From an uncultured bacterium (GTDB taxonomy: Bacteria > Desulfobacterota > Deferrimicrobia > J040): a stretch of 64,000 nucleotides of DNA. This document shows positions 1-64,000 of the stretch, one piece after another. The number at the start of each line of letters is the position of its first letter. Position 1 is the stretch's first letter. The stretch covers positions 7,530 to 71,529 of the forward strand of contig CAYSCN010000008.1 in the NCBI GenBank assembly GCA_964429585.1, read 5' to 3'. Under the pieces are notes generated by a model. It did not search any database. It saw only the letters and a list, made by a program, of their open reading frames with translations, and had not been told where the DNA came from. Both the position numbers and the translations under genes were made by a program.

Positions 1-305
1 TCACATATGAGATTAAATTATATATTGGAATGTCAATTTATTTCATTTTATATAAAGAAAATAGCAAGTATTATACCTTCACGCTTGCTGCATTGTCTTC
101 ACATCTATTCGTTTTTTAAGATTTTTTTAGACTATAACCTGCAAACGACACACGGGGGAGAAAATATTTATACATTGAATAAAATATATTTCACAGCGTT
201 TGTAAAATGTTAGCCAGGGCAGGGATTCAGCAATACCACACGGAAGCAGCACAATCACCTGCTGCAGCAATATCAATCCCGGTTCTTCCACCTCGATCCC
301 AAGGG

Positions 306-1838
306 CTAACGCGAGTAACCCTTTCTCATCGCGCTTTTCATTTTTCGTGTAATCACGGGTAGTTCCCCTAACACGGTGAGGCCCAGATCTTTCTCGATCT
401 CTTCCCTGCGCCTTATTGAATCATCAAAGTATTCGGCAATAAACGCCAGGCCAACACCGAAAAATACGCTCACTATGAGACCAACCCCCGAAAATATCAC
501 GAGTTTCTTTATTTCCGGGAAGTCGGGGGGATACGCTGCATCGATCACTTTGATATATCCATCACCTCTCGTATTGTTGACTTTCAGGATACTGGCCCTG
601 CCAAGCTGCTCGCGGAGACTGCGGACTTCCCTCTCCCTGCTCTCTATCTCCTGAGTGAGCCTATTCAACTCGGAGAGGCTCTCCATTATTCTGTTTAGTT
701 TCCCTTTCGCCTCGTCGATCTTTTCGGATATATCCCTCTTCTCCGTCAGCAATTTCCGTTTCATCGATTCAAGAAATTCTTTCTGGCTCTCTATGCTCTT
801 TTCACGTCGATTGTCGCTCACCAGGGACTTCGGCGAATTAGCCCTTGCATCTTCGAGCCTCTTCTCGAGTTTTTCCACCTGCACTCGCAAGGCAACCACA
901 TACGGATGTTTGTCAGTGTGAGTCCTCCTGGCATTATTCAGCTCCGCTCGAAGCTCATTGAGGTCCTTCTCCAGTTTCTTCACGAGACTCGATTCCTGGG
1001 TCTTGTTCTCATCGCTGGCAGAAGACATAGGGGTGAACTCATAATTCCCGGTTGCCAGCTGATAATCAATTTTCTTCAACTTCCCGTCTATCTCATCATA
1101 TTTTGCCTCATATTCCTGTATTTTCTTCTTCTGTTCGCTCACTGCCTCCTCTATAGAAGTCGGAGAGACGACGTTCTCTCTTTTGTAAAATTCTCCAAGC
1201 GCTTTTTGAGCCTCTTTCAATTGTTTAAGAGAAGCTTTCAGCTTGGCTTCGACAAAATTGTAGGCGTTCTGGGTTTTTACAGAGAGATTGGTGTTCACCT
1301 CGTTTATGTACTTCTTGATGAATGTATTCACAATATTCGCTGCCTTTACCGAAGATGACGCACGCGCACTTATCTGTATGATATTGGTGCCTCTCAAAAT
1401 TTTGACGCTCGTTGCCTTGAGCAAATCGTCAATCGCGCTCTCCACCGGATTTATATCCGTTTTGAAAAGAGCCTTCTTTATCTTCTCGACCAGGGAGAGT
1501 TCCTTTGAGGATTCATCGAGCTTGAGTTCTTTTACGACCTGTTCGCATATTTTCCTGCTTCGCAGGATCTCCCTCTGGTTTTTCAGGAATACGCTCCTGT
1601 TTCTGAGGTCTGTTAGATAGGGCATCACATTTTTGGGAATTGCCGGAAGATTTATCACTATTTTCGCCTGCGCCTTGTATTTCAAGGGAAACAAGTATAA
1701 TCCGACGGCACAGGTCAACAGAACACTCAGCATCCCTGCGAGAAAAACCAGCTTTCTCGTCTTTACGATACTTATAAAAGTAGAAAGTATATCCTTGTCG
1801 TGTTCTTCGTAACTCATCTTATATCCTCCAGATTTCAT
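306..1838 (-). CDS. Polysaccharide co-polymerase (Wzz/EpsF-type chain-length determinant), two TM segments flanking a long coiled-coil periplasmic region
   Basis: N-terminal TM (LVFLAGMLSVLLTCAVGLYLF), ~350 aa coiled-coil-rich middle region, C-terminal TM (LVIFSGVGLIVSVFFGVGLAFIAEYF). Sits directly downstream of a BY-kinase gene. Possible true start at MSYEE. Confidence 0.75.
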   Translation of the reverse strand: MKSGGYKMSYEEHDKDILSTFISIVKTRKLVFLAGMLSVLLTCAVGLYLFPLKYKAQAKIVINLPAIPKNVMPYLTDLRNRSVFLKNQREILRSRKICEQVVKELKLDESSKELSLVEKIKKALFKTDINPVESAIDDLLKATSVKILRGTNIIQISARASSSVKAANIVNTFIKKYINEVNTNLSVKTQNAYNFVEAKLKASLKQLKEAQKALGEFYKRENVVSPTSIEEAVSEQKKKIQEYEAKYDEIDGKLKKIDYQLATGNYEFTPMSSASDENKTQESSLVKKLEKDLNELRAELNNARRTHTDKHPYVVALRVQVEKLEKRLEDARANSPKSLVSDNRREKSIESQKEFLESMKRKLLTEKRDISEKIDEAKGKLNRIMESLSELNRLTQEIESREREVRSLREQLGRASILKVNNTRGDGYIKVIDAAYPPDFPEIKKLVIFSGVGLIVSVFFGVGLAFIAEYFDDSIRRREEIEKDLGLTVLGELPVITRKMKSAMRKGYSR

Positions 1839-1870
1839 TGTTTACGCTAGAGCGCTCTTGTGTCGACTTT

Positions 1871-2626
1871 TTAGTATTTCGAGTAATACCTGTGATAGTC
1901 GCGATACACGTCTGGATTGGATTCGGAATAGTTCAGGACCACTCCGGCTATTTTCTCCTTGCCGATGAGTTTAACCGAGTTCTCCACGACGCTTTTTTTG
2001 GTGTGCCCGGCCTTTACAACGAGGATGATCCCATCGGCAACATCAGATATCACCAGCGGATCGGCAATTATACACGCTGGACCAGCATCTATGATGAAAA
2101 AGTACTCCTGATTGATCGAATTGATTGCGTCCCTCAGAGCAGTCATCTTTCGGGTGGTGATGTACACGCTGTCTCTATCAGATACAGGACCAGAAGGAAT
2201 GATCGATAGATTGGGTATGTTCGTTTTCAACATCACATCCGTGAGGGGAAGACCCTCTTCAAAAAAAGAGGACAACCCCTTCGCCTGCCTTCCAAGGCCA
2301 AACACTTCGTGTATCGAGGGTTTCCTCAGATCGAAGTCTACCAAAACCGTCTCCTTTTCAATTTCTGGTGCAATGGAGACCGCGAGGTTGGACGCCACGA
2401 AGGTCTTTCCCTCTTGTGGCATAGTGCTCGTCACCAGGATGGATCTCATTCCCTTTCTCTTTATCTGGCGAAGCAGGCCGAACCTCATGATTCTGAACTG
2501 CTCGGCCACAAATGAGTGAGGCGCCGAATAAGTGAACAAATTCCTCGTTGCCCCCTCAACGTTCACGACTTCCCGTCCATCACTGGTTTTCTTTTCAAGT
2601 TTCTGATCCTCTTTCAGAATTTTCAT
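1871..2626 (-). CDS. Tyrosine-protein kinase (BY-kinase, CpsD/EpsG-like), encoded separately from the PCP
   Basis: Walker A motif VTSTMPQEGKT and DxD-type Walker A'/B motifs. Tyrosine-rich C-terminal tail YRDYHRYYSKY typical of BY-kinases. Confidence 0.8.
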   Translation of the reverse strand: MKILKEDQKLEKKTSDGREVVNVEGATRNLFTYSAPHSFVAEQFRIMRFGLLRQIKRKGMRSILVTSTMPQEGKTFVASNLAVSIAPEIEKETVLVDFDLRKPSIHEVFGLGRQAKGLSSFFEEGLPLTDVMLKTNIPNLSIIPSGPVSDRDSVYITTRKMTALRDAINSINQEYFFIIDAGPACIIADPLVISDVADGIILVVKAGHTKKSVVENSVKLIGKEKIAGVVLNYSESNPDVYRDYHRYYSKY

Positions 2627-2796
2627 TCCGGGTTCTCCTTGTTATCTTTTGTTATCTATTGATCGATGTAACGAACGGCAATATCATAGAAATCAATTTT
2701 TGTTTTACAACTTTCTCATCGGATTAACATCCTGTAGCATGACGAAAAATATTCAGGCAGGAAAGATACCGCGAAAGGCTGATATCTTTTAACTGG

Positions 2797-4368
2797 CTAC
2801 TCTATTCTCAGATTTTTGGGCGGGCTAGGGGTCTTCACTCCGCAAGGATATTCGTATGCGCCTACATCCAGATAGGTTATTGTACCCGCTCCCCTGTTTA
2901 CTTTGGCCGGTTCATCGCACCTTGGCTTTCCCTCGAGGTCTTTCTCCAGGTAGGAAGCTGCAAACATTCCGGCATCAATACAGGGGCTCGTCGCCAAAAG
3001 TCGGAAATTTCCACTTACAGGGTCCACAAATTGGGGATCACCAGTGATTGAATGAGTCCCCGGTCCCGACACGGCACCAGACCGATTAAAGTAGCAGTTG
3101 TAATCCACAGTCGTCCCGATTGAAGATGAGGTATCTATTACAACTGGTGATGCATTCCCGCTCACCACGATTATGTTGTTCAACAGCTCCGCGTTCGACG
3201 AATCATTGACCAAATGAGGACCGTCATAATCCGAATTCATATATAAAGTGTTGTTGTAAAACTTCACACCAGTAACGCCGCTGAAATAAAAGGGTGCTCT
3301 GTAACTGCCGTGAGACCCAATATTGTAAAAAAGATTACTATAATACATATGATCACTTGAAGGTCCTGAACCGTATCCGGGCTTCGCATTGCTTTCGAAT
3401 ATCCCAAATCCGGCGTTGTATATCACGTTTCCATACCACCTGTTCCTGGCATGACCTTCACCGTGGAGAATCCAGTAGTAACTGTAAATTGCTTCATCAG
3501 AAATATCGTGAATGGTGTTGCCATACACCTGAGAATCCTCATTCGAACTCAGCGCTATACCAGTGCCGCAATTGTATACATTGTTATACCTGATGATATT
3601 CTTATCACCACTCCCTATATCTATGCCCAAACCGTTTCCGTATGAAGTATTCCTTTCTACCAGAAGAAAATCTGCCTGCTCGCTGGCTATCCCGGCAAAG
3701 CTGGGGGAATTGTAAGTCGTGCATCCTCTTATCGTAACGTGGTTTGGTCTCCCACCATCCCACTGGTAAACATCAATTCCCGAATACGTGCTCGTATCGT
3801 GGACCACGCAGTTTTCGACGAGTATGTTGTTGACGTTACCTCTCAACTGTATCCCTTCTCCCCCCGTATCGTGAACCTCGAGCCCTATCAACTCAACAAA
3901 AGTAGCGGGATTACTCGTATTGCCCTCTTCATGTTCTATTAGAATCCCCCAGCCGGAGCTGTTGTTCCTTATTTCCAGGCCCTTTATCCTGACGTAATCC
4001 TGCCCACGGATGCTCAATATTGCGCCCCAGCCAGTTTTGCCACCTCCATCTATGATCACCTTCTGTCCCTGATAGGCCTGGACTGCAATATAACTTCCAG
4101 TTGTGCCGGAACGGTTTATGGAAACGATCTCGCTGTATGTCCCCCCCATCACGTTCAGCGTGTCTCCCGGATTCAACCTGTCGACTCCGTACTGTATGGT
4201 CCGCCAGGGAGCACTGATGGACCCGTCATTACTGTCGCTACCAGAGACTGAGACGTAGTACTCGGCAGCATCACCACTGGCGACCATCAAAAACACCAGG
4301 CACAAAATGATCGCGGAAAACATGAAGACTTTTCTAAAAATCACTGTTTCCCCAATCAGGACATCCAT
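2797..4368 (-). CDS. Secreted right-handed parallel beta-helix (pectate-lyase fold) protein, probable polysaccharide lyase/epimerase/hydrolase
   Basis: Signal peptide (MFSAIILCLVFLMVASGDAA; true start likely ~4323). N-terminal YYVSVSGSDSNDGS...PWRTIQ motif typical of beta-helix enzymes. Repetitive N/G-rich beta-helix coils. C-terminal tail KTPSPPKNLRIE. Confidence 0.7.
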   Translation of the reverse strand: MDVLIGETVIFRKVFMFSAIILCLVFLMVASGDAAEYYVSVSGSDSNDGSISAPWRTIQYGVDRLNPGDTLNVMGGTYSEIVSINRSGTTGSYIAVQAYQGQKVIIDGGGKTGWGAILSIRGQDYVRIKGLEIRNNSSGWGILIEHEEGNTSNPATFVELIGLEVHDTGGEGIQLRGNVNNILVENCVVHDTSTYSGIDVYQWDGGRPNHVTIRGCTTYNSPSFAGIASEQADFLLVERNTSYGNGLGIDIGSGDKNIIRYNNVYNCGTGIALSSNEDSQVYGNTIHDISDEAIYSYYWILHGEGHARNRWYGNVIYNAGFGIFESNAKPGYGSGPSSDHMYYSNLFYNIGSHGSYRAPFYFSGVTGVKFYNNTLYMNSDYDGPHLVNDSSNAELLNNIIVVSGNASPVVIDTSSSIGTTVDYNCYFNRSGAVSGPGTHSITGDPQFVDPVSGNFRLLATSPCIDAGMFAASYLEKDLEGKPRCDEPAKVNRGAGTITYLDVGAYEYPCGVKTPSPPKNLRIE

Positions 4369-5627
4369 TACTGCACGATTTTCAGGTTTTGAGGGGGACT
4401 TGGGGTCTTCCCCGTAGACCCTCCCGTAACAAGCGGGTGTGGATACTGAAACGGAGTCCAGGTGAATCCATCATCCTTTACTGTCGGAGCACGGAGGAAA
4501 TATTCCACTCCTTCCCTTATGCACCCACTACAGGTATCATAGTAAGTTCCGAAGCAGTTGCTGCCGCACCCTGTTTCACCCCAAACCCAGAAGTCCTGGG
4601 GTCCCTCACACACACCGTTAGTACATGGGTAATCGAGAACGTGAGAACAGTCGCCACAGCCTCCGCTCCCTGCGCCCCCATCGATCATGAGACCGAAGTA
4701 GATCCACCCATTTTTGAACTCGTACACGTTTCCGGTGGAAATCCCTGAACCCGATCGGATGAGAGCTCCACATACATTTGTGCTCTCGTATACATTGTTA
4801 TAATGCTCGAAGAGCCTGCCACCATGCGGAGTTCCAACAGGGTCGGCATACTTACAATAGTCATAACTCGGCCCATGTACATCGACACAAAGAGATGCAT
4901 TTCTAATCGTATTCTTGCGAAAAACAATCTTGGAATTGCAAAAGCCAGATATGGAATGGTAACAACCATCGAAAACATTGTCTTCGAAAAACAGCGCGTT
5001 CCTTGTTCCCATTGGGGGACGAGTTTTGTCATAATTACCGAAACCGTGTACGTAAAAGCCATACTCCCCGCTCCGGCACTTGAAAACACTGTGATGAACG
5101 ACCCCGTACCAACCCTCCAGAAGAACGATAGGTCCTCTCCCTGAGATAGTCAGGTGATGCCAGTTCAATTCTTTTCCGGGGCCGCTCGCTGGTCTCAGGG
5201 GCTCACTTGTGATATTTCTCGTCCTTGAAGCACCGTCTATCGACATGTAGGCGAGCTCGACGAGGTTCGATCCTGATGTCGGTACCTTAAGGTAAAAATC
5301 GGTTATCACGGTCTGCCCCTGTCCAGCACCGATGATTCTGACGTCCACGTCGGGACCCGTGTTGAGTACAACACCGTTTGTCCACGTGCAATTGCCGGCA
5401 GGGATATAAACAGTGCCTCCCCCTCCGGAAATTACCTTATCCACGGCGCTTTGGACGTCAGCCTCGGAACAGCTGTTTGCTGTAACGTCAAGAGCCAGTG
5501 CGCTCACTGTCATCGCTGTCAAAAGCAGAAAAGCAAATAAGATTATGTTTATTTTTCGAACGATCATTTCAATTTCCTTTCTCCGCAATTTACATGCCAC
5601 CGGGTTAGTCTCCCCTTTATCTGCCAA
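4368..5627 (-). CDS. Secreted Cys-rich right-handed beta-helix protein (pectin-lyase-fold), paralogous in architecture to the downstream gene
   Basis: Signal peptide MIVRKINIILFAFLLLTAMTVSALA (true start ATG ~5567, with AGGAAA RBS). Beta-helix-like repeats. Many Cys near the C-terminus. C-terminal tail KTPSPPQNLKIVQ. Confidence 0.65.
   Translation of the reverse strand: MADKGETNPVACKLRRKEIEMIVRKINIILFAFLLLTAMTVSALALDVTANSCSEADVQSAVDKVISGGGGTVYIPAGNCTWTNGVVLNTGPDVDVRIIGAGQGQTVITDFYLKVPTSGSNLVELAYMSIDGASRTRNITSEPLRPASGPGKELNWHHLTISGRGPIVLLEGWYGVVHHSVFKCRSGEYGFYVHGFGNYDKTRPPMGTRNALFFEDNVFDGCYHSISGFCNSKIVFRKNTIRNASLCVDVHGPSYDYCKYADPVGTPHGGRLFEHYNNVYESTNVCGALIRSGSGISTGNVYEFKNGWIYFGLMIDGGAGSGGCGDCSHVLDYPCTNGVCEGPQDFWVWGETGCGSNCFGTYYDTCSGCIREGVEYFLRAPTVKDDGFTWTPFQYPHPLVTGGSTGKTPSPPQNLKIVQ
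5585..5599 (-). promoter_or_regulatory. sigma54-type -24/-12 element TGGCATGTAAATTGC (GG-N10-GC), upstream of the beta-helix gene; identical 15-mer recurs at 25740-25754
   Basis: Minus-strand sequence reads CCCGGTGGCATGTAAATTGCGGAG. A perfect 22-bp palindrome (5671-5692) lies ~90 bp upstream like an enhancer/UAS. Caveat: only ~17 nt separate the GC element from the ATG. Confidence 0.4.
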
Positions 5628-5729
5628 TTTACGATAGTTTCCTCGAATTTCCCGTTTTTCCGGGTCGAGTGTTATTTCATTAATGAAATAACCATATCAA
5701 AATTGTCATATTCACCGCTTCGGGCTTCC

Positions 5730-7103
5730 TCACTTTACATCAAGTGGTATCATTACACTCCTCCTGCCAGTGTAATCGGGCGGGTTTTCAACGAAGGTTT
5801 TCAACTCCTCTTCTCCTACGAAGATTCTCACCCTCTTCCCCTCCGGAACATAGAACGTCATCCCGGCCAGCACTCCGACTCTGGGCGGCCTGAATCCTGA
5901 AACTGGATCTTCGATCCCCCGTATGTGTATCGTAACCTCTTCATCGGCCAATTGAAAGTCCCATTTCAGATATCTTCGGGCCACGTAATAATTCAAAAGA
6001 CTCGAAGTTTTTGCAACGTAGATATCTCCTCTCCTGTATTCCCTCGCCAACCTGCGAAGTGCCTTGATCGTTTCAGGACACATGTAACCTTCGCAATCGT
6101 CGTTCTTACCCAGGTGTGTATATACAATCGAGAAGCCCCCAACTTTTTTCAGACGTTCGAGAGTCCTCTCCGATAACACATAGGCAAGCCTCCTGTTGGT
6201 AGCTCCCGTTCCAACCCCACGCCAGTAGTTGTCGAACCTCATGAATTCAAAAATCTTCTGCCCATCGTCGAGCTCTCGGACCTGAACCAGATCGTTTGTT
6301 CCATGAAGCGCGTACTTCCTGCTACCCAGAATACCGAGCACGTTCTTGGCCACCTCTTTGGCTATATTCAACAATGAGTAAAAAGGGTGAACAGGGTCGT
6401 AAATGGAAGCAAAGGTTTCGAACCCAATGGGTGTTGCCTGGCCGATTACCATAGTTACCCTACCCAACCAGGCGAACCTGATCCCATACTTTATGGTCAT
6501 GTCTGCATGATAAGTGGAGGAACCCGGATGATCTCCTGTTCCAAACGTCACATCGTCCCCCATATTGCTCGGCGACCTGTCGTGATCCACCCACACCTCT
6601 AACTTCAGCCCCTTCCTCCTGAGCTCGCTGATCATTCTGAACGCATCCATTCGAGACAGGCCAGGTTTCTTCCCGTACGAGTGTATGATATCGATCGTGC
6701 CCTCCCTGATGAATTCGTCGATTACTCTCACGATCTTCCCGTCTCCACCAAAATACGAAATGGCCCCCGAAGCAGGCTCGAAAGGAAGGAAACTGTCTCC
6801 AATCTCGAGATTCACCCCCCTTCCCACGCTCGTCATCTCCGAACTGTTGAGAAATTTATGTATCTGGATAAATTCATCGAGCGTCTCCGTGTTGTCCGCA
6901 TCGTTCGAAATGGCGAGAGCCGCTCTGTAGGGAAACGGAAATTTCCTGAGCGAAACAGATACGGTGGTATCGTATGTATTATGATAGAGCGCATTTATTT
7001 TTCTTATTGGGGCAAAATAAAAGAAGTAAACGGTCAATAACACCGCTGTCAGCAAACCGGCCAACAACACCGAAATTCTTTTTCCATTCCTGTTTAAACC
7101 CAT
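5730..7103 (-). CDS. Membrane-anchored hypothetical protein of the polysaccharide locus (possibly esterase/deacetylase-like; family not recognised)
   Basis: Single N-terminal TM (ISVLLAGLLTAVLLTVYFFYF), then a large soluble domain. In operon context with GTs. No confident motif match. Confidence 0.45.
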   Translation of the reverse strand: MGLNRNGKRISVLLAGLLTAVLLTVYFFYFAPIRKINALYHNTYDTTVSVSLRKFPFPYRAALAISNDADNTETLDEFIQIHKFLNSSEMTSVGRGVNLEIGDSFLPFEPASGAISYFGGDGKIVRVIDEFIREGTIDIIHSYGKKPGLSRMDAFRMISELRRKGLKLEVWVDHDRSPSNMGDDVTFGTGDHPGSSTYHADMTIKYGIRFAWLGRVTMVIGQATPIGFETFASIYDPVHPFYSLLNIAKEVAKNVLGILGSRKYALHGTNDLVQVRELDDGQKIFEFMRFDNYWRGVGTGATNRRLAYVLSERTLERLKKVGGFSIVYTHLGKNDDCEGYMCPETIKALRRLAREYRRGDIYVAKTSSLLNYYVARRYLKWDFQLADEEVTIHIRGIEDPVSGFRPPRVGVLAGMTFYVPEGKRVRIFVGEEELKTFVENPPDYTGRRSVMIPLDVK

Positions 7104-7149
7104 ATTTTTCGTAAAATCCTCTATCTATAATTTCTTTTCTGTTACAAAA

Positions 7150-8283
7150 TCAGGCAAATTTCTCTTTCCCGTTCGAAAGAGCCTTTCGATAGATATTTAC
7201 AGTGTTTTCTGCAATGCTGTCCCAAGACAGATCTCCAATCGCCTTTTCAAAAGCTTTCTCTCCCATTGCCATCCTTTTTTCACGGTCCCGGAGAAGGTCG
7301 ATTATAGCCTCGGCGAGTTTGACACTGTCCCTGGGGGGAACGACGTATCCCGTTTCTCCGTGGTCGACCACTTCCGGAAGGCTCCCCACCTCCGTCACCA
7401 CAACTGGTTTCCTGAAAGCATATGCAAGGGGAAGGACTCCGCTCTGCGAAGCTTCTATGTAAGGAAGCGCCACGATACTCGCCTCCTGAAACAATCTTGC
7501 CACCGTTTCATTCGATATGTAGTCGTTGTAAACGACAAAACGATCTTTATTGACCATCATTTTCAAGTACCGGGACATGTCCTCGCCTCTACCAGCTATC
7601 ACTATTTTGGCATTTGGAACTGCCTCGGTTATCAGGGGCTCTGCTTCTATAAGATATTGCAATCCCTTGTATTCCCATATTCTGCCGAAAAACAGGATAT
7701 TTCCCTCGTCTTCTTCAATCTCGTCCTTAATATATCTTGTGTAAATGGAATTTATTCCTCTGTAAATGACGTTTATATCTTCAGGTGGCTTTGCTACCCT
7801 CTCCAGCATCTGCTCCTTGAGTTTCTGCCCGTGCACTATTATTTGATCTGCCAGCCGAATCGCCAATTTGTGAGTGAAAACGGATATTTTTTTGGATTCC
7901 TCGTCACCTATGTGAAGCTCCACGTCGTGAATCGTGGTGACGAGCGGATACTTTCTCAAATACGGCAAAAAAATGTTGAACCAGGGATCCCCCCTCTGTA
8001 TGTGTATCACATCGGGTGAAAACCTCTCTATTTCCTTAACTATTCTCCACATCTGCAGGAGATTTACAGGATACCGCATACGCGATCTCTTGAACGGCTT
8101 CAGCTTGACTTCGGGGTGGATAACATTCCCGAATCTCTGAGCCTGCTTTTCTGGAATCATCAACATCAATTCCACTTTTCTGCTCAGCGCCTCGGACAGT
8201 TCGAGCGTGTATTCGATATTCGAAAAGGCCAGCATCAAAACTCGCATATTTTTATATTCTCCTGCATATTTATTGATTTTCAA
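7150..8283 (-). CDS. Glycosyltransferase family 4 (GT-B, retaining)
   Basis: C-terminal GT4 motif EASQSGVLPLAYAFRKPVVVTEVGSLPEVV...GETGYVV. Confidence 0.8.
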   Translation of the reverse strand: MKINKYAGEYKNMRVLMLAFSNIEYTLELSEALSRKVELMLMIPEKQAQRFGNVIHPEVKLKPFKRSRMRYPVNLLQMWRIVKEIERFSPDVIHIQRGDPWFNIFLPYLRKYPLVTTIHDVELHIGDEESKKISVFTHKLAIRLADQIIVHGQKLKEQMLERVAKPPEDINVIYRGINSIYTRYIKDEIEEDEGNILFFGRIWEYKGLQYLIEAEPLITEAVPNAKIVIAGRGEDMSRYLKMMVNKDRFVVYNDYISNETVARLFQEASIVALPYIEASQSGVLPLAYAFRKPVVVTEVGSLPEVVDHGETGYVVPPRDSVKLAEAIIDLLRDREKRMAMGEKAFEKAIGDLSWDSIAENTVNIYRKALSNGKEKFA

Positions 8284-8335
8284 CGAAAATCTCTCACTTC
8301 AACCACCGGATTTCCCAAATCTTCCTTGCTCCGAA

Positions 8336-9850
8336 TCAACCTGACGGTTCCGGGTCACTCTCCCCCGCCCACAACCTCCTCAGCATTTCCCTGTCCCTCG
8401 CGGTAAATTCACCGAGAATGAAAAGCATCGCGAAAAATATCAATCCGCTCATGGGCAGAACCAGAAACATGTTCGCCTTCCTGAAGTACATGGTGAAGAC
8501 TCCCATGAGCCCTGCCGCAACCAGAGGCTTGAGGTATATCCGGAAGAAGTTGACCCGGAAAAAGTATTTAGACACGTACCAGTACTGGAACGCAAATGTG
8601 GCGAATGCGGAGGCTACGCTCGAAATAGCCACGCCCACATATTTGTATCTGGGTATCAGTAAGATGTTGAGTCCTATGTTCAAAAACATCGAAATCAAAT
8701 TCGCCCAAAGATTTATTTTCTGTTTCTTTCCCGACACTAGCATATTCGCGAATATCTGGTTGAGACCGAATAGAAGCAGGGTCCAAATTAGAATCGAGAG
8801 GACGGCGACCGAAGGGAGAAATTTCTCGCTGAATATCAGAAGGATAAATTTTCTACCGAGTATCATTGTAACTATTCCTATGGGTATGAATATTATGAAA
8901 AGATACCTTATCGACTCGAGGCATATCTCCCGGAACTTTTTTCGCGAGGTGACGAAAACCCTGAATATAACCGGCTGGATGGCGAGCAAATAGCAACTTA
9001 TACCCATTTTGAAAAGATTCGTCAGTCTGTAACCAGCGCTGTATATGCCGACCTCGTTCTCACCCATCATCCTGTTTAGAATGAGCATGTCTATATTGAG
9101 ACGAATGGTGCTCACGATTATTATCAAGGCGAAAACAGACGTGTTCAAAAGAATCCATTTGCAGAATGTAAGGTCGAGACCAAACGACTCCTGAGAAGTT
9201 TTCCCTATGCACCTCAACGCGAAGTGGAGGCTGATGAATGCGCTCAGCAAGTGCGAGAGCAGAATAACCACCATAAGTGGCACCAAGCCGTATCCCATCA
9301 CGAGCAGCGCGGTTCCTGCCACGACCTTGAATCCGTTTCCAGCTACCTTGGATACCGTTATGTACTCAAAACGCTCAAACCCCCTGCATACGGAATTGGC
9401 GACCAGACTAACTGAGTACGGTATCAGTGACAAACTGAGTATCTGAGCGGAACGAATCGTCTCGGTTTTCTCAGTAACGGCGTAAATGACGCCGTACATG
9501 ACCCCGGCAAAAACGAGGGAGAAAAACACTCCTATCAACGTCGCATTCGTCAGCAAACGACCAGCTTTCGACCTGTCCTGCGACACCTCTCTGGTGATCA
9601 GATAGGTGTATCCGAGGGAAACAAACGCCTGAAAAATGAACAGAAGGGAAAAAGCGGATGAATAAGACCCGAGACCAGTTGGTCCAAGAATTCTCGCTAT
9701 GAAGAAAACCAGGACGAAGGAGCTTAGAGGAGTGGAGATCTGCGTCAAAAAAGACGCTCCCGTGTTGATCGCTATCCTCCTGACAGGCGTCATATGACTT
9801 CTCTTTCGGGTAAACTTTCTTTGTGATAAAACCGGGATTTCATGATGCAC
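8336..9850 (-). CDS. Polysaccharide biosynthesis protein, MOP-superfamily flippase (Wzx-like)
   Basis: ~12-14 predicted TM helices. N-terminus ...INTGASFLTQISTPLSSFVLVFFIARILGPTGLGSY typical of Polysacc_synt family. Likely start at MTPVRR. Confidence 0.7.
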   Translation of the reverse strand: MHHEIPVLSQRKFTRKRSHMTPVRRIAINTGASFLTQISTPLSSFVLVFFIARILGPTGLGSYSSAFSLLFIFQAFVSLGYTYLITREVSQDRSKAGRLLTNATLIGVFFSLVFAGVMYGVIYAVTEKTETIRSAQILSLSLIPYSVSLVANSVCRGFERFEYITVSKVAGNGFKVVAGTALLVMGYGLVPLMVVILLSHLLSAFISLHFALRCIGKTSQESFGLDLTFCKWILLNTSVFALIIIVSTIRLNIDMLILNRMMGENEVGIYSAGYRLTNLFKMGISCYLLAIQPVIFRVFVTSRKKFREICLESIRYLFIIFIPIGIVTMILGRKFILLIFSEKFLPSVAVLSILIWTLLLFGLNQIFANMLVSGKKQKINLWANLISMFLNIGLNILLIPRYKYVGVAISSVASAFATFAFQYWYVSKYFFRVNFFRIYLKPLVAAGLMGVFTMYFRKANMFLVLPMSGLIFFAMLFILGEFTARDREMLRRLWAGESDPEPSG

Positions 9851-10847
9851 ACAGACGGATTTTCCTCATCCTCTCGTATTCGGACACAACCTTCTGCCCC
9901 ACATCCCGCAGGGAAAGTCCAGCCTCCATTATTCGGCTTCTACCCGCCGATTTTCCGTTCATATCCAGTGCCAATTTGAGATTTCTCGCAACATCGGCAA
10001 CTACTCTTTCCGTTATGAAACAACCTTCCGTGTCTCCGACAACAAACCTTGCATCCCCCACATCCGTGAAGACAACCGGAACGTTGACAGCCATCGCTTC
10101 CTTGAGCACCATTGGAGAAGCTTCATACTCCGACAGTTGAACCACCACATCTGCTGCAGCCATGTAAATAGGGATTTCTTCATGGAGGATGTTTCCGGCC
10201 GTAACGAGGAGAATCTCTTCCTGTATCAGATCTATCGCCTTTTCCAGAATTTCATATCCCTTGTTTCTGTTTCTCGGAGAAGCGGGAAAGAACACAATTT
10301 TCTTTCGACCCGGCAAGCCCAGAAGCTTCCTCGCTATCTTTCTCTCGATGGGCCTGAACAGATCGAGGTCAACCCCACACGGGATCGTGACAAATCTACC
10401 TCTGAAATCGAGAACCCTGACCAGGTCTTCATGAACGGTGATTACGTGGTCCACCATTTCCAGCGCAGTCCTTTTGAGCCTTCTGGAATACACAAACCTT
10501 TTCAGCACATCACCTTTCCTCCTGTAAACATTCCTGGAATAAGCCTCTCCTTCATGCAACGTGAGAACCACGGGGGCATCGTCCCCTGTCAATTTCTTTG
10601 CCAAATAGGTAACAAAAACACAGTAAGTATGGTGGAGATGAATCACATCGAATCGGTTTTCTCTCAAAACCCCGCACAATCTCGGGACTTCCTTAATGTA
10701 GTTGAACCTGTTCGCCTTTCCATTTATGAAAAAAACATCAACGTTCACACCCAGTTCCCTGAGAGATTCAACCTGTTCCTTTATGAAAATCCCGTAAAAA
10801 GGCATTTTTTCACTGGGATACATGTTGGTTACAACGAGGACCCTCAT
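9840..10847 (-). CDS. Glycosyltransferase family 4
   Basis: MRVLVVTNMYP...; C-terminal EASPMVLKEAMAVNVPVVFTDVGD GT4 motif. Overlaps the flippase gene start (coupled). Confidence 0.8.
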   Translation of the reverse strand: MRVLVVTNMYPSEKMPFYGIFIKEQVESLRELGVNVDVFFINGKANRFNYIKEVPRLCGVLRENRFDVIHLHHTYCVFVTYLAKKLTGDDAPVVLTLHEGEAYSRNVYRRKGDVLKRFVYSRRLKRTALEMVDHVITVHEDLVRVLDFRGRFVTIPCGVDLDLFRPIERKIARKLLGLPGRKKIVFFPASPRNRNKGYEILEKAIDLIQEEILLVTAGNILHEEIPIYMAAADVVVQLSEYEASPMVLKEAMAVNVPVVFTDVGDARFVVGDTEGCFITERVVADVARNLKLALDMNGKSAGRSRIMEAGLSLRDVGQKVVSEYERMRKIRLCAS

Positions 10848-10891
10848 CGCTTTTTCTCAATTCCTTTCTTTCTTTACATTACATCTTAAAA

Positions 10892-12376
10892 TCACGTCGA
10901 AACCCCTCTGAGGGAAGACGATTCACATGAGTGGAAATAGCGTATCGACGAGATCAAGCCCAGGTAAAACCACACGAACAGGAAAAGCTTGTTACCGAGG
11001 GAGGCCGTATCCACCACACCGTGTAGAAGAAAAGCCACTACTCCTCCAAGCATTCCGACCACAAGGTATGACGAATACGAATCTCCTACAATAGCCTGCC
11101 TGAAACCTTCCAGAAAAATCACCATAAGAAACGTCACAAATGCCAAAAGACCGACTACACCCAATTCTGCGCCCACGTGAAGATATATGTTATGAACCGG
11201 AAATCGAGTTATGGTCTCTATTCCCTCCTCTGTGATGTCGTAATCTTTCATTACCTCTGTATAGTTGTTCAACCCAACCCCCGTAACAGGATTATCAAGC
11301 ATCATGTCAATAGCCATCTTGAATTGTGGGAGCCTCGATTCAGCCGATCCCCGGTCGTTCCCAAATACCCTGCTGTACACTTTCGTGTATAGCTTCGGAT
11401 ACAACGGAGAAACGAGCAAAAATGTAACGAAAAACGCTAAAAATACTCTCATAATCTTTTGTTTTCCCTTCATTTTCATGAGCATCATGAACATAACGAA
11501 TACGAGCGAAAAGGCAAAACTCAACCAGCCTCCTCTAGAACGGGTCCATATTAGAGCCCCACCGCCCAAAACAAAAGCGACAATGCAGAGCAACTTGTAA
11601 CGACCCTTTATGCTGGAAAACAAAAGACCGAAGGATACCGGCATCACGAATGTGAGATACCACGAGAAATCGTTCGACGACATCCAGGTTCCCTTGACTC
11701 TTGACCCGATCCAGCCTGCCCCTCCCATAAATGTTGGCCAGAAGGGTTCGCTGAACCTGTGCTGAAGAAACCCGAGAAAACCCTCGAAGGCCAAACCTAC
11801 TATCAGAACTGTAACGACAAGATCCAGCTCCTTTCGACTTCTTACGTTGTTGGATATGTAGAGAAAAGCCAGATACATTTTAAAAATCTCTATAAGTTCG
11901 TAAAGACTCAGTGAAGGCATTCGCGCGAATATCATGGAAACGAGCCCGCTTGTTATGAGAAAAACAAATGAGGCAGTGACAAGGGGATTGAACCTTATTT
12001 TGAACTTTCTCTCTCTGACCATCTCTAGTATCCACATGAAATAAAGAGTCACCAGAACGATATCGAACGCTGAAACAATGTACCCTGGCGCTCCTCCGAG
12101 GTGTCCAGTGTCTCCAATGGTTTTGTCGAGAGTTATGGGAAGGAAAGTGGTGAGTACGATTAGCAATGCAGATTTTCCGTTGCCCCACATGAACATGGCA
12201 AAGGGAACCATAAGAAGTCCAGCAAAAAGCGTGGCATATATGTTTGATAACGTTCTAAATGCCATGAATAACATCAAACCGATCCCAATCCCTCCAGCCA
12301 CGGAGAGAACGACCCACACCATCTTGTTTCTCGAGTTGATGATTCTATTCATCAGAGCCAAATATCCCTCAAACAA
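10892..12376 (-). CDS. O-antigen ligase/Wzy-like polymerase (Wzy_C domain membrane protein)
   Basis: Multi-TM protein. Conserved WTRSRGGWLSFAFSLVFVMF segment characteristic of O-antigen ligase/polymerase family. Confidence 0.65.
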   Translation of the reverse strand: MFEGYLALMNRIINSRNKMVWVVLSVAGGIGIGLMLFMAFRTLSNIYATLFAGLLMVPFAMFMWGNGKSALLIVLTTFLPITLDKTIGDTGHLGGAPGYIVSAFDIVLVTLYFMWILEMVRERKFKIRFNPLVTASFVFLITSGLVSMIFARMPSLSLYELIEIFKMYLAFLYISNNVRSRKELDLVVTVLIVGLAFEGFLGFLQHRFSEPFWPTFMGGAGWIGSRVKGTWMSSNDFSWYLTFVMPVSFGLLFSSIKGRYKLLCIVAFVLGGGALIWTRSRGGWLSFAFSLVFVMFMMLMKMKGKQKIMRVFLAFFVTFLLVSPLYPKLYTKVYSRVFGNDRGSAESRLPQFKMAIDMMLDNPVTGVGLNNYTEVMKDYDITEEGIETITRFPVHNIYLHVGAELGVVGLLAFVTFLMVIFLEGFRQAIVGDSYSSYLVVGMLGGVVAFLLHGVVDTASLGNKLFLFVWFYLGLISSIRYFHSCESSSLRGVST

Positions 12377-13532
12377 AGAGACTGCAGTACTCCTCTTTCA
12401 TTATTTCCCACCGAACCTTCTCGAACTTTTCGTACGCGTTCCTGACCATGGTTTCCCTTTTCTTCGGGTCCAGATACAGCTCGTAAATGCAACGAGCCAG
12501 GTCTTCAACGTTCTCGGATTCGAAGTATTTCAAACAGGAATCATCGGAGCCGAAAAATTCCTCCACCGCCCTCGTCCGGGTAATCACCACCGGCTTCCTC
12601 ATTGAGATCAACTCAAACATCTTGTTGGTGTGGACAAGGTCCGAATACGCATTTCGGACTACCGGAACCACTCCCAAATCCGCCCGTGCCAGCATCGCGA
12701 TCATCTCTTCGTACGGTATCCATCCGTGGAAAAAAACGTATTTTTCGAGCTTCAACCTTTTTACGAGCTTCTTTAACTCCTCCTCGTATTCCCCCACGCC
12801 CAGTATATCCAGACGAATATTGGGGATTCTGTCTTTGAGAATTTCTACAGCCCTTATGGCGTATTCCTGTCCATATCTTTTGACGATTGTGCCGTGGCAT
12901 ATGAGAGCGAATTCGTTCCTCTCCTTCTTTTCGTAATATTCCCTGAATCTGTCAGGGTTGAATTCCAGGTTTGGAACGTTCAGTATCACGGAAATTTTCG
13001 ACGGAAGGGCCCCTCTCTCCACATATGTTCTCTTGAGCTCTTCTGTGACGGTGATTGCGTGATCCGCATACCTGATACTCGCCTGCTCGATGAATTTGAG
13101 AACCCTCTGGGCGAAACCATTTTCAATTCCGAACAGATATCCGAAGAGCTCGGGAGCAGGCTCGTGCAAATCCAGTACTACCCTGGCTCCCATCAGCTTG
13201 GGTATCAAAGTGACAAAGACGAGAAAATCCGGAAGGGTGTTCACCTGAATGTAATCGTATCTCTTCTTGAAGTGTAATCTGCACAGTTTGATCTTGACCA
13301 AGGTGAAAAACGTCAGATAATCAGCTAGATACCTGAGAACCCCCCCTCTTTTTCTCTTGAGGAGAAGGCGATAGATGTTGACCCCTTTATCGAACTCCAC
13401 CTTCTGGTCTCCAGGTCGACCGAGGCAAATAACATCGACTTCGTATCCCTTGGCTGCCAGGGCGAGTGCCTCTTTCCTAACGCGCACATCCGAGGGATAA
13501 CGTCTATGCCTGATAATGCAAACTTTCTTCAT
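12369..13532 (-). CDS. Glycosyltransferase family 4
   Basis: N-terminus MKKVCIIRHRRYPSDVRVRKEALALAAKGYEVDVICL. C-terminal GT-B nucleotide-binding region ...ADLGVVPVVRNAYSDLVHTNKMFELISMRKPVVITR. Confidence 0.75.
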   Translation of the reverse strand: MKKVCIIRHRRYPSDVRVRKEALALAAKGYEVDVICLGRPGDQKVEFDKGVNIYRLLLKRKRGGVLRYLADYLTFFTLVKIKLCRLHFKKRYDYIQVNTLPDFLVFVTLIPKLMGARVVLDLHEPAPELFGYLFGIENGFAQRVLKFIEQASIRYADHAITVTEELKRTYVERGALPSKISVILNVPNLEFNPDRFREYYEKKERNEFALICHGTIVKRYGQEYAIRAVEILKDRIPNIRLDILGVGEYEEELKKLVKRLKLEKYVFFHGWIPYEEMIAMLARADLGVVPVVRNAYSDLVHTNKMFELISMRKPVVITRTRAVEEFFGSDDSCLKYFESENVEDLARCIYELYLDPKKRETMVRNAYEKFEKVRWEIMKEEYCSLFV

Positions 13533-13627
13533 CTATACCACCCTTCCCTCAAAAATATTTATCGAATTTGTCCACCTGCATTTGCAAAATACCTGCAACA
13601 GAACACAAATTTGAAAAACTCATGGAT

Positions 13628-14935
13628 TCACCAGCATATGCCCTCGTATCCAGCGAGGGAGTTCACATCCTCTAGTTTCACGTTTATCAAATCTATCACC
13701 TGGAGGTCCCTTCCGTTGTGCTTGATGTATTCCACCACCTCGTCATTTCTCTTTCCTATCACGATAATATCAACGTTATCGAATGCTTCCGACACACTAT
13801 TTTTCAATAAACTTGAAATATGTGGTATGACTTCTACGATATACCGTCTATTTGCACCCCTTATTCTCGCGAGAGAAACTTCAGGATCGTAAATCTTGAC
13901 GTCGTAGCCTTTGCCAATGAGCCTCTCAGTGAGCTCGACGAGGGGGCTCTCTCTCAAATCATCCGTCCCAGACTTAAAACTCAAACCGCATATCCCAACC
14001 TTCTTCCCCCCATTTTTTCTGATCAGGTCAAAAGCCACGTCTATCTGTCTCCTGTTCGCCGGGAGAATCGATTGCAAAAGCGGAATCTCCAGGTCTATTT
14101 CCTTGGCCAGATAAAGGACCGCTCTCAGGTCCTTGGGCAGGCAGGATCCCCCAAAAGCAAATCCCGGCCTGAGATAATATCCCGATATATTCAACTTTCT
14201 GTCCTTGCAAAATATATCCATTACCTCATGGCTATTTATCCCGAGCTTCTTACAAATGTTTCCTATTTCATTCGCGAATGATATTTTCAAAGCGTGAAAG
14301 AGATTGCAGGCGTACTTGATTAGTTCCGCAACCTTTATCTCAGTTCTCACGAGCTCAGCCTTTATCTCGCCATAAAGCTTTTCCACCACGTCACCACTTT
14401 TCTCGTCCAGCTCCCCTATAACGGTGAACGGCGGATTGTAAAAATCGTGGATGGATGAACCCTCTCTCATAAATTCGGGATTCATGCAGACGCCGAAATC
14501 GACTCCAGCTTTCTTGCCCGAAGTTTTCTCCAGTATCGGCACTATTACGTTCTCTGTTGTTCCCGGCAAAACGGTACTCCTGACGATAACCACGTGATAT
14601 GACGAGTTCCGGGACAGGGCCTCACCGATATCACTCGCGACTTTTTGAATATGCCTGAGATCAAGACTTCCATTTTCCCTGCTGGGAGTTCCCACGCAGA
14701 CGAAGGACACGTCAGCGCCCGGGATTTCATCTGTAGTTGCTCTCAGATTTCCAGACGCCACCACATCACCTATCAGCTCCTCGAGACCCTCTTCCACGAT
14801 TGGACTTCTACCCGAATTTATTATCGAAACTTTCTCTTCATCTATGTCGATACCCGTCACATGGTGGCCTTTTTTGGCCAGGCACGCAGCGGACACACAT
14901 CCCACGTAGCCCATGCCGTAAACGTTTATTCTCAT
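13628..14935 (-). CDS. Nucleotide-sugar 6-dehydrogenase, GDP-mannose 6-dehydrogenase (AlgD)-like
   Basis: N-terminal Rossmann fold MRINVYGMGYVGCVSAACLAKKGH. Motifs GRSPIVEEGLEEL and catalytic LRPGFAFGGSCLPKDLRAV. Overall resemblance to AlgD rather than Ugd (PIYEPGL) type. Confidence 0.8.
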   Translation of the reverse strand: MRINVYGMGYVGCVSAACLAKKGHHVTGIDIDEEKVSIINSGRSPIVEEGLEELIGDVVASGNLRATTDEIPGADVSFVCVGTPSRENGSLDLRHIQKVASDIGEALSRNSSYHVVIVRSTVLPGTTENVIVPILEKTSGKKAGVDFGVCMNPEFMREGSSIHDFYNPPFTVIGELDEKSGDVVEKLYGEIKAELVRTEIKVAELIKYACNLFHALKISFANEIGNICKKLGINSHEVMDIFCKDRKLNISGYYLRPGFAFGGSCLPKDLRAVLYLAKEIDLEIPLLQSILPANRRQIDVAFDLIRKNGGKKVGICGLSFKSGTDDLRESPLVELTERLIGKGYDVKIYDPEVSLARIRGANRRYIVEVIPHISSLLKNSVSEAFDNVDIIVIGKRNDEVVEYIKHNGRDLQVIDLINVKLEDVNSLAGYEGICW

Positions 14936-15864
14936 TTAAAAACCTCCTTTTTTACGTGATCTTTCCAAAATCTGGCAACTTCCCTGGGAAGTGGATTCCA
15001 GAACATACCCCCGAACCTCTCACGGGCGTAAACCAAGAATTCCTCGTATATTTCGACCGGATATTCTTCTCTTCCCCGCTCACCATCGAAACTCATGTAA
15101 TCGGGGTGCGTGTTGAGCAGTGCCATCCCACCTTTGTCCGAAATCCATTCCAGCTTCCTCCTCCATATGCGGAAGTCTTTTTCCCCCATCAGGACAAACA
15201 GCGTAAAATCCTGTGGTAAAGTGTATGGCAATTCAACATATCCTTTACCCGGACGACTCCTCTCCACGTAGAAAGGAAATATGGTCGATACCCCATCTGG
15301 TTGCGGCTCGAAAGGGTCGGTGTCGAAAGTCGAAGAATCGTACTCTATACACAATTCGCCAATCCACTCGAGGTTGTGATGCATCGCCGGCGACCGAAAC
15401 CCCACAGCGCCCCAATCACTGATGTAACGATTGATTTTTCCGGCACGTTCCTGGAATATCTTCCATGAGCTGAAAAGCTTTCCATCGTGATTAAGCCCGT
15501 GCACACCTACCTCAAAACCCATCTCTTCCAAACGCTTTCTCAGTGATTCCGGCGTGTTATATTTTTCCGGAACAAAGTTGAACGAAGATTTGAACCCCAA
15601 TTTCTTCTCGAGCTCGGCTAGCCTCAATGTCCTTTCGAGGCCTCTACCAGTATCCACGTCGTGCGTCAACACCAATGCGAATTGCTTTCCATCAGGCCAG
15701 CCTCCCCACCCCTCAGGGGGATCACCCGCTCTCTCATCTATCGGCCATATCTCTTCGCACAGCTCCATCTTTCTCCTGACCAGCGATCTCCTCACGTAAA
15801 TCTGTATGAATCGGGGGATGATCGGCTTGAACCGGTAGTAAATGTATTTCTTTAATTTATTCAA
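14932..15864 (-). CDS. Polysaccharide deacetylase (CE4/NodB-homology)
   Basis: NodB motifs LTHDVD and HGLNHD. Start overlaps the dehydrogenase gene (ATGA coupling). Confidence 0.8.
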   Translation of the reverse strand: MNKLKKYIYYRFKPIIPRFIQIYVRRSLVRRKMELCEEIWPIDERAGDPPEGWGGWPDGKQFALVLTHDVDTGRGLERTLRLAELEKKLGFKSSFNFVPEKYNTPESLRKRLEEMGFEVGVHGLNHDGKLFSSWKIFQERAGKINRYISDWGAVGFRSPAMHHNLEWIGELCIEYDSSTFDTDPFEPQPDGVSTIFPFYVERSRPGKGYVELPYTLPQDFTLFVLMGEKDFRIWRRKLEWISDKGGMALLNTHPDYMSFDGERGREEYPVEIYEEFLVYARERFGGMFWNPLPREVARFWKDHVKKEVFK

Positions 15865-15924
15865 CTTAACACCTTGTTAGGTAAGGACAAATGGCATTAC
15901 CTAGAAATACCGGCGAGCCTTTTC

Positions 15925-16722
15925 TCAATACACAGCGATGACAGATTCTCCAGCTTTTACTTCGTCCCCGGGCCCCACAGTGGAAACCAGGCCAGGCCTA
16001 TGAGGAATCAAAACATCAACCTGAGAGCCGAAACGAATCATTCCAAGCTTCTGACCGGCAACGACTTCTTCTCCTTCCTCGACGTAGGAGCATATTCTCC
16101 TGACCAGCCTGGACGCTATCTGCACCACGCCAACCTCGAGGTCTCCATTCTGGATAATAGTCAGGACCCTCTCGTTTTCAAGGAGGGATTCCTTTTTCTT
16201 CAGGGAGAAGAATCCACCCTGAATCCTCTTCAGCATTCTCACTCTTCCTGGAATGGGAACTCTGTTTACGTGAACGTTCAACAGGTTCATACCTATCCCT
16301 ATGTGAATCCCCGAATCGGGAATAAGATTCTCGTGAATGAACTCAACAAGCGGTATCTTTTTCCCCTTCTTGACCGCAAATGGGAATTCTCCGCTTTTTA
16401 TCTCTTTTACATACAAAACCGTCCCATCGGCAGGAGAAATAATCTGTCCCTCCCCTTCAGGAGGAACCCGCTCTGGGTCCCGGAAAAAAAACAGAAGCGT
16501 AAAAGCGCCGGTTATCGCAACAGCCACGAAAACCCCTGCGGAGACCTGAAGTATCGGTTCTCCCACCGAGAGATATTTTCCAAGGGCAAATGAAAAATAC
16601 GCCGAAACAAGACCCATGACAATGGACCAGAGAACGACGATTTTCATCTTCAACTCCCACTTATTCCCCAGGGGTATGAAAATCAGAAGAGGCACCAAAA
16701 AAGCGAAGAAATAGACCATCAT
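15925..16722 (-). CDS. Phosphatidylserine decarboxylase-family (pyruvoyl-dependent) membrane protein
   Basis: N-terminal TMs. C-terminal region ...IRFGSQVDVLIPH resembles the PSD proenzyme cleavage/pyruvoyl-forming site (G-S). Size typical of short archaeal/bacterial PSD-related proteins. Confidence 0.55.
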   Translation of the reverse strand: MMVYFFAFLVPLLIFIPLGNKWELKMKIVVLWSIVMGLVSAYFSFALGKYLSVGEPILQVSAGVFVAVAITGAFTLLFFFRDPERVPPEGEGQIISPADGTVLYVKEIKSGEFPFAVKKGKKIPLVEFIHENLIPDSGIHIGIGMNLLNVHVNRVPIPGRVRMLKRIQGGFFSLKKKESLLENERVLTIIQNGDLEVGVVQIASRLVRRICSYVEEGEEVVAGQKLGMIRFGSQVDVLIPHRPGLVSTVGPGDEVKAGESVIAVY

Positions 16723-16765
16723 ATCCGTCTCCCGTTATTCAATAAATTACCAAGAAAAGCATTTT

Positions 16766-17944
16766 TCAAAATCCCCTCCTCCACCACAGATAAGGAATCA
16801 TCACGTATTCCATCAAAAAAGGAAGAGGATCTTTCATCGAAAACACCGCGTATTCCCTTTTACCTTTCAGGGATTCTATATATTCGGAAATACTCATCCT
16901 TCCAGATATTATCTCCTTCGCAACCGTAGGCACATCGGTTATCCACCTGACCCACTTCACCCCTATCTCGGGTCTCAGTCCATTTTGCACAGGTTCTCCT
17001 ACCATCAACCTGAAAAGAAGATACGGCAGATTCAACCCCGATGCCTTGGCAAGGGTGTGCCAACCCCAGGGCCGGCCGTTGATTTCGATGAATTTGAAAC
17101 ACCCGTCTTTTTCATCCCTCATGAACTCCACCTCGGCGAGCCCGAAATAACCTATTTCCTTCAAAAGGGCAGATGCCATTTCCCCAATTTCGGGGAGGTT
17201 GACCGACTCCGCAAATGTGGTGGCCTGCCCGAAATCCATAGGGTGCTGTCGACTTCTCCTCGCCGCCATTCCAGCCACTACCCTCTCACCATCAAACAAG
17301 ACAACGTATGAGTAAAGGTTCTTGGGGCCCCCCTCTATCATTTCCTGAACAACTATCAATTCCGGCTCAACAAATTCGGACATTTTCCTGAATTCCTCGA
17401 TCAACTCTTTCCTGGTATCTACTCTGACGGCCTTCTTCCTGGTCCTGGGGAAGTAATTCTCCTTGAAGCTAGGCTTCAAAACGAGAGGAAAGCGAGGCTC
17501 CTGAGACAGGATATCTTCTATACCTTTCCCCCTGTACATCCTCGGGATGGGTATTGACAGCTTTTCCGCGACCTCGTAGGCTTCTTTTTTCACGTAGAAT
17601 TTCCTTACCACATCCCAGGGCGGAACGGGTATCCGATAGTATTTCCCCAACTCTTCCCTGTTGACCGACAGCTCCTTTACAATCTCGTCGTTATTCGGGT
17701 AGACGACCCAGCCTTCGAGCTTTTCCTCCTTCGCCAGCTCTATCAGGTACTCCGCGAAGCGCCCCCCTGAAAGAAGGTCCCTTTTGAACGCTCTCCTTCT
17801 GACGTAGCGGGAATACCTCGAAATAGACCATTCATACTCTACCAGAAAAACCTGAACCCCTTGCTCCGAGAGGCTCCTTATCACGCCGAGCCCCTGAAAG
17901 TCTCCGCCCAGGATCAGGGCTCCCGGCTTTCCCGTATTCTTCAC
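16766..17944 (-). CDS. ATP-grasp family ligase (paralog 1 of 3)
   Basis: ATP-grasp core: FPLVLKPS...(K), IVVQEMIEGG, FGLAEVEFMRD..FKFIEINGRP. Paralogous to 18050-19294 and 20572-21825. Confidence 0.7.
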   Translation of the reverse strand: MKNTGKPGALILGGDFQGLGVIRSLSEQGVQVFLVEYEWSISRYSRYVRRRAFKRDLLSGGRFAEYLIELAKEEKLEGWVVYPNNDEIVKELSVNREELGKYYRIPVPPWDVVRKFYVKKEAYEVAEKLSIPIPRMYRGKGIEDILSQEPRFPLVLKPSFKENYFPRTRKKAVRVDTRKELIEEFRKMSEFVEPELIVVQEMIEGGPKNLYSYVVLFDGERVVAGMAARRSRQHPMDFGQATTFAESVNLPEIGEMASALLKEIGYFGLAEVEFMRDEKDGCFKFIEINGRPWGWHTLAKASGLNLPYLLFRLMVGEPVQNGLRPEIGVKWVRWITDVPTVAKEIISGRMSISEYIESLKGKREYAVFSMKDPLPFLMEYVMIPYLWWRRGF

Positions 17945-18049
17945 AATTTCCTCCTTCTATCCATGAACATAAATTTCATCATCTAGTAACACTCTGGAAT
18001 CGATATTAGTTCCACAGGAAACACCACAATAGAAACGTGTTTTCTCATT

Positions 18050-19294
18050 TCAGCCTTCATGGCGGGAATGATGAAGGCGAGATGCAAATTTTTTGATTCC
18101 AGATCTAATCAATTTAAAAACTCTCATTATGAATGGAACTATATCCCCGATGCTGAAAACGGAGAAAACCCTGCTTTGAAAGTATGGGGTCAAAAAACTC
18201 TTCGAAACAAAGCCGATTCCCTTGTATTTCAATATGTAATGCAAATCCTTGAACTCATCCACCCAGTATGTATCTCCCTTTATCTGCTTGCTCTCTCTCG
18301 CCATCGACACCATCTTCTTTCTGTTGAAGAATGAAAAGTAATATAACGCGGGAAAATTGATTCCACACCTGGTGGAAAGATATATCGACCGATTGAATCT
18401 GGGATTTATCTCCATAAGTTTATAAGTGCCGGTTCTCTTATCATTCTTGAACTCGGCGCAAACGTACCCCTCATAATTTACGTTTTTCAATAAAGAATCG
18501 ACCGAATCACGCACTTCGCTCACGTCTTTGCATTTTCTGACTACCGCCGGGACTCCAAATTCCCTGGGCATCATCCTCATTTTCCTGGAAGTCATGCATT
18601 TTAAGGGCGCCCCATCTATGAAAAGCACGTTGTAATTTATTCCCTCCGCATCATCTCCCGGAATGTACTCCTGCACCATCACCTCCAGTCCAAGCCTTTC
18701 AGCCCTATCTATCTCAGCCTTAAGCTCATCTGAGGTGAAAACCATCGTCAATTTCCTATCGAGTGCATCAACATACTTGTGACTGAATACCGGCTTGATT
18801 ATTAACGGAAATTTTAGTTCACGCACCTTTTCCACGTTCTCTATGGAATCCAGAGTTATCGTTCTCGGAATCGGTATTCCATTTGATTCTGCCAATTTAT
18901 ACATTTCTCTCTTGTTGAGTAATCTCTCCTTCACACTCCATTCACGAGAGTCAAGGATGAAGAAATCCGACAGTTCTTCCCTAAAATTGGAGACAGCCAG
19001 AACAGTCGCATCATCACATGGAAACAATATACCTTCCCCGTTTTCCCTGGCAATTGCCTTCAACCCGTTTATGAAATCGAGTTCTTCTGTTCTCGGGTCG
19101 CCTGTAAAATAGCTTTTCGTAACATACTTCGAGAAATGTCCCATATCCATTTCATCGTAACACACGGAAACTATTGGTATATCGTGCTCCCCCAGCGACC
19201 TTATGACACCAAGCCCCACTGTATGCGTCGACAACACGTATGCCGGAATTTTACCCGAAATTGAAGTCATCAAGCCAACCTGTCGCTTCCCCAC
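18050..19294 (-). CDS. ATP-grasp family ligase (paralog 2 of 3)
   Basis: FPLIIKPVFSHK, MVQEYIPGDD, YVCAEFKNDKRTGTYKLMEINPRF ATP-grasp motifs. Confidence 0.7.
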   Translation of the reverse strand: MGKRQVGLMTSISGKIPAYVLSTHTVGLGVIRSLGEHDIPIVSVCYDEMDMGHFSKYVTKSYFTGDPRTEELDFINGLKAIARENGEGILFPCDDATVLAVSNFREELSDFFILDSREWSVKERLLNKREMYKLAESNGIPIPRTITLDSIENVEKVRELKFPLIIKPVFSHKYVDALDRKLTMVFTSDELKAEIDRAERLGLEVMVQEYIPGDDAEGINYNVLFIDGAPLKCMTSRKMRMMPREFGVPAVVRKCKDVSEVRDSVDSLLKNVNYEGYVCAEFKNDKRTGTYKLMEINPRFNRSIYLSTRCGINFPALYYFSFFNRKKMVSMARESKQIKGDTYWVDEFKDLHYILKYKGIGFVSKSFLTPYFQSRVFSVFSIGDIVPFIMRVFKLIRSGIKKFASRLHHSRHEG

Positions 19295-19444
19295 GTTTAT
19301 TTGAAATACTCAAAATCCAAATCTATCCATTACCGAAATTCATTTCCAGATCCTCCTCCATACCAGAGCTTTCACTTGAAACAAATGATATGTTTTAATA
19401 TCCGGAGGTTAGTGACATTTCATTCAACCATTTCAGCACTATAA

Positions 19445-20575
19445 TTACCCTAAATGTTTGTAAAGTAAAGCTCCTGCCATTTTGAGCAGAAACATCGGAG
19501 TTTTCCTGAAAACCTTCCTGGCCACCAGACCGGCTCTAGGATAATACTCCTTGAAAGATTCTTCCTTGATGTCGAGCTTGTAGTAGTTTATCGATATCTC
19601 TTCTGTCCCCCAGCCCCTTTTAAACTGCCTCAAACCATCATTGTCGAAGTCTGTAGAACCGAAACAGAAAGTCCTGTATCTGTTTTCTATGGACCACTTT
19701 ATGGCTTCCCACATTACCAGGTTGTTGGGACGCAAATGCAGGTAATTTCTATCCGATGCACCATATCGATAAAGCACATTACCTCCAAAATTGTAAAAAA
19801 TACCACCAGCCACGTTCCTCCCATTTATAGAAGCCAGAACCACAAACCCCAATCCTTTTGAAATTATCTGCTCATACTCGCTTAGAATGAATTTCCAGGG
19901 ATAAGGCGGAAGGTTCTGCACGAGCTTCCTTGTCATACAATAAAGTCGATAAAACTCTCTAAGTGAATCCAGACTCCTGTAAATCCTTGCCTCGACTCCT
20001 TCTTTCTCGGCCTTCTTTATGTTTCGTTTCGTGCTGCTTCTGAAATTTTTTAGGACCTCACCCTCATCTCCGTCGAGCGTGAGCACATGCCTGAAGTAGC
20101 GGGCAGAAGGCTCCCCCCAGCCGCCATGCTCGCCAATCATCTTGAAAAGGACGTATTTCCAATTTCTTCTTCTCCCATGCTCGACTATCTCCCTGTAGAG
20201 CTCTTCAAATTCTGAATCATCGTAAAGGAGCGGTTCGCAATAATCTGCGAATGGAAGCGAGACCCCTCTGAGCCCGGTTACTGGACTGTTGACTTCCATT
20301 ACTGGAAAAACGGATACACCTTCATTCGAACTTAACGTGAAATAGACGGGTTCGTAACCGTAAGTCTTCTTGAGGACTTTTACCCAGTTGGTCGAGTGAA
20401 AAATGGTCGCGTTAGGATGAGCCAATACGAACTCATCCCAACCCGGGTATTCAAGTGGGTTTATTATGTGAATCATCGCATCTTCCTTTTGAATGATATT
20501 ACCTGTTGAAGGTCTCCGGAGAAGGAAAGACGGCGCCCCACGGTAAGGCCTTGTATGACGAGCCTTTTGTCTCAT
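19445..20575 (-). CDS. FemAB-like / GNAT-fold aminoacyl-transferase family protein (polysaccharide-locus associated)
   Basis: Likely true start MIHIINPLEYPGWDEF (~20476). Architecture and motifs (FHSTNWVKVL..., two GNAT-like halves) resemble the FemAB-related proteins found in EPS/exosortase-type loci. Confidence 0.65.
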   Translation of the reverse strand: MRQKARHTRPYRGAPSFLLRRPSTGNIIQKEDAMIHIINPLEYPGWDEFVLAHPNATIFHSTNWVKVLKKTYGYEPVYFTLSSNEGVSVFPVMEVNSPVTGLRGVSLPFADYCEPLLYDDSEFEELYREIVEHGRRRNWKYVLFKMIGEHGGWGEPSARYFRHVLTLDGDEGEVLKNFRSSTKRNIKKAEKEGVEARIYRSLDSLREFYRLYCMTRKLVQNLPPYPWKFILSEYEQIISKGLGFVVLASINGRNVAGGIFYNFGGNVLYRYGASDRNYLHLRPNNLVMWEAIKWSIENRYRTFCFGSTDFDNDGLRQFKRGWGTEEISINYYKLDIKEESFKEYYPRAGLVARKVFRKTPMFLLKMAGALLYKHLG

Positions 20576-21825
20576 TCCGACATCAGGCCGTTTCTGGTCA
20601 TGAGCAAAAGAGCTCCTCTTTTGAGTTTCCTAAAAGCCAGGTTTCTGATTTCCTGAAGCACCCCAACGAAGAAAGGCCCCGGGTCGGAGAGGGAAAAAAT
20701 GGCATAAGCCTTTTTTCCTCTTATGCTTCTCAACCACTGAATAAAATTCAATTCTCCCCGCCTCCAGTAATAATACGACGACCTGAGGTCCTGATAAATG
20801 TGTATCCACTTTACGCCGTTGTATTTCTGCTCCAGGTTTTTCGGGAGAGGTAGCCCCGTCAGGTCACAATACATGGAGTAAAGAAATTCGACTCCACTTT
20901 TTTCCGCCGTTGCGGAGCGACCCGTGGGACGCCCTATATTGGGTTCGATGATGTAATACTTGCCCGTCCTTCTGTCGAATTTCATCTCCAAATAACCGAA
21001 ACCTCTTCCATTTATCAACTCGAACAGACGAATAGTTTCTTGCCTGACCACATCGTTTTCACACTCGACTGCAAGACACGCCTGACCCGTCTTCGGTGGC
21101 CACTGCCTGACTTTTTTGCTGACAAAAGTAACAAGGGGGCGGCCTTCCTTGTCGAAATAACAGTTACACGTGTAATGGTCCGTTTCGTCACCTTCAACGT
21201 ACTGCTGCACTATCATTTGCTCCGCGTAAGGACTGTACTCTCGATACAGGTTCAACAATTCATCCGGGCCTTCTACCTTGAAAGCCTTTTGCTCAGTGAA
21301 CGCGCTCCACTCAGGCGTACGATATGAAGGCTTCAGAAAACATGGATACGAAATATTCCGGGAAATTCTCTCTACATCCTTTATACTCTCGACAAAATGC
21401 GTTTCCGGTATGGGAAGCCCTTTCTCTGCCGCAAACCTGTAAAATCGCACCTTGTCTATCATGGTCACTACCATCTCATGTTCGGGCAGAAGGACGTGAT
21501 AATACTCTTCGAGGCGAGCGCGGTGTCGAGACACTATGAGCACATTCAGGTCATGGCATGGATACAAGACACCTTTCACATCCAGCCCCTTCCCTATCTC
21601 AATGAGAGTGTCTATCAGAGAATCGTCCTCAGTATTCGCGACAACGATTTTCTCGCATACCCGGGTCGTGCAATTGTAATGTCCCCGCACGTTGGAGATT
21701 GCAATCACGGGCACACCACGAGATGCCAGAATGCGAGCCGCCTGGAGGCATTGCATGAACTCGAGGCCGATCAACACAGCCCTGGGTCTGTCCGGCGGAT
21801 GTTTTTTCTTTTTGAGGATATACAT
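20572..21825 (-). CDS. ATP-grasp family ligase (paralog 3 of 3)
   Basis: YPCFLKPSYR, MIVQQYVEGDE, FGYLEMKFDRRTGKYYIIEPNIGRP ATP-grasp motifs. Stop overlaps the FemAB-like gene start. Confidence 0.7.
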   Translation of the reverse strand: MYILKKKKHPPDRPRAVLIGLEFMQCLQAARILASRGVPVIAISNVRGHYNCTTRVCEKIVVANTEDDSLIDTLIEIGKGLDVKGVLYPCHDLNVLIVSRHRARLEEYYHVLLPEHEMVVTMIDKVRFYRFAAEKGLPIPETHFVESIKDVERISRNISYPCFLKPSYRTPEWSAFTEQKAFKVEGPDELLNLYREYSPYAEQMIVQQYVEGDETDHYTCNCYFDKEGRPLVTFVSKKVRQWPPKTGQACLAVECENDVVRQETIRLFELINGRGFGYLEMKFDRRTGKYYIIEPNIGRPTGRSATAEKSGVEFLYSMYCDLTGLPLPKNLEQKYNGVKWIHIYQDLRSSYYYWRRGELNFIQWLRSIRGKKAYAIFSLSDPGPFFVGVLQEIRNLAFRKLKRGALLLMTRNGLMSE

Positions 21826-21854
21826 GATGTAAAGGGAAAAAGGATGAAAAGTCG

Positions 21855-22967
21855 TCAGACAAATGCCAATAATAATCTTTTCACCGCATCAGCGGTGTAT
21901 TCAATTTGCTTGACCGAAATCTCCGGGTATATCGGCAGCGAAACGAACTCTTCCGCGCTGCTTTCCGCAACGGGGAAACTGCCCTTTTCATATCCGAGAA
22001 ACCCGTAAGCATCCTGAAGGTGAATTGGAACGGGATAGTGAATCCCACAATATATCCCTTTCTCCCGAAGAGCTTCTATCAACTGATCCCTCTTCTTCAC
22101 TCTGATGACGTAGAGGTGATATACATGAGTTCCGTAGTCTGCCTCAACTGGCGTGACGATTCCCTCCGCATCACCCAGCAAGTCGTTGTAAAGATCGGCG
22201 ACCACCCTCCGTGATTTGTTGTACTCGTCGAGGTACTTCAGTTTGACTGAAAGAACTGCCGCCTGAATCCCATCCATTCTGCCGTTCCACCCTATGAAGT
22301 CGTGTTTGTATTTACGCGACTGGCCGTGGTCCCTCAGCATCCGAATCTTTCTATCTATCTCCGGATTGTCGGTCACAACGGCACCCGCTTCGCCGTAAGC
22401 ACCCAGATTTTTCCCGGGATAAAAACTGAAACATCCGACATCTCCTATCGAGCCCGCCTTCCTACCCTTGTAAACGGCACCGTGTGATTGGGCGGCATCC
22501 TCGATCACGAATAGACCATATTTCTTCGCTATCTCCATAACGAGGTCCATATCCGCCATCTGACCAAAAAGGTGAACCGGTATTATAGCCTTAGTCCGTT
22601 CGGTGATCATGGCTTCAATCTGTTGCGGATCGATGTTGTAGGTGTCCTCCAGAACATCCACGAATACAGGCTTTGCGCCACAAAACGAAATCGCCTCCGC
22701 CGTGGCAATAAAAGTATTCGGCACTGTTATGACTTCATCCCCTGGCCCAACCCCTATGGCGAGAAGAGCGAGCCACAGAGCTTCCGTCCCGCTGCCGACC
22801 CCAATGGCATATTTGGTTCCACAATACGCCGCAAACTCTTCCTCGAATTTCTCGACAAAAGGCCCTCCTGCAAATGCTGTCTTCTCGAAAACACCTTCGA
22901 GAGCTTCGTTGATTTCTTCTCTGATAGATTCGTACTGTGTCTTTAGATCTAAAAATGGCACTTTCAT
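21855..22967 (-). CDS. DegT/DnrJ/EryC1/StrS-family PLP-dependent sugar aminotransferase (WbpE-like)
   Basis: MKVPFLDLKTQYESIREEI...; conserved PLP-binding region; family-typical length (370 aa). Confidence 0.9.
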   Translation of the reverse strand: MKVPFLDLKTQYESIREEINEALEGVFEKTAFAGGPFVEKFEEEFAAYCGTKYAIGVGSGTEALWLALLAIGVGPGDEVITVPNTFIATAEAISFCGAKPVFVDVLEDTYNIDPQQIEAMITERTKAIIPVHLFGQMADMDLVMEIAKKYGLFVIEDAAQSHGAVYKGRKAGSIGDVGCFSFYPGKNLGAYGEAGAVVTDNPEIDRKIRMLRDHGQSRKYKHDFIGWNGRMDGIQAAVLSVKLKYLDEYNKSRRVVADLYNDLLGDAEGIVTPVEADYGTHVYHLYVIRVKKRDQLIEALREKGIYCGIHYPVPIHLQDAYGFLGYEKGSFPVAESSAEEFVSLPIYPEISVKQIEYTADAVKRLLLAFV

Positions 22968-23521
22968 TTTTTCACCTCGTCTAGTTTTCTGAGTACTCTG
23001 GCCGGATTTCCCACGACAACAGTTCGGGGTGGCACGTCTCTCGTAACCACGCTGCCGGCTCCCACAATCGCGCCCTCACCTATTGTCACCCCGGCCAGTA
23101 TGGTTGCGCTCGAACCGATGGAAGCGCCCTTTTTCACGACGGTAGGGATACACACCCAATCTTCCTCGGTTTGGAGCTTTCCATCCTCTGTCGTGGCCCT
23201 CGGATAGAGATCGTTTATGAAAGTGACGTTGTGACCAACAAATACACCGTCTTCGATCTTTACGCCCTCGCATATGAACGTGTGGCTCGAGATCTTGCAG
23301 TTTTTCCCGATGCATGCGTTTTTCTGTATTTCCACGAAGGTGCCGATCTTGGTGTTGTCGCCTATCTCACACCCATATAGATTGACAAATGCGTAAATTT
23401 TCACGTTTTCTCCGAGTTTTACATCGGGCGCAATACGGCACGTGTTCATAACATCCTGAGCCATGGGTTCCCCCTGTTTCTGTTGTTTTTGTGATATCAA
23501 ACTTAGATATTCATCTGACAA
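22964..23521 (-). CDS. Hexapeptide-repeat (left-handed beta-helix) sugar N-acetyltransferase (WbpD/PglD-like)
   Basis: Tandem [LIV]G hexapeptide repeats (IGDNTKIGTFVEI..IGKNCKIS..VFVGHNVTF..IGSSATILAGVTIGEGAIVGAGSVV). Start probably at MAQDV. Overlaps both neighbouring genes. Confidence 0.85.
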   Translation of the reverse strand: MSDEYLSLISQKQQKQGEPMAQDVMNTCRIAPDVKLGENVKIYAFVNLYGCEIGDNTKIGTFVEIQKNACIGKNCKISSHTFICEGVKIEDGVFVGHNVTFINDLYPRATTEDGKLQTEEDWVCIPTVVKKGASIGSSATILAGVTIGEGAIVGAGSVVTRDVPPRTVVVGNPARVLRKLDEVKK

Positions 23522-24554
23522 AAGCCAATTTGTTGGGAAGGAGTTCTACTCTAGAGCCGCCGCTTTTCAGAGATATGGTTGCCGCTTCCAGAATTCTAAC
23601 AACCTCCATTCCCTCATAACCGCTTGTAATTGGCCTCTGTCTCTTTTCGATACACTCCAGAAAGTGTCCTGTCTCGACCTTCAAGGGCTCGATCTGTTTT
23701 ACGTAGGGAATGTACATGTCGCCGTAATGGTAAGAATAATGAAATTCAGCGAAAGTATCGTAGTGCGGCGGTCTCTCGACCCTTTTGTCGTAAATTTTTA
23801 TCTTTTCGAGAGGCTCCGTATCATTGTAAACTAGCATTCTTTTACTTCCCACGAAGACCATCTCCCTGACCTTATTCGGATCAAGCCAGCTGCTGTGCAC
23901 CGTTGCGAATCCTCCATTCGGGAAGTCGATCGTCATGTTGGTGACATCTTCGATTCCCTTCGTAATGTGTGCCTTCCCCTGACAGTTGACCGTTTTGGGC
24001 GGGATGTTGAGAATGTACAGAATTATTGAAATGCAATGCGGCGCGAGGTCCCACGTGACGTTGATGTCCTCCTGGAAAAGACCGAGATTGAGCCTCCTGG
24101 AGCTGACATAGTAGATCTCCCCCAGGTCTCCAGATTCGACTATCTCCTTGATTCTCCTGACAGGAGCAGAATATATGAATGTGTGCCCCACCATCAAAAC
24201 GAGGTTTCTGTCCTCGGCAACCTCAACCATCTCCTCGCACTCTTTCACCGAGCGGGCCATCGGTTTTTCCACGAAGGTATGTTTTCCGGCGTGGAGGGCC
24301 TTCATGGCAATCTCATGATGGGTCCTGACAGGCGTTGCAATGGCCACCGCATCCACTTCCGGATCTCCAGTAACGTCATCGACGTTTTTCGTGGTCTTCA
24401 CTTCGGGGTAAAGTTTCTTGATATAAGCAAGCCTCTCCTCGCTCAAATCACAGACCCACTTGACTTCACAGTTGTCATGGAACCTGAAATTCCTCGTAAG
24501 ATTGGGACCCCAGTAACCGCACCCGATGACGCCTACTTTAATAATTTTCGACAT
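23511..24554 (-). CDS. Gfo/Idh/MocA-family NAD-dependent sugar-nucleotide oxidoreductase (WbpB-like)
   Basis: N-terminal Rossmann KVGVIGCGYWGPNLTRNF; Gfo/Idh/MocA fold. Confidence 0.85.
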   Translation of the reverse strand: MSKIIKVGVIGCGYWGPNLTRNFRFHDNCEVKWVCDLSEERLAYIKKLYPEVKTTKNVDDVTGDPEVDAVAIATPVRTHHEIAMKALHAGKHTFVEKPMARSVKECEEMVEVAEDRNLVLMVGHTFIYSAPVRRIKEIVESGDLGEIYYVSSRRLNLGLFQEDINVTWDLAPHCISIILYILNIPPKTVNCQGKAHITKGIEDVTNMTIDFPNGGFATVHSSWLDPNKVREMVFVGSKRMLVYNDTEPLEKIKIYDKRVERPPHYDTFAEFHYSYHYGDMYIPYVKQIEPLKVETGHFLECIEKRQRPITSGYEGMEVVRILEAATISLKSGGSRVELLPNKLAFVR

Positions 24555-25662
24555 ATTCCCTCCTTCTCCTGGATCGAATCTTCCCCGTGGCTTGTTCCAT
24601 CAATACAGGAAATGTTTTTAGCATTATGAAAAAATCCCTGACCATCGATATTTTCGCGCCATATCTTATGTCCAGCCTTATCATTTCTTTGAATGTGGTT
24701 TTGTTTTTCCCGTTCACCTGCCACAACCCGGTCAGCCCTGGAACCATCTCCACCCTTTTCTTCTGCCACTGGTCGAACTCCTCGAACTCGTAGGGAATGC
24801 ACGGCCTCGGTCCCACAAGGCTCATCTCCCCTCTGAGCACATTTATCAACTGAGGCAACTCGTCTATACCCAGCTTTCTCACGATTCCGCACAGCGGAAT
24901 CACCCTTTCATCCTTTTTCTCGTCCAGCTTTTCCATCGGTTTTTCGCTCTTTATCAATGTTCTCAGATACTCTTTGTGAACTTCCTGAGGAGCACCGATG
25001 TGCATGGTTCTGAGCTTGTACATGGTGAAAATTTCTCCCATGTATCCCACCCTTTCCTGCTTAAAAATCACAGGCCCCGGTGAGACCATGCGCAGATACA
25101 GGGCGTATAACAGGAAAAAGGGAAACAAGACTGACATCACAACGAGGGAAACAAAAACATCTATTGCCCTTTTCCAGAAAGGCAACGGAGACGATGTGAA
25201 CCTGGAGAAAACCCCTCCACTTTTTCTTTTCAGAGATGGAAGGTGAAATGGCTTTCTCCTGTCCCTCATGTCAGTGGTGTTCCACCATCTATCTGGATAT
25301 GAGTAAAGCCGATATCCGATCCTTATGTCCTTCTGCGAACAAAACTCCGTTATGCTGCTCAACAGGTTCCAGGCTCCATCCACCGGTGTGTGAGGAAGTA
25401 GGAGCCCTATTATGGTGCCCTCTTCCATGAACCCAAGTTCGTCTGTAACCCTCATCCTTTCCCTCAAATACTTGATTAGTTCGGACGCTTTTTTCTCCTC
25501 CTGGCCATCCTCTGGGATTATTTCGATCAGCGAAAAAGGCAACCCCGTCCTATCCGATCTCTCTCTCTCCTTCAACAGTGCCTTATGGAACTCTTCCTCG
25601 CTCAGGATTCCGTCAACGCACTTTCCATTCTTTTTTGTGACCTCGATTATAGAAGAAAACAC
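24538..25662 (-). CDS. Polyprenyl-phosphate sugar-1-phosphate transferase (bacterial sugar transferase, WbaP/PglC/EpsL-like) with N-terminal cytoplasmic degenerate GGDEF-like domain
   Basis: C-terminal Bac_transf motifs: SPGPVIFKQERVGYMGEIFTMYKLRTM, DELPQLINVLRGEMSLVGPRP, GLTGLWQVNG. Single TM (IDVFVSLVVMSVLFPFFLLYALYL). N-terminal ~150 aa align to a GGDEF fold with an RxxD I-site-like motif (RVTD) but EEGTI in place of GG(D/E)EF. GTG start with GAGGAGG RBS. Confidence 0.8.
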   Translation of the reverse strand: MFSSIIEVTKKNGKCVDGILSEEEFHKALLKERERSDRTGLPFSLIEIIPEDGQEEKKASELIKYLRERMRVTDELGFMEEGTIIGLLLPHTPVDGAWNLLSSITEFCSQKDIRIGYRLYSYPDRWWNTTDMRDRRKPFHLPSLKRKSGGVFSRFTSSPLPFWKRAIDVFVSLVVMSVLFPFFLLYALYLRMVSPGPVIFKQERVGYMGEIFTMYKLRTMHIGAPQEVHKEYLRTLIKSEKPMEKLDEKKDERVIPLCGIVRKLGIDELPQLINVLRGEMSLVGPRPCIPYEFEEFDQWQKKRVEMVPGLTGLWQVNGKNKTTFKEMIRLDIRYGAKISMVRDFFIMLKTFPVLMEQATGKIRSRRRREYVENY

Positions 25663-25739
25663 TGAACCACCTCCTCAAAAGGAATTGCTGAGCTGATTTC
25701 TTATATTTTTTTTATGAAAAAATCCTATTTATCTTTCAA

Positions 25740-25754
25740 ACAATTTACATGCCA
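25740..25754 (-). promoter_or_regulatory. Second copy of the 15-mer; sigma54-type element TGGCATGTAAATTGT (GG-N10-GT) ~75 nt upstream of the priming transferase gene
   Basis: ACAATTTACATGCCA on + strand is identical to 5585-5599 apart from one flanking base. Located in the 296-bp intergenic region between the OMP and PGT genes. Confidence 0.4.
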
Positions 25755-25958
25755 CAAGGTATTACGTCTCTTTACGGATAACCTTCTGTTTTTTTGTCGT
25801 TCTCGGGTTAGGTTCGATGAGCTCTTGGAATAGACGGTAATTTATAGAATTATCTAATTAAAATGGGGAAAAATTTGCTCAGCAGAAATAATTATTTTAC
25901 TTTTATTGGAACTGATAAAGGCCTCGTTGCCAGTTGGTGGGTCTCGATTTCCACAGCA

Positions 25959-27125
25959 TCAATATGTCTTCATTAGCACAAACCCAATGGCCACGCTGTT
26001 GATAGTTATGTCGCTCCCTATGTCCGTTTTAGCGTCCTGCTCCGATCTGACTCCTGAGATGAAAACTGATAGGGTCTTCATGAGCATGTATTCAACTCTG
26101 ACGTTGAAATACGTCAAAAGCAGGTCCTCGGTACTGTCCAGCGACCTGTGCTTCCTCAAACTGCCTCTCATGAGAAAGGATACCTTCCTGGAAATCCACT
26201 TGTAAGTGGCTGCAAACCCATCCGTCTTTGTTGTCCTCCCGAAGATTCCTCCCCCAGAGAAATAACGCCACGCTGAAACTCTGAGAAAACTCTTTTCTGA
26301 AGGTGTGATTTCCGTGGCAATACTCCCTGAAAACTCCGTGGTCGACTTGTTGCTCTCCTCAAGCAATCTCGTAACTCCAGTGGTCAGTATATAGGTAACC
26401 GAAGGTGAATACATATAATTCAAGAATAATGAGGCCGTGTAAGTGTCGGTGTCGATTCCATCGTCGTAATCGGTTGTGGAGTACCCGAACGACAGTCCTT
26501 CCTTGAACCTTTCCGTTCCGGAATACGTAACCCTGCCAGAAAAACTTTGCGTCTTTGAATCCGATACCCCTACATCTTCACTGTATTGAAGTGTCGTATA
26601 CATCCCCGTTGCAAACAGTGTCAATCTCGGTGACATTTTGAAAGTAATCGACGACTCACCAGAAAGAGTGTAGTGGTCGCTCCGCCTGGTGATTTCGGTC
26701 TGACTCCCCGTGGCGCTCTCCAGGGGAACTGTTTCGGAAATCCCAAGGCCAGGTGTGAAAACGTAGGTCGTCTTGAACGAAGCGCCGAGTCTGTCCGTGA
26801 AATCCCTGTCATATCTAACGGATACGTCACTTGAATTGGCTACTCCGTTTAGATGTTCATTTTTCGTGTAGTATTCCCCCGTTACCGAACCCACCAAATA
26901 TAGAGCGTCTCTTTTTCCTGTAACGTCCACTCGTAGTACGGGCTTGACCACTGTAAACACGTCTTCTTTTCCCGGATTTCTTTCGCTTTCTATGTTGTCC
27001 GACCAGTTCAAACTCACCGAAATCGATGGTGTTATCTTCGAGTCATATGAAACAGCCGAACCCACGTTGAAGAAAACGAGAAAAAACACCCCAACCAAAC
27101 AAAAAGTTACTTTTTTTCTGACCAA
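25959..27125 (-). CDS. Outer-membrane beta-barrel protein of the polysaccharide locus
   Basis: Signal peptide. Alternating hydrophobic beta-strand pattern throughout. C-terminal ...GFVLMKTY ending in aromatic residue (OMP signature). Confidence 0.6.
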   Translation of the reverse strand: MVRKKVTFCLVGVFFLVFFNVGSAVSYDSKITPSISVSLNWSDNIESERNPGKEDVFTVVKPVLRVDVTGKRDALYLVGSVTGEYYTKNEHLNGVANSSDVSVRYDRDFTDRLGASFKTTYVFTPGLGISETVPLESATGSQTEITRRSDHYTLSGESSITFKMSPRLTLFATGMYTTLQYSEDVGVSDSKTQSFSGRVTYSGTERFKEGLSFGYSTTDYDDGIDTDTYTASLFLNYMYSPSVTYILTTGVTRLLEESNKSTTEFSGSIATEITPSEKSFLRVSAWRYFSGGGIFGRTTKTDGFAATYKWISRKVSFLMRGSLRKHRSLDSTEDLLLTYFNVRVEYMLMKTLSVFISGVRSEQDAKTDIGSDITINSVAIGFVLMKTY

Positions 27126-27138
27126 TTTGGAATCCTTT

Positions 27139-27828
27139 TCACGGAATTATTATTATATCGCCCGGCTTGAGGTAGACGTTCTGACTCAACTCACGAGACT
27201 TTACAATTTTGTAGTAATCGATATCCATTTTCTTTTGATACGATCCATTCGACCGGATTAGAACTATTTTTGACGGAGACGCAAACACCGTGAACCCCCC
27301 CGCCATAGAAATCGCCTGAAGGAGGGAAATTTTTTCTTTAAGAATATACATCCCAGGCTTGGCCACCTCACCCATGATGTAAAACTTAGGATAGTTGACC
27401 TCCTTGACCACCACAGTGACAACGGGTTCAATGATGAACTCCTTCAATCTTACTTCTATCAACTTTCGAAGCTCCTCGGTTGTAAATCCGGATGCGGTTA
27501 CGTCCTGAATGAGCGGAAGGGAAATCTTACCATCAGGCCTGACTGTAACATCCTGAGTCAACTCTTCATTGTTCCAGACAGAAATGTGAAGTACGTCGCC
27601 AGGGCTGATTCTGTAAGGTTCGGTGTCATCGGAATTACCAGCACCGCTTCTTTCAATCATAGCACGTTTCCCTTTTTCCTTAGCAGAAACCGGCTCTTTT
27701 TGTATGGGCGTTGTCACACGACAGGCGGCCAGCACCATAAACCCCGCCACGATGAACACGATTTTCATAAAAAATTTCCCTTTGTAGCTTTTCATCCTTA
27801 CTCCCTTCGCCCCCGACCGTGGAAACAA
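27139..27828 (-). CDS. Polysaccharide export protein, small Wza/EpsA-like periplasmic lipoprotein (Poly_export + SLBB)
   Basis: Lipobox ...FMVLAAC. YRISPGDVLHISVW Poly_export motif. PGDIIIIP C-terminal SLBB-like. Likely start MKIVFIVAGF (~27768). Confidence 0.8.
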   Translation of the reverse strand: MFPRSGAKGVRMKSYKGKFFMKIVFIVAGFMVLAACRVTTPIQKEPVSAKEKGKRAMIERSGAGNSDDTEPYRISPGDVLHISVWNNEELTQDVTVRPDGKISLPLIQDVTASGFTTEELRKLIEVRLKEFIIEPVVTVVVKEVNYPKFYIMGEVAKPGMYILKEKISLLQAISMAGGFTVFASPSKIVLIRSNGSYQKKMDIDYYKIVKSRELSQNVYLKPGDIIIIP

Positions 27829-28317
27829 TCAGAGGTAATATTTTGGAATGTTCAGCTTGATGTTGGCGGAAACGCTATTCAGAAGAAGCGTTACCCTCTC
27901 ATCTCCAGAGAGATACCCTTCAAAAACGACCTCTAGATCCTTGAACATCCCTCTTTTTATTGCGATCCTCTCATTTCTGGTGAACCTTCGTTTCTTGTTA
28001 ACCATGTGTATGAACCCGTCTCTTTCCCTGTCTCTTATATGCTTTACTATCTCAGGTTCCACCTCGACAGGTCCCGAGCCGAAGTCTATGAACCCACCAA
28101 CTCCCCTTGTGTACTTGATTTTGTGATAATTTTTCTCAAGTTCTGTCTCTACAAAAATGTATCTCGGAAACAACGGTTCAATAACCGTGAAAACGGCGTT
28201 TCTACGTATCGTGGTTTTCTTCAAAAGCGGGAGATAACAATTAATCTTTCCCTCAGTGAGGTTCTTCACAACTTTCAGCTCTTCCTTGGGCTTTGTGAAA
28301 ACAAGATAATAGGGCAT
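27829..28317 (-). CDS. NusG-paralog, RfaH/UpxY-like operon-specific transcription antiterminator
   Basis: NGN domain YYLVFTKPKEELKVVKNLTEGKINCYLPLL...VIEPLFPRYIFVE closely parallels RfaH (WYLLYC...VNCLAPMI...SEPLFPNYLFVE). C-terminal KOW-like region. GGAGGA RBS. First gene of the long minus-strand operon. Confidence 0.8.
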   Translation of the reverse strand: MPYYLVFTKPKEELKVVKNLTEGKINCYLPLLKKTTIRRNAVFTVIEPLFPRYIFVETELEKNYHKIKYTRGVGGFIDFGSGPVEVEPEIVKHIRDRERDGFIHMVNKKRRFTRNERIAIKRGMFKDLEVVFEGYLSGDERVTLLLNSVSANIKLNIPKYYL

Positions 28318-28334
28318 GTGCTTCCTCCAATTTA

Positions 28335-28346
28335 TAGGCTACCGCC
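28335..28346 (-). promoter_or_regulatory. ops-like element GGCGGTAGCCTA (E. coli ops = GGCGGTAGCGTG) in the mRNA-sense strand 25 nt upstream of the RfaH-like gene start; preceded by hairpin GGGGAA-N7-TTCCCC (28348-28366)
   Basis: Reverse complement of + 28335-28346 (taggctaccgcc). 10/12 identity to ops including the invariant GGCGGTAG core and T11. Non-template orientation is correct for RfaH-type recruitment. Confidence 0.35.
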
Positions 28347-28413
28347 ACGGGGAAATTTATATTCCCCTTTAAAAACAAATGGTTAGCAACTCTCAGTTTG
28401 TTTCGAGGACCGC

Positions 28414-29904
28414 TCAGGCGTCCTCGACAATACCGCACTCTTTCATCTTGTAAAGGAGTGCTTTGTAAGAAATATCCAGAATCTTCGCCGCTTTTCTTCT
28501 GTTCCAGCGCACGTGGTTCAAAACCTTTTCGATAACCAGTCGCTCTGCTCTCCTGGAGGCAGAACGTGATATTTCCTTCAAAGGAACTTTGCCCGAAGCG
28601 AGATCGATGTTCTTTATCAGGAAATCTATGTCCTGAAAACTCCCACCGTTCCCCGGCCTCGAAATTTCCCTTTCAATTCTCACAGCTGCGCTTCCACCGG
28701 CAGATCCTGCACCCCTCGCTGAAGCGTAAAACTTCTCTTCGGTGCTTTTTTTCATAAGCTCCGTGAAAGCAACGGACTCAGAACCCATAATGACTATGCG
28801 CTTAACGTAATTTTCGAGCTCTCTGATATTCCCGGGCCACGAATATTCCAAGAAGCTGTTGATGAGAGAATCGGATATAACTTGTCCCTCCTTGTTGTAC
28901 ATGAAAGAGTATTTCTTCAGGAAATAATCGACAAGCAGAGGAATGTCTTCCTTCCTCTCTCTCAGAGGTGGAAGGTGTATGTTGACGACATTCAGGCGGA
29001 AATAGAGATCTTCTCTGAAATTCCCTTCTCTTACCGCTTCTTGTAAGTCTCTGTTTGTCGCGCTCACGATACGAACGTCCACTTTGACGTCTCTTTCGCT
29101 ACCCACAGGCGAAAACACCCCGTCCTGAACGACCTGGAGCAATTTCGACTGTATTCTGATAGGCATCTCGGATATCTCATCGAGGAATATAGTCCCCATT
29201 GAGGCAATCTCGAACTTCCCTCTCTTTTTTTTGTAAGCGCTCGTGAACGCGCCTTTTTCGTACCCGAAAAGCTCACTTTCCAGAAGATTATAAGGTATTG
29301 CAGCACAATTGACTTTAACGAATTTTTTGTCGGATCTCCTGGACAACTTGTGGATAGCCCTCGCGACAAGGTCCTTACCAGTTCCACTCTCTCCGGTAAT
29401 CAGAACCGTTATGTCGGTACCGGCCACCTGATCCACTATCGCCTTTATCTTCTTCATTGACTCATAGCGAGAAAAAACGAGGTTGTATTCGTTTTCCGGG
29501 TCCGTCAATGTTTTCAACTCTTCCAGTTCTCTCTTGTCTCCCACCACGTTTATCGCCCTGTGTATCCTGACCAGTAGCTCATCGTATTCGAACGGCTTTT
29601 TCAGGTAATCTGTGGCCCCAAGCTTCATCGCTCTCACAGCCTCTTCGATTTCAGATTGAGCGGAAATCAAAACTATCGGGACGTATCTGTTCCCATTCAA
29701 GAAAATAGGTATCAGGTCGATGCCATTCCCGTCAGGAAGAAAAATATCGAGTATCACGATATCAGGCTTTTCCTCGAAGAAAGTCGTTTCTGCCTCTAAC
29801 TTGGTCGTCGAAACAACCACGTTCATTCCATGCTGAAGAAGAAATCTCTTCGTCATGTTGAGGAATGAAGGGTCATCATCTATCAAAAGAACTTTGTTCC
29901 CCAA
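28414..29904 (-). CDS. sigma54-dependent response regulator (NtrC family: REC + AAA+ sigma54-activation + Fis-type HTH), PrsR-like
   Basis: REC domain (LLIDDD...ILDIFLPDGNG). AAA+ with GESGTGKD, ESELFGYEKGAFTSA (GAFTGA-type) and arginine-finger region. C-terminal HTH ...NRRKAAKILDISYKALLYKMKECGI. TTG start with AGGAGGGAG RBS. Confidence 0.9.
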   Translation of the reverse strand: MGNKVLLIDDDPSFLNMTKRFLLQHGMNVVVSTTKLEAETTFFEEKPDIVILDIFLPDGNGIDLIPIFLNGNRYVPIVLISAQSEIEEAVRAMKLGATDYLKKPFEYDELLVRIHRAINVVGDKRELEELKTLTDPENEYNLVFSRYESMKKIKAIVDQVAGTDITVLITGESGTGKDLVARAIHKLSRRSDKKFVKVNCAAIPYNLLESELFGYEKGAFTSAYKKKRGKFEIASMGTIFLDEISEMPIRIQSKLLQVVQDGVFSPVGSERDVKVDVRIVSATNRDLQEAVREGNFREDLYFRLNVVNIHLPPLRERKEDIPLLVDYFLKKYSFMYNKEGQVISDSLINSFLEYSWPGNIRELENYVKRIVIMGSESVAFTELMKKSTEEKFYASARGAGSAGGSAAVRIEREISRPGNGGSFQDIDFLIKNIDLASGKVPLKEISRSASRRAERLVIEKVLNHVRWNRRKAAKILDISYKALLYKMKECGIVEDA

Positions 29905-30135
29905 AAATTCTCCCTCCTTTGTCGTGTGATTATAATAGTATCAATTCCTGTGCCAAGAAACGAAAAACATCACCCATATTTTAAAAATTTTTATCTTACT
30001 GTAATCAAAGGGGAAAAAAATTTATCCAAATAGCAATATTAATTCACAATGATATAGAAATAATTACATTGATAATATCTTACACGTATTGGGTAATATT
30101 TTACTCACTATTGCTTTTTCGTCAGATTTATTCGG

Positions 30136-31281
30136 TCACGGAACGGGAATGGTGAAAGACACAGTCGTCCCTTTTCCGGGCTCGCTTTCTATCGCGAGCT
30201 CGCCGTTTTGAACTTCCACCAGTTTCTTGCATATGGAAAGCCCCAGCCCGACAGTTCCTATCCCCTCCCTCTTGAATATCATCGGGTCACTCGTGAGAAT
30301 CTCTCTTATTTTTTCCTTTGGCATACCACATCCCTTGTCTGAAACCGAAATCAACGCTTTTCCATTTTCAGCATGAGAAACAGACACCACTATTTCCGAA
30401 CCCGCAGGTGAAAATTTTATTGAATTCACCATCAGGTTGTCGAGAATCTGCCCTACTTTCAGTCTATCCGCGTAGACGAGCACTTTGTCCGAAACATTCG
30501 TCCTCCTGATTTTTATGTTCTTCATCTCCACGTAAGGAGCCAGAAAGTCTATGCATTCGTCTATCAGCTCTCCTATGTCGAATGTCGTGGAGTTGAGATT
30601 TATCGTCCCCTGTTCCACGGCATGATAGTCCAGGAAAGACTCAATCATCACAAGTGCTCTCTTTAGACACCTTCTTCCTTCCACAAATATGCTCATCTCG
30701 TCTTCTGTAAGCTTGTGGCTGCATGATTCCCCTATCATCTGATGATACCCGTTCAGAACCGTCAAAAGGGTTTTCAGGTCATGGCTTGCCGTGGAAATCA
30801 TGAAAGACTTGAATGACGATAGTTTCTCCACCTCTCGGTTCTTTTCCTCCAGCTCCTTGACGAGCTTCTTAAGCTTTCTCTCGTTTTCCTTTCTCTGTCT
30901 CTCGGCTCGTAGCTTCTCATAGGCTCTTCTAAGAGAATGCAGAATGATCTCTGGCTCAAACGGCTTCATGATGAAGTCATACGCTCCGAGCTTGAGGGCT
31001 CTAACTGCCGACTCGAGTGTCGCATAACCTGTGATGACTATAACAGGAATATCGGGTCTGGTCCTGCCAACCTTCCCCAGAAGATCGAGACCGGACTCAC
31101 CGTTGAAGTTTATATCAGTTATCATGATAATACTTTTTCTTTTTTTCTTTATGAAATCGTAAGCATCTCCCGGATTTATGAATTTTTCCACATTAAACCC
31201 TTTTGACGCCACGATTTTCGCCAGCGACTCGAGAAACTTCTCATCGTCCTCAACTATCACGACAGTCGTCCTTCTCATCAA
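30136..31281 (-). CDS. Hybrid histidine kinase (N-terminal REC + HisKA + HATPase_c), cytoplasmic
   Basis: REC (VVIVEDDE...IIMITDINFNGESG). H-box SHDLKTLL. N/G boxes (NLMVNSIKFS, DKGCGMPKEKI, GTVGLGLSICKKLV). No TM. Confidence 0.8.
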   Translation of the reverse strand: MMRRTTVVIVEDDEKFLESLAKIVASKGFNVEKFINPGDAYDFIKKKRKSIIMITDINFNGESGLDLLGKVGRTRPDIPVIVITGYATLESAVRALKLGAYDFIMKPFEPEIILHSLRRAYEKLRAERQRKENERKLKKLVKELEEKNREVEKLSSFKSFMISTASHDLKTLLTVLNGYHQMIGESCSHKLTEDEMSIFVEGRRCLKRALVMIESFLDYHAVEQGTINLNSTTFDIGELIDECIDFLAPYVEMKNIKIRRTNVSDKVLVYADRLKVGQILDNLMVNSIKFSPAGSEIVVSVSHAENGKALISVSDKGCGMPKEKIREILTSDPMIFKREGIGTVGLGLSICKKLVEVQNGELAIESEPGKGTTVSFTIPVP

Positions 31282-31994
31282 CTCTCCCCCTCAACAGGTA
31301 TGATTACCCTGAAAATCGCCCCTTCATTCCCTTCTTCGTAAGCTATTTCTCCGCCTGCAGCGTCGACTATGTTCCGGCATATCCACAGCCCGAACCCTCT
31401 TCCCTCCCCTTTTTTGGAGGGCACAGGTTCCTCGAAGAGCCTGCCTCTCAGGTCACTGCTCAAGCCGCCACCTGAATCTTCAACTTCAATTCGGGCCAAT
31501 TTTCCGTCCGACTTCGCCCTCACCTCTATCCAGCCTCCGCTCGAAGTTGCATCACAGGCATTTGAAACAAGATTCGACAAAACCTGTCTGAGAGAAGAGC
31601 GGGAAATAGAAAGCGGTGTTCTGCCATTCCCCACAGCCACACCAAAAGCAACCCCTTTCGACTCCGCTATCTTTCTGTAGATGTTTTCCATGAACCGTGC
31701 CTCTTCCTCCAGAATGGCTATTTCGCGTCCATTCCAGTTGAACCCGCCACCGAATGAAAACTCATCTATTGTCTCCTCAATTCTCTTGACTTCCTCATAA
31801 ATGGCTCTCAAATTTTCAAGGGCAACATCCGTTTTCCTCCGTCCTCCTCCATACTTCTTCATTTCTTCGGTAACTATGTAAATGTAATTTTTAATTGTCC
31901 CAAGAGGCGTTCTTATCTCGTGTAACAACGACCTGTAATATTTCTCCCTTTCACGCAATATATAGAGCTCCTCTATTAGCTTCTCAACTTTCAT
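31278..31994 (-). CDS. Soluble histidine kinase (HisKA + HATPase_c), translationally coupled to the hybrid kinase
   Basis: H-box LHEIRTPLGTIKNY. ATPase boxes (LSNLVSNACDAT, DSGGGLS, GRGFGLWICRNIV). ATGA overlap with the downstream gene. Confidence 0.75.
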   Translation of the reverse strand: MKVEKLIEELYILREREKYYRSLLHEIRTPLGTIKNYIYIVTEEMKKYGGGRRKTDVALENLRAIYEEVKRIEETIDEFSFGGGFNWNGREIAILEEEARFMENIYRKIAESKGVAFGVAVGNGRTPLSISRSSLRQVLSNLVSNACDATSSGGWIEVRAKSDGKLARIEVEDSGGGLSSDLRGRLFEEPVPSKKGEGRGFGLWICRNIVDAAGGEIAYEEGNEGAIFRVIIPVEGES

Positions 31995-32200
31995 TTCTCA
32001 ACTTATCCCCCCCTTAGATGGACGGAAAAGAAAATATGATTCTTTTTTGCCAGTTATCAAACGATATATCGCAGCTTGTATGTAAATATTTTCTCAACAA
32101 GGGTATTTAATTATTTTATGAAGGAGGGCCAACTCAGTCAATGTATATTGCCAAATATTGTCAAATTTTACGAAATTATAAAAATAGAAGGTATTAAAAA

Positions 32201-32277
32201 TGGTGGCGGTGCAGGGATTCGAACCCCGGACACAGCGGATATGAGCCGCTTGCTCTAACCAACTGAGCTACACCGCC
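32201..32277 (-). tRNA. tRNA-Met: tRNA-Met (anticodon CAU), 77 nt including genomically encoded CCA
   Basis: Cloverleaf fits by eye: acceptor GGCGGTG/CACCGCC, D-arm GCTC-AGTTGGTTA-GAGC, anticodon arm AGCGG-CTCATAT-CCGCT, T-arm CGGGG-TTCGAAT-CCCTG, then ACCA. Could alternatively be tRNA-Ile2 (lysidine) or initiator; anticodon stem lacks the 3 G-C initiator signature. Confidence 0.85.
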
Positions 32278-32292
32278 ACCGACTAAACTTAT

Positions 32293-32320
32293 ATTTTACC
32301 TGATATTACATGTTTGTCAA
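32293..32320 (-). promoter_or_regulatory. sigma70-type promoter for the tRNA gene (TTGACA-16 nt-TAAAAT)
   Basis: Minus strand TTGACAAACATGTAATATCAGGTAAAATATAAG located ~15 nt upstream of the tRNA 5' end. Confidence 0.5.
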
Positions 32321-32328
32321 AGCATATT

Positions 32329-33729
32329 TCACCTGACAATAACCTTCCGCCATTCCATGGACCTGGGGGCAAATTCGCTTCCGACAAGCGACAAAAGGAT
32401 GAATCTGTATCTTTCAGAATCGGGCTGGAAGCGCACGTAGAAACCACCCGGGATAACATCATCGTTCTCATATTTGTAAACCTCTTCAAAACCTTTTCCC
32501 GACAACTTGAGTACGATAACAGACGTTCCTCTCTCGAGCCTCAAAGATTCGAAAAAAGTCCCCCTCACAATCTTGCTTGCGACCACAATCAGTTCTTGAG
32601 AACCGTCACCATCCAGGTCATAAGCCTTAAGCTTCAAAACCTTCCCCTCGAACATAAAAGCGTTCTCAGGATTTTTCTCCCATATTCTCCCATCACTTGC
32701 GTATACTACCCGGAAACTCTTTCCATCCCAGTAAACCGCTTTCTTCTCCGAGTCGAACGAAATCGAAAAGGATATCTTGCCCTCATCAACGATTTTTTTG
32801 GTCCCGTTCTTCATGAGGAAAAAGAACAATTTCCCCTTCTCATCGACGCTCCATCCAACAACACCCTTCCGCGGGTGATCGTAAACTCCGATCCACCCTT
32901 CCCCCTCGTATTTTACGTATTCGCTTTTCTCTTCATCAAAATCTACCAGCAGCCACCTCGCCCCTTGCCCGGTATCAATATTCACGAGGGCTTCCTGTCT
33001 CATATCCCTGTCGAGATCAGCGCATTCAAGCCCGCTGACTTCAACCCCCGGCGGGAGAGAAAAAGACCGGACTTTCACTCCTCCCTCGTCTCCCACTTTC
33101 CAGATATCTACCCTGTCGTCATTCGCTCCAACGACCTCGTCCTCTCCATCCAGATCCATATCCCCACCGGCGAGAAACCTGTAATCACCCCTTCCACCAG
33201 AGTGATAGGTTACTCGGCCTCTAGGCAGATACTTCCTCAATGCTTCCATGGATTTGAACCGTTCCTTCTTCCCTGAAACCGAAACAGTTCGCCTGGGAAC
33301 GACATTCTTTCCAGGTGTTATCTCTGCGTATGCAAACCTGGATGCAACGTTCGATACATCACTCAGGCCTCGAGCTATCTCCCCCTCACCGACCACAGTG
33401 ATGGCAAAATAACTCCTCCTGCCACGGAGGTCTTCCACGTATCCGTCAAGGGAATACTCCTTCCCAATTTTCGTTACATCCAGGAAAATTCTGAGCGGGT
33501 CACTGCCGGCGGGATCGAAATATCGAGACAACCGCGTGAAAAGCATGTTACTCACAGCTTTGCCCAGTTCCTCGCCCAGTCCTACGGGATGATAAGAAAT
33601 CCTTTCTATTCTGAAGCCCCTTCTCTCCAGGAGCTCCGAAGACGTGGAAACTCCGGTCAGCAAAAAGACTGACAGAACAAGAATCACTGAGAGGATCAAA
33701 ATCTCCCACAACCTGCGATTTCTCAACAT
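32329..33729 (-). CDS. Membrane-anchored FG-GAP/VCBS-like repeat protein (beta-propeller), function unknown
   Basis: N-terminal TM (ILILSVILVLSVFLLTGV). Repeated DxDxDG calcium-binding-like motifs (DMDLDGEDEVV, DLDGDGSQELIVV). Confidence 0.5.
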   Translation of the reverse strand: MLRNRRLWEILILSVILVLSVFLLTGVSTSSELLERRGFRIERISYHPVGLGEELGKAVSNMLFTRLSRYFDPAGSDPLRIFLDVTKIGKEYSLDGYVEDLRGRRSYFAITVVGEGEIARGLSDVSNVASRFAYAEITPGKNVVPRRTVSVSGKKERFKSMEALRKYLPRGRVTYHSGGRGDYRFLAGGDMDLDGEDEVVGANDDRVDIWKVGDEGGVKVRSFSLPPGVEVSGLECADLDRDMRQEALVNIDTGQGARWLLVDFDEEKSEYVKYEGEGWIGVYDHPRKGVVGWSVDEKGKLFFFLMKNGTKKIVDEGKISFSISFDSEKKAVYWDGKSFRVVYASDGRIWEKNPENAFMFEGKVLKLKAYDLDGDGSQELIVVASKIVRGTFFESLRLERGTSVIVLKLSGKGFEEVYKYENDDVIPGGFYVRFQPDSERYRFILLSLVGSEFAPRSMEWRKVIVR

Positions 33730-34322
33730 ACGAGCACCATACCGTAAAACCTGTAATCCGTATCGCCCATCGCGATGCTTTCGTCAATCCCCGCATTTTT
33801 AAGCGTAGCGAAAACGTCTATGCCCACTCCCTCCATCGAAGGACGCGCTTCTTCGGGCTTTCGGCACCTCTCTCCAAAAGTGACACATTCGTCGCACAAC
33901 TTGCATGGACCACCCTTCAGCCCGAATGATAGGTGAAACCCCAGTGACAGCGCTTTTCTCTCCACGGCAACCACAACCCTGTTTATGTCCTCGGGCCTGG
34001 TCCTGAGAAGGAGTATCCTCTCGTATTTCACGAGGTTGCGTTCGAACTCAAGCGGCGGAATCGTGAAAGGAGGGCACACGAGAAAATAGGAATACCCGGG
34101 ACAACCGTATCGACATTTCCAAATGACTCTTTCATCTACAACGACATCTCTCGGAGATATCCACAGGGCAATCTCTGAACCCGCCTTGATGGCAAAGGAA
34201 CTCAACAACTCTAATCTGGAGTCGACTGCTACGGGCAATTCTATACCTTCTTCTTCATTTGATGAGTTTCGCGAATTCTTTGAACTCCGGCGTCCCGGCC
34301 ACCTTGAGGAGAGAAAATCCAA
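33723..34322 (-). CDS. Cys-rich putative metal-binding protein (hypothetical)
   Basis: CRYGCPGY...C...CKLCDEC cysteine motifs. 5' end overlaps the isochorismatase gene, so the true start is probably internal/non-ATG. Confidence 0.4.
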   Translation of the reverse strand: MDFLSSRWPGRRSSKNSRNSSNEEEGIELPVAVDSRLELLSSFAIKAGSEIALWISPRDVVVDERVIWKCRYGCPGYSYFLVCPPFTIPPLEFERNLVKYERILLLRTRPEDINRVVVAVERKALSLGFHLSFGLKGGPCKLCDECVTFGERCRKPEEARPSMEGVGIDVFATLKNAGIDESIAMGDTDYRFYGMVLVC

Positions 34323-34824
34323 CCGTTTCCGTTGGAAGCTCTACAGCCCCCGCATCGACGAGGCTCCTCACCCCTATTTCCTTGTTCTCCTTCCTTCTCG
34401 AGCACACGGCATCGCTTACTATGTATACTTCGTATCCGGCCTGCAGGAGGTCAATCCCGGTCTGATACACACACACGTGCGCTTCGACCCCGCACAGAAT
34501 TATCTGCTTTCTCCCCTTCCTGGATATGGCTTCCAGGATGTTTTTGTCCCTTATGCAGCAGAAGGTCATCTTTTCGAAATATTCAAATTCCTTGTTCTCA
34601 ATCAGCTCCTTAAGTTCAGGCAACGTCGCGCCAAGCCCTTTCGGGTATTGCTCCGTGAGTATTATTGGAACATCGAGTATTTGAGCAGTCTGAATGAGAA
34701 TCTTCATGTTTCTCAAAGCCTCCGGAAAAATATCCGGGTCCATGGCAGGAGCGAGTTTCTCCTGAACGTCTATGACCATCAGTACTGCTTCGTCTCTTTC
34801 GAGCAAACGCGGCATATCACTCAC
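34255..34824 (-). CDS. Isochorismatase-family cysteine hydrolase
   Basis: MVIDVQEKL... , catalytic region QIILCGVEAHVCVYQT, ~190 aa. Confidence 0.8.
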   Translation of the reverse strand: MSDMPRLLERDEAVLMVIDVQEKLAPAMDPDIFPEALRNMKILIQTAQILDVPIILTEQYPKGLGATLPELKELIENKEFEYFEKMTFCCIRDKNILEAISRKGRKQIILCGVEAHVCVYQTGIDLLQAGYEVYIVSDAVCSRRKENKEIGVRSLVDAGAVELPTETVGFSLLKVAGTPEFKEFAKLIK

Positions 34825-34908
34825 CTCCGAGTAATTCTTACCTATTATACTGACAAGTAATGTATGAGCCCGCGTCGAACAACCTGCATGTGAACATCTA
34901 ATGGAACT

Positions 34909-36111
34909 TCAGAGAATGATAATCTTCTCATCTAACTTCGTCAAATTTTCAGGCCCCTCTCTTGTAATCAGGTAGGTGTTTTCAACACCCACAGCCCCTT
35001 TACCGGGAAAGACGAACTTCGGCTCTATCGCCACGGTCATCCCCTCCTCCAGGAGGAAGTCCAGCTTCTCTGCAAAAAACGGATACTCATCGACCTCTAT
35101 CCCTATGCCGTGTCCGACGAACTTGACTCTGTTTTTCCCATATCCCATGAAATATTCACTAAAACCGTTTTTCTCAGCCAAGGAAACCGCCTCTTCGTAA
35201 ATCAGTCTCGTGCCAGAACCAGGAACCAGCATCTTCTCGATGCTTCTAATTATTTCAATCGCCAGGTCGTGTGCCTCGAGTAGTTTCTCGTCCTTTATTC
35301 CTCCAACAGAAAACACCCGCGTCATGTCCGTCGTATACCCCTCGTGAACCCACATAACGTCCACTATCACCGGCTCTCCTCTCTCGATCCTCCTCTCTGA
35401 CGGGCCAAAAGGAAATCCGGTATGCAACCCCTTCCCTCCCAGAGGAGTATCCGTAAAAGTCTCCACCGAGCCGTTCTCCCCCGAGAGAACGTGGGCAACC
35501 GTCAAATCCTGATTCCAGTTTCTCATTTTTATGATTCCACCGTGCCCGTTTGATAACGCAAAATCGACTATCCTCCCAGCAACCTCCACTTCCGATACAC
35601 CTTCTCGAATGACTTCCTTCGCCTTTTCCACGAGAGAGACCAGTCTTTTCCCCGATTCTTTCATCTTCCTGATCTCGTATTCGCTCTTCACGGCCCTGGC
35701 TGTTCGAATCAGGTGAGTTATATCCATCACACTGGACGGTGAAAGTATCTCGGACAACCTGCCCAAAAGCCAGGCCGGAATAACGTCCATTTCGAAACCA
35801 ACCACTCTGCCCGATGTGGACTCGTTTCCTATTCGTGAAGGAATATCCGATGGAGAGGAGATCTCTTCAACTCGCGATAGAGGCGTCTCCCTACGCGCTC
35901 TGTCAAAGCTCTTCCTGACGAAGAAAATCGGTTCATCATCTGCGAATACGAGGAGTATTCCCTGCTGAACAATACCGGTGAAGTAGAAGAGATCCGCGCT
36001 CTGAACGATTACTGCTACGTCTATACCATTTTCGGCGAGGAGCTCCCTGAATCGCTGGATTCTGTTCGTTATTTCCTCTTTGGGAACGAGTTCGTAACCC
36101 AATTCCATCAC
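34909..36111 (-). CDS. M24-family metallopeptidase (Xaa-Pro aminopeptidase/prolidase-like)
   Basis: Creatinase N-domain + pita-bread fold with HGIGIEVDEYPF and VENTYLITREGPENLT motifs. Confidence 0.85.
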   Translation of the reverse strand: MMELGYELVPKEEITNRIQRFRELLAENGIDVAVIVQSADLFYFTGIVQQGILLVFADDEPIFFVRKSFDRARRETPLSRVEEISSPSDIPSRIGNESTSGRVVGFEMDVIPAWLLGRLSEILSPSSVMDITHLIRTARAVKSEYEIRKMKESGKRLVSLVEKAKEVIREGVSEVEVAGRIVDFALSNGHGGIIKMRNWNQDLTVAHVLSGENGSVETFTDTPLGGKGLHTGFPFGPSERRIERGEPVIVDVMWVHEGYTTDMTRVFSVGGIKDEKLLEAHDLAIEIIRSIEKMLVPGSGTRLIYEEAVSLAEKNGFSEYFMGYGKNRVKFVGHGIGIEVDEYPFFAEKLDFLLEEGMTVAIEPKFVFPGKGAVGVENTYLITREGPENLTKLDEKIIIL

Positions 36112-36515
36112 CTCAAATAAGTTGTAAAGCTGTCAATGTATTCGCCTACCTCCGTTAAACTGCGCGAATACGCATCCACGAGCCACGTGTTTCGCAAGGG
36201 GCGGATTTGTTGTTTCGTGCTTCGAATTTAGTATTTCGTGCTTGATATAGGCTCTTCTACCTGCAGAACGTCAGAGCCTGTTTTTATCCCACAAAAGACC
36301 TTCTCATTCCCCAGGCATTGCTTATCACCACCGGCTTCACTTCAGGGGGATTCTCCCCCTGAAACCCCCTCTTCCCCACTTAAAACAACTGGTTCGTCGT
36401 TACGTAATTACCGTAGTTGCGTATCTGAGATAAATACACAACCACACAACCACAATAACCACGGACCGGAGTTTTGGAGCCTCGGCGGTTCGGATCCTAC
36501 TCAGATCGGTCGCCA

Positions 36516-37298
36516 TCACCCGCCTCTTCTCTCCTCCCACATTTTCTCGAGCTCCTGGTAAGTTGCCGGGAACTGCGGCTCAAACCTCAGGTACTGGGGT
36601 ATCGGGTATCTGACGCCCATCTTGTGGGTCTTCTCAAGACCTTCAGCTATCTCATCGGCCATTCTGAACGGGAACGTGAACGCCATCTCGTGGTCACCTG
36701 TCATCCCGAAAACCCTGTCACCATAACACGGCAGAATCACCTGCGGTTGATCTTTCTTTTTCCCCTTGATAGCTATGTCTGAACAATCTCCCCTACCGGA
36801 AAAATCACATGTCAGTGACCCGCCTCTTTTGAACAGGGATGCATTCAAAAGCCTCAACACCTGGGCAGAATTTCCGTAAACGAGAACCGTGTCGGGCTCA
36901 AACGAGAGTCTGGAGAGCGGACCAACCACCATGTGGCTGTACTCACCGAAATCGAACTTCTCCACCACCTCCTCGAACCTCTTTCCCGCCTCTTCGTTGT
37001 CGGTATACATTCCAACCGCGAGCTTCCCGCCGGTGAAGAAATCCAGCATTTCCTCGAACCCAAACACCGCCTTGGCAACTGGACACGCAACATCCTCTCT
37101 CCCCATCGCCACGGTCCACCCGTATCTTCTGGCGATAGAAACTCCCTGACAGATGGCTATCCGCGTCGCGAGATGTTTCGAGGGTATTCTCACCTTCTCG
37201 GGCAACTCCTCCGCCGATGTGAACATCTTGATTCCCAGAGGGAATGTCTCCGTCCGAAGATATTTTTCGAGGACTGCTGCAAGTTCGCCGGGATTCAT
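36516..37298 (-). CDS. DUF169-family protein (hypothetical)
   Basis: Length and conserved segments (LGIKMF..., CQGVSIARRYG, VGPLSRLSFEPD) consistent with DUF169. Confidence 0.55.
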   Translation of the reverse strand: MNPGELAAVLEKYLRTETFPLGIKMFTSAEELPEKVRIPSKHLATRIAICQGVSIARRYGWTVAMGREDVACPVAKAVFGFEEMLDFFTGGKLAVGMYTDNEEAGKRFEEVVEKFDFGEYSHMVVGPLSRLSFEPDTVLVYGNSAQVLRLLNASLFKRGGSLTCDFSGRGDCSDIAIKGKKKDQPQVILPCYGDRVFGMTGDHEMAFTFPFRMADEIAEGLEKTHKMGVRYPIPQYLRFEPQFPATYQELEKMWEERRGG

Positions 37299-37607
37299 GT
37301 TTTCCTCCTTTTAATTAATAAAGTAAATATGTTGTTAAACCCCTCTGTCCCTCGTTTATCGACTTCCGACCATCGACTGTGGGAAATTTTCGTGAGTTGC
37401 TAGTCGATATTCGCAAGTCGGAAATCGTAAGCAATGTTCAATGGAAAACATGATACGGGCGGGAGTAAATCCCGCCCCTACATAATAAATCACTAAGTAT
37501 GAATGAAAATTATAGTACGGGAGAAGTAAAAACTGAACTTGCCGAAGGTTATTTCCTCCCGTAAACCTTCCCAACTGGATGACCGAAGATTCAGTCCCTC
37601 GTGCAAC

Positions 37608-38915
37608 TCAATCCCACTTTCTCCTATCAACAACCTTCTTCTCAGGCTCGGTTACCTCACTCCTGGAAACAAAGACAACCTCACCTCTCAGTTTGAGAAC
37701 TTCTCTGGCAGCACCCTCAATATCCTCTTTAAGAGAGTCACCAGCAGTCACCCCCTCTTTTAAAACCGCCTGTATGACCATCCTGTCCTCGTGCCCTTCT
37801 CTGTATACCGCTATCTGTATCAAATCCACTTCATCAAATTTAGCCTCGAGGCTCTGCACCTGTCCGGGATGAACGAACATCCCCTTTATCTTCGTCACCT
37901 GGTCTACTCTCCCAAGCCACCCGGCCAGTTTCTTCGACGTTCGTCCACACGGACACTTCACATCCCTGATTATGGACAGGTCTCCCGTGCCGAATCTGAC
38001 GAGAGGGTACACATTGCTCCTTATGGTAACCACCACCTCTCCCATTTCTCCGTCGGGAAGCTGCTTCCCCGTCTCCGGGTCGACAATCTCGAGTATTATT
38101 TCATCAGGAACGTGCATCCCGTCAGCGTGATAGCACTCGTATCCGAGAGCCCCCACATCGGCTGTTCCATAACACTGCCTGACGACTACGCCGTATTTGT
38201 CCAGAAACTCCTTCCTCATCGATTCAGGAAGCTTCTCCGCGGTAACGAGAGCCACCTGCAATGAAAGCTCCTCTTCGACGCTCATTCCCATTTCCTCAGC
38301 CTTCTTGAGTATCGTCATCAAAAAAGACGGAGTCCCAACGTAACCTGTGACGGGAAGTTCCCTCATTATCTGAACCTGCATCTCCGTGTTTCCCACACCA
38401 GCCGGGATGACAGTGCACCCAAGACTCGTCAGCGCCTCATCGAACATAAGCCCTGCAGGTGTCATGTGATACATGAAAGTGTTCTGGACCAGATCGCCCT
38501 TCCTGAACCCAGCTGCATAGAATACTTTTCCCCATCTCCAGTGGTCTTCTTCCCTGCCCTGGGGGTCGTAAATCGGCCCTGGAGATACGTATACTCTTTT
38601 GAGTTCAGAAATGTCCACTCCCACGAGTCCACCAAAGGGAAGGTCTTTTTCCTGTATCCTCCTGAATTCTGATTTTCTAGTTATGGGTATCTTCTCCAGA
38701 TCCTCTCTCGTTTTTACGCTTTCGGGATCGACTCCAGCGTCCTCAAATTTCTTTCTCATATACGGCGATTTCAGATACGCCGTCTCGACCGCTTCCTTCA
38801 ATATCTTCTTTTCAAAATCGACCCTCTCTTCGGGAGACATGGTCTCTACATCCCTGTCGTAGAACCCGCTCTTCCTGTCAAACATCTCGACCTCCTGTTC
38901 TGATGGGAAATCCAT
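37608..38915 (-). CDS. Phenylacetate-CoA ligase family (PaaK-like, AMP-forming adenylating enzyme)
   Basis: PaaK-type motifs: YVGTPSFLMTI, QCYGTADVG, GEVVVTIRSNVYPLVRFGTGDL, KCPCGRT, KIKGMFVHPGQV. Confidence 0.85.
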   Translation of the reverse strand: MDFPSEQEVEMFDRKSGFYDRDVETMSPEERVDFEKKILKEAVETAYLKSPYMRKKFEDAGVDPESVKTREDLEKIPITRKSEFRRIQEKDLPFGGLVGVDISELKRVYVSPGPIYDPQGREEDHWRWGKVFYAAGFRKGDLVQNTFMYHMTPAGLMFDEALTSLGCTVIPAGVGNTEMQVQIMRELPVTGYVGTPSFLMTILKKAEEMGMSVEEELSLQVALVTAEKLPESMRKEFLDKYGVVVRQCYGTADVGALGYECYHADGMHVPDEIILEIVDPETGKQLPDGEMGEVVVTIRSNVYPLVRFGTGDLSIIRDVKCPCGRTSKKLAGWLGRVDQVTKIKGMFVHPGQVQSLEAKFDEVDLIQIAVYREGHEDRMVIQAVLKEGVTAGDSLKEDIEGAAREVLKLRGEVVFVSRSEVTEPEKKVVDRRKWD

Positions 38916-38921
38916 ACCGGT

Positions 38922-39845
38922 TTAAGAGAGCCACCTTTTCCTTCTCTTGTAATGCTTGACGTCCCTGTAACTCTTCCTGGAACCGACTTCAGTCAGCCCC
39001 AGGTAGAACTCCTTCACGTCTTCGTTTTCTCTTAGTTTGTCCGCCTCTCCATCGAGAACTATTTTCCCGTTCTCCATTATGTAACCGTAATCGGCTATGG
39101 ACAGAGCTATTCTAGCGTTCTGTTCCACCAAAAGTATCGTTGTCCCTTCTTTCTTGTTTATGTCCCTGATTATCTCAAATATCTCCTTAACCAGGAGTGG
39201 AGACAGCCCAAGCGAAGGTTCGTCCAGGAGCATAAGCTGAGGCCTTGCCATCAGGGCTCTCCCGATCGCGAGCATCTGTTGTTCACCGCCGCTCAAGTAT
39301 CCAGCCAGCTGCTTCCTCCTCTCCTTCAGCCGCGGGAAATAGTGGTAGACCTTCTCGAAGTCCTCCTTGATCCCTTTCTTGTCCTTCCTGGTGTAACTTC
39401 CACAGATCAGATTTTCTTCCACCGTCAGGTCTTCGAATACTCTTCTTCCTTCCATGACCTGGAATATTCCGAGCCTCACTATTTCTTCGGGTTCCTTCCC
39501 ATCGATCCTCTCGTCCCCAAAGTATATGTCTCCATCGGTGACTTCCCCTTCCTCGGCTTTCAAAAGACCAGAAATAGCCTTGAGAGTAGTGCTCTTACCA
39601 GCTCCATTGGCTCCCAGCAAAGCCACGATCTTTCCCTCTTCCACCTGAAGGGAAAGCCCTTTGAGGACTAATATCACCTCATTGTAAACGACCTCGATGT
39701 TGTTGACCTTGAGCATGTCCGACTCCTCTACAGTTTTTCTCCATACTGGCAATTCGGACTGAGGAAAAAATATCACCTGGTCTCCGCACTCCGAATTGCC
39801 GCAATAGAGGAAAGAGGGGGGGCAGTGCCCCCCTCTTGTTCTCAA
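38922..39845 (-). CDS. ABC transporter ATP-binding protein, LivF-like (branched-chain/aromatic acid uptake family)
   Basis: Walker A GANGAGKST. Signature LSGGEQQMLAIGRAL. Walker B LMLLDEPSLGL. True start probably MLKVNNIEVVY (~39716). Confidence 0.85.
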   Translation of the reverse strand: MRTRGGHCPPSFLYCGNSECGDQVIFFPQSELPVWRKTVEESDMLKVNNIEVVYNEVILVLKGLSLQVEEGKIVALLGANGAGKSTTLKAISGLLKAEEGEVTDGDIYFGDERIDGKEPEEIVRLGIFQVMEGRRVFEDLTVEENLICGSYTRKDKKGIKEDFEKVYHYFPRLKERRKQLAGYLSGGEQQMLAIGRALMARPQLMLLDEPSLGLSPLLVKEIFEIIRDINKKEGTTILLVEQNARIALSIADYGYIMENGKIVLDGEADKLRENEDVKEFYLGLTEVGSRKSYRDVKHYKRRKRWLS

Positions 39846-41078
39846 TCAGTACCCGAGCCACTCCTTCTTTCTGGGAAGCTCTATCGTTGTGACGTAGACC
39901 ATCTTGTCGTTTTCGTACTTGTAAATTTTAGCCGACATATTGGGACGATGGTCATCCGGCGTGTAAGTGATCGGAGCCGTGAGTCCACCAGTATCGAAAT
40001 TCCTGAGCGACTCGAGGGCCTTCTTGATTCCAGGACCGTTCAGCTCACCGGCCTTGTCGGCTCTTTTGAGGGCCTCAGCCATGACCATCATGGAGACCCA
40101 GCCTCTTATGAAGTGTGTCATCTGATGCTTGCCCTTGGTTACTTCGAGTATGGGCTTCATACCGGGCACATCGTCTCCGTAAACCGCGGCAGCCTGAAGA
40201 CCAAACGCCCTGCCGTTCTGGGCCCCCTCGGCCAGCTTGAGAAGATTCTCATCATTGCCCCAGATGTTGATCAGGAACTTGGTCTTGAGTCCGAGCTTCC
40301 TCGCATCCTTCAGGATGACCGCTGTCGAAGGCGTCGTTCCTCCGATCCACGCGAAGTCCGCGCCCTTCTCCTTTATGGAGAGAAGCTGGGAGGTCGCCTC
40401 GATGGCCCTCAGTTCGACGATCTCGTCTCCGACGATCTCGAAGCCGAGCTCCTTGGCATACTCTTTTCCGCCCTTGATGGGAGCGAGACCATAGGGGTGG
40501 TTGGGATAGATGAACGCTATCTTCGGAGGTCTGCTCTCTTTCCAGTTGTCCTTCAAAAACTTCAATCCAGCCCGAAGCTGCGTGGTGTAGTCAGCAGCGA
40601 TGAAGAAGTTGTAGGGAGACTTCTTCGGGTCGGTCAGGTGCGCAGAGTAAGAAGCGGACATGTAAGGTATCTTGTCCTTTGCCACGAACTTCGTGAGAGC
40701 CTCGGTGTCTCCGGTGCCCCATCCCTGAATGGCGATGACTCCCTGCTGAACGAACTTCTTGTACTGGGTTATCGCCTTGTTCTTGTCATAGGCGTAGTCG
40801 ACAGTGCGAAGGTCTATCATCTTCCCGTTGATGCCACCGTGCTCGTTGATGTACTTGGCTGCCGCCTTGACTCCCTCGGCGTAGGGTTTGCCGACAGCAG
40901 ATGTCGGACCGGTCAGGTCAGCCAGATGTCCGATGAGAATCTTATCGGCAGCGAATGCTGTTCCCCCAGCGATGAATCCAATAGTGAAAACCAAAGCAAT
41001 AAGAACCGACAGAATCCTTCTCATAACCTCCTCCTTTCTGTTTTTTTTGATTGCCCTGTCTCCCATCTTTCTCATCAT
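39846..41078 (-). CDS. ABC transporter substrate-binding protein, LivJ/LivK-like (Peripla_BP_6)
   Basis: Signal peptide then type-I periplasmic binding fold (KILIGHLADLTGPTS..., IQGWGTGDTEA...). Start probably MRRILSVLIAL. Confidence 0.85.
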   Translation of the reverse strand: MMRKMGDRAIKKNRKEEVMRRILSVLIALVFTIGFIAGGTAFAADKILIGHLADLTGPTSAVGKPYAEGVKAAAKYINEHGGINGKMIDLRTVDYAYDKNKAITQYKKFVQQGVIAIQGWGTGDTEALTKFVAKDKIPYMSASYSAHLTDPKKSPYNFFIAADYTTQLRAGLKFLKDNWKESRPPKIAFIYPNHPYGLAPIKGGKEYAKELGFEIVGDEIVELRAIEATSQLLSIKEKGADFAWIGGTTPSTAVILKDARKLGLKTKFLINIWGNDENLLKLAEGAQNGRAFGLQAAAVYGDDVPGMKPILEVTKGKHQMTHFIRGWVSMMVMAEALKRADKAGELNGPGIKKALESLRNFDTGGLTAPITYTPDDHRPNMSAKIYKYENDKMVYVTTIELPRKKEWLGY

Positions 41079-41104
41079 TCCCCCGTCTCACCCCCCTTCC
41101 TCTT

Positions 41105-42151
41105 TTAATAGGAGAACGGATAAAGTTTCCAGTAAGCCTTGATGAGATTCCAGCGGTGCGCTATGCCATCGGGCTCGAAGACGAGGAACAGGATAATGAT
41201 TAGCCCGAAAACGCCGTCCTGAATCGAGAGTATGAAATCTGAAATGTTGGGGTAGATCCACGAAAGTTTGGACGTGATGATGGTGAGAACCTCGGGAAGA
41301 AGAACCATGAATATGGCACCGTATATCGAACCGAGAATGCTCCCGAGCCCACCTATGATAATCATCGCGAGATACTGAATCGACACGAGAATGGTGAACT
41401 GCTCCGAGGATATGAACATGAGATAATGCCCCATCAGCGCGCCCGCCACGCCCGCGTAGAATGAAGAAATCCCAAACGCCAGAAGTTTATACCTGAATAT
41501 GTCTATCCCCATGATTTCGGCCGAGATGTAATGGTCTCTCACAGCCATGAACGCCCTGCCTGTTCTCGTCCTCACCAGGTTGGTGGCGAAAAGAACGGCC
41601 GCAACCGTCACGGCGAGAACGATGAAATAATAGTATTTGTCCGCGTCGAATACGAAGGAGCCAATCGCCGGCCTGTCGAGTATCATTCCGTAGGAACCGC
41701 CCGTGACTGGCTCCCATCTGAGGAATATCCACTCGAGGATGAACTGCGAAGCGAGCGTCGCTATGGCGAGGTAGAGTCCCTTCAGTCTCAGGGAGGGAAT
41801 GCCGACGAACATTCCAATCAAGGCTGCCATCAAGCCCGCGCATGGAAGTGCCAGCCAGAATGGCAGGCCAAGCTTCACAGTTATTATTCCGGAAGTATAC
41901 GCTCCGACACCGAGAAACGCCCCGTGCCCAAGGGATATCTGCCCAGTAAATCCTGTCAGAAGGTTCAATCCAACCGAGCCGATGACAGCTATCAATATCT
42001 GAATGACGAGCGATAGAATGTAATTGGTGGAAATGAAAGGCAGGACTATCATGAAGGCAAAGAAAAGCGCCATCCAGAATCTCACGAAATTGGTCTGGAA
42101 TATCCTGCTGTCCTCTCTATAACTGGTCCTGTAATCGCCGCAGTAGTGCAT
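41105..42151 (-). CDS. ABC transporter permease, LivM-like
   Basis: 8-10 TM helices, BPD_transp_2 family pattern (GQISLGHGAFLGVGAY). Confidence 0.85.
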   Translation of the reverse strand: MHYCGDYRTSYREDSRIFQTNFVRFWMALFFAFMIVLPFISTNYILSLVIQILIAVIGSVGLNLLTGFTGQISLGHGAFLGVGAYTSGIITVKLGLPFWLALPCAGLMAALIGMFVGIPSLRLKGLYLAIATLASQFILEWIFLRWEPVTGGSYGMILDRPAIGSFVFDADKYYYFIVLAVTVAAVLFATNLVRTRTGRAFMAVRDHYISAEIMGIDIFRYKLLAFGISSFYAGVAGALMGHYLMFISSEQFTILVSIQYLAMIIIGGLGSILGSIYGAIFMVLLPEVLTIITSKLSWIYPNISDFILSIQDGVFGLIIILFLVFEPDGIAHRWNLIKAYWKLYPFSY

Positions 42152-42164
42152 CTGAATATTCCTC

Positions 42165-43055
42165 CTATACTCTCTCGATTTCCTCGGTCCCGAAGAGACC
42201 GTACGGCTTGATCATCAGGATAATCACGAGGATTATGTAAGGAGCGACCTCTTTCACCCCGCTAATGTTTAGATACAGTTTGAAAAATCCGTCGCACAGA
42301 TTTTCCAAAAGCCCGATTATCAACCCTCCTAGAGTCGCTCCGAGAATCGAATCGAGACCGCCGAGTATGACCGCGGGAAACACCTTGAGCCCGAAGTGGG
42401 AGAGCTGAATGTTGATGCCGTTTATATTGCCTATGAGCACTCCGCCCAGAGCTGAAACGACAGTGGCTATCGCCCATGAAAGAGCAAATATCCACTTGAC
42501 CGAAATTCCCATCGACTGCGCCACCTGGTTGGAAAATGCCGTCGCCCTCATCGCTATGCCCGCTCTCGAATACTTGAAGAAGAGCGAGAACAGAACCAGA
42601 AGGACCGCGGAAAGCACGAAACACCAGATGAATTCCTGGGAAACCGGGATACCCCCCACGTTCACCGTCGTTTGGGGGAAAAGCTTCGGAGAGTAGACCC
42701 TTATCTGGGTTCCCCAGACCGCCTTCACAAAAGAAGACAAAACGAGAGCAAGGCCTATCGTGACCATTATTATGGATATGATTGGTTCTCCGATCATCGG
42801 CCTTAGAACGAGCCTCTCAATGAGCAGAGCGAGAATGATCGAAAACCCCAAAGTGATCAGAAGAGCCGCCACAAATGGAATCTTCAATTGAACCACCATC
42901 GCGTAACAGACGTACGCGCCGAACATCAGAAGCTCGCCCTGAGCGAAGTTCACGACTCTCGTCGCCTTGTAAATCACCGTAAATCCAAGAGCCACCAGAG
43001 CGTATATGCTACCGATGACCAACCCACTAATTATTAGCTGTACGAAGTAGTCCAC
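42165..43055 (-). CDS. ABC transporter permease, LivH-like
   Basis: MDYFVQLIISGLVIGSIYALVALGFTVIYKATRVVNFAQGE... canonical LivH N-terminus. Confidence 0.85.
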   Translation of the reverse strand: MDYFVQLIISGLVIGSIYALVALGFTVIYKATRVVNFAQGELLMFGAYVCYAMVVQLKIPFVAALLITLGFSIILALLIERLVLRPMIGEPIISIIMVTIGLALVLSSFVKAVWGTQIRVYSPKLFPQTTVNVGGIPVSQEFIWCFVLSAVLLVLFSLFFKYSRAGIAMRATAFSNQVAQSMGISVKWIFALSWAIATVVSALGGVLIGNINGINIQLSHFGLKVFPAVILGGLDSILGATLGGLIIGLLENLCDGFFKLYLNISGVKEVAPYIILVIILMIKPYGLFGTEEIERV

Positions 43056-44991
43056 CTGAGTCGTCCTCCTTCATTAGGTCTTTGATGATCATGGTCGTCT
43101 TTATGTGGGACTCTTTTCCGTCCTGGTATTTGATCGTGGCCTCGATGTATATATCCTCCGCATCCGAATACATGGCCTCTATAACCTTTTTGTATCTTTC
43201 CTCGACGAACTTCCTCCTGACTTTCCTGGTCCTGGTCAGCTCGTCGTCGTCCGCATCCAGCTCCTTGTATAGGAGCACGAACTTCCTTATTCGTGATTCC
43301 TCGGGGAGGGTGTCGTTCACCTTCCTCACCTCTTCCTCCATCATGTCGTAAACCTCTTTCTTCGAGGCGAGGTCGGTGTAGGTTGTATAACCAATTTTTC
43401 TCGTCTCAGCCCACTTACCCACGTTCGGATAATCGATGCATATCATTGCGGCTATGTAATCCCTTCCGTGCCCGAGACAAACCGCCTCCTTGACATAGGG
43501 AGAAAACTTGAGTTTGTTCTCGATGAACTGGGGCGAGAACCTCGTCCCATTGTTCAGCACCATCACGTCCTTGAGCCTGTCTATAACTATCAGATGACCA
43601 TCCTCGGTGAAGTAGCCCGCGTCACCGGAGTGCAACCAGCCTCCTTCGAGCGTCTCCTTCGTAGCCTCGTCGTTCTTGTAATAACCGATGAAAACAGATG
43701 GACTCCTGGACAGTATCTCTCCCCTCTCCGAAATTTTTATCTCGGTCTCCGGTATCGGTTTTCCCACCGAGTCGAAATTGATGTCGTCGTCCCTGTGGAC
43801 GCAGGATATACCGGATATTTCCGTCTGCCCGTATATTTGTTTAAGGTTGACGCCAATGGCGTGGAAAAACCGGAACACGTCGGGACCAAGCGCCGCTCCG
43901 CCGGTGTATGCCGTCCTGATTCTCAACAGCCCAAGCCTGTCCTTCAATGCCCTGAAAAGCAGCCAGTAAGCGAGCTTGTATTTTATCTTCAGGCTCAACG
44001 GAGGAGTTTTCTTCTGAAACTTGTAATCAGCGTACTGATAACCTATGGGGAGCATTAGATTGTACATGAATCTCTTGAACGGCGTGGCGTCGAGTATCTT
44101 CACCTGGACGGTGGAATTCATGTTCTCCCATATTCTCGGGGGAGAGAACATCACGTGTGGTCCTATCTCTCTTATGTTTTCCTGGACAGTTTCCGGCTCC
44201 TCCGGGAAGTTGACCGTAAATCCGATGAGAAGTGCGCTGGAAACAGACATCATCTGCTCACCTATCCAGGCAAGCGGTAGAAAAGAGACGAAATCGTCGT
44301 CTTCCCTCTTCGGGTCTACTTCATTCAGGTTCTTCGCCATGGAGAGCATGTTCCTGTAAGATAGAAGAGCGCCTTTGGGGAAACCCGTGGTACCAGAGGT
44401 GTAGCATATAAGGGCCAGATCTTCCCATGAAGTCTCATCCACCATCTTGTCGAACAGATCGGGTTCTTTCGCCTCCAGTTCTCTTCCGAAAAGTTCCACC
44501 TCTTTGAAATCCAGAAGGAATGGCTGATTGTAGTTCCTCATTCCCCTTGGATCGGTGTATATGACGTATTTCACCTTTGGAAGCTGATCCATCATGTCCA
44601 GCACTTTGTCGACCTGTTCCTGGTCCTCGGCCACCACGAACGTGGAGTCGGAATGATCGATAACGTAAGCAACTTCCTTCAAAGTAGAGTCCTGATATAT
44701 TCCCAGCGGAACCGCTCCAACGGATTGAGCAGCGAGCTCGGCCATGACCCATTCGGGGCGATTGTCGCCAATTATCGAAACCTTGTCACCCTTTTTGAGC
44801 CCCAGGCTTATGAGCCCAAGAGCGAAGTGCTTGACTCTCGTGTAATACTCCTTCCACGTGTACTCCTGCCAGATTCCAAATTCCTTCTCTCTCAACGCGA
44901 CTTTCCTGTCTCCCAGGCGCTTCGCCTGGTACCTCAAAAGTTTCGGGAAAGTGTCGTGTTCCTTGAGAATCTCGTTTACGTTCACCGTCAT
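43027..44991 (-). CDS. AMP-dependent synthetase/ligase (long-chain acyl-CoA synthetase-like) embedded in the ABC operon
   Basis: AMP-binding motifs ICYTSGTTGFPKGALLSY, GYGQTE, WLHSGDAGYFTEDGHLIVIDRLKD. Confidence 0.8.
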   Translation of the reverse strand: MTVNVNEILKEHDTFPKLLRYQAKRLGDRKVALREKEFGIWQEYTWKEYYTRVKHFALGLISLGLKKGDKVSIIGDNRPEWVMAELAAQSVGAVPLGIYQDSTLKEVAYVIDHSDSTFVVAEDQEQVDKVLDMMDQLPKVKYVIYTDPRGMRNYNQPFLLDFKEVELFGRELEAKEPDLFDKMVDETSWEDLALICYTSGTTGFPKGALLSYRNMLSMAKNLNEVDPKREDDDFVSFLPLAWIGEQMMSVSSALLIGFTVNFPEEPETVQENIREIGPHVMFSPPRIWENMNSTVQVKILDATPFKRFMYNLMLPIGYQYADYKFQKKTPPLSLKIKYKLAYWLLFRALKDRLGLLRIRTAYTGGAALGPDVFRFFHAIGVNLKQIYGQTEISGISCVHRDDDINFDSVGKPIPETEIKISERGEILSRSPSVFIGYYKNDEATKETLEGGWLHSGDAGYFTEDGHLIVIDRLKDVMVLNNGTRFSPQFIENKLKFSPYVKEAVCLGHGRDYIAAMICIDYPNVGKWAETRKIGYTTYTDLASKKEVYDMMEEEVRKVNDTLPEESRIRKFVLLYKELDADDDELTRTRKVRRKFVEERYKKVIEAMYSDAEDIYIEATIKYQDGKESHIKTTMIIKDLMKEDDSGGLLRTANN

Positions 44992-45785
44992 TGTAGTTTC
45001 GCCTCCATTTCTCTCAGGAAATCATCCTCCTCCCCTATGTAGGCGCGAATGACGTGCGGGTCATTCGCCACTTCCATCGGTTCACCTTCCGCTATCTTGA
45101 TGCCGAAATCGAGAACGGAAACCGTATGGCTTATGTCCATGACCACGCCCATATCGTGTTCTATCAAAAGAACCGTGATCCCCCACTCCTCGTTTATGTC
45201 TATTATGTACCTGGCCATGTCTTCCTTTTCTTCCAGGTTCATTCCCGCCATCGGCTCGTCGAGAAGGAGAATTCTGGGCTTGAGAGCCAGGGCTCTACCA
45301 AGCTCGACTCTCTTCTGAAGACCATATGGAAGGGTCCCGACGATTTTTTTCCTGATATTTTCAATCTCGAGGAAGTCTATTATGTCTTCCACCATCCTCC
45401 TGTTCTCAATCTCCTCCTGCTCAGTGCCAAACCAGTAAAGGCCATTCGACAGAAAACCCTTCTTCATGTGAACGTGCCTGCCCATCATCAGGTTGTCCAG
45501 GACGGTCATTCCCCTGAACAGGGCGATGTTCTGAAATGTCCGCGCGATTCCAAGGGCCGCAACCTTGTGAGGCTTCATCCCGGTGATTTCCCTGTCCTCA
45601 TAGATGACCTTGCCCTTCTGCGGTCTGTATACACCACTTATCACGTTGAATATGGAAGTTTTCCCTGCCCCGTTGGGTCCTATGATGGCGTGAATGGTTC
45701 CTTCCTCAATCTCGATGCTCACCCCGTTGATTGCCTTAACACCCCCGAAGGCGAGATGGATGTCCTGAAGACTTAGAAGTGCCAT
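44988..45785 (-). CDS. ABC transporter ATP-binding protein, LivG-like
   Basis: Walker A GPNGAGKTS. Signature YGLQKRVELGRAL. Walker B LLLDEPMAGM. First gene of operon. Confidence 0.85.
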   Translation of the reverse strand: MALLSLQDIHLAFGGVKAINGVSIEIEEGTIHAIIGPNGAGKTSIFNVISGVYRPQKGKVIYEDREITGMKPHKVAALGIARTFQNIALFRGMTVLDNLMMGRHVHMKKGFLSNGLYWFGTEQEEIENRRMVEDIIDFLEIENIRKKIVGTLPYGLQKRVELGRALALKPRILLLDEPMAGMNLEEKEDMARYIIDINEEWGITVLLIEHDMGVVMDISHTVSVLDFGIKIAEGEPMEVANDPHVIRAYIGEEDDFLREMEAKLQ

Positions 45786-45826
45786 TCCCCTTCTCCTCGC
45801 ACATGTATTGTGTGTATTCTTCTATT

Positions 45827-45841
45827 ACAATCCCCGTGCCA
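45827..45841 (-). promoter_or_regulatory. sigma54-type -24/-12 element TGGCACGGGGATTGT ~40 nt upstream of the LivG-like start, with inverted repeat AGAACA-N6-TGTTCT (45930-45947) ~90 bp further upstream
   Basis: GG-N10-GT spacing. RBS GAGGAGAAGGGG before ATG. Adjacent divergently organised CbrB-like sigma54 activator. Confidence 0.45.
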
Positions 45842-46081
45842 GTAAAAATACGTTATATTTATCCTCAATTTCCCAATATATTGTTTCCTCTGATGGCTCA
45901 ACGCGTTTTTTAAAACGTTTTATTGTTACAGAACACCTCGATGTTCTAAGAGATAAAAACCGTTTTATAGATTGTCATCATTCAGTGGAAAAAATAGACA
46001 GTAAGATACCCATCAAGAAGCTTTGGTGAAAATACCAACTCTAATGGTGATATTTTTGGTAAATTTACCAAAGGCGCCCGG

Positions 46082-47461
46082 TCACTTGAAATCCTTCAAG
46101 GACATGTTGTACTTTTTCATTTTCTCGAAAAAGTTCTTATTGTCCATCCCAGCCAGCCTGGCAGCCTCCGAGAGCTTGCCTCCCGCCTTCCTCAACGCGT
46201 GCTCCAGGTATTTCCTCTCGAAATACGAAACCACCATCTCCTTCGCCTCTCTGAACGGAGCGTCTAGATTAAGCGGAAACTCATCCCTTGTAGAATTGGG
46301 GGAAATGAAATCTCCTATGTTGTCGAGAATCTCTCCTCTGCAGGAAATCACCGCTCTCTCTATCACGTTCTGAAGTTCCCTCACGTTTCCTGGCCAGTCG
46401 TAGTTTTCTATTATTCTAATGGACTCTTTCGAAAGTCCCTTTATCTTTTTCCCCATCTTCCGGGCGCACGATTCTAGAAAAAGCTCAGCGAGCGGCGCGA
46501 TATCCTCCTTCCTCTCCCTCAGCGGGGGGATGTGAATCGGATAAACGTTCAGGCGGTAATAAAGATCCCTCCTGAATCTGCCCTTTTCCACCTCCTCCTC
46601 CAGATCCTTGTTCGTCGCGGCTATGATACGCACGTCTACCTCTATCTCCCTCGTTCCGCCTATCCTCATAAATTTTTTGTCCTGAATAGCCCTCAACAGC
46701 TTCGCCTGTGAGGAAAGCGGGACCTCTCCGACTTCGTCCAGAAAAATTGTTCCCCCGTGAGCAAGCTGAATGAGCCCCTTCTTGTCCCTCGATGCTCCCG
46801 TGAACGCCCCTCTGGTGAATCCAAACAACTCCGACTCGAAGAGAGTCTCAGGAAGAGCCGCACAGTTGACTTCCACGAAGGGTTTGTCTCTTCTAACACC
46901 GGTGTAGTGAATGGTCTTCGCCAGAAGCTGCTTCCCCGTTCCGGTCTCTCCAGTTATGAGAACGGTGGTGTCGACATCTTTCAGCTCCTCCACCTGCTCC
47001 AGTATCCTCTTCATTTGAGGGCTCTCGGCGACAAGCAGCGAACTCCTCTTGAACTGGTCCTGAGATCTCTCCGCGCGCGCTCTTTTCTCCGCCTTGAGCT
47101 CACTGAACTCAATAGCTCTTCCGATGAGCAGGATTATCTCCTCCGGATCGAAGGGTTTCAAAACGTAGTCCTCGGCGCCGGCTTTCATCGCAGAAACCGC
47201 AGTTTTTATGCTCCCATAAGCGGTCATCACTATGACCGGAAGATCCGGGAACTCCTTTTTCACCCACGACGTGAAATCTATCCCGGATACCCCGGGCATT
47301 CTCACGTCTGTCAAAACCAGATCGAACTCGTCCTCCTTGAGCTTGTTTATGGCGTCCTCGGCCGAGAAAGCGACATCCACCTCGTAACCCGCCTTTTCTA
47401 TGTTGCGGGCAAGAGGTTTTACGAATATGACCTCGTCATCTACCAGCAGAACCTTCCTCAT
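46082..47461 (-). CDS. sigma54-dependent response regulator (NtrC family), CbrB-like
   Basis: REC (LLVDDE...LVLTDVRMPGVSG). AAA+ (GETGTGKQ, GAFTGAS, ESELFGFTRGAFTGA). C-terminal HTH. Confidence 0.9.
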   Translation of the reverse strand: MRKVLLVDDEVIFVKPLARNIEKAGYEVDVAFSAEDAINKLKEDEFDLVLTDVRMPGVSGIDFTSWVKKEFPDLPVIVMTAYGSIKTAVSAMKAGAEDYVLKPFDPEEIILLIGRAIEFSELKAEKRARAERSQDQFKRSSLLVAESPQMKRILEQVEELKDVDTTVLITGETGTGKQLLAKTIHYTGVRRDKPFVEVNCAALPETLFESELFGFTRGAFTGASRDKKGLIQLAHGGTIFLDEVGEVPLSSQAKLLRAIQDKKFMRIGGTREIEVDVRIIAATNKDLEEEVEKGRFRRDLYYRLNVYPIHIPPLRERKEDIAPLAELFLESCARKMGKKIKGLSKESIRIIENYDWPGNVRELQNVIERAVISCRGEILDNIGDFISPNSTRDEFPLNLDAPFREAKEMVVSYFERKYLEHALRKAGGKLSEAARLAGMDNKNFFEKMKKYNMSLKDFK

Positions 47462-47470
47462 ATCGCCACC

Positions 47471-50400
47471 TTAGAACATGTAAAAAGATTTGGGAACAAT
47501 CACCCTGACCCTGGTTCCCTCACCGGGGCTGCTTTCAAGACTCACCTCACCACCGTGAAGCTCTATTATACGCTTTACTATGGGAAGTCCAAGCCCAACT
47601 CCCTGAGCCTTGGTCGTGAAAAACGGCTGGAAAGCGTTTTTCAACCTCTCCTCGTCCATACCCTCCCCATTGTCCTCTATGGTTACTATGACCTGATCGT
47701 GGTTCTCTTCGAGGAATATGAGCACCCTTCCCTCACCAGCCGGAACCGAGTCTATCGCGTTCTTGATCAAATTCACGAAAACCTGCTTCATTCTCACTCC
47801 ATCCAGCTTGGCGTATACCGGATGTATCCCATCGAGCATCTCGACCTTTATCCTCTTCTCTTTAATTTGTTCCTCCAACTGCGCCAGAGCCCCCCGCAAC
47901 ACGTCCGCAACGTTGAACTCGTCGACCTGGAGTTTTATGTCCCTTGTGTAGTCGAGCAACTCGTTGACTATCGTTTCCATTGATGTTATCGCTTCCTCTA
48001 TATTTTCCAGCAGATCCTGAACCTCGCGCCCAACGCCGTCCTCTTTCAACAGCTTCAAGCACATCCTTATGGACCCCAGCGGATTCCTTATCTCGTGAGC
48101 GACACCGGCCGCCATCTGGCCCAGAGACGCCAGCTTCTCGCTCTGAATCAGCCGCACCTGCATCTTCTTGAACTCCTCCATATCCTTGAGCGAAAACACG
48201 AAGCCGGAAACCCTGCCCCCATCATCTATGATTCTCGAAGATGAAAGGAGCACGGGACATTCTGACCCGTCTTTCCTCAAGATTGTCACCTCTCCCCTCC
48301 AGCTCCCCTGTCTCGCAGTCGTTGTCCTTATCACGTTTTTCAACTCGCCGAATTCGGAGTCTTTCAGCAGGCTCCAGAACTCCTTTCCTGTCAGGTCAGA
48401 TTCCTTCCCTCTGATCAACCTCAGAGCCCCCTCGTTGAGATCGGTAATCCTGCCTCGAAGATCAGTGGAAACGATCCCGTCGTCGATGCTCCTCACAAGC
48501 GAAGCGAGGAACCTCTCCTTTGCCCTTATTTCCTCTTCCTGGTGGACCACCCTCTCACGAGCAACCCTGAGACTCCTCTCCATTTCCCTGTAAGACTGGA
48601 GCAATCCCTTTGCTTCATCCACTGTCAGCGGCAGAAGGTCTCTCATGACTCCCTTTGCCGCCACAGGGCCTATCGCACCTGTCAATATCCTCTCGATTCT
48701 GCTCTGAAGCGTGTATCCAGCCTTCCGGAAGCTACCCGAGCCATATTTTGCTCTTATCTCTTTTATCTCCCTCACTAGATGATCGACTTCGTGAACCTTC
48801 TCTTTCCCGGCATATCTCTCGACTATCTCGCTCAAATCCGATAGCGACACGTAATGATGCGATTCTCTCTCAAGCTCTTCCTCCACTGGCTCACTTTCCC
48901 TCTCGGGATTCACGAAGTACGATGCGATACGAACCTCCTCTTCCTTTTGTTCCGTCAAATACGAGACGACCACATACGTTGCCGCGTTGAAGAAGAGGCT
49001 CCAGACTATCCCCCCCGTGACTGGATCGAGAACACCGGTGTTGAAGAGGTCGTGAGGTTTCAGGGCGGATATTCCAAAGACTCCCCTGGTCATCACCTCA
49101 CTGCCAATCAATCCGGCCTTGACGAGCGCGGGAATGACCAGCGTCATGAACCATATTCCGAATCCCACGGTGAGTCCGCTCAGCACCCCAGGCTTGTTCC
49201 CCCTCCTGAACAGAAACGCACCGAAGGTTGCCGGACCAAATTGTGCGACCCCGGCAAACGAGATCAGTCCTATCTCCATGAGAACCGACTGCCTGGACAT
49301 TCCCACCGTGTAGAGGTAACCGAGAAATATGACGAGCAGCATCGACACCCTGGCTGTGAACAGGAGCTGTTGATATGTCTGGGATTCTTTCCTGAGCCTA
49401 AGAATGATCGGAAAGAATATGTTGTTCGCCAGCATTTTTCCCAGGGCGATGGTGGAAACTATTACCATCGCCGTGGCAGCGGAGAAACCGCCCAGAAAAA
49501 CGAAGAGACTCAGCAGTTTCTTTCCCATCATCAGGGGAATCGAAAGTATGTACCTGTCCCCCATCTCTGGAGAAAGGCCCAGCAACCTGCCCGAAAGAGC
49601 TACCGGTATCACGAACGCGTTGATGATAAGCATATATAGTGGAAACATCCACATGAGAGTCTTCACGTGTTTCTCGTCGGTATTCTGAACGACCAGGACG
49701 TGAAACTGCCTCGGAAGAATGACCACGTCGAACACCGCTATCAACATGAATGCCATCCATCTGCCGTAGGCACTTCCCGGTGAAGTCGACAGGTTGAGCA
49801 AAGCCGAAAGCTCTGGGCTCTCCAGAGCCTTCGAGTAAACTTTTGTCAGCCCACCAGAAACGGAGAAAACTATGAACGCACCGGCGACGAGGAATATCAG
49901 AATCTTCACAACCGATTCGAAGGCGATAGCCGACAGAATCCCTCCCTGCCTTTTGGCGAGGTCGAGATACCTTCCCCCGAACGCCAGCGCGAAAATGGCG
50001 AGATACACCGTGATCAGGAACGTGGGACTCACGTAATCCCTGAGCACCGAAGCGCCGCCGATGAGATCGAGGGTTATCCTGATTGCGCGGAGCTGAAGGG
50101 CAATATAGGGAACGATCGCCACGAGCAGGAAAAGCGTGGAAACTATACCTATCATACTTGATCTGCCGTATCTGATACTAAGGAGGTCGGGGACTGATGT
50201 CACGCTGAACTCCCTGCAAACGCGTATAACTTTCCTCAGAAACACCCACCATGTCAGCGCGAAAATCGACGGGCCTATGAATAGCGCGAGGAAGGTGTAA
50301 CCGCTGTGCGCGCAGTTCCCTATGCACCCGTAGAACGTCCAGGACGTGCAGTATACCCCGGCAGCGAGGACGTATATGTATCTATCCCACCCCTTGCTCC

Positions 50401-50506
50401 TGAAATAGTGAAAATACCGCTCGCCAAGGCTCGCTATTAAAGAAAGAAGAAAGAAGTAAAGGGTTATGACCAGTATGACGGTTATTTCCGAAAACGGTCC
50501 CTTCAT
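47471..50506 (-). CDS. Sensor histidine kinase with N-terminal sodium:solute symporter (SSF/SLC5) domain, STAC domain, PAS, HisKA and HATPase_c (CbrA-type architecture)
   Basis: ~13 TM SSF-like N-terminal half (first ~500 aa). STAC-like linker. PAS (...DDGIVSTDLRGRITDLNEGA...). H-box GVAHEIRNPLGSI. ATPase boxes (LIKNAIDS, DNGEGM, GVGLGLPIVKRI). Confidence 0.85.
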   Translation of the reverse strand: MKGPFSEITVILVITLYFFLLSLIASLGERYFHYFRSKGWDRYIYVLAAGVYCTSWTFYGCIGNCAHSGYTFLALFIGPSIFALTWWVFLRKVIRVCREFSVTSVPDLLSIRYGRSSMIGIVSTLFLLVAIVPYIALQLRAIRITLDLIGGASVLRDYVSPTFLITVYLAIFALAFGGRYLDLAKRQGGILSAIAFESVVKILIFLVAGAFIVFSVSGGLTKVYSKALESPELSALLNLSTSPGSAYGRWMAFMLIAVFDVVILPRQFHVLVVQNTDEKHVKTLMWMFPLYMLIINAFVIPVALSGRLLGLSPEMGDRYILSIPLMMGKKLLSLFVFLGGFSAATAMVIVSTIALGKMLANNIFFPIILRLRKESQTYQQLLFTARVSMLLVIFLGYLYTVGMSRQSVLMEIGLISFAGVAQFGPATFGAFLFRRGNKPGVLSGLTVGFGIWFMTLVIPALVKAGLIGSEVMTRGVFGISALKPHDLFNTGVLDPVTGGIVWSLFFNAATYVVVSYLTEQKEEEVRIASYFVNPERESEPVEEELERESHHYVSLSDLSEIVERYAGKEKVHEVDHLVREIKEIRAKYGSGSFRKAGYTLQSRIERILTGAIGPVAAKGVMRDLLPLTVDEAKGLLQSYREMERSLRVARERVVHQEEEIRAKERFLASLVRSIDDGIVSTDLRGRITDLNEGALRLIRGKESDLTGKEFWSLLKDSEFGELKNVIRTTTARQGSWRGEVTILRKDGSECPVLLSSSRIIDDGGRVSGFVFSLKDMEEFKKMQVRLIQSEKLASLGQMAAGVAHEIRNPLGSIRMCLKLLKEDGVGREVQDLLENIEEAITSMETIVNELLDYTRDIKLQVDEFNVADVLRGALAQLEEQIKEKRIKVEMLDGIHPVYAKLDGVRMKQVFVNLIKNAIDSVPAGEGRVLIFLEENHDQVIVTIEDNGEGMDEERLKNAFQPFFTTKAQGVGLGLPIVKRIIELHGGEVSLESSPGEGTRVRVIVPKSFYMF

Positions 50507-50515
50507 GACCCAGGA

Positions 50516-50707
50516 CTATTCTTTTCTCCTTGAAAGAGAATAAGCGGCCATTATAGTGAGAACCCACAGAAGGGTTATGAAAAAAATGCTGACGGGAATC
50601 CCCAGTACAGTCCCGGCTCCTTCGAAAATTCTGAGAACCGGCCAGTTGAGGAGGACGGCGAAAATAATGAAGAAAGCCAGCGCCTTGCCTTTCTGCTCTC
50701 TTTTCAT
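50516..50707 (-). CDS. Small two-TM membrane protein translationally coupled to the CbrA-like gene (cbrX-like / SSF small-subunit-like)
   Basis: 63 aa with two hydrophobic helices. Stop overlaps the kinase start by 11 nt. Confidence 0.5.
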   Translation of the reverse strand: MKREQKGKALAFFIIFAVLLNWPVLRIFEGAGTVLGIPVSIFFITLLWVLTIMAAYSLSRRKE

Positions 50708-50791
50708 GTGTACCTCAGTGTTTTCCCTTGAAAAAAAATGGTATGTTATTATAGTAATTTATGGATTTTGATATGTAAACAGGAGGCGGTC

Positions 50792-50875
50792 ATGGACCTT
50801 TCTTTCTGGATACCGTTTGGACTGCTCGTAGCGGGAACCATCGTGATAACCCTGAATATTTTCATATACAAGTAG
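50792..50875 (+). CDS. Putative 27-aa single-TM micropeptide (MDLSFWIPFGLLVAGTIVITLNIFIYK)
   Basis: Not in the ORF track (below size cutoff). Strong AGGAGG RBS 5 nt upstream of ATG. Immediately upstream of the DUF4124 gene. Confidence 0.3.
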   Translation: MDLSFWIPFGLLVAGTIVITLNIFIYK

Positions 50876-50888
50876 CACGACAATAAAC

Positions 50889-51428
50889 ATGCGTAAAGGA
50901 AACAAAGTCGCGTCTCTTTGCCTGGTCCTGCTAGTGATGATACTATGCACACTTCCCTCCAAAAATGGTCGAGCCGAAATATATCGCTGGGTAGATGAAA
51001 ACGGCGTCATCCATTACACCGACAGCTTGATGAACATCCCAGAGAAGTACAAGAACAAGGCTGAAAAACCCAAACTCCCGGAAATAAACACTTACGAAGA
51101 ACCATCCCCCGTGGTCTCCCCGGCAACCGGAGAAGAACCCGGGGCAAAATCCACCACCCTGGGGAAAAACCTCGACGAAATCAGAAAAGAATTAGAGATA
51201 CTGAAAGCTCAGATAGAAGCCAAAAAAGAGTTGATTGAATCCGTGGAAAACAAGCGCAACCTCGCCATAAACCCATTCAGAAACAGAATAATCCCCCCGG
51301 AAGACTTAAAACTTTACGAGAAATACAAAAAGGAACTTCCTCAGGACGAGAAACGGCTGGAAGAGCTCACGAGGATGCTCTCTGAAGAGCTTGGAATCGG
51401 CGAAAAAACCGGAAAAGAGGAAGAGTAG
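50889..51428 (+). CDS. DUF4124-domain secreted protein
   Basis: Signal peptide + IYRWVDENGVIHYTD motif typical of DUF4124. C-terminal coiled coil. Confidence 0.7.
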   Translation: MRKGNKVASLCLVLLVMILCTLPSKNGRAEIYRWVDENGVIHYTDSLMNIPEKYKNKAEKPKLPEINTYEEPSPVVSPATGEEPGAKSTTLGKNLDEIRKELEILKAQIEAKKELIESVENKRNLAINPFRNRIIPPEDLKLYEKYKKELPQDEKRLEELTRMLSEELGIGEKTGKEEE

Positions 51429-51659
51429 ATGGCGAAATCTCGACCTCCGCGGGATGATACATCCGATCTAAATTTTCCGTATGATGAAGAGCTTCAGAAA
51501 GCGCTCGAGAAACTCGATCGCGAATATTTTCAGAAGCTGGACAGGATGAAAAAAGATGTGGAAAGGTTTCTCTCGATAGACGAAGCTATCGAGACTTATC
51601 TGAAAAGCCTTGAAAGTGAGACAGCACCCGATAGAGATCCTCCGGATATGGACAGTTGA
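51429..51659 (+). CDS. Small acidic coiled-coil protein (hypothetical), start abuts DUF4124 stop
   Basis: TAGATG junction suggests coupling. Overlaps 3' end of the convergent RluA-family pseudouridine synthase gene by ~74 nt, so uncertain. Confidence 0.3.
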   Translation: MAKSRPPRDDTSDLNFPYDEELQKALEKLDREYFQKLDRMKKDVERFLSIDEAIETYLKSLESETAPDRDPPDMDS

Positions 51660-52533
51660 TGGTCATCTTCACGTTCCCATCGGGGTGAACGAACTCTATC
51701 GCCGCCGAGTGCAAAAGAGGCCTTATGGGTAACTCCTTCATAGGAGGGATCACCTTTCCCCCATATTTCTCGTCTCCCAGGATCGGTAATCCCGCAAAAG
51801 CGGCATGAGCCCTTATTTGATGCATTCTCCCTTTCCTGATGACTGCTCTTACGAGCGTCAACCCCTCGAGCTTTTTTTCCGGAATGAATATCGTGTGATA
51901 GTTTTCGTCCTCAAAGTGCTCGTTACTCGAAACCTTAACCCTGGCACCGCCTGTCGTTATGATCTTGTTCGTAACCCTCACTTCTCCATCCAGTGAAGAG
52001 TGGGTCAAAAATATGTAGGTTTTAAGGATTCTCCCCTCATCCTGGGCCAGCTTGAGGGCCTCCAAAGCGGAATCCGTTCTGCCCATGAGCACCAGACCGC
52101 TCGTCTCATAGTCCAGACGAGAGAGAAACCTGGGAGGTCTCATGAACTCGTCGTCAAAATCGGGAGCGAACATATACGCTGCATAATTTGCTAGGGTGTC
52201 CTTCTCGGCGTAGTGCGCAGGCAGCGTGTGCATGAAAGGAGGCTTGTATAGCGCAGCCACGTGCTCGTCCCTGTAAATCACCTTGGGGCCGTAAAGAAAA
52301 TTGGGCCAGTATTTGATGTCTGTTCTGCTCTGAAGCCTGATCACGGTGATCTTGTCGCCTTCCCTGAGATTCTCTCCCTTTCTCGCCTCCCTCCCGTTCA
52401 CGAGTATTGCTCTCTCAACGAACGCACGTCTTATGGCGCTTCGGGTCACGTCCGGAAACTTCTCCTTCAAAAAAGCATCCAGCCTCTTACCCTCGTCTTT
52501 TTTGTCCACTATGAGTGATACGTTTTTATACAC
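51586..52533 (-). CDS. RluA-family pseudouridine synthase (RluD-like, with N-terminal S4 domain)
   Basis: Motif II SRLDYETSGLVLMGRT with catalytic Asp. MHQIRAHAAFAGLPILGD motif III. Confidence 0.85.
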   Translation of the reverse strand: MYKNVSLIVDKKDEGKRLDAFLKEKFPDVTRSAIRRAFVERAILVNGREARKGENLREGDKITVIRLQSRTDIKYWPNFLYGPKVIYRDEHVAALYKPPFMHTLPAHYAEKDTLANYAAYMFAPDFDDEFMRPPRFLSRLDYETSGLVLMGRTDSALEALKLAQDEGRILKTYIFLTHSSLDGEVRVTNKIITTGGARVKVSSNEHFEDENYHTIFIPEKKLEGLTLVRAVIRKGRMHQIRAHAAFAGLPILGDEKYGGKVIPPMKELPIRPLLHSAAIEFVHPDGNVKMTINCPYPEDLYRVLSHFQGFSDKSR

Positions 52534-53188
52534 GATTGCCGAACCTTTCTCTGATTATTTCCACTCCTTTTATCAGATTACCGTCTTCCAGCACAAAATC
52601 CGCCTTCCTCTCCAGCTCACGAGAGGTGGGCTCCACGGCAATCCTCAAACCCGCCGCGTCGAACATTTCCAAATCCCCGTCGCTGTCGCCCAAGACCACC
52701 ACTTCTTCTCTTTTGATGCCGAGATCCGACTTGAGTCTCCTGACTATTTGAGGTTTTTCGTGCCAGTCCACGCAAACTTCCACCTCCCCCGTGAGCACAC
52801 TCCCATCGTGCACCAGCCGATTCGAAAATGCGAATTCCAAATCGAACTCTTCTCTAATCTTTTCCACGAGGAAGCTCAACCCCGTTGAAACCAGCGCAAA
52901 CTTTCTGCCGTCGTCTTTCAGGAATGAAAAGAACTCCTCGATTCCTTCCCGGTATTCTATCTCATCGATTATCCTCAATACGTCTTTCAGCGGGATTCCT
53001 CTCCAGAGCCTGGCGTCGAGCTCGCAAAATTCCCTGTAAGATATCTCACCTCTCCTGAACATCTCCTGGTATTTTTCCGCCTGCCCGGTCCATATGCCGA
53101 GCCTCTCGTGCACGTATTGCCAGGAACTCCTGACTTTAGTCAGCGTTCCATCAACGTCCAGGACTACGAGTTTAGGCATGGCAACCAC
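52526..53188 (-). CDS. HAD-superfamily hydrolase (subfamily IB, phosphoserine-phosphatase-like)
   Basis: Motif I LVVLDVDGTLT. Motif IV LGDSDGDLEMF. Confidence 0.8.
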   Translation of the reverse strand: MVAMPKLVVLDVDGTLTKVRSSWQYVHERLGIWTGQAEKYQEMFRRGEISYREFCELDARLWRGIPLKDVLRIIDEIEYREGIEEFFSFLKDDGRKFALVSTGLSFLVEKIREEFDLEFAFSNRLVHDGSVLTGEVEVCVDWHEKPQIVRRLKSDLGIKREEVVVLGDSDGDLEMFDAAGLRIAVEPTSRELERKADFVLEDGNLIKGVEIIRERFGNRV

Positions 53189-53270
53189 CCCACCAGTCGA
53201 ATGCTAATATCGGAATTACGAGAGAACCTGATGCTGGACACCTCGCATTACCTCACAAGTAGATTATACG

Positions 53271-54485
53271 TCATTCCCCTTCAGTAACCTCGCCACTCAC
53301 GCCGGTTATCAACTCGAGCTGAGTCTCCACTTTCTGCAGCTTACGCCTGGCCTCCTCGTATTTCCTCGAAGCGAGGTCAAGGTTCCTTCCAAGCCCTCCA
53401 AAAGTTTCGAGAAACCCGGCAATGCTCCTCTGCAACTCTTCCATCCTTCCTCTCATCTCGATCGCTTCCTTCTCTATCTTAAACCCTTTGAGACCGAAGG
53501 CTATAGCCACGAGGTACGCGTAAAAACTGTTTGGTGATACAGGAACTACTCTCCTCCTCACGGCATACGAATAAAGGTCCTCATGAGCCACATCGTTCTC
53601 GTCACGCCTGAGTATGATCTCGTAATAGACGTTCTCGGCGGGAATATACATCAGCGCGAAATCGTAAGTTCCCTCTTCTGGCTTTATGTATCTGTCTGCA
53701 ATCTCGTCTATTCTCTTCTTTACCGTCTGTATGAATTCCCTCCTGAATTTTTTCTTTTCAGACTCCTCGGTCGCAGACGTAAGTCTGGAAAAGCTCTCGA
53801 GCGGAAACTTGGAGTCGATTGGTATTATGTTTCCGCCCAACTTGATTATGGCATCCACCTTCTCACCGCTCCTGAAACGATACTGGAACTCGTAGTTTTC
53901 CTGCGGCAGCATCTGCCTCAACATATCCTCGAGCATCACCTCACCCACGCTTCCTCTGAGCTTCGGAGACTTCAATATCTCCTGCAATTTCGACACATCC
54001 TCACCGAGCTCTTTCATTCTCCTCGCCTGCTCTTCCAGCGCTCCGAGAGTCGTCCTCACGTCGCTGATTATCCTGACCGTTCCCTCAAGCTGCTCACTTA
54101 TGTTCTTTTGAGCAATTCCTAGCTGTTCGTTCAGCAATTTCTGCGACTTCTGAAGCTGCTCCGTGAGATTCCTCGAAACCTCCGCGAGGTTTTTCACCAC
54201 CAGCTGCATCCCCGAGTTTAAACCTTCAGACAGTATCCGCTGAGATTCCATCATCGACTCTCGAATGTCCTTCTGAAGCCTGACGGCCTCTTCGATCTGC
54301 TTCTCCCTCAATGAGGATATCTCTTCCTGCATGGTCTTCAGCACCTGGAAAACCACCGAATCCTCTTCCGTCCTTCTGGTCCTATCGTCGAAATACTTCC
54401 TGATCAGATAAATGGCAACGCCAAGGAACAAAACGGCCACGAATATTGCCATAACCATCAGGAAATATGGGGAAGCACCCGTCAT
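53271..54485 (-). CDS. rmuC: DNA recombination protein RmuC
   Basis: N-terminal TM, long coiled coil, conserved C-terminal RmuC region (...ALMYIPAENVYYEI...). Confidence 0.75.
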   Translation of the reverse strand: MTGASPYFLMVMAIFVAVLFLGVAIYLIRKYFDDRTRRTEEDSVVFQVLKTMQEEISSLREKQIEEAVRLQKDIRESMMESQRILSEGLNSGMQLVVKNLAEVSRNLTEQLQKSQKLLNEQLGIAQKNISEQLEGTVRIISDVRTTLGALEEQARRMKELGEDVSKLQEILKSPKLRGSVGEVMLEDMLRQMLPQENYEFQYRFRSGEKVDAIIKLGGNIIPIDSKFPLESFSRLTSATEESEKKKFRREFIQTVKKRIDEIADRYIKPEEGTYDFALMYIPAENVYYEIILRRDENDVAHEDLYSYAVRRRVVPVSPNSFYAYLVAIAFGLKGFKIEKEAIEMRGRMEELQRSIAGFLETFGGLGRNLDLASRKYEEARRKLQKVETQLELITGVSGEVTEGE

Positions 54486-54538
54486 CGAAACCTCCAGAAA
54501 AGCTACTTCATTACCTCAGTAAAGAGGAAACTCTTCCC

Positions 54539-55420
54539 TCACTCTTTTGCTTTCATTCCAGCTAGTATTTCTATTATCGGCGGGATGAGCCTCGTGGCCA
54601 GGTGCGTGTGGGAACCACCTCCCAGAACAACCACAAGCCTCCCTTCACAAACTCTCTCTGCAAGTTCTACCATCATTTCCGCAATCGCGAAGTAACACGG
54701 CGCGGTCAGCCCTATGTCCCCGTAATCCCCGGCATGCGTATCGAACCCGAAATACCAGAATATCAACTCCGGCTCGAACCGCTCCACCCGGGGAGGAAAG
54801 TTTTCTTTCACGAGTTTCACGTATCTTTCATTCATCGAGCCCTCGTCCTTACCGTTCCAAAGCGACGGATACGGAAGATCCACTTTCGTCCCGTCTGAAG
54901 ACTCGTAATCACCTCCGCACACGCACACGTGAAGAAAATCCTTGTCTGTCGCAAATATGTCTCTGGTGCCATCCCCATGGTGAGCATCCGTATCGAGCAC
55001 AGCAAATCTCCTGACACCGTATTTCTCCCGAAGGTTAACCACACAGAGCGCCACGTCATTGAAGCAGCAATACCCTCCAAAATAGCTCCTTCCGGAATGA
55101 TGCCCCCCTGCGCCTATGAAGGCAAAAGCGTTCTCGACATCCCCCTCGACGACCTTTTCTCCCGCAGCGACGACGCCACCAGCGGAGTGCCAGGCCGTTG
55201 AACACAGAGGGTCCATCTTTACTCCCTCTATGAGAGCCGGAGTGTGAACCCTCAACACGAGCTCTCTCGACACGGGAGGAGACTCGTACATCCTGACTCT
55301 GCCGCTGCGAAGAACACCATCGAGAGCTGCGGGAAAGTCAGCGAGACGAGCCCCCACTGTGAGATAACTGCGCCTGGAAAAAGACGGGTGGTAGAAGATG
55401 CCCGTTCTGTATCTATTCAT
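54539..55420 (-). CDS. Histone-deacetylase-family (arginase/deacetylase fold) amidohydrolase, AcuC/acetylpolyamine-amidohydrolase-like
   Basis: Zinc-binding HDAC motifs GGHHSG..., FAVLDTDAHHGDGT, GGGSH. Confidence 0.85.
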   Translation of the reverse strand: MNRYRTGIFYHPSFSRRSYLTVGARLADFPAALDGVLRSGRVRMYESPPVSRELVLRVHTPALIEGVKMDPLCSTAWHSAGGVVAAGEKVVEGDVENAFAFIGAGGHHSGRSYFGGYCCFNDVALCVVNLREKYGVRRFAVLDTDAHHGDGTRDIFATDKDFLHVCVCGGDYESSDGTKVDLPYPSLWNGKDEGSMNERYVKLVKENFPPRVERFEPELIFWYFGFDTHAGDYGDIGLTAPCYFAIAEMMVELAERVCEGRLVVVLGGGSHTHLATRLIPPIIEILAGMKAKE

Positions 55421-55500
55421 GAAAAGATATTTTAACCGCCTAAGGCTTAAGTGTCACCAGATCAAACGGATACGGGTGAAATCTTGGAAGGTGAGGTTGC

Positions 55501-56502
55501 TCACAATAGAACCAGCCTCTTGGGATCAAGAAAAAATTGTTTGGTCACATATTCATCTTTGTTCGACTCCGCCAAAAATCGAATCACGTAAGCGGGAAAC
55601 TGAAAAGGGTAACTTCCATCCGAGTATCTTTCTATGAGTCTCTCCACTCTGACTGCTTCTTCGGAAGAAATGCGGTTGCTCAGTACCGAAAGCGCCTTTT
55701 CAAGAGCACTCCTTTTCCCTGAGCCAGTCACCCCCTTATCGAAAATCCCATCCACGAGCTTCCTGATTCCCTCGGCAAGCTCTTCCAAGGTGCCCGATTG
55801 TTCCCGAACGTAATCGTCGAGCATTCTCCTCATCTGTCTCAAGACATCCGGGTCATACGCGTAAAACAGCAGGTCGTGGACGTCCAAAAAATTGACCAGT
55901 GCCCCAAGAGAAATATCTTTCCTCAACCTTCCGAACGATGCGAAAACGAAAACTCTGTCGAAGAATGCTTCTCTCCGATCGGGGTCGAGTAATTCTTCCT
56001 CGTCGGCAACCGGAAAGTTCGGAAGGCACTCAAGGACCATCGAAGTAAAAAGCCCTCTCCCATTTTCTTCCACGAGGCACCCACTGTCATCGAACACAGG
56101 GATGTTCCTCACTCCGCAGCTCGGGGACTTGGTTTTCAAGATAAATCCGTAAACGTCATCATCACACAGCGATGTAATTTTTTTCCTTGCCCAGTTAGTA
56201 ATCCTGGGAGTGTAGTCGTTTCCCGTCTCGATTCCCTTCACTCTCATCTCTCCGTCGCTCAGGACGAGCCTTACGGGTTCCCTCGGCACGGACATCCCGC
56301 ATTCGAATTCAGGGCATACAGGAACCAGATCGAAGAATCTCCTCAGAAATTCGGCCACGAACGGGTCGAACTTGTGACCCCCGTCGTACCTGACCCGGTT
56401 GCCCAGAAGGCAGGAACTAACTAAGAGCCTCAACCTCTCTCCCTTCCCAGTGCCATGTCCCATATGCCCTCCCATCGGGAACTTTATATCTGAGCATCTC
56501 AC
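55501..56502 (-). CDS. DUF523 + DUF1722 fusion protein (YbgA-like)
   Basis: N-terminal DUF523 pattern (LVSSCLLGNRVRYDGGHK...CPE...SPSCG). C-terminal DUF1722-like helical region. Confidence 0.65.
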   Translation of the reverse strand: MRCSDIKFPMGGHMGHGTGKGERLRLLVSSCLLGNRVRYDGGHKFDPFVAEFLRRFFDLVPVCPEFECGMSVPREPVRLVLSDGEMRVKGIETGNDYTPRITNWARKKITSLCDDDVYGFILKTKSPSCGVRNIPVFDDSGCLVEENGRGLFTSMVLECLPNFPVADEEELLDPDRREAFFDRVFVFASFGRLRKDISLGALVNFLDVHDLLFYAYDPDVLRQMRRMLDDYVREQSGTLEELAEGIRKLVDGIFDKGVTGSGKRSALEKALSVLSNRISSEEAVRVERLIERYSDGSYPFQFPAYVIRFLAESNKDEYVTKQFFLDPKRLVLL

Positions 56503-56796
56503 GACCGAACCCCCAGTAATATCATCCTCACCATATTATGTGTATACCATGCACAACGCATTAAATTCTCACCTGAAAATGTCGATATAAGAAACATCCT
56601 ACGAACCGGAAAACAAAACCTGTAAACCGCTAAAAAGACACCTAGATTTTCATCTTCTTCGGAGAGGAGAACATTTCCGATCGAAGATGAAAACCTGTAC
56701 CGAAAAAAAATATGTTTTGGTTTGATCTCGGTCAATTCAAAAAACAGGTGCATAAAATATTAAATTAAGGTGAAATAAACAAAAAAGGAGGGCAGC

Positions 56797-58047
56797 ATGC
56801 GAAAGGTTCTACTTCTGGGCACCGCTTTTTTGCTCGGCGCATTCATCCTGACCGGAGGAGTTGCAAAGGCGTCCGACTGTGTAACCTGTCACGAGAAAGT
56901 CACCCCCGGGATAGTTTCCGATTGGAAGCTCTCGAAACACTCCGGGGAAGACGTGTCCTGTGACACGTGCCACGGAAGCGCGCACAATTCCAGAGAGGAC
57001 GTGGAAAAAGCATCTCTTCCAACTCCAAACACCTGTGCCGAGTGCCACGACGAGCAGGTGAAGCAGTTCACAGCGGGCAAGCACGCGAAGGCCTGGGTAG
57101 CCATGAAATCGATGCCCACCACCCATTACCAGCCGATGGCCCTCATTGAAGGAAAGAAAGGATGCGGCGGTTGCCACAAAATCGGTCTAAAAAGCGAGGA
57201 GGAAATCCGGAAACTCAAAGAAGACGGCTACGCATTCGGCGTCGCCTCTTGCGATGCCTGCCACACGAGGCATCTCTTCTCTGTCGAAGAAGCCCGTAGT
57301 CCAGAAGCATGCCAGACGTGCCACATGGGTTTCGACCACCCGCAGTGGGAGATGTATTCCTCATCCAAGCATGGCGTCAGGTACACCCTCAAACAGAAGG
57401 GAATAATTCCTAAAGATGCCGCTGCACCGACATGTCAGACGTGTCATATGCAGAATGGTGACCACGAAGTCAGAACAGCGTGGGGTTTCCTCGCGGTCCG
57501 TCTCCCGCTTCCAGAGGACAAGAAGTGGGCGGATGACAGAGTCACCATCCTCAAAGGGCTTGGTGTCCTGGATCCCAACGGAAATCCAACGGGTAGACTC
57601 GACCTGGTCAAGGCGGCGGACGTCGCAAGGCTCGATGAAGCGTCCTGGCAGAAGGAGCGGGAGAAAATGGTAAAGGCCTGTACGCAGTGTCATTCCGAGA
57701 AGTTCGCCCGCGGAGAGCTGGAGAAGGGCGACGAGTTGATCAAAAACGTCGACGCCCTCATGGCTGAAGCAATACGGATAGTCGCAGACCTCTACAAGGA
57801 CGGGATACTCAAAAAACCAGACAACTACGCCTACGCTTATCCAGACCTCCTCACTTTCCACGATGCGCCGACCCCAATCGAGCAGGTCCTGTTTAAAATG
57901 TTCCTCAAGCACAGGATGAGAGCCTTCCAGGGAACGTTCCACATGAACCCCGATTACGCTCTCTGGTATGGCTGGAGCGCCATGAAAACCGACCTGGCAG
58001 AAATCCGCTCCCTTGCTGAAGAAATGCGGAGGCACGCTGGTAAGTGA
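56797..58047 (+). CDS. Octaheme c-type cytochrome (HAO/epsilon-Hao- or ONR/OTR-like multiheme family), secreted
   Basis: Signal peptide. Eight CxxCH motifs (CVTCH, CDTCH, CAECH, CGGCH, CDACH, CQTCH x2, CTQCH) in 416 aa. GGAGGG RBS. Confidence 0.85.
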   Translation: MRKVLLLGTAFLLGAFILTGGVAKASDCVTCHEKVTPGIVSDWKLSKHSGEDVSCDTCHGSAHNSREDVEKASLPTPNTCAECHDEQVKQFTAGKHAKAWVAMKSMPTTHYQPMALIEGKKGCGGCHKIGLKSEEEIRKLKEDGYAFGVASCDACHTRHLFSVEEARSPEACQTCHMGFDHPQWEMYSSSKHGVRYTLKQKGIIPKDAAAPTCQTCHMQNGDHEVRTAWGFLAVRLPLPEDKKWADDRVTILKGLGVLDPNGNPTGRLDLVKAADVARLDEASWQKEREKMVKACTQCHSEKFARGELEKGDELIKNVDALMAEAIRIVADLYKDGILKKPDNYAYAYPDLLTFHDAPTPIEQVLFKMFLKHRMRAFQGTFHMNPDYALWYGWSAMKTDLAEIRSLAEEMRRHAGK

Positions 58048-58055
58048 AAATCCAG

Positions 58056-58086
58056 AGGGGGGCTTCTCCTGCCCCCCTTTTTTCTC
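58056..58086 (+). terminator. Rho-independent terminator after the cytochrome gene: AGGGGGGC-ttctcct-GCCCCCCT + TTTTTT
   Basis: 8-bp GC-rich perfect stem, 7-nt loop, followed by T-run, 9 nt after the stop codon. Confidence 0.75.
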
Positions 58087-58280
58087 CACCCATCTCACCC
58101 AGTAAAAGCACCCCGCTTACACATAGAAGTCAACCAATCCTCTGCTATATCCCCCTGTGCTTTATGATTCTCCATAAAGACAGACTTTATAAAATATTTC
58201 AATTCTCCGATATGTATTATTAAAAGGTCTTTTGATGCCTCCGGGAATCACCCTGAGAAAACCCTACTGGAGGTGCCGTA

Positions 58281-59351
58281 ATGCTGGACTATAGAACGAT
58301 TCTCGAGCACATAAACATAGAAGTCCTCGCTATCGACCCGAAAGATTTCACCATCATGGCAACAAGCAGAGCTTTCCTGCTGAAACGCAACTTGAGGAAA
58401 CGTGAAGTGGTCGGGAAAAAATGCTACCAGATTCTGCACAATACAGAAAGCCCTTGCAGTGAAACCCTCGATTTTCAGTGCCCAATGAAAGAAGCGCTGA
58501 GAAAAAAACGGCCCGTCTCCCTTACCCACACCCACACCGGCCAGGATGGAAGGAAGTTCATCGTTAATATACGAAACATCCCGGTCCTCTCCGATGAGGG
58601 GGAAGTCGAGCTTTGTCTGGAATTAATAGAAGAAGTTGGCGACAGGCTTGACCAGCTATCGCTCGTGGAGCAAAGGGCAGCAATCGGCCTCTTATCGGAA
58701 GCAATGGCAATCGAAATCAACGAAGCACTAACGGTATGCCGGGGATATATCGAGTTGATCGAGAAAAAATGCCAGGATGCAGAAACGCAGAAGTTCATCC
58801 TTAATCTCATCAAGTCCCTGGAACATCTTGAAGACGTGGTCAGGAGATTTTCCCTTCTGGGAAAAGCGCCCTCCATCAAAAAAGAAGCCGTATCGCTCAA
58901 TCTTACAGTGGAAATGGTGACAGAGAACCTTATCATGAGTGGAATTCTCAAGGATATAGAAATCAATCTCAATCTTTCGCCAGAGGGACCTTTGATATAC
59001 GCCTCTTCCGACCTGATGAAACAGGTCCTTGTCAACCTCCTCATCAACGCTGTGCACGCGATGGAATCTTCGGGACAGAAAGTCATCGAAATTGGAACAA
59101 GCGTCAACAGAAAAAAACAAAAGGCATGTCTCTGGATCAAAGACACCGGTTGTGGAATAGAGGAAGATAAACTAGATCAAATATTTGAACCCTTTTTTAC
59201 CACCAAAGGAGAAGAAGGAACGGGAATCGGCCTGTGGGTCGTGAAATTGATAGTAGAAAAGCACAAAGGAGAAATCGAGGTCCGGTCACAGGTGGGCAAG
59301 GGAACCGAGTTCAGGATACATCTGCCTCTTTACCAACCTCACCACACCTAG
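58281..59351 (+). CDS. Sensor histidine kinase, cytoplasmic, N-terminal Cys-containing PAS-like domain + HisKA + HATPase_c
   Basis: PAS-like N-terminus with CYQILHNTESPCSETLDFQCP. Dimerisation region. ATPase boxes (LLINAVHAM, DTGCGI, GTGIGLWVVKLIV). Confidence 0.75.
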   Translation: MLDYRTILEHINIEVLAIDPKDFTIMATSRAFLLKRNLRKREVVGKKCYQILHNTESPCSETLDFQCPMKEALRKKRPVSLTHTHTGQDGRKFIVNIRNIPVLSDEGEVELCLELIEEVGDRLDQLSLVEQRAAIGLLSEAMAIEINEALTVCRGYIELIEKKCQDAETQKFILNLIKSLEHLEDVVRRFSLLGKAPSIKKEAVSLNLTVEMVTENLIMSGILKDIEINLNLSPEGPLIYASSDLMKQVLVNLLINAVHAMESSGQKVIEIGTSVNRKKQKACLWIKDTGCGIEEDKLDQIFEPFFTTKGEEGTGIGLWVVKLIVEKHKGEIEVRSQVGKGTEFRIHLPLYQPHHT

Positions 59352-59372
59352 GGTCGATGAAACCGAAGGGGC

Positions 59373-59651
59373 TCAATTATTTTTCTTCACTACCAGGTCG
59401 TTTTTCATTTCCTCGAATTGTGACCTGGTAATTTCCCCTCTTGCATACCTTTTCTCCAGTATCTGGAGCGGCGTCTCATCGTCCTTTATATTCCTTAAGC
59501 CTCCGCCCTTCTGAACGAGCCACAGAATAAGCAAGACCACACCGGCTATTATCAGCGCCCAGAAAAGCAACCCTATTACCATCATCACTCCACCCATTCC
59601 GCCTGCCATCATTTGATTGCCCATTTGAATCATCCTTCCTTTTTCATACAA
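59373..59651 (-). CDS. SHOCT-domain membrane protein
   Basis: Gly/Met-rich N-terminus, one TM. C-terminal ILEKRYARGEITRSQFEEMKNDL SHOCT motif. Confidence 0.7.
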   Translation of the reverse strand: MYEKGRMIQMGNQMMAGGMGGVMMVIGLLFWALIIAGVVLLILWLVQKGGGLRNIKDDETPLQILEKRYARGEITRSQFEEMKNDLVVKKNN

Positions 59652-59697
59652 CTATGAGATGCATTGCGCAGCATATCGGTTCGAGTCAATTGATGGA

Positions 59698-61695
59698 CTA
59701 CACTGTTAGATTCCGCCACTTCATTTTACCTATTCTGAGAGCGTTCAATATGACCGCCAGGCTGAGCCCCATGTCACCCACCGCAACAGCGAGCCAGAGG
59801 GTTATTATCCCGGGAAATGCCAGCACGGCGAACGAGCCTTTTATTAGAATGGAAGCGAACACATTCTGCTTGACCACCGACATGGTTTTCCTGCTGAGTT
59901 CGAGAAGGTAGACGATTCCCGACAGGTTATCGTGCATGAGCGCTATGTCGGCTGTCTCGATAGCCACATCCGAGCCAACAACCCCCATGGCTATACCCAC
60001 GTGCGCCCTTGCGAGAGCTGGTGCATCGTTTACACCGTCTCCAACCATCACCACGTGCTCATTCGTTTCGAGAAGCTCTTCCACGATTCTCACCTTGTCT
60101 TCCGGAAGCAGCTCTGCGTAATACTCGTCTATCCCAAGTTTGCTCGCCACAGCCGCAGCGACCTGCTGGTTATCCCCTGTGAGCATCACCGTTTTCACTC
60201 CAGCTTCCTTCAACCTCTTCACGGTCTCCAGCGAATTGTCCCTTATCCTGTCCATGAGAGCGATTGTGCCCACAACACGATCGTCGTGCCCAATCAATAC
60301 GACAGTCTTACCTTCTCTCTCCAGTCCCTCGATGACATCCAGAGGATAATCTATCCCCTTCTCCTCTAAAAATGCCCTGTTCCCCGCGAAAAACAGGTTT
60401 CCCTCTATTTGGCCTTGCAGCCCCTGACCCGCCACGGAGCGAAACTCGGTGACCTCGAGAGCGCCAACACCTTCCTCTGCTGCCTTCCTCACAATCGCCT
60501 CCGCTATCGGATGCCCCGACATGGATTCGAGCGAGGCAGCGATTTTTATCAATTCGGATTCCGTGTAGTTGTTGAGAGGAACAACATCTGTCACCTCGAG
60601 CTTTCCCTCGGTAAGAGTCCCTGTTTTGTCGAACACCAAAACTTTCATGTTCCTCATTTCCTCTATGAAGTTACCTCCTTTGATCAACACGCCATTTCTC
60701 GCTGCCGATGTCAGAGCGGATACCATGGAGACCGGAGTAGATATCGCAAGCGCACATGGACAGGAAACGACGAGAAGAACCAGAGCCCTGTAAAACCACA
60801 CTTTGAAAGGCAACCCAAACGCGAGGGTGGGAACCGTCATTACGAGGACGGCAAGTCCGATAACCACCGGCGTGTAGTATCTCGCAAATCTATCGACGAA
60901 AACCTCTGTCTTCGACTTTCTCCCCTGGGCCTCCTCCACGAGCTTCACTATCTTCGAGAGAGTCGACTCCTCTGATTTTCTGTCGACCTCGATTTCGAGG
61001 TATCCCTCCTCGTTTATGGTCCCTGCAAACACCCGGTCCCCTTCGCGCTTCGAAACGGGCACGCTCTCTCCCGTTATTGGAGCCTGATTTACGGACGAAA
61101 AACCCTTTACCACGATTCCATCAAGAGGTATCTTGTCGCCGGGCTTGACGATAACGATATCCCCAATTTCAACCTCGTGGGTGTGGACCGCAACTTCTTC
61201 CCCGTTTCTCCTCACTACCGCAGTCTCAGGCGCGAGCTTCAAAAGGGAAGCAACCGATTTCCTAGCCCTGTCCGCTGCGTATTCTTCCAGGGATTCAGCT
61301 ATGAAAAAGAGAATGACTACAGCAGCTCCCTCCTCGCCGTGACCAATGAGAAAACTGCCCAAAGCCGCGATGAAAATCAAGAAATCGATGCTCAGCCTTC
61401 TATCGAAAATCAGGGAATATATGCCCTTTTTGCCTATGTTGAATCCGGTCAAAACCGCGGAGATGAAAAAAAGCACCTGAGCCAGTATATGCTTGTCAGT
61501 GAAAAATTCTAAATACAAACCTATCGCAAGTGGAATTGCACCGGCTATTATCGTTATTGCCGTTTTCCTTTTCCAATCACTCCCGAGCTCCTCCGAAACA
61601 TCAACGCTACAAGAGGAACACCCTATACCGCACGCCTCTTTCTCTGTCACGTCGCCCTCCTTTGATAAAGAGATCAAACAAAAACATATGAACAT
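59698..61695 (-). CDS. Heavy-metal-translocating P1B-type ATPase, Zn/Cd/Pb (P1B-2)-like
   Basis: Cys-rich N-terminus (CGIGCSSCS). TM6 SCPCALAIS. DKTGTLT phosphorylation site. GDGVNDAPAL. TM8 VGDMGLSLAVILNALRI typical of Zn/Cd subgroup. Confidence 0.9.
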   Translation of the reverse strand: MFICFCLISLSKEGDVTEKEACGIGCSSCSVDVSEELGSDWKRKTAITIIAGAIPLAIGLYLEFFTDKHILAQVLFFISAVLTGFNIGKKGIYSLIFDRRLSIDFLIFIAALGSFLIGHGEEGAAVVILFFIAESLEEYAADRARKSVASLLKLAPETAVVRRNGEEVAVHTHEVEIGDIVIVKPGDKIPLDGIVVKGFSSVNQAPITGESVPVSKREGDRVFAGTINEEGYLEIEVDRKSEESTLSKIVKLVEEAQGRKSKTEVFVDRFARYYTPVVIGLAVLVMTVPTLAFGLPFKVWFYRALVLLVVSCPCALAISTPVSMVSALTSAARNGVLIKGGNFIEEMRNMKVLVFDKTGTLTEGKLEVTDVVPLNNYTESELIKIAASLESMSGHPIAEAIVRKAAEEGVGALEVTEFRSVAGQGLQGQIEGNLFFAGNRAFLEEKGIDYPLDVIEGLEREGKTVVLIGHDDRVVGTIALMDRIRDNSLETVKRLKEAGVKTVMLTGDNQQVAAAVASKLGIDEYYAELLPEDKVRIVEELLETNEHVVMVGDGVNDAPALARAHVGIAMGVVGSDVAIETADIALMHDNLSGIVYLLELSRKTMSVVKQNVFASILIKGSFAVLAFPGIITLWLAVAVGDMGLSLAVILNALRIGKMKWRNLTV

Positions 61696-61931
61696 ATGAG
61701 CAATTAATCATATATTATCATGGTGGGACTCAAAATCAAGAAAAAAATTCGCATCGAATCCTCTCCTGCCCTCCGCTTGGTAAGTCAACCATGGGAAATC
61801 GAAAAATTCGAGGCGAACTTACCCAAACTACCGGCGGACAAAAGGTTTATCAATGGAGTACCCAATGGACTGAAATTATAACGGAGAAGCAATTTATAAA
61901 AAGTTCACACTCGATTAATGGAGGGAAAACT

Positions 61932-63992
61932 CTATTTACTGGATATACCGGCTCTTCTGGCGAGATCACGTAAAACCTTACCTGGCTCCACTCCCAGTTC
62001 TCTTTTCAACTCTGTCTCCGCCCTTCTGTAAATTCGGGCAGCTCTCGCAGGGAAACCAAGTTCCAGATACAGCTCCATCAAATACGCGTATAGCTCCTCG
62101 TTGACGCTGTCTTTTTCTATGGCTTTCAACAGGTATGGAATCGCCACATCGGTTTCTCCAATATTTTTCACTGCGTTTGAAAAAAGAAATACGCCACTTA
62201 CAAACTTATCCTTCAGTTTTTCTCTGTGCCTTATTATCCAAGCATCGGAATCGTCCTTCGGCAGAAAATCGTCTTCATACAGGTCGAGAGCCTCCTTCAC
62301 GAGAGATATGTTGGGCCTACCCCTGAAAGCCCTGTCTATCACCTCGCCGAAAATCAATGAATCCACAAAGCAAAACGCTCTTGAAAGCGAGACCTTCTTG
62401 TTCTTGACCATAATCCAGTTAATCCCCCCCCTCTCAGGGTTGTCACCTATCCTCCTCAACCTTGAAATGACAACTTTAAGATTATTTTCTGCCACATCTC
62501 CATCCGAATCCGGCCAAAGTATATCCTGGAGCAACGAATAGGGCACCCTCGCTCCACCGAAAACTATCAACGCTTTGAGCAGTAATTTTGTCTTTCCGCC
62601 CTTCCAGTCTTTGTCGTGAACCATTCTGTCGCCAATCTTTATGCGAAGCTCCCCAAATGTTTTTATTTGCACGGGATACTCATCTCGATTCTTCAAAATC
62701 TCCACATGCCCATCCAGTTCTACATCAGAAAGTGCCGCTCGGATGTTTCTGGCAAAACTTTGGGATCTGTTCAGGCAAACCTCCAGCTCCCCTTTCGGAA
62801 CAAGCTCACGTGCCTTCTCGACAAACTCCCTCGCTCTCTCAATCCCCCGCTTCTTCAAATGGAGACCAGCCAGTTCCAGCGCACATGAAGAGGCGAGAAG
62901 CATGAATCCGCTTTCGATCCATCTTTCCAACCACTCGCCGAAAACTTCTTCTGCTTCATCGTACATTCCTAAATCCGAAAGGGCTTGTCCTATTATTAAA
63001 GGTGGAATCTGAGATATGAACCGGCTCCCGCTCAACCTCGCCCTCTCTTCGGCCTCTTTCCCACAGGCCAAAGCGAGTCTCGGTCTATTTATCATGAGAT
63101 AAGCCGTTCCCAGGCTGTAAAGACTGTACGCGTGATGAAAGTAATTTCTCTCTGGAATCGTCCATCTTCTAAGGGTATCCGCCACCTTTTCTACTTCATC
63201 CTCATCGCCTCTTCTCGCCACACAAAGCAAAAGATGTCCCAGAGCCATCAAACACGCGGGAATGGGAAGGTTTTCGAAATACGGAAGCGACGTGATTTCC
63301 CTCAAAATTTCCTCCGCCTTTTCTGTTTCCCCTTTCAGGTAGCGGAAGTGTCCCTCCATAATCTTGAAATATACATTGACTGCGAGATTGCTCTCTGGCA
63401 TTTCGCACAGGGGGCGGGCTTCCTTTACCAGTATTTCGGCCTCAGAAAACCTGCCCATCCAGGTGAGGCAATATGCACTCGCCGCCGAAAAATAGATCAG
63501 AAGCGGCGTTGACTTGGCTTTCTCAGCCCAGATTCTCTGATTTAGATACGCCCGGTATGCGTGCTCGATGCTCTCTCCTCCAGTAAGCTCCATTAGAGCG
63601 ATGAATCCTTTCAACGACGCCACCGCAAGAGGGGAAAGGGAGTCTGTGCGTTCAAGCAGCTCCCTTATCCTCTCCCGCCATATCTCATACCTCTCCATAT
63701 CGTGACCGCTGTCCCACACGGATGCCACCCCAGCACCTGAAGCCGACGCAGCGGCCTCGATATCGCCCTGTTCAAGGAATTTTCGGAAATAATAATCCAT
63801 TTTCTCATGGGAAATCACAGGCCTGGTGGCATCTATCAGAAATTGAACTCTTTTCGGCAATTTCATCGGCTCAGTGCTTTGAAACGGAACGAGGTGTATT
63901 AGTATGGTGGGTGTATCCATGTTGAACCACCACGCAATACCCTCATTCGAAATGGAATCCGCGTAACTTTCGAGCTCCCCCCTCTCGAGCAA
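61932..63992 (-). CDS. Large transcriptional regulator: N-terminal TPR-like repeats + OmpR/PhoB-type winged helix + C-terminal BTAD (SARP-like); N-terminus may extend beyond window end
   Basis: wHTH segment FGELRIKIGDRMVHDKDWKGGKTKLLLKALIVFGG...NNLKVVISRLRR. BTAD-like C-terminus (...YAYLMELYLELGFPARAARIYRR...). Start codon lies 9 nt from window edge. Confidence 0.6.
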   Translation of the reverse strand: MLERGELESYADSISNEGIAWWFNMDTPTILIHLVPFQSTEPMKLPKRVQFLIDATRPVISHEKMDYYFRKFLEQGDIEAAASASGAGVASVWDSGHDMERYEIWRERIRELLERTDSLSPLAVASLKGFIALMELTGGESIEHAYRAYLNQRIWAEKAKSTPLLIYFSAASAYCLTWMGRFSEAEILVKEARPLCEMPESNLAVNVYFKIMEGHFRYLKGETEKAEEILREITSLPYFENLPIPACLMALGHLLLCVARRGDEDEVEKVADTLRRWTIPERNYFHHAYSLYSLGTAYLMINRPRLALACGKEAEERARLSGSRFISQIPPLIIGQALSDLGMYDEAEEVFGEWLERWIESGFMLLASSCALELAGLHLKKRGIERAREFVEKARELVPKGELEVCLNRSQSFARNIRAALSDVELDGHVEILKNRDEYPVQIKTFGELRIKIGDRMVHDKDWKGGKTKLLLKALIVFGGARVPYSLLQDILWPDSDGDVAENNLKVVISRLRRIGDNPERGGINWIMVKNKKVSLSRAFCFVDSLIFGEVIDRAFRGRPNISLVKEALDLYEDDFLPKDDSDAWIIRHREKLKDKFVSGVFLFSNAVKNIGETDVAIPYLLKAIEKDSVNEELYAYLMELYLELGFPARAARIYRRAETELKRELGVEPGKVLRDLARRAGISSK

Positions 63993-64000
63993 ATGTAAAA

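Follow-up and report, generated by a model that had tools for sequence, protein, structure and literature searches.

The window, the whole 64 kb stretch of DNA analysed, carries at 306-31994 a genuine 31-kb surface-polysaccharide gene cluster of the Wzx/Wzy type, and all features described here lie on its minus strand. An ORF check found every one of the 27 minus-strand ORFs at 306-31994, and no gene runs on into bases 1-305. Gene content was assigned with NCBIfam and Pfam models, and two weak family calls were strengthened by running family profiles against the sequences in the PDB. The array is real and had been described almost wholly correctly in the initial annotation, whose single Wzx/Wzy super-locus is borne out by the NCBIfam and Pfam matches.

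Assembly genes comprise a polysaccharide co-polymerase (PCP)/chain-length determinant (306..1838; TIGR03007 136 bits, below the cutoff of 279), a BY-kinase split from the PCP (1871..2626; TIGR01007 122 bits, above the cutoff of 108), a Wzx/MOP flippase (8336..9850; NCBIfam and JGI gene call), a Wzy/O-antigen-ligase-type polymerase (10892..12376; the JGI gene call matches Pfam Wzy_C; TIGR03097 60 bits) and three GT4 glycosyltransferases. GT4_a (7150..8283) and GT4_b (9840..10847) were assigned with NCBIfam, and GT4_c (12369..13532) is of a type that accompanies the cassette described below, with members in 21 of the 28 long loci. Export genes encode an outer-membrane beta-barrel (25959..27125; Pfam BBP2_2 31.3 bits, cutoff 23.7; N-terminal match to TIGR03016, 37.5 bits) and a small Wza/OPX-like lipoprotein with an LAAC lipobox (27139..27828; TIGR03027 161.8 bits, cutoff 180; EpsY 138 bits).

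Among the precursors there is probably a 2,3-diamino uronic sugar, made via an NDP-sugar 6-dehydrogenase of the uronic acid-making kind (13628..14935; TIGR03026 431 bits, above the cutoff of 190) and a WbpB/E/D-like trio: a GFO/IDH/MocA-family UDP-sugar 3-dehydrogenase (WbpB-like, 23511..24554; UDP-GlcNAc 3-dehydrogenase model 169 bits, cutoff 450), a DegT-type sugar aminotransferase (WbpE-like, 21855..22967; PseC 284 bits and several DegT-family models) and a hexapeptide-repeat N-acetyltransferase (WbpD-like, 22964..23521; NeuD/PglB/VioB family 93 bits). The lipid-linked repeat unit would be started by a small monotopic phosphoglycosyl transferase (PGT; 24538..25662; Pfam Bac_transf 185 bits), and assembly and export would be completed by the three GT4s, Wzx, Wzy, PCP and BY-kinase, small OPX lipoprotein and outer-membrane barrel.

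The catalytic part of the PGT spans aa 164-355 and follows a degenerate GGDEF domain (aa 1-160; 25183-25662). These N-terminal 160 aa have no Pfam match even at E=10; a 5-sequence profile of the region searched against the PDB retrieved the GGDEF structure 3ign (1.2e-9), with GGDEF proteins making up 18 of the top 20 matches, so that the GGDEF-like receptor domain annotated earlier as fused to the priming enzyme is real. The RxxD I-site (R71, D74) is invariant in the profile, and we propose that the domain, its I-site intact, is catalytically dead.

Two secreted beta-helix enzymes had also been annotated. The assignment holds for the right-handed beta-helix, pectate-lyase-like protein at 2797..4368 (PelN 56.7 bits; NosD and beta_helix models), but the secreted protein at 4368..5627, whose probable true start is the ATG at 5567, gives only a faint beta-helix signal (Pfam E=0.007). 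The two share a C-terminal tail, KTPSPPxNLxI. A neighbouring 457-aa protein with one N-terminal TM helix (5730..7103) matched no family in NCBIfam or Pfam. No exosortase or PEP-CTERM tail was found in the whole 64 kb window, as stated before; the proposed likeness to XrtA/PEP-CTERM loci stands at the level of related families only, since every XrtA-system model in NCBIfam scored under its curated cutoff.

Regulators and promoter-like sites

The RfaH-like factor with its ops-like site and the sigma54 activator with two kinases, all annotated previously, are present. The first kinase (31278..31994) is soluble and has a HisKA and HATPase core (NCBIfam AtoS 95 bits; PrsK model 83.8 bits, below the cutoff of 300), with no sensor domain found, and the second (30136..31281) is a receiver-histidine kinase hybrid, with a FixJ-type receiver at aa 1-151 (NCBIfam) and histidine kinase models at aa 130-380. 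The activator (28414..29904) is an NtrC-type sigma54 enhancer-binding response regulator (AtoC 419 bits, NtrC 398 bits; PEP_resp_reg 387 bits, below the cutoff of 503). Next to it lies the RfaH-like NusG paralogue (27829..28317; TIGR01955 116 bits, cutoff 144.5; UpxY 64 bits), whose start codon is 18 nt downstream of the ops-like element GGCGGTAGCCTA (28335..28346; 11 of 12 positions match). Ops-like matches are not above chance window-wide, nor is GGCGGTAGCCTA on its own; in locus L003 the NusG paralogue is preceded, at a distance of 31 nt, by a similar element, GGCGGGAGCGT.

Sigma54-type promoters had been proposed as well; three candidate sites were located next to genes, two of them well placed. 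The -24/-12 site TGGCATGTAAATTGT (25740..25754), whose -12 element is GT, not GC, precedes the start of the PGT by about 78 nt, and TGGCATGTAAATTGC (5585..5599; 1 mismatch, canonical GG-N10-GC) lies just upstream of the probable true start at 5567; both correctly placed sites contain the 15-mer GTGGCATGTAAATTG. Sigma54-like sites are not enriched across the window, however (41 found versus 35.9 expected), and the third site, 29941-29955, ahead of the activator gene, coincides in part with a sigma70-like promoter that is close to perfect (29929-29956; TTGGCA-16-TATAAT) in the leader of that gene; sigma70 is the better reading here.

The CE4-like, ATP-grasp and PSD-like cassette

Within the locus lies a block of decoration genes, three of which form a conserved cassette. 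The first encodes a cytoplasmic CE4-superfamily hydrolase of 310 aa, a probable N-deacetylase (14932..15864; family HMM 2e-113), which reached only E=0.007 in Pfam and whose family profile retrieved the polysaccharide deacetylase 3rxz from the PDB (7e-23). Residues E118, H122, H126, R157, D219 and H253 are invariant across the family, which does not conserve the motif-1 Asp pair known from classic CE4 enzymes. The second encodes a membrane pyruvoyl decarboxylase of the phosphatidylserine decarboxylase (PSD) family (15925..16722; Pfam PS_Dcarbxylase 142 bits; best NCBIfam equivalog 167 bits, below the cutoff of 183) with three N-terminal TM helices. Its AF2 model (pLDDT 90) has the PSD fold, the sole significant fold matches being E. 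coli PSD structures; D99, H151 and G232-S233 are invariant, and residues assigned to self-cleavage and catalysis are conserved. The third, AGc (16766..17944), is an ATP-grasp ligase by its AF2 model (pLDDT 93) and the conserved partner of the PSD-like gene by linkage. No close solved or characterised relative of AGc was found, the best fold matches being biotin carboxylases and L-amino-acid ligases at identities of at most 20%; many homologues carry the automated JGI name 'D-aspartate ligase'.

Two accessory ATP-grasp paralogues, AGb (18050..19294; PRK12767-type models 58-60 bits; 31% identity to AGc) and AGa (20572..21825; 54-59 bits; 28% identity to AGc), complete a set with pairwise identities of 25-31%; AGa is rare in related loci. 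Between them lies a FemAB-family (Acetyltransf_6) transferase (19445..20575; Pfam FemAB 59.7 bits, Acetyltransf_6 55.3 bits; TIGR03019 111 bits, below the cutoff of 260), of 343 aa from its likely true start, as in the JGI gene call. TM helices are absent from AGc and from the CE4-like and Fem-like proteins.

The CE4-like, AGc and membrane PSD-like genes recur as a cassette in the polysaccharide loci of bacteria from at least 15 phyla. Of the 73 loci that could be evaluated, 66 have an AGc-type gene immediately upstream of the PSD-like gene and in the same orientation (median gap 45 nt), and 5 more have one within a few kb; exact look-up found the same pair in three further homologues. Such loci occur in Planctomycetota, Acidobacteriota/Aminicenantes, Chloroflexota, Actinomycetota, Ignavibacteria, Calditrichota, Entotheonella, Kiritimatiellia, Nitrospirota, KSB1, Latescibacterota, Saccharibacteria and others, and across loci the identities of the AGc and PSD-like proteins to the window copies co-vary (r=0.40, p=5e-4). 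Among the 28 long loci, each with at least 8 kb of flank, a CE4-like hydrolase accompanies the pair in 21, usually flanking it, and is missing within 10 kb in about a quarter; 14 carry Fem-like genes (L036 has a tandem run of four) and 6 carry formyltransferase genes. Both kinds encode amine-acting enzymes and often lie downstream of the PSD-like gene, as do radical-SAM genes.

Linkage of the PSD-like gene to ATP-grasp and polysaccharide genes, seen in 66 of the 73 evaluable loci across many phyla, argues that the ATP-grasp/Fem-like/PSD-like/CE4 block is part of the polysaccharide locus and not housekeeping; none of the 87 loci contains an ORF bearing the CDP-alcohol phosphatidyltransferase (pssA) motif. 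The initial annotation had singled out the ATP-grasp triad plus the PSD-like enzyme as the unusual unit, but only 3 of the 28 long loci have more than one ATP-grasp gene, and what is conserved is AGc with the PSD-like and CE4-like genes. Its view that the block is not standard in described loci agrees with the literature searched, in which neither a description of the three-gene cassette nor a paper combining the elements of the block was found.

Proposed chemistry of the cassette

Pyruvoyl decarboxylases need a free alpha-amino group to form the Schiff base, so the amino acid would have to be tethered through its side chain. This requirement makes unlikely the alpha-amide on a uronate, later decarboxylated, that had been suggested earlier. 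A uronate as acceptor would agree with the uronate dehydrogenase gene that adjoins the cassette in the window, but a sugar amine is the acceptor suggested by the deacetylase that is the conserved partner in the cassette.

Acceptor, amino acid, step order and lipid-linked timing are all inferred, and with a sugar amine as acceptor we propose the following scheme. The cassette would act on the lipid-linked unit at the cytoplasmic face of the membrane, where the CE4-like enzyme would remove an N-acetyl group. To the amine freed in this way AGc would couple Asp or Glu by its side-chain carboxyl, activated as an acyl-phosphate. Loss of the alpha-carboxyl, catalysed by the pyruvoyl enzyme, would then yield a beta-alanyl or gamma-aminobutyryl group ending in a free primary amine. 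At this locus the Fem-like transferase, together with AGa and AGb, may extend or cap that amine with further amino acids.

The chemistry proposed for AGc would resemble that of the peptidoglycan D-Asp ligase on a lysine epsilon-amine; D-Asp ligase is an ATP-grasp enzyme whose beta-aspartyl-phosphate acylates an amine (PMC4155827). Pairing of a deacetylase with a Fem-like acyltransferase has a precedent, HfsH with HfsK, in the c-di-GMP-controlled EPS pathway of the Caulobacter holdfast (PMC5362036). The literature search yielded no paper on glycans that bear N-beta-alanyl or GABA-type substituents.

A polysaccharide locus with a deacetylation-ligation-decarboxylation tailoring cassette is the best overall explanation, and we give it about an even chance of being right. 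The probable outcome of the cassette is a sugar bearing a side chain that ends in an amine. A 'Deltaproteobacteria' MAG holds the nearest named relative of a housekeeping protein, and we propose that the host is an uncultured diderm whose product is a Wzx/Wzy-dependent extracellular or capsular polysaccharide.

Gene content and regulation of the polysaccharide locus

The minus-strand gene array at 306-31994 consists of 27 ORFs, all on that strand and separated by short gaps, and no gene runs on from it through bases 1-305. NCBIfam and Pfam scans bore out nearly all elements named in the initial annotation, and the locus described there is real. In transcription order, it opens with regulatory genes for a soluble histidine kinase, a receiver-kinase hybrid, an NtrC-type sigma54 activator and an RfaH-like NusG paralogue, which are followed by a small Wza-like lipoprotein, an outer membrane barrel, a monotopic priming phosphoglycosyl transferase (PGT, 24538..25662) and a GFO/hexapeptide/DegT trio (WbpB/D/E-like). 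Next come the ATP-grasp ligase AGa (20572..21825), a FemAB-family protein, the paralogous ligases AGb (18050..19294) and AGc (16766..17944), a PSD-family protein (15925..16722), a 310-aa CE4-like protein (14932..15864) and an NDP-sugar dehydrogenase. The genes for GT4_c (12369..13532), Wzy, GT4_b (9840..10847), Wzx, GT4_a (7150..8283) and a 457-aa protein without family match lead to the end of the array, which encodes two secreted proteins (one a clear beta-helix, one a faint one), a BY-kinase and a PCP. Identical proteins in the same gene order were found on two independent metagenome contigs. The remainder of the window carries a Liv-type ABC transporter, acyl-CoA ligases, a second NtrC system, a P-type ATPase and similar genes, and its RluA-family housekeeping protein is 71% identical to a homologue of a 'Deltaproteobacteria' MAG.

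The PGT matched Bac_transf with 185 bits and TIGR03025 with 226 bits, so that the priming step of the Wzx/Wzy pathway is present, as are a Wzx flippase and a Wzy polymerase (MOP/Polysacc_synt and Wzy_C families). The BY-kinase exceeded the TIGR01007 cutoff (122 bits against 108), and PCP and Wza-like (OPX) matches were obtained as well. The locus is a member of the Wzx/Wzy-dependent polysaccharide class. With XrtA/PEP-CTERM EPS loci, which carry PrsK/PrsR, an EpsA-like exporter, a Fem-like protein and a deacetylase, it shares related families for PCP, BY-kinase, OPX, outer membrane protein, Fem-like protein, sigma54 regulator and kinase; however, all seven models of that system scored below their cutoffs (score/cutoff: PCP 136/279, BY-kinase 157/231, Fem-like protein 111/260, exporter 162/180, regulator 387/503, kinase 84/300 and outer membrane protein 37.5/91), and the closeness to exosortase-type EPS loci claimed at first was not borne out. 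No exosortase (EpsH/XrtA) was detected among ORFs of at least 100-120 aa in the 64-kb window, and no [VIL]PEP motif in the C-terminal 35 aa of the window ORFs, in agreement with the initial annotation. The locus is not demonstrably an XrtA/PEP-CTERM system.

The 457-aa protein (5730-7103) has one N-terminal TM helix and matches neither Pfam nor NCBIfam; its sole homologue among the 87 fetched loci lies on L002, a contig of the same organism. That it might be a second CE4-like protein was ruled out, since neither BLASTP nor the family HMM revealed any relation. Both adjacent secreted proteins end in the 11-residue tail KTPSPP(K/Q)NL(R/K)I (2797-2832 and 4368-4406, minus strand), which is 82% identical between them, with about 78% identity of the DNA over 74 aligned columns that include the tail; the two proteins are otherwise unrelated, and no further ORF of the window or of the 87 loci carries a tail of this type. 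The tail may serve both proteins as a tag for sorting or attachment, or it may be what is left of an FN3 domain. Immediately upstream of the locus, an FG-GAP-repeat protein is encoded at 32329-33729, and the ORF at 33723-34322 matches NCBIfam selenoprotein models over their DUF2284 domain; a search of this ORF for in-frame UGA (selenocysteine) read-through gave nothing clear.

Residues 1-160 of the PGT had no Pfam match even at E=10, and the same domain is fused to PGTs in four related loci. A profile built from the five sequences matched the GGDEF structure 3ign among PDB sequences at 1.2e-9, with 18 GGDEF structures in the top 20. The GG(D/E)EF motif is lost (EEGTI in the window copy, GWYD-type sequence in the relatives) and the substrate-binding segment is deleted, and the RxxD I-site is kept, with R71 and D74 invariant and aligned with RQSD of 3ign, five residues before the GGDEF position. 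Homology, loss of the catalytic motif and an invariant, correctly spaced I-site together support the assignment of the PGT N-terminus as a degenerate, receptor-type GGDEF domain, as had been proposed from the sequence; its I-site suggests that it would bind c-di-GMP. The fusion suggests c-di-GMP control of repeat-unit synthesis at the first committed step. A comparable combination is described in the available part of a report on the Caulobacter holdfast, where the deacetylase HfsH and the Fem-like N-acyltransferase HfsK act in one c-di-GMP-responsive EPS pathway (PMC5362036). There, the c-di-GMP effector is the acyltransferase itself, whereas the candidate receptor here is the degenerate GGDEF domain on the PGT, and that part of the text mentions neither an ATP-grasp enzyme nor a decarboxylase (PMC5362036).

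The RfaH-like protein scored 116 bits against the TIGR01955 cutoff of 144.5 and reads clearly as a specialised NusG paralogue. An ops-like element, GGCGGTAGCCTA (28335-28346, 11/12 match), lies 18 nt before its start, and a similar element, GGCGGGAGCGT, lies 31 nt before the first NusG paralogue of the related locus L003; neither is above chance alone, and ops pattern counts across the window were not above chance either. Likewise, sigma54-like matches were not enriched across the window (41 found, 35.9 expected). Two of them lie in leaders on the right strand: TGGCATGTAAATTGT (25740-25754) about 78 nt before the PGT gene, and TGGCATGTAAATTGC (5585-5599) immediately ahead of where the 4368-5627 ORF probably begins. 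The two sites have a 15-mer in common; a matching site before the PGT gene of L003 was not found. A near-consensus sigma70 promoter (TTGGCA-16-TATAAT, 29929-29956, minus strand) precedes the sigma54 activator gene and overlaps a -24/-12-like site, which is better read as this sigma70 promoter. A perfect AT-rich 22-bp palindrome, GTTATTTCATTAATGAAATAAC (about 5670-5692, minus strand), lies just past the stop of the 457-aa ORF; the sigma54-like site at 5585-5599 follows about 70 nt downstream. The palindrome may bind an activator or form a weak hairpin.

The CE4-like/ATP-grasp/PSD-like cassette

The PSD-like protein matched PF02666 with 142 bits against a gathering score of 22, and D99, H151 and the self-cleavage site F231-G232-S233 were invariant among 30 homologues. 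From established knowledge of PSDs, we take D99, H151 and the Gly-Ser site to serve catalysis and self-cleavage. When its AF2 model (pLDDT 90) was compared with the PDB by Foldseek, the only significant matches were E. coli PSD structures (6l06 and 7cn*, E ~1e-6, probability 1.00); phmmer gave no match among PDB sequences. By sequence, motifs and predicted fold, the protein belongs to the PSD family. It is like housekeeping Psd in Pfam family, predicted fold, Gly-Ser motif, Asp and His residues and membrane association, and unlike it in having three extra N-terminal TM helices and in scoring below all NCBIfam equivalog cutoffs (best NF003685, 167.4 bits against 183).

The AF2 model of AGc (pLDDT 93) has the ATP-grasp fold; in Foldseek it matched biotin carboxylase and L-amino-acid ligases (1e-17 to 1e-19), and these matches are generic (biotin carboxylase, RizA, BL00235 and PylC, at most 20% identity). 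Many of its homologues carry the automated JGI product name 'D-aspartate ligase'. The homologue P0230, 48% identical over 99% of the query, is annotated as belonging to a MAG of a Candidatus Aenigmarchaeota archaeon; the family of this ligase may thus extend to archaea. The CE4-like protein matched Pfam Polysacc_deac_1 at only E=0.007, and its family profile matched the polysaccharide deacetylase 3rxz among PDB sequences at 7e-23, as well as PuuE, H. pylori PgdA (HpPgdA) and chitin deacetylases. HxxxH (H122, H126), R157 and H253 are invariant in the family; the motif-1 Asp pair is present in the window copy (HDVD) and is not family-wide. No TM segment was predicted in AGc, AGa, AGb, the CE4-like or the Fem-like protein.

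Homologues of the PSD-like protein number in the thousands. Three that are distant (51-57% identical) were retrieved by exact-sequence look-up, and all have an ATP-grasp gene directly upstream in polysaccharide loci (3/3). A scan with the subfamily alignment, restricted to one genome per species, recovered 572 PSD-like relatives, the best 80 of which came from at least 15 phyla; every hit came from a MAG. Neighbours were typed by tblastn with all window proteins. The upstream ATP-grasp gene was always an orthologue of AGc, and never of AGa or AGb. It was adjacent and on the same strand in 66 of the 73 loci that could be evaluated (median gap 45 nt), a few kb away at most in five more, and missing in two. 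AGc and PSD-like identities co-vary over the loci (r=0.40, p=5e-4).

All neighbouring ORFs were then clustered for the 28 loci with at least 8 kb of flank. A CE4-like family (305-580 aa variants) was present in 21 of them, mostly flanking the AGc/PSD-like pair, and so was a GT4 of the GT4_c type (21/28); Fem-like genes occurred in 14 and a formyltransferase in six. The initial annotation had singled out the ATP-grasp triad plus the PSD-like enzyme. Two or more ATP-grasp genes were found in only 3/28 long loci, and the conserved unit is instead AGc with the PSD-like and CE4-like proteins. The linkage of the decoration block to polysaccharide genes, as the initial annotation had it, was confirmed by the AGc/PSD-like adjacency and by the position of the cassette in polysaccharide operons.

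Further neighbours were seen in individual lineages. A gene for a B12-binding radical-SAM protein lies directly downstream of the PSD-like gene in 13/28 long loci, mostly from Chloroflexota and Actinomycetota, and is absent from the window, which suggests a lineage-specific further modification of the cassette product; one such protein (485 aa, CxxxCxxC) is encoded at L039:12727-14184, and it occurs in 30 other loci as well. In a Sphaerobacter MAG, the next genes after the ATP-grasp/PSD-like pair are a tandem of four Fem-like ones (L036:10791-15547), recalling stepwise FemX/A/B bridge building. At L006:10860-16830, the pair is followed by a KS-AT polyketide synthase and then by a PP-binding/aminotransferase/thioesterase protein, which hints at lipid or polyketide extension of a cassette-made handle. 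A Pirellulales MAG holds two PSD-like copies, one in a full cassette (L052:10001-10795) and one standing alone beside PLP-enzyme and YggS-like genes (L043:2640-3434); the latter, one of the two loci without AGc, is a recent paralogue 74% identical to the cassette copy.

Such an isolated copy in a non-glycan context is a point in favour of the alternative that an ordinary PSD has come by chance to lie in polysaccharide operons, where it would supply phosphatidylethanolamine for the membrane or as a phosphoethanolamine donor, with the ATP-grasp genes unrelated. The strong Pfam match, the conserved residues assigned to catalysis, the predicted PSD fold and a best equivalog score only slightly under its cutoff agree with this explanation. 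It is nevertheless highly improbable, given that one specific ATP-grasp orthologue is the neighbour in nearly all loci from many phyla, that the gene sits between glycan-tailoring genes in tightly spaced operons, that an ORF with a pssA-type (CDP-alcohol phosphatidyltransferase) motif was found in none of the 87 loci, and that no phosphoethanolamine-transferase family is among the HMM matches of the window proteins. Housekeeping Psd and the PSD-like protein thus differ in context too, the latter being nearly always beside an ATP-grasp ligase in glycan loci, and on sequence grounds it fails the tests for a housekeeping equivalog both by score and by gene context. We consider with good confidence that the cassette is a coupled glycan-tailoring unit.

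In the searched literature, no coupling of a PSD-family gene with an ATP-grasp gene was described for polysaccharide loci; ATP-grasp and PssA are named together in the lipocone paper, but in an unrelated operon. The CE4-like/ATP-grasp/PSD-like cassette is therefore undescribed in that literature, as had been supposed for the decoration block, and adds a variant to glycan tailoring.

Proposed chemistry and its implications

In pyruvoyl decarboxylases of the PSD, AdoMetDC and PanD class, the pyruvoyl carbonyl reacts with the substrate's free alpha-amino group to form a Schiff base, and in phosphatidylserine the amino acid is held through its side chain. The initial annotation had proposed an amino acid amide on a uronic-acid-containing polymer, possibly decarboxylated later; read literally, the amino acid would be linked by its alpha-amine to a uronate and then decarboxylated by the PSD-like enzyme. 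In its favour, the locus encodes uronate synthesis and ATP-grasp ligases, O-antigens are well known to contain uronic acids amidated with amino acids, and AGa or AGb could form amides of this kind without involvement of the PSD-like enzyme. An N-acylated alpha-amine, however, cannot form the Schiff base with a pyruvoyl group, and the PSD-like protein keeps the invariant Gly-Ser motif (G232-S233), the source of that group in PSD-family enzymes; an amino acid alpha-amide-linked to uronate therefore cannot be its substrate, and we regard this proposal as scarcely credible. From the earlier interpretation, a real, polysaccharide-linked decoration block that is undescribed in the searched literature remains, while its conserved unit, its closeness to exosortase loci and its chemistry had to be revised.

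A phosphoserine diester, the closest mimic of phosphatidylserine, was rejected as substrate, because it is carboxylates that ATP-grasp enzymes activate, and a transferase of the CDP-alcohol or HKD type is missing. We consider it about evenly balanced whether the amino acid is tethered through its side chain and then decarboxylated. The conserved cytoplasmic deacetylase partner, and the amine-acylating enzymes that often follow the pair, led us to infer three steps on the lipid-linked repeat unit. An amino sugar of that unit would be N-deacetylated; AGc would couple Asp by its beta-carboxyl, or Glu by its gamma-carboxyl, to the amine thus exposed; and alpha-decarboxylation would then leave a beta-alanyl or gamma-aminobutyryl group. 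As proposed, the substrate would resemble that of housekeeping Psd in being membrane-bound and in carrying a side-chain-tethered alpha-amino acid. The new primary amine could be lengthened here by the Fem-like transferase and AGa or AGb, and formylation or some other change could follow in other lineages. As a specific product, beta-alanyl or GABA on a sugar amine is possible, though doubtful.

The closest chemically workable form of the earlier idea is one in which AGc activates the C6 carboxylate of a uronic acid and joins it to an amino acid side chain, either through the epsilon (Lys), delta (Orn) or gamma (Dab) amine or, as an ester, through the Ser hydroxyl, whereupon the PSD-like enzyme decarboxylates the free alpha end to a cadaverine-, putrescine- or diaminopropane-type amide, or to an ethanolamide after an O-to-N acyl shift. 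This leaves the alpha-amine free, as the pyruvoyl enzyme needs. The NDP-sugar 6-dehydrogenase gene lies two genes downstream of the PSD-like gene, separated from it by the CE4-like gene, and a diamino uronic acid is implied by the WbpB/E/D-like trio; yet NDP-sugar dehydrogenase homologues occur within 10 kb in only 10/80 related loci, against 21/28 long loci for the CE4-like family, and the conserved deacetylase would be left without a role. As far as the accessible text describes it, the C. jejuni HS:2 capsule offers a precedent, in which the ATP-grasp C-terminal part of Cj1438 amidates glucuronate with ethanolamine-P or serinol-P and so adds a small amine-containing group to a residue of the polysaccharide while this is being assembled (PMC11800379). 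In that system, unlike the cassette, the amine is first made as a free phosphorylated molecule and then ligated to the uronate, the ligase is TupA-like, a type of ATP-grasp to which AGc does not belong, and fused to a GT2, and the same text mentions no PSD-family enzyme (PMC11800379). On balance, we consider a uronate acceptor unlikely. The literature search yielded nothing relevant on ATP-grasp enzymes with uronic acid amides in O-antigens, nor on beta-alanyl O-antigens.

The cassette might also act on a target other than the exported polymer, such as a glycolipid or lipid anchor for which the co-travelling GT4 would be responsible, or a soluble nucleotide-sugar precursor. The GT4_c type accompanies the cassette in three quarters of the long loci, GT4_a and GT4_b (and not GT4_c) weakly match glycolipid synthases, some related loci have few export genes within 10 kb, and ATP-grasp enzymes can act on UDP-sugars, for example in UDP-yelosamine synthesis (PMC11257628). 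A soluble nucleotide-sugar substrate fits poorly with a decarboxylase that is integral to the membrane, and the cassette lies inside PGT/Wzx/Wzy/PCP operons in the window and in many relatives; such a target appears improbable.

The proposed route has parallels in known pathways. Butirosin biosynthesis follows the logic proposed for the cassette: BtrJ, an ATP-grasp enzyme, tethers glutamate by its gamma-carboxyl, and BtrK alpha-decarboxylates it to a GABA unit. There, glutamate is borne by an acyl carrier protein, BtrK is a PLP-dependent enzyme and the product is an antibiotic side chain. In peptidoglycan synthesis, the ATP-grasp D-aspartate ligase (Aslfm/AslA), to which AGc is likened by fold class and automated homologue names, joins an amino acid by its side-chain carboxyl, via beta-aspartyl-phosphate, to a free amine of a lipid- or nucleotide-linked glycan precursor (PMC4155827). 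Fem-type aminoacyl-tRNA transferases add further residues to the free amine (PMC4155827), and both families are represented in the locus. Unlike peptidoglycan side chains, the context here is a Wzx/Wzy polysaccharide rather than murein, the acceptor is probably a de-N-acetylated sugar rather than lysine, and a decarboxylase is coupled to the ligase, whereas peptidoglycan pathways are without a pyruvoyl decarboxylase.

We tentatively propose, at somewhat less than even confidence, that PSD-family enzymes have a second, non-phospholipid job. Together with a CE4-like deacetylase and an ATP-grasp ligase dedicated to the task, these enzymes would turn N-acetyl groups of lipid-linked sugars into amine-terminated handles of the beta-alanyl/GABA type (or polyamine type), which Fem-like tRNA-dependent transferases, formyltransferases or radical-SAM enzymes would elaborate. 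The resulting 'peptido-polysaccharides', decorated with peptides or amines, would form a widespread class present in at least 15 phyla. If this is true, on-glycan amino-acid ligation followed by pyruvoyl decarboxylation would be a new type of glycan-tailoring reaction and the first non-lipid role for the PSD family, and the annotation 'phosphatidylserine decarboxylase' on the inspected homologues, several of which are so named at source, would be misleading. The surface polymer would then carry a primary amine and hence a positive charge, with bearing on adhesion, biofilm cohesion, cationic-peptide resistance and phage recognition, and the amine would be a natural chemical handle for more peptide extension.

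What the first reader, a model, noticed from the sequence alone, without database searches (positions are those of the whole stretch)
2797..5567. Tandem secreted beta-helix proteins share a short conserved C-terminal tail KTPSPP(K/Q)NL(R/K)I
Two adjacent pectate-lyase-fold proteins have otherwise different sequences (one is Cys-rich). Both terminate in ...G(V/T)KTPSPPKNLRIE* and ...GKTPSPPQNLKIVQ*. The tail has no hydrophobic helix or basic cluster, so it is not PEP-CTERM, LPXTG or a T9SS CTD. It resembles the first residues of an FN3 domain or a Pro-rich processing/glycosylation tag. A conserved terminal peptide on two cargo-like enzymes next to the PCP/BY-kinase suggests a dedicated recognition, processing or tethering signal. 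Beta-helix enzymes in EPS loci are typically periplasmic epimerases or lyases that edit the nascent polymer (e.g. AlgG/AlgL-type roles), which fits the AlgD-like dehydrogenase in the locus.
Basis: seen in the sequence. Interest (0 to 1): 0.55.

Follow-up and report, generated by a model that had tools for sequence, protein, structure and literature searches.

The report
C-terminal FN3 strand-A tag on secreted enzymes
Two neighbouring secreted beta-helix enzymes end in the same 12-residue peptide, which is the first strand of a fibronectin type III (FN3) domain with nothing after it. In other bacteria the genes for enzymes with this kind of tail sit directly upstream of a membrane-anchored FN3 that lacks exactly that strand, which suggests a previously undescribed way of docking enzymes.

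Summary
Protein A (2797-4368, minus strand) ends KTPSPPKNLRIE* and protein B (4368-5627, minus strand) ends KTPSPPQNLKIVQ*. The tail is their only significant similarity. Six of its nine identical residues use different codons, so the peptide itself is under selection.

Both proteins are exported right-handed beta-helix proteins in a Wzx/Wzy exopolysaccharide locus. The tail is widespread. About a third of the best representatives of B's very large, unannotated family end in Pro-rich linker + P-x-N-L-R-[IV] + 1-7 residues. Other members carry T9SS-like domains, membrane anchors or dockerin-like modules at the same position.

The tail matches positions 1-12 (strand A) of the Pfam fn3 model. In some relatives it continues into a complete FN3.

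In Patescibacteria (CPR), diverse secreted carbohydrate-active-type proteins end in DTTPPxAPxGLxVx*. Their genes lie immediately upstream of a small membrane-anchored FN3 that starts at strand B (16 of 37 upstream neighbours versus 0 of 40 downstream).

Best explanation: the tail is a donor strand that docks the enzyme onto a strand-A-less FN3 acceptor. This is inferred, not shown. No acceptor was found in this window or next to relatives from double-membrane (diderm) bacteria. I found no description of such a tag in the literature searched.

The parts
2797..4368 (-). Protein A, 523 aa: exported right-handed beta-helix protein (DUF1565/Beta_helix/NosD type) carrying the tail
   Evidence: Pfam Beta_helix E=5.8e-17, NosD 4.4e-14. 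N-terminal hydrophobic signal sequence read from the translation. Identical protein P0001 in three sources.
2800..2835 (-). Tail of A: KTPSPPKNLRIE (residues 512-523), followed by TAG at 2797-2799
   Evidence: Prepended to a strand-A-less FN3, it extends the Pfam fn3 match to HMM position 1 and raises the score from 38.0 to 43.6 bits.
2848..3009 (-). Borderline 'choice-of-anchor Q' domain of A (residues 454-507), directly before the tail
   Evidence: NCBIfam NF041518, E=2.2e-5, 24.6 bits against a cutoff of 25.
4368..5627 (-). Protein B, 419 aa (406 aa from the ATG at 5588): exported Cys-rich right-handed beta-helix protein of a large family with no Pfam model and a YPHPL motif near the C-terminus
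   Evidence: AF2 model pLDDT 90.6. Foldseek hits GH87, the AlgE epimerase A-module, HK620 tailspike and PL6 lyases. 6136 representatives at E<=1e-30.
4371..4409 (-). Tail of B: KTPSPPQNLKIVQ (residues 407-419), followed by TAA at 4368-4370, which overlaps A's ATG by one base
   Evidence: pLDDT <50 and no contact with the beta-helix in the AF2 model (residues 393-406 of P0121). The fn3 HMM match extends to position 1 and the score rises to 45.9 bits in the chimera test.
4431..4445 (-). YPHPL motif that ends B's beta-helix domain. The variable Pro-rich linker and the tail follow it.
   Evidence: Y382/P383/P385 invariant and H384 nearly invariant in the family alignment. C-termini of homologues listed.
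5493..5567 (-). Signal peptide of B (MIVRKINIILFAFLLLTAMTVSALA)
   Evidence: Read from the translation. Helix 3-23 in the AF2 model.
5730..7103 (-). Upstream neighbour, 457 aa: N-terminal transmembrane helix, no family match. Part of the locus, not shown to be linked to the tail.
   Evidence: No Pfam, NCBIfam or PDB sequence hit. Not conserved next to the B-A pair in L008/L088.
306..2626 (-). Downstream neighbours: BY-kinase-like P-loop protein (1871-2626) and Wzz/PCP protein (306-1838)
   Evidence: Pfam AAA_31/ParA and Wzz. The same B-A-kinase-PCP order occurs in L008.

Best explanation
The shared tail is a portable C-terminal tag made of a Pro-rich linker plus a single beta-strand that corresponds to strand A of a fibronectin type III (FN3) domain. 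The proposed mechanism is as follows. After Sec export, the flexible tail inserts as the missing edge strand into an FN3-type acceptor domain that lacks its own strand A. This is donor-strand complementation, in effect a 'split FN3'. It would hold the two beta-helix polysaccharide-acting enzymes non-covalently at a defined place on the cell envelope, near the EPS assembly and export machinery.

Shown: the tail is real and is conserved at the peptide level. It is free in the monomer model. It recurs on many unrelated secreted proteins and occupies the position used by anchor modules in relatives. It matches FN3 strand A. In Patescibacteria (CPR), genes with equivalent tails lie directly upstream of membrane-anchored FN3 proteins that start at strand B.

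Inferred: physical strand insertion; that the NL(R/K)I-type tail of this Desulfobacterota-like double-membrane (diderm) bacterium works as the CPR GLxV-type tail is proposed to work; and that an acceptor exists elsewhere in this genome.
For: (1) Peptide-level selection. The tail is the only significant A/B similarity, and 6 of 9 identical residues use different codons.
(2) Tails co-vary by genome. The A and B homologues end KTPSPPxNLxI in the window, (K/R)IPxxPxxxxI in L008/L088, and DT(T/I)PPxAPSGVTV in L003.
(3) Portability. In P0126 the tail stays at the extreme C-terminus even with an extra Ig-like domain inserted. In CPR it sits on Beta_helix, Apiosidase-like, Laminin_G_3, heparinase-II-like, PL14 and fn3 proteins and on many with no Pfam match.
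(4) Anchor slot. Relatives of A and B carry T9SS-like CTDs, TM+basic anchors, dockerin-like modules or VYLPLVLR tails at the same position.
(5) Identity with strand A. The acceptor alone matches fn3 HMM positions 13-79 at 38.0 bits. Adding the native tail or either window tail extends the match to position 1-2 and gives 42.9-45.9 bits. Two scrambled tails give 38.8-40.1 bits and start at position 8-11. Relatives P0306, P0349, P0377 and P0385 continue from the same motif into a full FN3.
(6) The tail is free. Its pLDDT is below 50 in B's model.
(7) The acceptor. More than 150 small Patescibacteria proteins consist of a TM helix, about 8 residues, then FN3 from strand B onward. The AF2 model has only six strands and an FN3 fold.
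(8) Linkage. In 4 of 4 looked-up loci and in 16 of 37 non-redundant metagenome loci, the immediate upstream same-strand gene bears the tail, against 0 of 40 downstream neighbours (Fisher p=9e-7).
(9) Exact length. All 63 non-redundant CPR tails end exactly one residue after P-x-G-[LV]-x-[VI].
Against: No strand-A-less FN3, and no FN3 of any kind, was found in the 64-kb window. None was found within 10 kb of any tail-bearing homologue from a diderm bacterium: L006-L008, L088-L096, L180-L182 and the P0106 locus. The CPR linkage is therefore only an analogy for this genome.

Tails outside CPR vary in length after the motif (1-7 residues), so they are less constrained than CPR tails. Several of A's closest orthologues lack the tail (P0002-P0004, P0006).

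The acceptor-type FN3 also occurs internally without a strand A (L087 1120-aa protein, residue ~515), and AF2 models it confidently without strand A. It may therefore be an intrinsically stable six-stranded variant.

The Pfam gain of 5-8 bits rests on only two scrambled controls. No complex prediction or experiment was possible.
Confidence: 0.42

Rival explanations
1. The tail is a recognition signal read in some way other than strand donation. Candidates are a C-terminal peptide bound by an envelope protease, an outer-membrane translocation or surface-exposure factor, or an O-glycosyltransferase acting on the (S/T)-P-rich linker. On this view the tail directs processing, export or modification rather than tethering.
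For: The tail is conserved at the peptide level. It is disordered in the model. It sits in the slot where relatives carry secretion or sorting modules such as T9SS-like CTDs. The linker is rich in T/S/P. The conserved Arg in NLR[IV] (25 of 44 tails) suggests specific side-chain recognition.
Against: No protease, sortase, glycosyltransferase or transporter gene is consistently adjacent to tail genes across the loci examined. In CPR the consistently adjacent gene is a strand-A-less FN3. The alternating hydrophobic pattern and the fn3 strand-A match are what a strand that inserts into a sheet would show.
Confidence: 0.25
2. The tail is an evolutionary stub with no function of its own. It would be the linker and first strand left behind when a C-terminal FN3 (with or without an anchor) was lost. 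It would persist because the linker residues are harmless or because they slightly stabilise the end of the beta-helix.
For: Relatives have a complete FN3 starting at exactly this position. Tails outside CPR vary in length. Close orthologues of A have lost the tail without an obvious replacement. No acceptor was found in diderm loci.
Against: Two non-homologous proteins in one genome keep 9/11 identical tail residues while 6 of those 9 identical residues use different codons. Tails co-vary by genome in three genomes. 43 of 78 short-C-terminus representatives of the B family stop within 1-7 residues of the same motif. 63 of 63 CPR tails stop exactly one residue after it. Random truncation would not give this precision or the positional linkage to strand-A-less FN3 genes.
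Confidence: 0.18
3. The tail acts within or between the enzymes themselves. It would be a C-terminal strand that caps the beta-helix or that is swapped between subunits to build homo- or hetero-oligomers of A and B.
For: A and B are probably translationally coupled (TAATG overlap) and both carry the tail. Beta-helix proteins such as tailspikes often oligomerise (Foldseek hits).
Against: The tail has pLDDT <50 and is not docked in B's model. The same tail occurs on unrelated folds (TIM-barrel-like, ConA-like, fn3). In P0126 it remains at the extreme C-terminus with an extra Ig-like domain between it and the beta-helix. A conserved cis docking site is therefore unlikely.
Confidence: 0.08
4. The tail is an artefact: a frameshift, an assembly error or a mis-called stop that cuts off a real FN3 domain.
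For: The tail looks like the start of an FN3 domain.
Against: No FN3-like frame follows either stop. Identical sequence occurs in independent assemblies. Dozens of independent homologues stop at the same place.
Confidence: 0.02

Closest known systems
Donor-strand complementation in chaperone-usher pili, Bacteroidia type V pili and archaeal threads/cannulae
   Same: An Ig-like fold that lacks one edge strand is completed by a terminal strand supplied by another polypeptide. The donor strand shows alternating hydrophobic residues. (Established knowledge; reviews and papers listed, e.g. PMC7616799, PMC12518558.)
   Different: In those systems the strand links identical or related pilin subunits into filaments, and the missing strand is usually the C-terminal G strand of a pilin fold. 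Here the donor is a roughly 12-14-residue C-terminal tag on enzymes of many unrelated folds. In CPR the proposed acceptor is a small membrane-anchored FN3 lacking its N-terminal strand A. No chaperone, usher or protease is encoded nearby. Complementation itself is not demonstrated.
Cohesin-dockerin enzyme tethering (cellulosomes)
   Same: The logic is the same: a portable C-terminal module on many different carbohydrate-active enzymes docks them to an anchored scaffold. Some relatives of A and B carry dockerin-like modules in the same slot (PF00404 in P0074 and P0143). The CPR locus L004 also encodes cohesin-like and dockerin-like modules.
   Different: A dockerin is a ~70-residue Ca-binding folded domain that binds a complete cohesin. 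Here the tag is a single strand and the partner is an incomplete domain.
SpyTag/SpyCatcher and other engineered split Ig-like domains
   Same: A short peptide tag equal to one strand of an Ig-like domain reconstitutes the fold with the truncated remainder.
   Different: Those are engineered from CnaB domains and lock with an isopeptide bond. Nothing here shows covalent chemistry. The system proposed here would be natural and FN3-based.
C-terminal sorting signals (PEP-CTERM/exosortase, LPXTG/sortase, MYXO-CTERM, T9SS CTD)
   Same: They have the same position in the protein and the same 'choice of anchor' behaviour among homologues. The window's EPS locus is of the XrtA/PEP-CTERM-associated type (TIGR03019, TIGR03016).
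   Different: The tail has no transmembrane helix, no basic cluster and no folded CTD. No dedicated transpeptidase is linked to it.
Ordinary FN3 domains following bacterial glycoside hydrolases/lyases
   Same: The linker and strand A sequence (DTTPPxAPxGLxV, PPxNLR[IV]) are the same as at the start of cis FN3 domains in relatives.
   Different: In the window proteins the polypeptide ends 1-2 residues after strand A.

Membership tests
Fibronectin type III domain (Pfam PF00041), strand A | Sequence matches the N-terminal (strand A) positions of the fn3 profile | tested here: met
   With either window tail prepended to a strand-A-less FN3, the fn3 match starts at HMM position 1 instead of 13 and gains 5.6-7.9 bits. 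Two scrambled tails gain 0.8-2.1 bits and start at position 8-11. There were only two controls.
Fibronectin type III domain (Pfam PF00041), strand A | Strands B-G follow in the same polypeptide (a complete domain) | tested here: not met
   Stop codons follow 1 residue (A) and 2 residues (B) after the NL(R/K)I motif, and there is no FN3 frame downstream. The tail is therefore a fragment of the fold, not a domain.
Donor-strand complementation systems | A partner protein with an Ig-like/FN3 fold that lacks the corresponding strand | tested here: inconclusive
   Met in Patescibacteria: more than 150 TM-anchored FN3 proteins start at strand B. Not found in the window or near diderm homologues. The rest of this genome could not be searched.
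Donor-strand complementation systems | Genetic linkage of donor and acceptor | tested here: inconclusive
   CPR: the upstream neighbour is tail-bearing in 16 of 37 loci against 0 of 40 downstream, p=9e-7. Window lineage: no linkage seen.
Donor-strand complementation systems | Physical insertion of the donor strand into the acceptor sheet | not testable with these tools
   Only single-chain prediction of window or database proteins was allowed. No multimer modelling or experiment was possible.
PEP-CTERM / LPXTG / MYXO-CTERM type sorting signals | Signature motif followed by a hydrophobic transmembrane segment and a basic cluster at the C-terminus | tested here: not met
   The tails are KTPSPPKNLRIE and KTPSPPQNLKIVQ, with no hydrophobic stretch. 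Some relatives do carry such anchors instead (e.g. P0131, P0438).
T9SS C-terminal domain | An ~80-100-residue beta-sandwich CTD (PF18962 / PF13860-like) | tested here: not met
   No such Pfam hit in A or B, and the tail is 12-13 residues. Relatives P0029-P0048 carry PF13860-type CTDs.
Right-handed parallel beta-helix (pectate-lyase-like) fold | Beta-helix repeats detected by profile or by structure | tested here: met
   A: Beta_helix 5.8e-17, NosD 4.4e-14. B: AF2 pLDDT 90.6 and Foldseek probability 0.98-1.00 to GH87, AlgE4/6, HK620 tailspike and PL6. Catalytic activity was not tested.
Choice-of-anchor Q domain (NCBIfam NF041518) | Score at or above the curated cutoff | tested here: inconclusive
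   A residues 454-507 score 24.6 bits against a cutoff of 25. Homologues do show alternative C-terminal anchors.
Cohesin-dockerin | A duplicated Ca-binding dockerin module of about 70 residues | tested here: not met
   No PF00404 hit in A or B, and the tail is too short.

The most novel reading that the evidence does not exclude
Bacteria of several phyla use a natural 'split FN3' tag-and-catcher system. A 12-14-residue C-terminal FN3 strand-A tag (DTTPPxAPxGLxVx in Patescibacteria, PPxNLR[IV]x1-7 in Desulfobacterota, Acidobacteriota and others) is appended to many unrelated secreted polysaccharide-active enzymes. An anchored FN3 that lacks strand A captures it, giving a minimal, genome-specific docking system for surface or periplasmic enzymes. 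The two EPS-locus beta-helix enzymes in this window would be clients of such a system.
Probability: 0.35. Interest if true: 0.85.

Novelty: new variant of a known kind. Interest (0 to 1): 0.68.

Why it matters
If the tail is a donor strand for an incomplete FN3, it defines a new and very small protein-anchoring module. It would work like a dockerin but be only one strand long, and it would be present on thousands of uncharacterised secreted enzymes.

- It would explain how Patescibacteria could display glycan-degrading enzymes on the cell.
- It would explain how EPS-editing enzymes in Wzx/Wzy loci could be kept at the assembly site.
- It would give annotators a rule: exported proteins ending in PxNLR[IV] or PxGLxVx are clients, and N-terminal FN3 domains starting at strand B are receptors.
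- It would provide a natural, orthogonal peptide-tag and catcher pair for protein engineering.

Even if the mechanism is wrong, three results stand as new, testable observations: the tail's conservation, its placement in the anchor slot, and the CPR gene linkage.

Tried and rejected
(1) A viral-contig scan with the DNA pattern for KTPxPPxNLxI gave 76 hits. All were an unrelated phage protein with an internal KTPFPPINFLI, and none was terminal.

(2) I searched the window and all diderm loci for a strand-A-less FN3 with a regular expression and with an HMM built from the CPR acceptor family. Nothing scored below E=0.46. Pfam on essentially every large ORF of the window found no fn3 or Ig-like domain.

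The 9-sequence alignment worked but returned only 12 loci, none with an FN3 neighbour.

(4) I attempted a covariation analysis between CPR tails and their neighbouring acceptors. Both partners are too conserved, and 24 pairs are too few, to separate coupling from phylogeny.

(5) The 457-aa upstream membrane protein was considered as a possible acceptor. It has no family or PDB match and is not conserved next to the B-A pair elsewhere, so it was dropped.

(6) A PDZ-type C-terminal recognition was considered and set aside. The terminal residues are mostly polar (E, Q, N, S, K, P) rather than hydrophobic. This rests on general knowledge of PDZ motifs, not on a test.

(7) Six literature searches for FN3 strand complementation, split FN3, Patescibacteria FN3 anchors and choice-of-anchor domains found nothing describing this tag.

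(8) The cluster-member look-up gave almost no taxonomy.
Full report
OBSERVATION. The two ORFs are as described. Protein A (window 2797-4368, minus strand, 523 aa) ends ...AYEYPCGVKTPSPPKNLRIE*. Protein B (4368-5627, minus strand, 419 aa, or 406 aa from the next ATG) ends ...YPHPLVTGGSTGKTPSPPQNLKIVQ*. BLASTP of one against the other finds a single significant match, the tail, with 9/11 identities. At the DNA level, 3 of the 11 tail codons are identical, 6 differ only synonymously and 2 are conservative replacements. So the peptide is conserved, not the DNA. No FN3-like frame follows either stop. B's TAA overlaps A's ATG, and 170 bp of spacer follow A's TAG. The same proteins occur in independent assemblies. 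The motif occurs nowhere else in the window.

THE TWO PROTEINS AND THEIR SETTING. A matches Beta_helix, NosD and DUF1565. Just before the tail it has a borderline 'choice-of-anchor Q' domain (24.6 bits against a cutoff of 25). B has no Pfam family. Its AlphaFold2 model (pLDDT 90.6) is a right-handed beta-helix that matches GH87 glucanases, AlgE epimerase modules, the HK620 tailspike and PL6 lyases. A profile of B's family finds 6136 cluster representatives at E<=1e-30, so this is a very large unannotated family.

Both proteins have N-terminal signal sequences. They sit in a Wzx/Wzy exopolysaccharide locus. It encodes GT4 transferases, a Wzx flippase, a Wzy_C protein, a UDP-glucose/GDP-mannose dehydrogenase family enzyme, a PCP, a BY-kinase, a Wza-like exporter and a Bac_transf enzyme. 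It also has XrtA/PEP-CTERM-associated markers (TIGR03019 FemAB-like, TIGR03016 outer-membrane protein). The organism is a diderm, probably Desulfobacterota-like. That is an inference from sigma-54 regulators, multihaem cytochromes and the closest named relative, 'Deltaproteobacteria bacterium WY2.bin79'.

THE TAIL IS WIDESPREAD AND SITS IN THE ANCHOR SLOT. Many distant homologues of both families end in a Pro-rich linker followed by P-x-(N/G)-(L/V)-x-(I/V) and then the stop. Examples are PLPPMNLRIVY*, LSPPKNLRVQ*, NPPRNLRIISP*, NAPKNLHIIKP* and PQPPSNVRLIK*. Acidobacteriota relatives end PPAAPTGLQVTAQ* and APAAPVSLKAVAQ*.

Among the 143 best new representatives of B's family, 33 (strict pattern) to 44 (broad pattern) carry the tail. 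Of the 78 that end within 45 residues of the YPHP motif, 43 carry it. The consensus is P-x-N-L-R-[IV] plus 1-7 residues. The remaining relatives carry other modules at the same place: T9SS-like CTDs, transmembrane-plus-basic anchors, dockerin-like modules, or an FN3-like domain with a VYLPLVLR tail. In P0126 an extra Ig-like domain lies between the beta-helix and the tail, so the tail follows the C-terminus and not the catalytic fold.

Tails are alike within a genome and differ between genomes. The A and B homologues carry KTPSPPxNLxI in the window, (K/R)IPxxPxxxxI in L008/L088, and DT(T/I)PPxAPSGVTV in L003. In B's model the tail has pLDDT below 50 and does not pack on the protein.

THE TAIL IS FN3 STRAND A. 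A strand-A-less FN3 (described below) matches Pfam fn3 at HMM positions 13-79 with 38.0 bits. Prepending its neighbour's native tail, A's tail or B's tail moves the start to HMM position 2, 1 and 1 and raises the score to 42.9, 43.6 and 45.9 bits. Two scrambled tails give 40.1 and 38.8 bits and start at positions 8 and 11. This control set is small. Independently, four relatives of B (P0306, P0349, P0377, P0385) continue from the same motif into a complete FN3, for example ...PQNVRV|VSTTSRTIQIAWDSS...GYFLW.... The tail is therefore homologous to the linker plus strand A of a cis FN3.

A CANDIDATE ACCEPTOR IN PATESCIBACTERIA. Locus L004 (Parcubacteria, 557-kb contig) has six genes within 13 kb that end D(T/I)T.P..P.GL.(V/L)(Q/N)*. 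One is an Apiosidase-like protein that is not a beta-helix. They are followed at once by a 119-aa protein made of a TM helix, about 8 residues, and an FN3 that begins at strand B (GEANLSWNPNTETDLSGYKIYYG...).

This small protein belongs to a family of more than 150 Patescibacteria proteins with the same architecture. None has a strand A. Its AF2 model (pLDDT 87) has a TM helix and six strands, and Foldseek places it among FN3 domains.

In three further look-ups (L085, on the same contig as L003; L086; L087), the gene or genes directly upstream again end in the tail. A metagenome scan with the acceptor family returned 80 loci. Among 54 distinct acceptors, the immediate upstream same-strand neighbour bears the tail in 16 of 37 cases. 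The immediate downstream neighbour does so in 0 of 40 (Fisher p=9e-7). The pattern occurs at the end of 3 of 424 control ORFs from unrelated viral contigs.

The 63 non-redundant CPR tail proteins have the logo D-T-T-P-P-[AS]-A-P-[ST]-G-[LV]-x-[VI]-x-stop. All 63 end exactly one residue after the strand motif. They span Beta_helix, Apiosidase/Collagen_bind_2, Laminin_G_3, DUF4962/HepII_C, PL14, He_PIG and fn3 proteins, and many have no Pfam match. Tail codons differ synonymously among paralogues in one genome. Acceptor-type FN3 domains also occur at the mature N-terminus of larger proteins, fused to dockerin-like repeats in L004 and at the start of a 1120-aa protein in L087.

MECHANISM. The best-supported reading is donor-strand complementation. 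The free C-terminal strand-A tag of an exported enzyme completes an anchored FN3 that lacks strand A, and this tethers the enzyme. For CPR the support is fold complementarity, exact tag length, portability and directional gene linkage. For this window it is an extrapolation. No FN3 of any kind is encoded in the 64 kb or within 10 kb of any diderm homologue examined. The rest of the genome could not be reached.

There are further caveats. An acceptor-type FN3 without strand A also occurs internally in the L087 1120-aa protein, and AF2 is confident without strand A. The domain may therefore be stable on its own. Non-CPR tails vary in length. Some close orthologues of A lack the tail.

I put the mechanism at about 0.4 for the window proteins. 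I am much more confident (about 0.85) in the weaker claim that the tail is a selected, portable, FN3-strand-A-derived terminal module.

The rivals, in order of weight, are:
- a recognition signal for processing, export or glycosylation (0.25);
- a functionless stub left after FN3 loss (0.18);
- a cis cap or oligomerisation strand (0.08);
- an artefact (0.02).

COMPARISON WITH KNOWN SYSTEMS. The principle is that of donor-strand complementation in pili. The logic is that of cohesin-dockerin tethering. The closest engineered analogue is SpyTag/SpyCatcher. The tail fails the defining features of PEP-CTERM/LPXTG-type signals, of T9SS CTDs and of dockerins. It is only a fragment of an FN3 domain. 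Six full-text searches found no description of an FN3 strand-A tag or of strand-A-less FN3 anchors. The library searched is incomplete.

VERDICT. Their idea that the tail resembles the start of an FN3 domain is supported. Their 'tethering signal' idea is the best current explanation, but it is unproven for this genome. I rate this a new variant of a known kind (donor-strand docking applied to enzyme anchoring), with interest 0.68.

Noticed in passing
window 4368-5627 (protein B) and P0121-P0162, P0300-P0442: B belongs to a very large beta-helix family with no Pfam model: 15184 cluster representatives at E<=1e-3 and 6136 at E<=1e-30. Its invariant residues (E202, R224, H238, Y263, N265, the YPHP motif) could mark an active site. 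Members almost always lie in Wzx/Wzy EPS or O-antigen loci next to a Wzy_C protein.
   Followed up: partly
P0012-P0021, P0062, P0111, P0373, P0406, P0411, P0422, P0441 (homologues of A and B; P0016 is named Anaerolineae by its source): A different conserved C-terminal ending, ...MPTD(I/R)(F/V)VYLP(L/I)(V/I)(L/M)(R/K)xx*, follows an FN3-like domain in homologues of both families. It looks like another lineage-specific terminal signal.
   Followed up: no
P0303, P0305, P0309, P0311, P0314, P0363 (B-family representatives): Several long B-family proteins end in a conserved module ...(M/L)(I/V)AF(I/M/L)(D/E)RWK(I/V)S...(M/L)ESIGLWK(S/G)G.GC*, with a terminal Cys. I could not identify this module.
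   Followed up: no
window 5730-7103 (-): A 457-aa protein with an N-terminal TM helix lies directly upstream of B. It has no Pfam, NCBIfam or PDB sequence match.
   Followed up: partly
window 16766-21825 (-): Three ATP-grasp ligase-like genes and a FemAB-family XrtA/PEP-CTERM-associated gene lie inside the EPS locus. This hints at amino-acid or peptide decoration of the polysaccharide. No exosortase gene was recognised in the window: the 310-aa ORF at 14932-15864 has only a weak polysaccharide-deacetylase hit.
   Followed up: partly
window 27829-28317 (-): An RfaH/UpxY-like transcription antiterminator gene lies upstream of the Wza-like exporter at the head of the EPS gene block.
   Followed up: no
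window 4366-4370: B's stop and A's annotated start overlap as TAATG, which suggests translational coupling of the two tail-bearing genes. A's true start could instead be the Met 15 codons downstream.
   Followed up: no
L004 14007-17276 and 17784-19400: The Parcubacteria locus also encodes cohesin-like domains and C-terminal DIFDYN-repeat (dockerin-like) modules. One protein combines a signal peptide, a strand-A-less FN3 and the dockerin-like repeats. This points to a layered surface-display system in CPR.
   Followed up: partly
L087 1621-4983 (1120-aa protein): One protein holds three FN3 arrangements: an N-terminal strand-A-less FN3, a complete FN3 with cis strand A (DTTPPSIPSNLSA, ~residue 416), and an internal acceptor-type FN3 (~residue 515) that directly follows the previous domain with no strand A. 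The acceptor type therefore lacks strand A in every copy examined.
   Followed up: partly
CPR acceptor family P0163-P0282: After the FN3 domain, these small proteins carry a short basic amphipathic C-terminal segment (e.g. ...SIFDKLKTFFKK) and a conserved Cys pair (DCPPGGY ... ESCFS). Neither feature is explained.
   Followed up: no
window 33723-34322 (-): This ORF resembles the DUF2284 part of the ArsM/DUF2284 and MbdU selenoprotein families. The possible use of an in-frame UGA was not examined.
   Followed up: no

Follow-up and report, generated by a model that had tools for sequence, protein, structure and literature searches.

An ATP-grasp ligase and decarboxylase gene pair within a Wzx/Wzy polysaccharide operon, and its possible role in the decoration of an amino sugar

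Positions 16766–21825 (minus strand) of the 64-kb stretch of DNA analysed (the window) consist of exactly four open reading frames. AG1 (417 aa, positions 20572–21825) is an ATP-grasp carboxylate-amine ligase of COG3919-type subfamily 1 and displays weak Pfam ATP-grasp and CPSase-like NCBIfam matches. It is followed by a FemAB/GNAT (VimA-like) transferase with Pfam FemAB and Acetyltransf_6 domains (343 aa from M34, positions 19445–20476, the open reading frame extending to 20575). AG2, a ligase of subfamily 2 (406 aa as called, positions 18050–19270, open reading frame to 19294), is assigned from the gene call, Pfam/NCBIfam matches and its paralogy to AG1 and AG3. AG3 (392 aa, positions 16766–17944) is a subfamily 3 ligase and the partner of a PSD-like gene, as shown by fold, motifs and synteny.

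These genes are part of a Wzx/Wzy polysaccharide operon, all on the minus strand. The span covered by an earlier note on this DNA ends at position 16766 and misses by a single gene the most conserved partner, which encodes a PSD-family pyruvoyl decarboxylase-like protein (265 aa, positions 15925–16722; Pfam PS_Dcarbxylase, fold) with three N-terminal membrane helices. This gene and, after it, one for a divergent CE4-like protein (a polysaccharide deacetylase homologue of 310 aa that lacks a signal peptide, positions 14932–15864; assigned by family profile and considered a VimE analogue) are the two most informative neighbours outside that span. Next is a UDP-sugar 6-dehydrogenase (UGDH, WbpA/Ugd-like; positions 13628–14935) with three UDPG_MGDP_dh Pfam domains.

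The annotated assembly/export genes lie downstream in the same operon (positions 306–13532) and comprise GT4 (12369–13532), Wzy-like (10892–12376), GT4 (9840–10847), Wzx (8336–9850) and GT4 (7150–8283) genes, together with two unknown proteins, a beta-helix protein, a tyrosine-kinase-like ATPase and a Wzz-like protein. On the other side of AG1 is a WbpB/WbpD/WbpE-like cassette (21855–24554), assigned by Pfam: a DegT aminotransferase (WbpE-like, 21855–22967), a hexapeptide N-acetyltransferase (WbpD-like, 22964–23521) and a GFO/IDH/MocA oxidoreductase (WbpB-like, 23511–24554). The cassette is given its role by analogy with the Wbp pathway already known (cited in PMC7468200). The annotated operon head (24538–28317) encodes a polyprenyl-phosphate sugar-phosphate transferase (24538–25662), an outer-membrane beta-barrel protein (25959–27125), a Wza-like exporter (27139–27828) and an RfaH/NusG-like antiterminator (27829–28317).

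Intergenic gaps are approximately 95 bp (AG1–Fem), 174 bp (Fem–AG2), 105 bp (AG2–AG3) and 43 bp (AG3–PSD). The earlier note described stop/start overlaps among the four genes as a sign of co-translation, but this does not hold. The single overlap, that of the AG1 stop codon with an ATG at 20575, is present only if the Fem-like protein carries a 33-residue N-terminal extension. No homologue shares this extension: at least 30 relatives align from residue 34–35. Because of these alignments, and because public gene calls also start at M34 (coordinate 20476), M34 is taken as the true start. A single AG1-Fem-AG2-AG3-PSD operon is still plausible, since a search of the block for intergenic terminators yielded no convincing one. 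The Wbp-like cassette genes overlap one another by 11 and 4 bp and there is a 4-bp overlap between the UGDH and CE4-like genes. The AG2 region is GC-poor (0.42 versus 0.48).

The three ligases align with each other over their full length with 25%–31% identity (E-values of 1e-32 to 1e-41), AG1 showing 25%–28% identity to AG2 and AG3. All three have the ATP-grasp Lys and the E-x-N-x-R Mg/ATP motif; the invariant residues in AG3 are K157, E287, N289 and R291. The AF2 model of AG3 is a three-domain ATP-grasp structure (pLDDT 91), and Foldseek matches are to the generic ATP-grasp fold. The Fem-like protein passes the Pfam cut-offs for FemAB (59.7 bits vs 24) and Acetyltransf_6 (55.3 vs 22). Thus the locus does contain three diverged ATP-grasp paralogs of ~400 aa around a FemAB gene, as first described.

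AG3 has 837 relatives at E ≤ 1e-10, and at E ≤ 1e-30 there are 660 clusters at 50% identity. The close homologues of the ligases (46%–66% identity) are all encoded in polysaccharide loci and are uncharacterised, being annotated as “carboxylate-amine ligase” or assigned to COG3919. Against named enzyme families the ligases score 15–60 bits (cut-offs 143–1114 bits), and it is uncharacterised CPSase-like models that score best. Biotin carboxylase and cyanophycin synthetase, of the kind of pathway that the earlier note named as counting against its reading, match at the superfamily level alone, as does Ddl (12%–20% identity). Relatives of the ligases also occur fused to GT4, CE4, a Fem-like GNAT, a second ATP-grasp or a PSD domain. 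Both the polysaccharide setting of the homologues and the fusions to GT4, CE4 and Fem-like GNAT favor a probable amino-acid/peptide-type decoration module, as was originally suggested.

The triad itself is not a conserved unit. AG1-type and AG3-type ligases are never found together in the 163 other loci examined, and AG2 with AG3 in four. In those four (L004, L007, L008, L029) AG2 relatives of 34%–38% identity adjoin AG3-PSD together with methyltransferases. AG1 orthologues (50%–56% identity), which their sources annotate as “carboxylate--amine ligase” or as “D-aspartate ligase”, usually adjoin a PEP mutase, a 2-hydroxyacid dehydrogenase, a CE4 deacetylase and a Fem-like gene. The PEP mutase is a true one (402 bits vs a cut-off of 319) and, with the 2-hydroxyacid dehydrogenase, would be expected to yield an acid without an amine. 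The usual partners of AG1 were looked for in the window and are absent.

The pairing of AG3 with the PSD-like gene is conserved and physical. In 62 loci with an AG3 relative of ≥40% identity, from about a dozen phyla, a PSD gene is within 400 bp downstream of that relative in 50, and in a further 6 it is located at another place in the locus. Moreover, PSD and ATP-grasp are naturally fused in two proteins (P0393 and P0394). The PSD-like protein has a Pfam PS_Dcarbxylase score of 142 bits but is below all NCBIfam PSD equivalog cut-offs (best 167 vs 183). Residues D99 and H151 and the G232-S233 cleavage motif are kept in at least 56 of 57 members of the PSD clade. The AF2 model (pLDDT 86) shows helices at positions 2–21, 26–50 and 56–79; its fold best matches those of E. 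coli PSD and of PsiD, a tryptophan decarboxylase of the PSD family whose substrate is a free amino acid. A search of 80 loci for the CDP-alcohol phosphatidyltransferase (phosphatidylserine synthase) motif gave no hit; therefore AG3-PSD is not a housekeeping pssA-psd pair. In 12 loci a formyltransferase-like gene, whose relatives act on amines, is close downstream of PSD, in most of them directly after it. Many uncultured bacterial phyla contain the ligase-decarboxylase pair, and the literature searches revealed no study devoted to it.

The CE4-like protein belongs to no family at default thresholds (Pfam Polysacc_deac_1, E-value = 0.0066). Its family profile matches PDB 3rxz, a “polysaccharide deacetylase”, over nearly the full length (E-value = 9.4e-8), and nearly all remaining profile matches are CE4-type deacetylases/esterases. 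Invariant residues are H68-D69, H122 and H126. The CE4 assignment is a distant one. A member of this 310-aa family is present in 22 of 61 PSD-containing loci. UGDH scores 431 bits with TIGR03026, above the cut-off. The presence of this UDP-glucose/GDP-mannose dehydrogenase-family gene shows that the locus can make a uronic acid, as the earlier note had it. The Wbp-like genes and the Fem gene are below curated equivalog cut-offs, e.g. the best NCBIfam match of the Wbp-like oxidoreductase is UDP-GlcNAc 3-dehydrogenase (169 bits). For the Fem-like protein the best model is TIGR03019 pepcterm_femAB, matched over the full length with 111 bits (cut-off 260); VimA matches the same model (PMC7468200).

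It is tentatively proposed, with somewhat less than even confidence, that the tailoring block (positions 14932–24554) attaches acyl groups derived from amino acids to one amino sugar of the repeat unit. What is observed directly is the gene content, the families and folds to which the proteins are assigned, the intactness of the catalytic motifs, and the conservation of AG3 and PSD as neighbors and as fusions; from these we infer which substrates are used, which atom is the acceptor and in what order the steps occur. WbpA/B/E/D-like enzymes would form a 2,3-diacetamido-2,3-dideoxy-hexuronic acid, from which the cytoplasmic CE4-like enzyme would take off an N-acetyl group, as proposed for VimE. 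The freed amine would then be re-acylated: the VimA-like Fem/GNAT protein may add an amino acid, with aminoacyl-tRNA presumably as donor, and the ATP-grasp ligases would activate free carboxylic acids as acyl-phosphates.

AG3 and the membrane-anchored PSD-family decarboxylase may install a decarboxylated acidic amino acid, giving an arm of the beta-alanyl or gamma-aminobutyryl type that ends in a primary amine. Pyruvoyl decarboxylases require a free alpha-amine and alpha-carboxylate; therefore the amino acid would not be held through either group. Asp or Glu, a choice that is purely conjectural, could be ligated via its side-chain carboxyl before alpha-decarboxylation takes place, or decarboxylation could precede ligation. 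Ahead of flipping and polymerisation of the unit, AG1, AG2 and Fem may cap free amines or extend them into a short side chain of peptide-like character. The tandem ATP-grasp fusions support such serial ligation.

The earlier note regarded C6 of the uronic acid as the obvious acceptor; this is less supported than acylation of a sugar amine. A CE4-like deacetylase is present in 25 and UGDH in 6 of the 35 large AG3-PSD loci, a count drawn from AG3-related loci alone and covering at least 15 kb of sequence each with flanks of at most 10 kb, so that UGDH may be encoded farther off. Related ligases go with, or are fused to, CE4 deacetylases (fusions P0421 and P0460), Fem-like GNATs and GT4, and are rarely near uronate dehydrogenases. 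Because of these associations, the formyltransferase-like gene and the amine-free partners of AG1, the best reading would be that a sugar amine, once freed, is N-acylated with groups that derive from amino acids and of which one is decarboxylated. Nor does the published role of VimA, which concerns Ser or Gly on the C2 amine (PMC7468200), agree with a Fem-like enzyme that extends a C6 amide.

Amidation of C6 by at least one ligase, with the Fem-like enzyme decorating another position, is less likely. The target sugar would be a uronic acid and UGDH is two genes from AG3, in the same order as in the closest relatives (L008, L043), while a UGDH-GT4-AG1 adjacency is found in L085, L087 and L096. 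ATP-grasp+GT4 fusions occur in the ligase family, and with no WbpS/AsnB-type amidotransferase in the window the C6-amidating role is vacant. There is also a precedent: Cj1438C, a TupA-like ATP-grasp fused to a glycosyltransferase, works with the Cj1436 decarboxylase in Campylobacter jejuni HS:2 capsule synthesis and amidates C6 of GlcA with ethanolamine-P or serinol-P (PMC11800379). For AG3, the PSD-like protein would generate the amine from an amino acid by decarboxylation (Ser to ethanolamine, as in C. jejuni), PsiD showing that PSD-family enzymes accept free amino acids, or would decarboxylate a Lys/Orn-type residue attached via its side-chain amine. However, no TupA-like Pfam match was found in the ATP-grasp proteins of the locus and no Cj1435-like phosphatase in the operon. 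For a formyltransferase just downstream of PSD to act, a free amine must be left over, and the CE4 counts and fusions point to N-acylation.

Another proposal, which appears improbable, is that a Wbp/Vim-type “linking sugar” carries an aminoacyl or peptide stem with a terminal amine, which serves as the nucleophile acceptor for a sortase-like transpeptidase of the exosortase type or for the cross-linking of EPS chains. VimA-type sugars anchor T9SS cargo, and the same was proposed for PEP-CTERM/exosortase systems (PMC7468200); the predicted product would end in a primary amine. XrtA/PEP-CTERM-associated NCBIfam models are the first or one of the leading matches for at least eight proteins of the locus (chain-length determinant, tyrosine kinase, exporter, PrsR-like, PrsK-like, O-ligase-like, femAB, outer-membrane protein), but all are below curated cut-offs. 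No exosortase, PorU or other sortase is present among the Pfam-annotated open reading frames of the window, and capping by the formyltransferase of related loci would block the amine. Least probable of all is that the PSD-like protein and ligases make or modify an aminoacylated or ethanolamine-type membrane lipid and are merely co-transcribed with EPS genes (MprF-like logic, with Fem/GNAT): a phospholipid is the canonical substrate of the PSD family, the PSD-like protein has its membrane helices, and Fem/MprF-type GNATs aminoacylate lipids (PMC2922099), but in many phyla the pair sits inside polysaccharide operons, fusions join related ATP-grasps to the sugar enzymes GT4 and CE4, the 80 loci searched yielded no phosphatidylserine synthase motif, and no curated PSD equivalog cut-off is reached.

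Several known systems resemble the locus in part. With E. coli PSD and PsiD the PSD-like protein shares the Pfam domain, fold, D-H-S triad and Gly-Ser self-cleavage motif, but the locus type scores below the equivalog cut-offs, is never beside a PS synthase, and almost always adjoins or is fused with an ATP-grasp ligase in polysaccharide loci. XrtA/PEP-CTERM exopolysaccharide loci have a similar architecture and the same femAB and deacetylase theme, and many locus proteins match the PEP-CTERM-associated models, which are first-ranked for several proteins and second or third for others; scores below every cut-off and the lack of an exosortase among the Pfam-annotated open reading frames of the window set the locus apart. 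In peptidoglycan side-chain synthesis the same two enzyme classes, the D-aspartate ligase Aslfm (ATP-grasp) and FemX/A/B (tRNA-dependent GNAT), attach residues to a free amine on a precursor linked to sugar, and the division of labor between them has been described (PMC2922099). The likeness is one of class and label, “D-aspartate ligase” being the sources' own annotation of many homologues. The locus has no mur genes and its setting is an EPS operon. To our knowledge a decarboxylase partner is not part of peptidoglycan cross-bridge synthesis.

In butirosin synthesis (BtrJ, an ATP-grasp, and BtrK) Glu is attached via its gamma-carboxyl to an acyl carrier protein and decarboxylated to gamma-aminobutyryl by the PLP-dependent BtrK, after which the ATP-grasp adds a residue; the proposed AG3-PSD route would share this chemical logic. 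Cj1436 is also PLP-dependent and its substrate is free L-serine phosphate, whereas the locus decarboxylase is a membrane-anchored pyruvoyl protein. Cj1438C/Cj1436 and the locus would have in common an ATP-grasp amide on a capsule sugar, an amino-acid-derived decarboxylation and a fused or adjacent glycosyltransferase (PMC11800379), but Cj1438C is of another ATP-grasp subfamily than the locus ligases and its acceptor is GlcA C6.

The Wbp/Vim pathway of Porphyromonas gingivalis and Tannerella forsythia consists of WbpA/B/E/D, VimE, VimA, VimF and WbpS; VimE deacetylates, and VimA determines whether Ser or Gly is placed on the C2 amine of the de-N-acetylated Wbp sugar (PMC7468200). The statement of the earlier note that such an arrangement has not been characterised is roughly right for this ATP-grasp subfamily, although this pathway and Cj1438C (PMC11800379) are precedents. 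The locus lacks WbpS, T9SS and PorU, and its CE4-like and Fem-like proteins are distant relatives, below curated cut-offs. It has the UDP-sugar dehydrogenase, GFO oxidoreductase, DegT aminotransferase, hexapeptide acetyltransferase, CE4-type, FemAB/TIGR03019-like and GT4 proteins, and may follow the same logic of deacetylation and then aminoacylation of a sugar amine (PMC7468200). The published pathway papers surveyed name no ATP-grasp ligase and no PSD-like decarboxylase, while the locus has both. By analogy, the ligases and the decarboxylase appear to be add-ons to the published “linking sugar” pathway.

The four genes considered here lie in one long polysaccharide operon that extends from ~28.3 kb down to ~0.3 kb, with all genes of the region on the minus strand. 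Positions 16766–21825, the span singled out in the earlier note, correspond exactly to four open reading frames: an ATP-grasp ligase of 417 aa, termed AG1 (20572–21825), a FemAB-like transferase, termed Fem-like (19445–20575), a second ATP-grasp ligase, AG2 (18050–19294), and a third, AG3 (16766–17944, 392 aa). Directly downstream of AG3 is a gene of the phosphatidylserine decarboxylase (PSD) family (PSD-like, 15925–16722, minus strand). It is followed by a 310 aa open reading frame (CE4-like, 14932–15864, minus strand) that has no family match at default thresholds, and by a UDP-sugar 6-dehydrogenase (UGDH) gene, which overlaps the CE4-like gene by 4 bp.

Upstream are genes for an RfaH-like antiterminator, a Wza-like exporter, an outer-membrane barrel protein and a polyprenyl-phosphate sugar-phosphate transferase, together with an overlapping cassette of GFO oxidoreductase, hexapeptide acetyltransferase and DegT aminotransferase. 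This cassette is the WbpB/D/E gene set for 2,3-diacetamido sugars. The WbpA/B/D/E-like proteins belong to the correct families and their genes form a tight cassette, with scores at the family level only. Farther downstream are GT4 transferases, Wzy, Wzx and a chain-length/tyrosine-kinase pair. The operon tail (all minus strand) has a right-handed beta-helix/NosD-like protein (2797–4368), a protein without a family that shows a weak pectate-lyase-like signal (4368–5627) and another without a family (5730–7103); these tail genes might encode a polymer-modifying lyase or epimerase.

The stop/start overlap of AG1 with the Fem-like gene, noted earlier, does not hold: it requires a 33-residue extension of the Fem-like protein that is found in no homologue, and both homologues and public gene calls place the start at M34 (coordinate 20476). 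Thus the four genes are separated by ~95, 174 and 105 bp, with no convincing intergenic terminator. The 414 aa open reading frame of AG2 gave no match in an exact-sequence look-up because its start codon is wrong. The source contig was also found in JGI 3300023442 and SRR9849955.

Several other features of the window were recorded. A single tRNA-Met gene (32201–32277, minus strand) has the two-component regulators of the EPS operon on one side and an FG-GAP repeat protein (32329–33729) on the other. The longest open reading frame at 39825–41108 (plus strand) is probably an antisense shadow of a 410 aa minus-strand open reading frame (39846–41078), which is within a branched-chain-amino-acid-type ABC transporter cluster (36516–45785) that also holds two AMP-binding enzymes and a DUF169 protein. 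The presence of a multihaem cytochrome c (56797–58047, plus strand), of sigma-54 regulators and of outer-membrane proteins suggests that the source is a Gram-negative anaerobe respiring metals or sulfur.

As had been proposed, AG1, AG2 and AG3 are true paralogues; they share 25%–31% identity over their full length (E-values 1e-32 to 1e-41). The AlphaFold (AF2) model of AG3 (pLDDT 91) displays a canonical three-domain ATP-grasp fold, and Foldseek relates it with a probability of 1.0 to biotin carboxylase, L-amino-acid ligases, PylC and PurT (TM 0.55–0.66). AG1 and AG2 can be aligned to AG3 from end to end. Residues K157, E287, N289 and R291 of AG3 are invariant among 16 sequences, as are K165, E294, N296 and R299 of AG1 among 17 sequences, and AG2 has the motif MEINPRFNR, i.e. 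the E-x-N-x-R Mg/ATP motif. In Pfam, AG3 matches PF02786 (26.1, gathering score 19.8) and AG2 matches PF15632 (30.0, gathering score 29.1); AG1 gives sub-threshold matches only to the ATP-grasp models (20.4 vs. 27; 19.3 vs. 19.8). With the fold, the ATP-binding lysine and the E-x-N-x-R motif present, AG1–3 belong to the ATP-grasp superfamily of carboxylate-amine/thiol ligases.

A check for homologues in unrelated pathways showed biotin carboxylase and similar enzymes to be related at the superfamily level only. Biotin carboxylase, D-Ala-D-Ala ligase, cyanophycin synthetase, RimK, LysX and PurT were rejected as identities of AG1–3: they display 12%–20% identity and 15–30 bits against cut-offs of 143–1114, and no carboxyltransferase, BCCP or pathway partner genes of such enzymes are present. 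The peptidoglycan-precursor context of an Aslfm-type D-aspartate ligase is also lacking: no mur genes were seen in the window and 163 related loci, all of which are polysaccharide loci.

AG3 has hundreds of relatives with 46%–66% identity, all uncharacterised; an exhaustive search yielded 660 clusters (50% identity) that match AG3 at E ≤ 1e-30. Their source labels are "D-aspartate ligase", "ATP-grasp carboligase" and "ATP-grasp domain-containing protein". The first of these is a JGI label carried by homologues of both AG1 and AG3. A scan of one genome per species found 80 AG3 loci, nearly all in metagenome-assembled genomes (MAGs), from Aminicenantes, Ignavibacteria, Chloroflexota, Planctomycetota, Kiritimatiellia, Syntrophales, Entotheonella and others.

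AG3 and the PSD-family decarboxylase form a conserved functional unit, which the earlier note had missed. The pairing was counted in 62 loci with an AG3 relative of at least 40% identity and 1 kb or more of downstream sequence: 50 have a PSD-like gene on the same strand, within 400 bp downstream, and another 6 have one at some other place in the locus. Two public proteins (P0393, P0394) are natural fusions of an ATP-grasp nearest to AG3 with a PSD-like domain that is 43%–44% identical to that of the window. Other AG3 relatives are fused to Polysacc_deac_1 domains (P0421, P0460), to Acetyltransf_6/FemAB domains (P0439, P0486, P0435), to GT4 glycosyltransferases (P0492, P0480, P0383) or to a second ATP-grasp. 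The PSD gene is missing from most of a distant AG3 subgroup (33%–39% identity). Loci of this subgroup without PSD (L060–L068, L073, L075, L079) are mainly from Syntrophales and Deltaproteobacteria MAGs, and several of them (e.g. L061, L063, L065) show a different set of conserved neighbours.

The PSD-like protein has a PS_Dcarbxylase domain (Pfam 142 bits, cut-off 22), a D-H-S triad, a Gly-Ser autocleavage site and a PSD fold; D99, H151 and the G232-S233 self-cleavage site are kept in at least 56 of 57 members of its clade. Three membrane helices are found at its N-terminal region. The fold resembles E. coli PSD and PsiD, a PSD-family tryptophan decarboxylase (best Foldseek matches 6l06 and 7cn*), and a PDB sequence search with this protein gave no match. 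None of the 12 NCBIfam PSD-type cut-offs is reached (best 167.4 vs. 183). A crude regular-expression search detected no PS-synthase motif in the AG3-PSD loci. A housekeeping psd gene was rejected on the basis of the synteny and fusion with ATP-grasp, the sub-cut-off scores and the lack of this motif, and a bona fide phosphatidylserine (or archaetidylserine) decarboxylase on the scores, the lack of the motif and the conserved partner, which is an ATP-grasp ligase.

The profile of the CE4-like family matches a PDB entry annotated as "polysaccharide deacetylase" (3rxz, E-value = 9.4e-8) over almost its full length, and nearly all other profile matches are CE4-type deacetylases/esterases; the Pfam match is weak (E-value = 0.0066). 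H68-D69, H122 and H126 are invariant, which represent the H-D and H-x3-H motifs, and a signal peptide is absent. These profile matches and motifs, together with the lack of a signal peptide, characterize the 310 aa protein as a putative divergent cytoplasmic CE4-like enzyme. The Fem-like protein exceeds the Pfam cut-offs for FemAB (59.7 vs. 24 bits) and Acetyltransf_6 (55.3 vs. 22 bits). It aligns over its full length (positions 3–330 of 330) with TIGR03019 at 111.4 bits, below the equivalog cut-off of 260.35, and its gene shares the operon with the CE4-like and WbpA/B/D/E-like genes.

Neighbours were counted in the AG3-PSD loci alone, namely in the 35 for which 15 kb or more of sequence was available, with flanks of up to 10 kb. 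A CE4-like deacetylase of either of two families is present in 25 of the 35 loci, and a CE4-like or DegT gene in 27. A B12-radical-SAM protein is found in 20, a Fem-like gene in 12, a hexapeptide acetyltransferase in 11, a formyltransferase-like gene close downstream of PSD in 8, and UGDH in 6. One block recurs in L018, L019, L030, L049, L051, L058, L066 and others: PGT, SDR (334 aa), CE4 (441 aa), Wzz/tyrosine kinase, AG3 and PSD, followed by a formyltransferase-like gene, a B12-binding radical SAM protein (HpnJ/BchE-like, 163 bits) and GT4. In total, 28 of 61 PSD loci have a radical SAM partner.

The AG1 family is even larger than that of AG3 and has a different habitual context. Its usual neighbours are a CE4 deacetylase with the classical TFDD motif, a PGDH-like 2-hydroxyacid dehydrogenase and a PEP mutase, often with a Fem-like gene. 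The PEP mutase is bona fide (TIGR02320, 402 bits vs. a cut-off of 319; EDKX5NS motif present). None of the PEP mutase, PGDH-like and classical CE4 partners is found in the window. AG1 orthologues with 50%–56% identity are mostly directly downstream of the PGDH-like and PEP mutase genes in polysaccharide loci (L085–L167; examples are L096:13208–15123, L130 and L149). This suggests that these orthologues couple a phosphonate acid, which might be phosphonolactate, to an amine of a glycan; with PEP mutase as the neighbour of this subfamily, a ligase that joins phosphonates to glycans is indicated.

A conserved unit of the triad with a Fem-like gene was rejected, since each ligase subfamily has its own habitual partners and the three are not found together elsewhere. 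AG2-type genes are found beside AG3-PSD in four loci, with methyltransferases, and AG1-type and AG3-type genes never occur together in the 163 other loci. Thus the triad of the window is a mosaic of three ligase subfamilies. The GC content is 0.42 at positions 18001–20000 (AG2 and the Fem-like gene) vs. 0.48 on both sides, which fits a mosaic origin.

Very probably, a repeat-unit sugar receives substituents derived from amino acids through the action of these genes. The functional assignments rest on family, fold, motif, synteny and fusion, with several key proteins below curated equivalog cut-offs. Pyruvoyl decarboxylases need a substrate whose alpha-amine is free for Schiff-base formation and whose alpha-carboxylate, which they remove, is free as well. 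The amino acid handled by the AG3-PSD pair would therefore not be attached via its alpha-amine or alpha-carboxylate. AG3 may couple an amine to Asp or Glu at the side-chain carboxyl, with the PSD-like protein then stripping the alpha-carboxyl; or the PSD-like protein may produce beta-alanine or GABA, which AG3 would then ligate. Both routes would lead to an omega-aminoacyl arm with a terminal primary amine.

The acceptor may be a de-N-acetylated sugar amine. This is favoured by the co-occurrence and fusions with CE4, by the amine-directed neighbours (formyltransferase, Fem-like genes, acetyltransferases), by the usual partners of AG1, which make an amine-free acid, and by the Wbp/Vim precedent, the linking-sugar pathway of Porphyromonas gingivalis and Tannerella forsythia. 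AG1, AG2 and the Fem-like enzyme could cap or lengthen the arm. An AG3-PSD omega-aminoacyl arm on a freed sugar amine, capped or extended by the other three proteins, is put forward as the preferred, though tentative, reading.

The earlier interpretation was correct as to the kind of system, amino-acid tailoring, and probably wrong as to the acceptor, the C6 carboxyl of a uronic acid. Amidation of uronate C6 is a serious but rather unlikely rival; it is favoured by the position of UGDH two genes away, by the uronic-acid nature of the target sugar, by the absence of a WbpS-type amidotransferase, by the precedent for a decarboxylase with an ATP-grasp amidoligase, and by UGDH-GT4 preceding some AG1 orthologues. 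The co-occurrence data are weakly against such a role for AG3 (UGDH in 6/35 vs. CE4-like in 25/35 loci).

It is improbable that the ligases, Fem-like and PSD-like proteins assemble a peptide-like stem with a terminal amine on a sugar of the Wbp/Vim type as a covalent attachment or cross-linking point of the matrix. Such a stem could be the acceptor nucleophile for exosortase-type protein anchoring or could link glycan strands in a peptidoglycan-like mesh; no partner sortase-like enzyme (PorU or exosortase) is found among the Pfam-annotated open reading frames of the 64-kb window. If true, this would provide a concrete biosynthetic route for the long-sought "unidentified compound" of PEP-CTERM-type sorting and the first PSD-family enzyme acting on a glycan-bound amino acid. 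At least eight proteins (306–31994) have XrtA/PEP-CTERM NCBIfam models as their best or among their top matches, all below cut-off: chain-length determinant, tyrosine kinase, exporter, outer-membrane protein, femAB, O-ligase-like, PrsR-like and PrsK-like. A bona fide XrtA/PEP-CTERM locus was rejected, since no exosortase was found among the Pfam-annotated open reading frames and every model match is sub-cut-off.

Amino-acid substituents on surface glycans affect charge, antigenicity, phage recognition and protein anchoring; few of the enzymes that install them are known. If the omega-aminoacyl chemistry is true, the arm would represent a new, predictable glycan modification, the PSD family would be extended past lipids and free amino acids, and a functional name would become available for thousands of probably mis-assigned "carboxylate-amine ligase" and "phosphatidylserine decarboxylase" calls.

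Amino-acid tailoring of surface glycans is a kind of system already known. The ligase-decarboxylase pair is uncharacterised but widespread: polysaccharide loci from many uncultured phyla have conserved it, some of them as a fusion. Literature searches yielded no paper combining PSD, ATP-grasp and polysaccharide, and nothing on ATP-grasp with amide-linked uronic acid in O-antigen clusters. In peptidoglycan cross-bridges, D-Asp is added by ATP-grasp ligases, and Gly and L-amino acids by tRNA-dependent Fem ligases (PMC2922099). The C-terminal domain of Cj1438 amidates C6 of GlcA with ethanolamine-P or serinol-P and is of the TupA-like ATP-grasp family (Raushel group, PMC11800379), whereas AG1–3 have no TupA-like match in Pfam at E ≤ 0.01.

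The linking sugars of P. gingivalis and T. forsythia are 2-N-seryl- or 2-N-glycyl-3-N-acetyl-hexuronic acid, as shown by Veith et al. (PMC7468200). In this pathway, WbpA/B/E/D produce a di-N-acetyl uronic acid, VimE, a CE4 enzyme, is the proposed C2 deacetylase, and VimA, which matches TIGR03019, sets the choice of amino acid added; no decarboxylase appears among the pathway steps considered here. Veith et al. also report the vimA-deacetylase pairing in PEP-CTERM loci, with a common anchoring role as the authors' speculation. ATP-grasp is not mentioned in the Wbp/Vim papers considered here. A TIGR03019 match is common to VimA and the Fem-like protein of the window, and the locus links the recently described Wbp/Vim pathway with three uncharacterised ATP-grasp subfamilies and a PSD-family decarboxylase.
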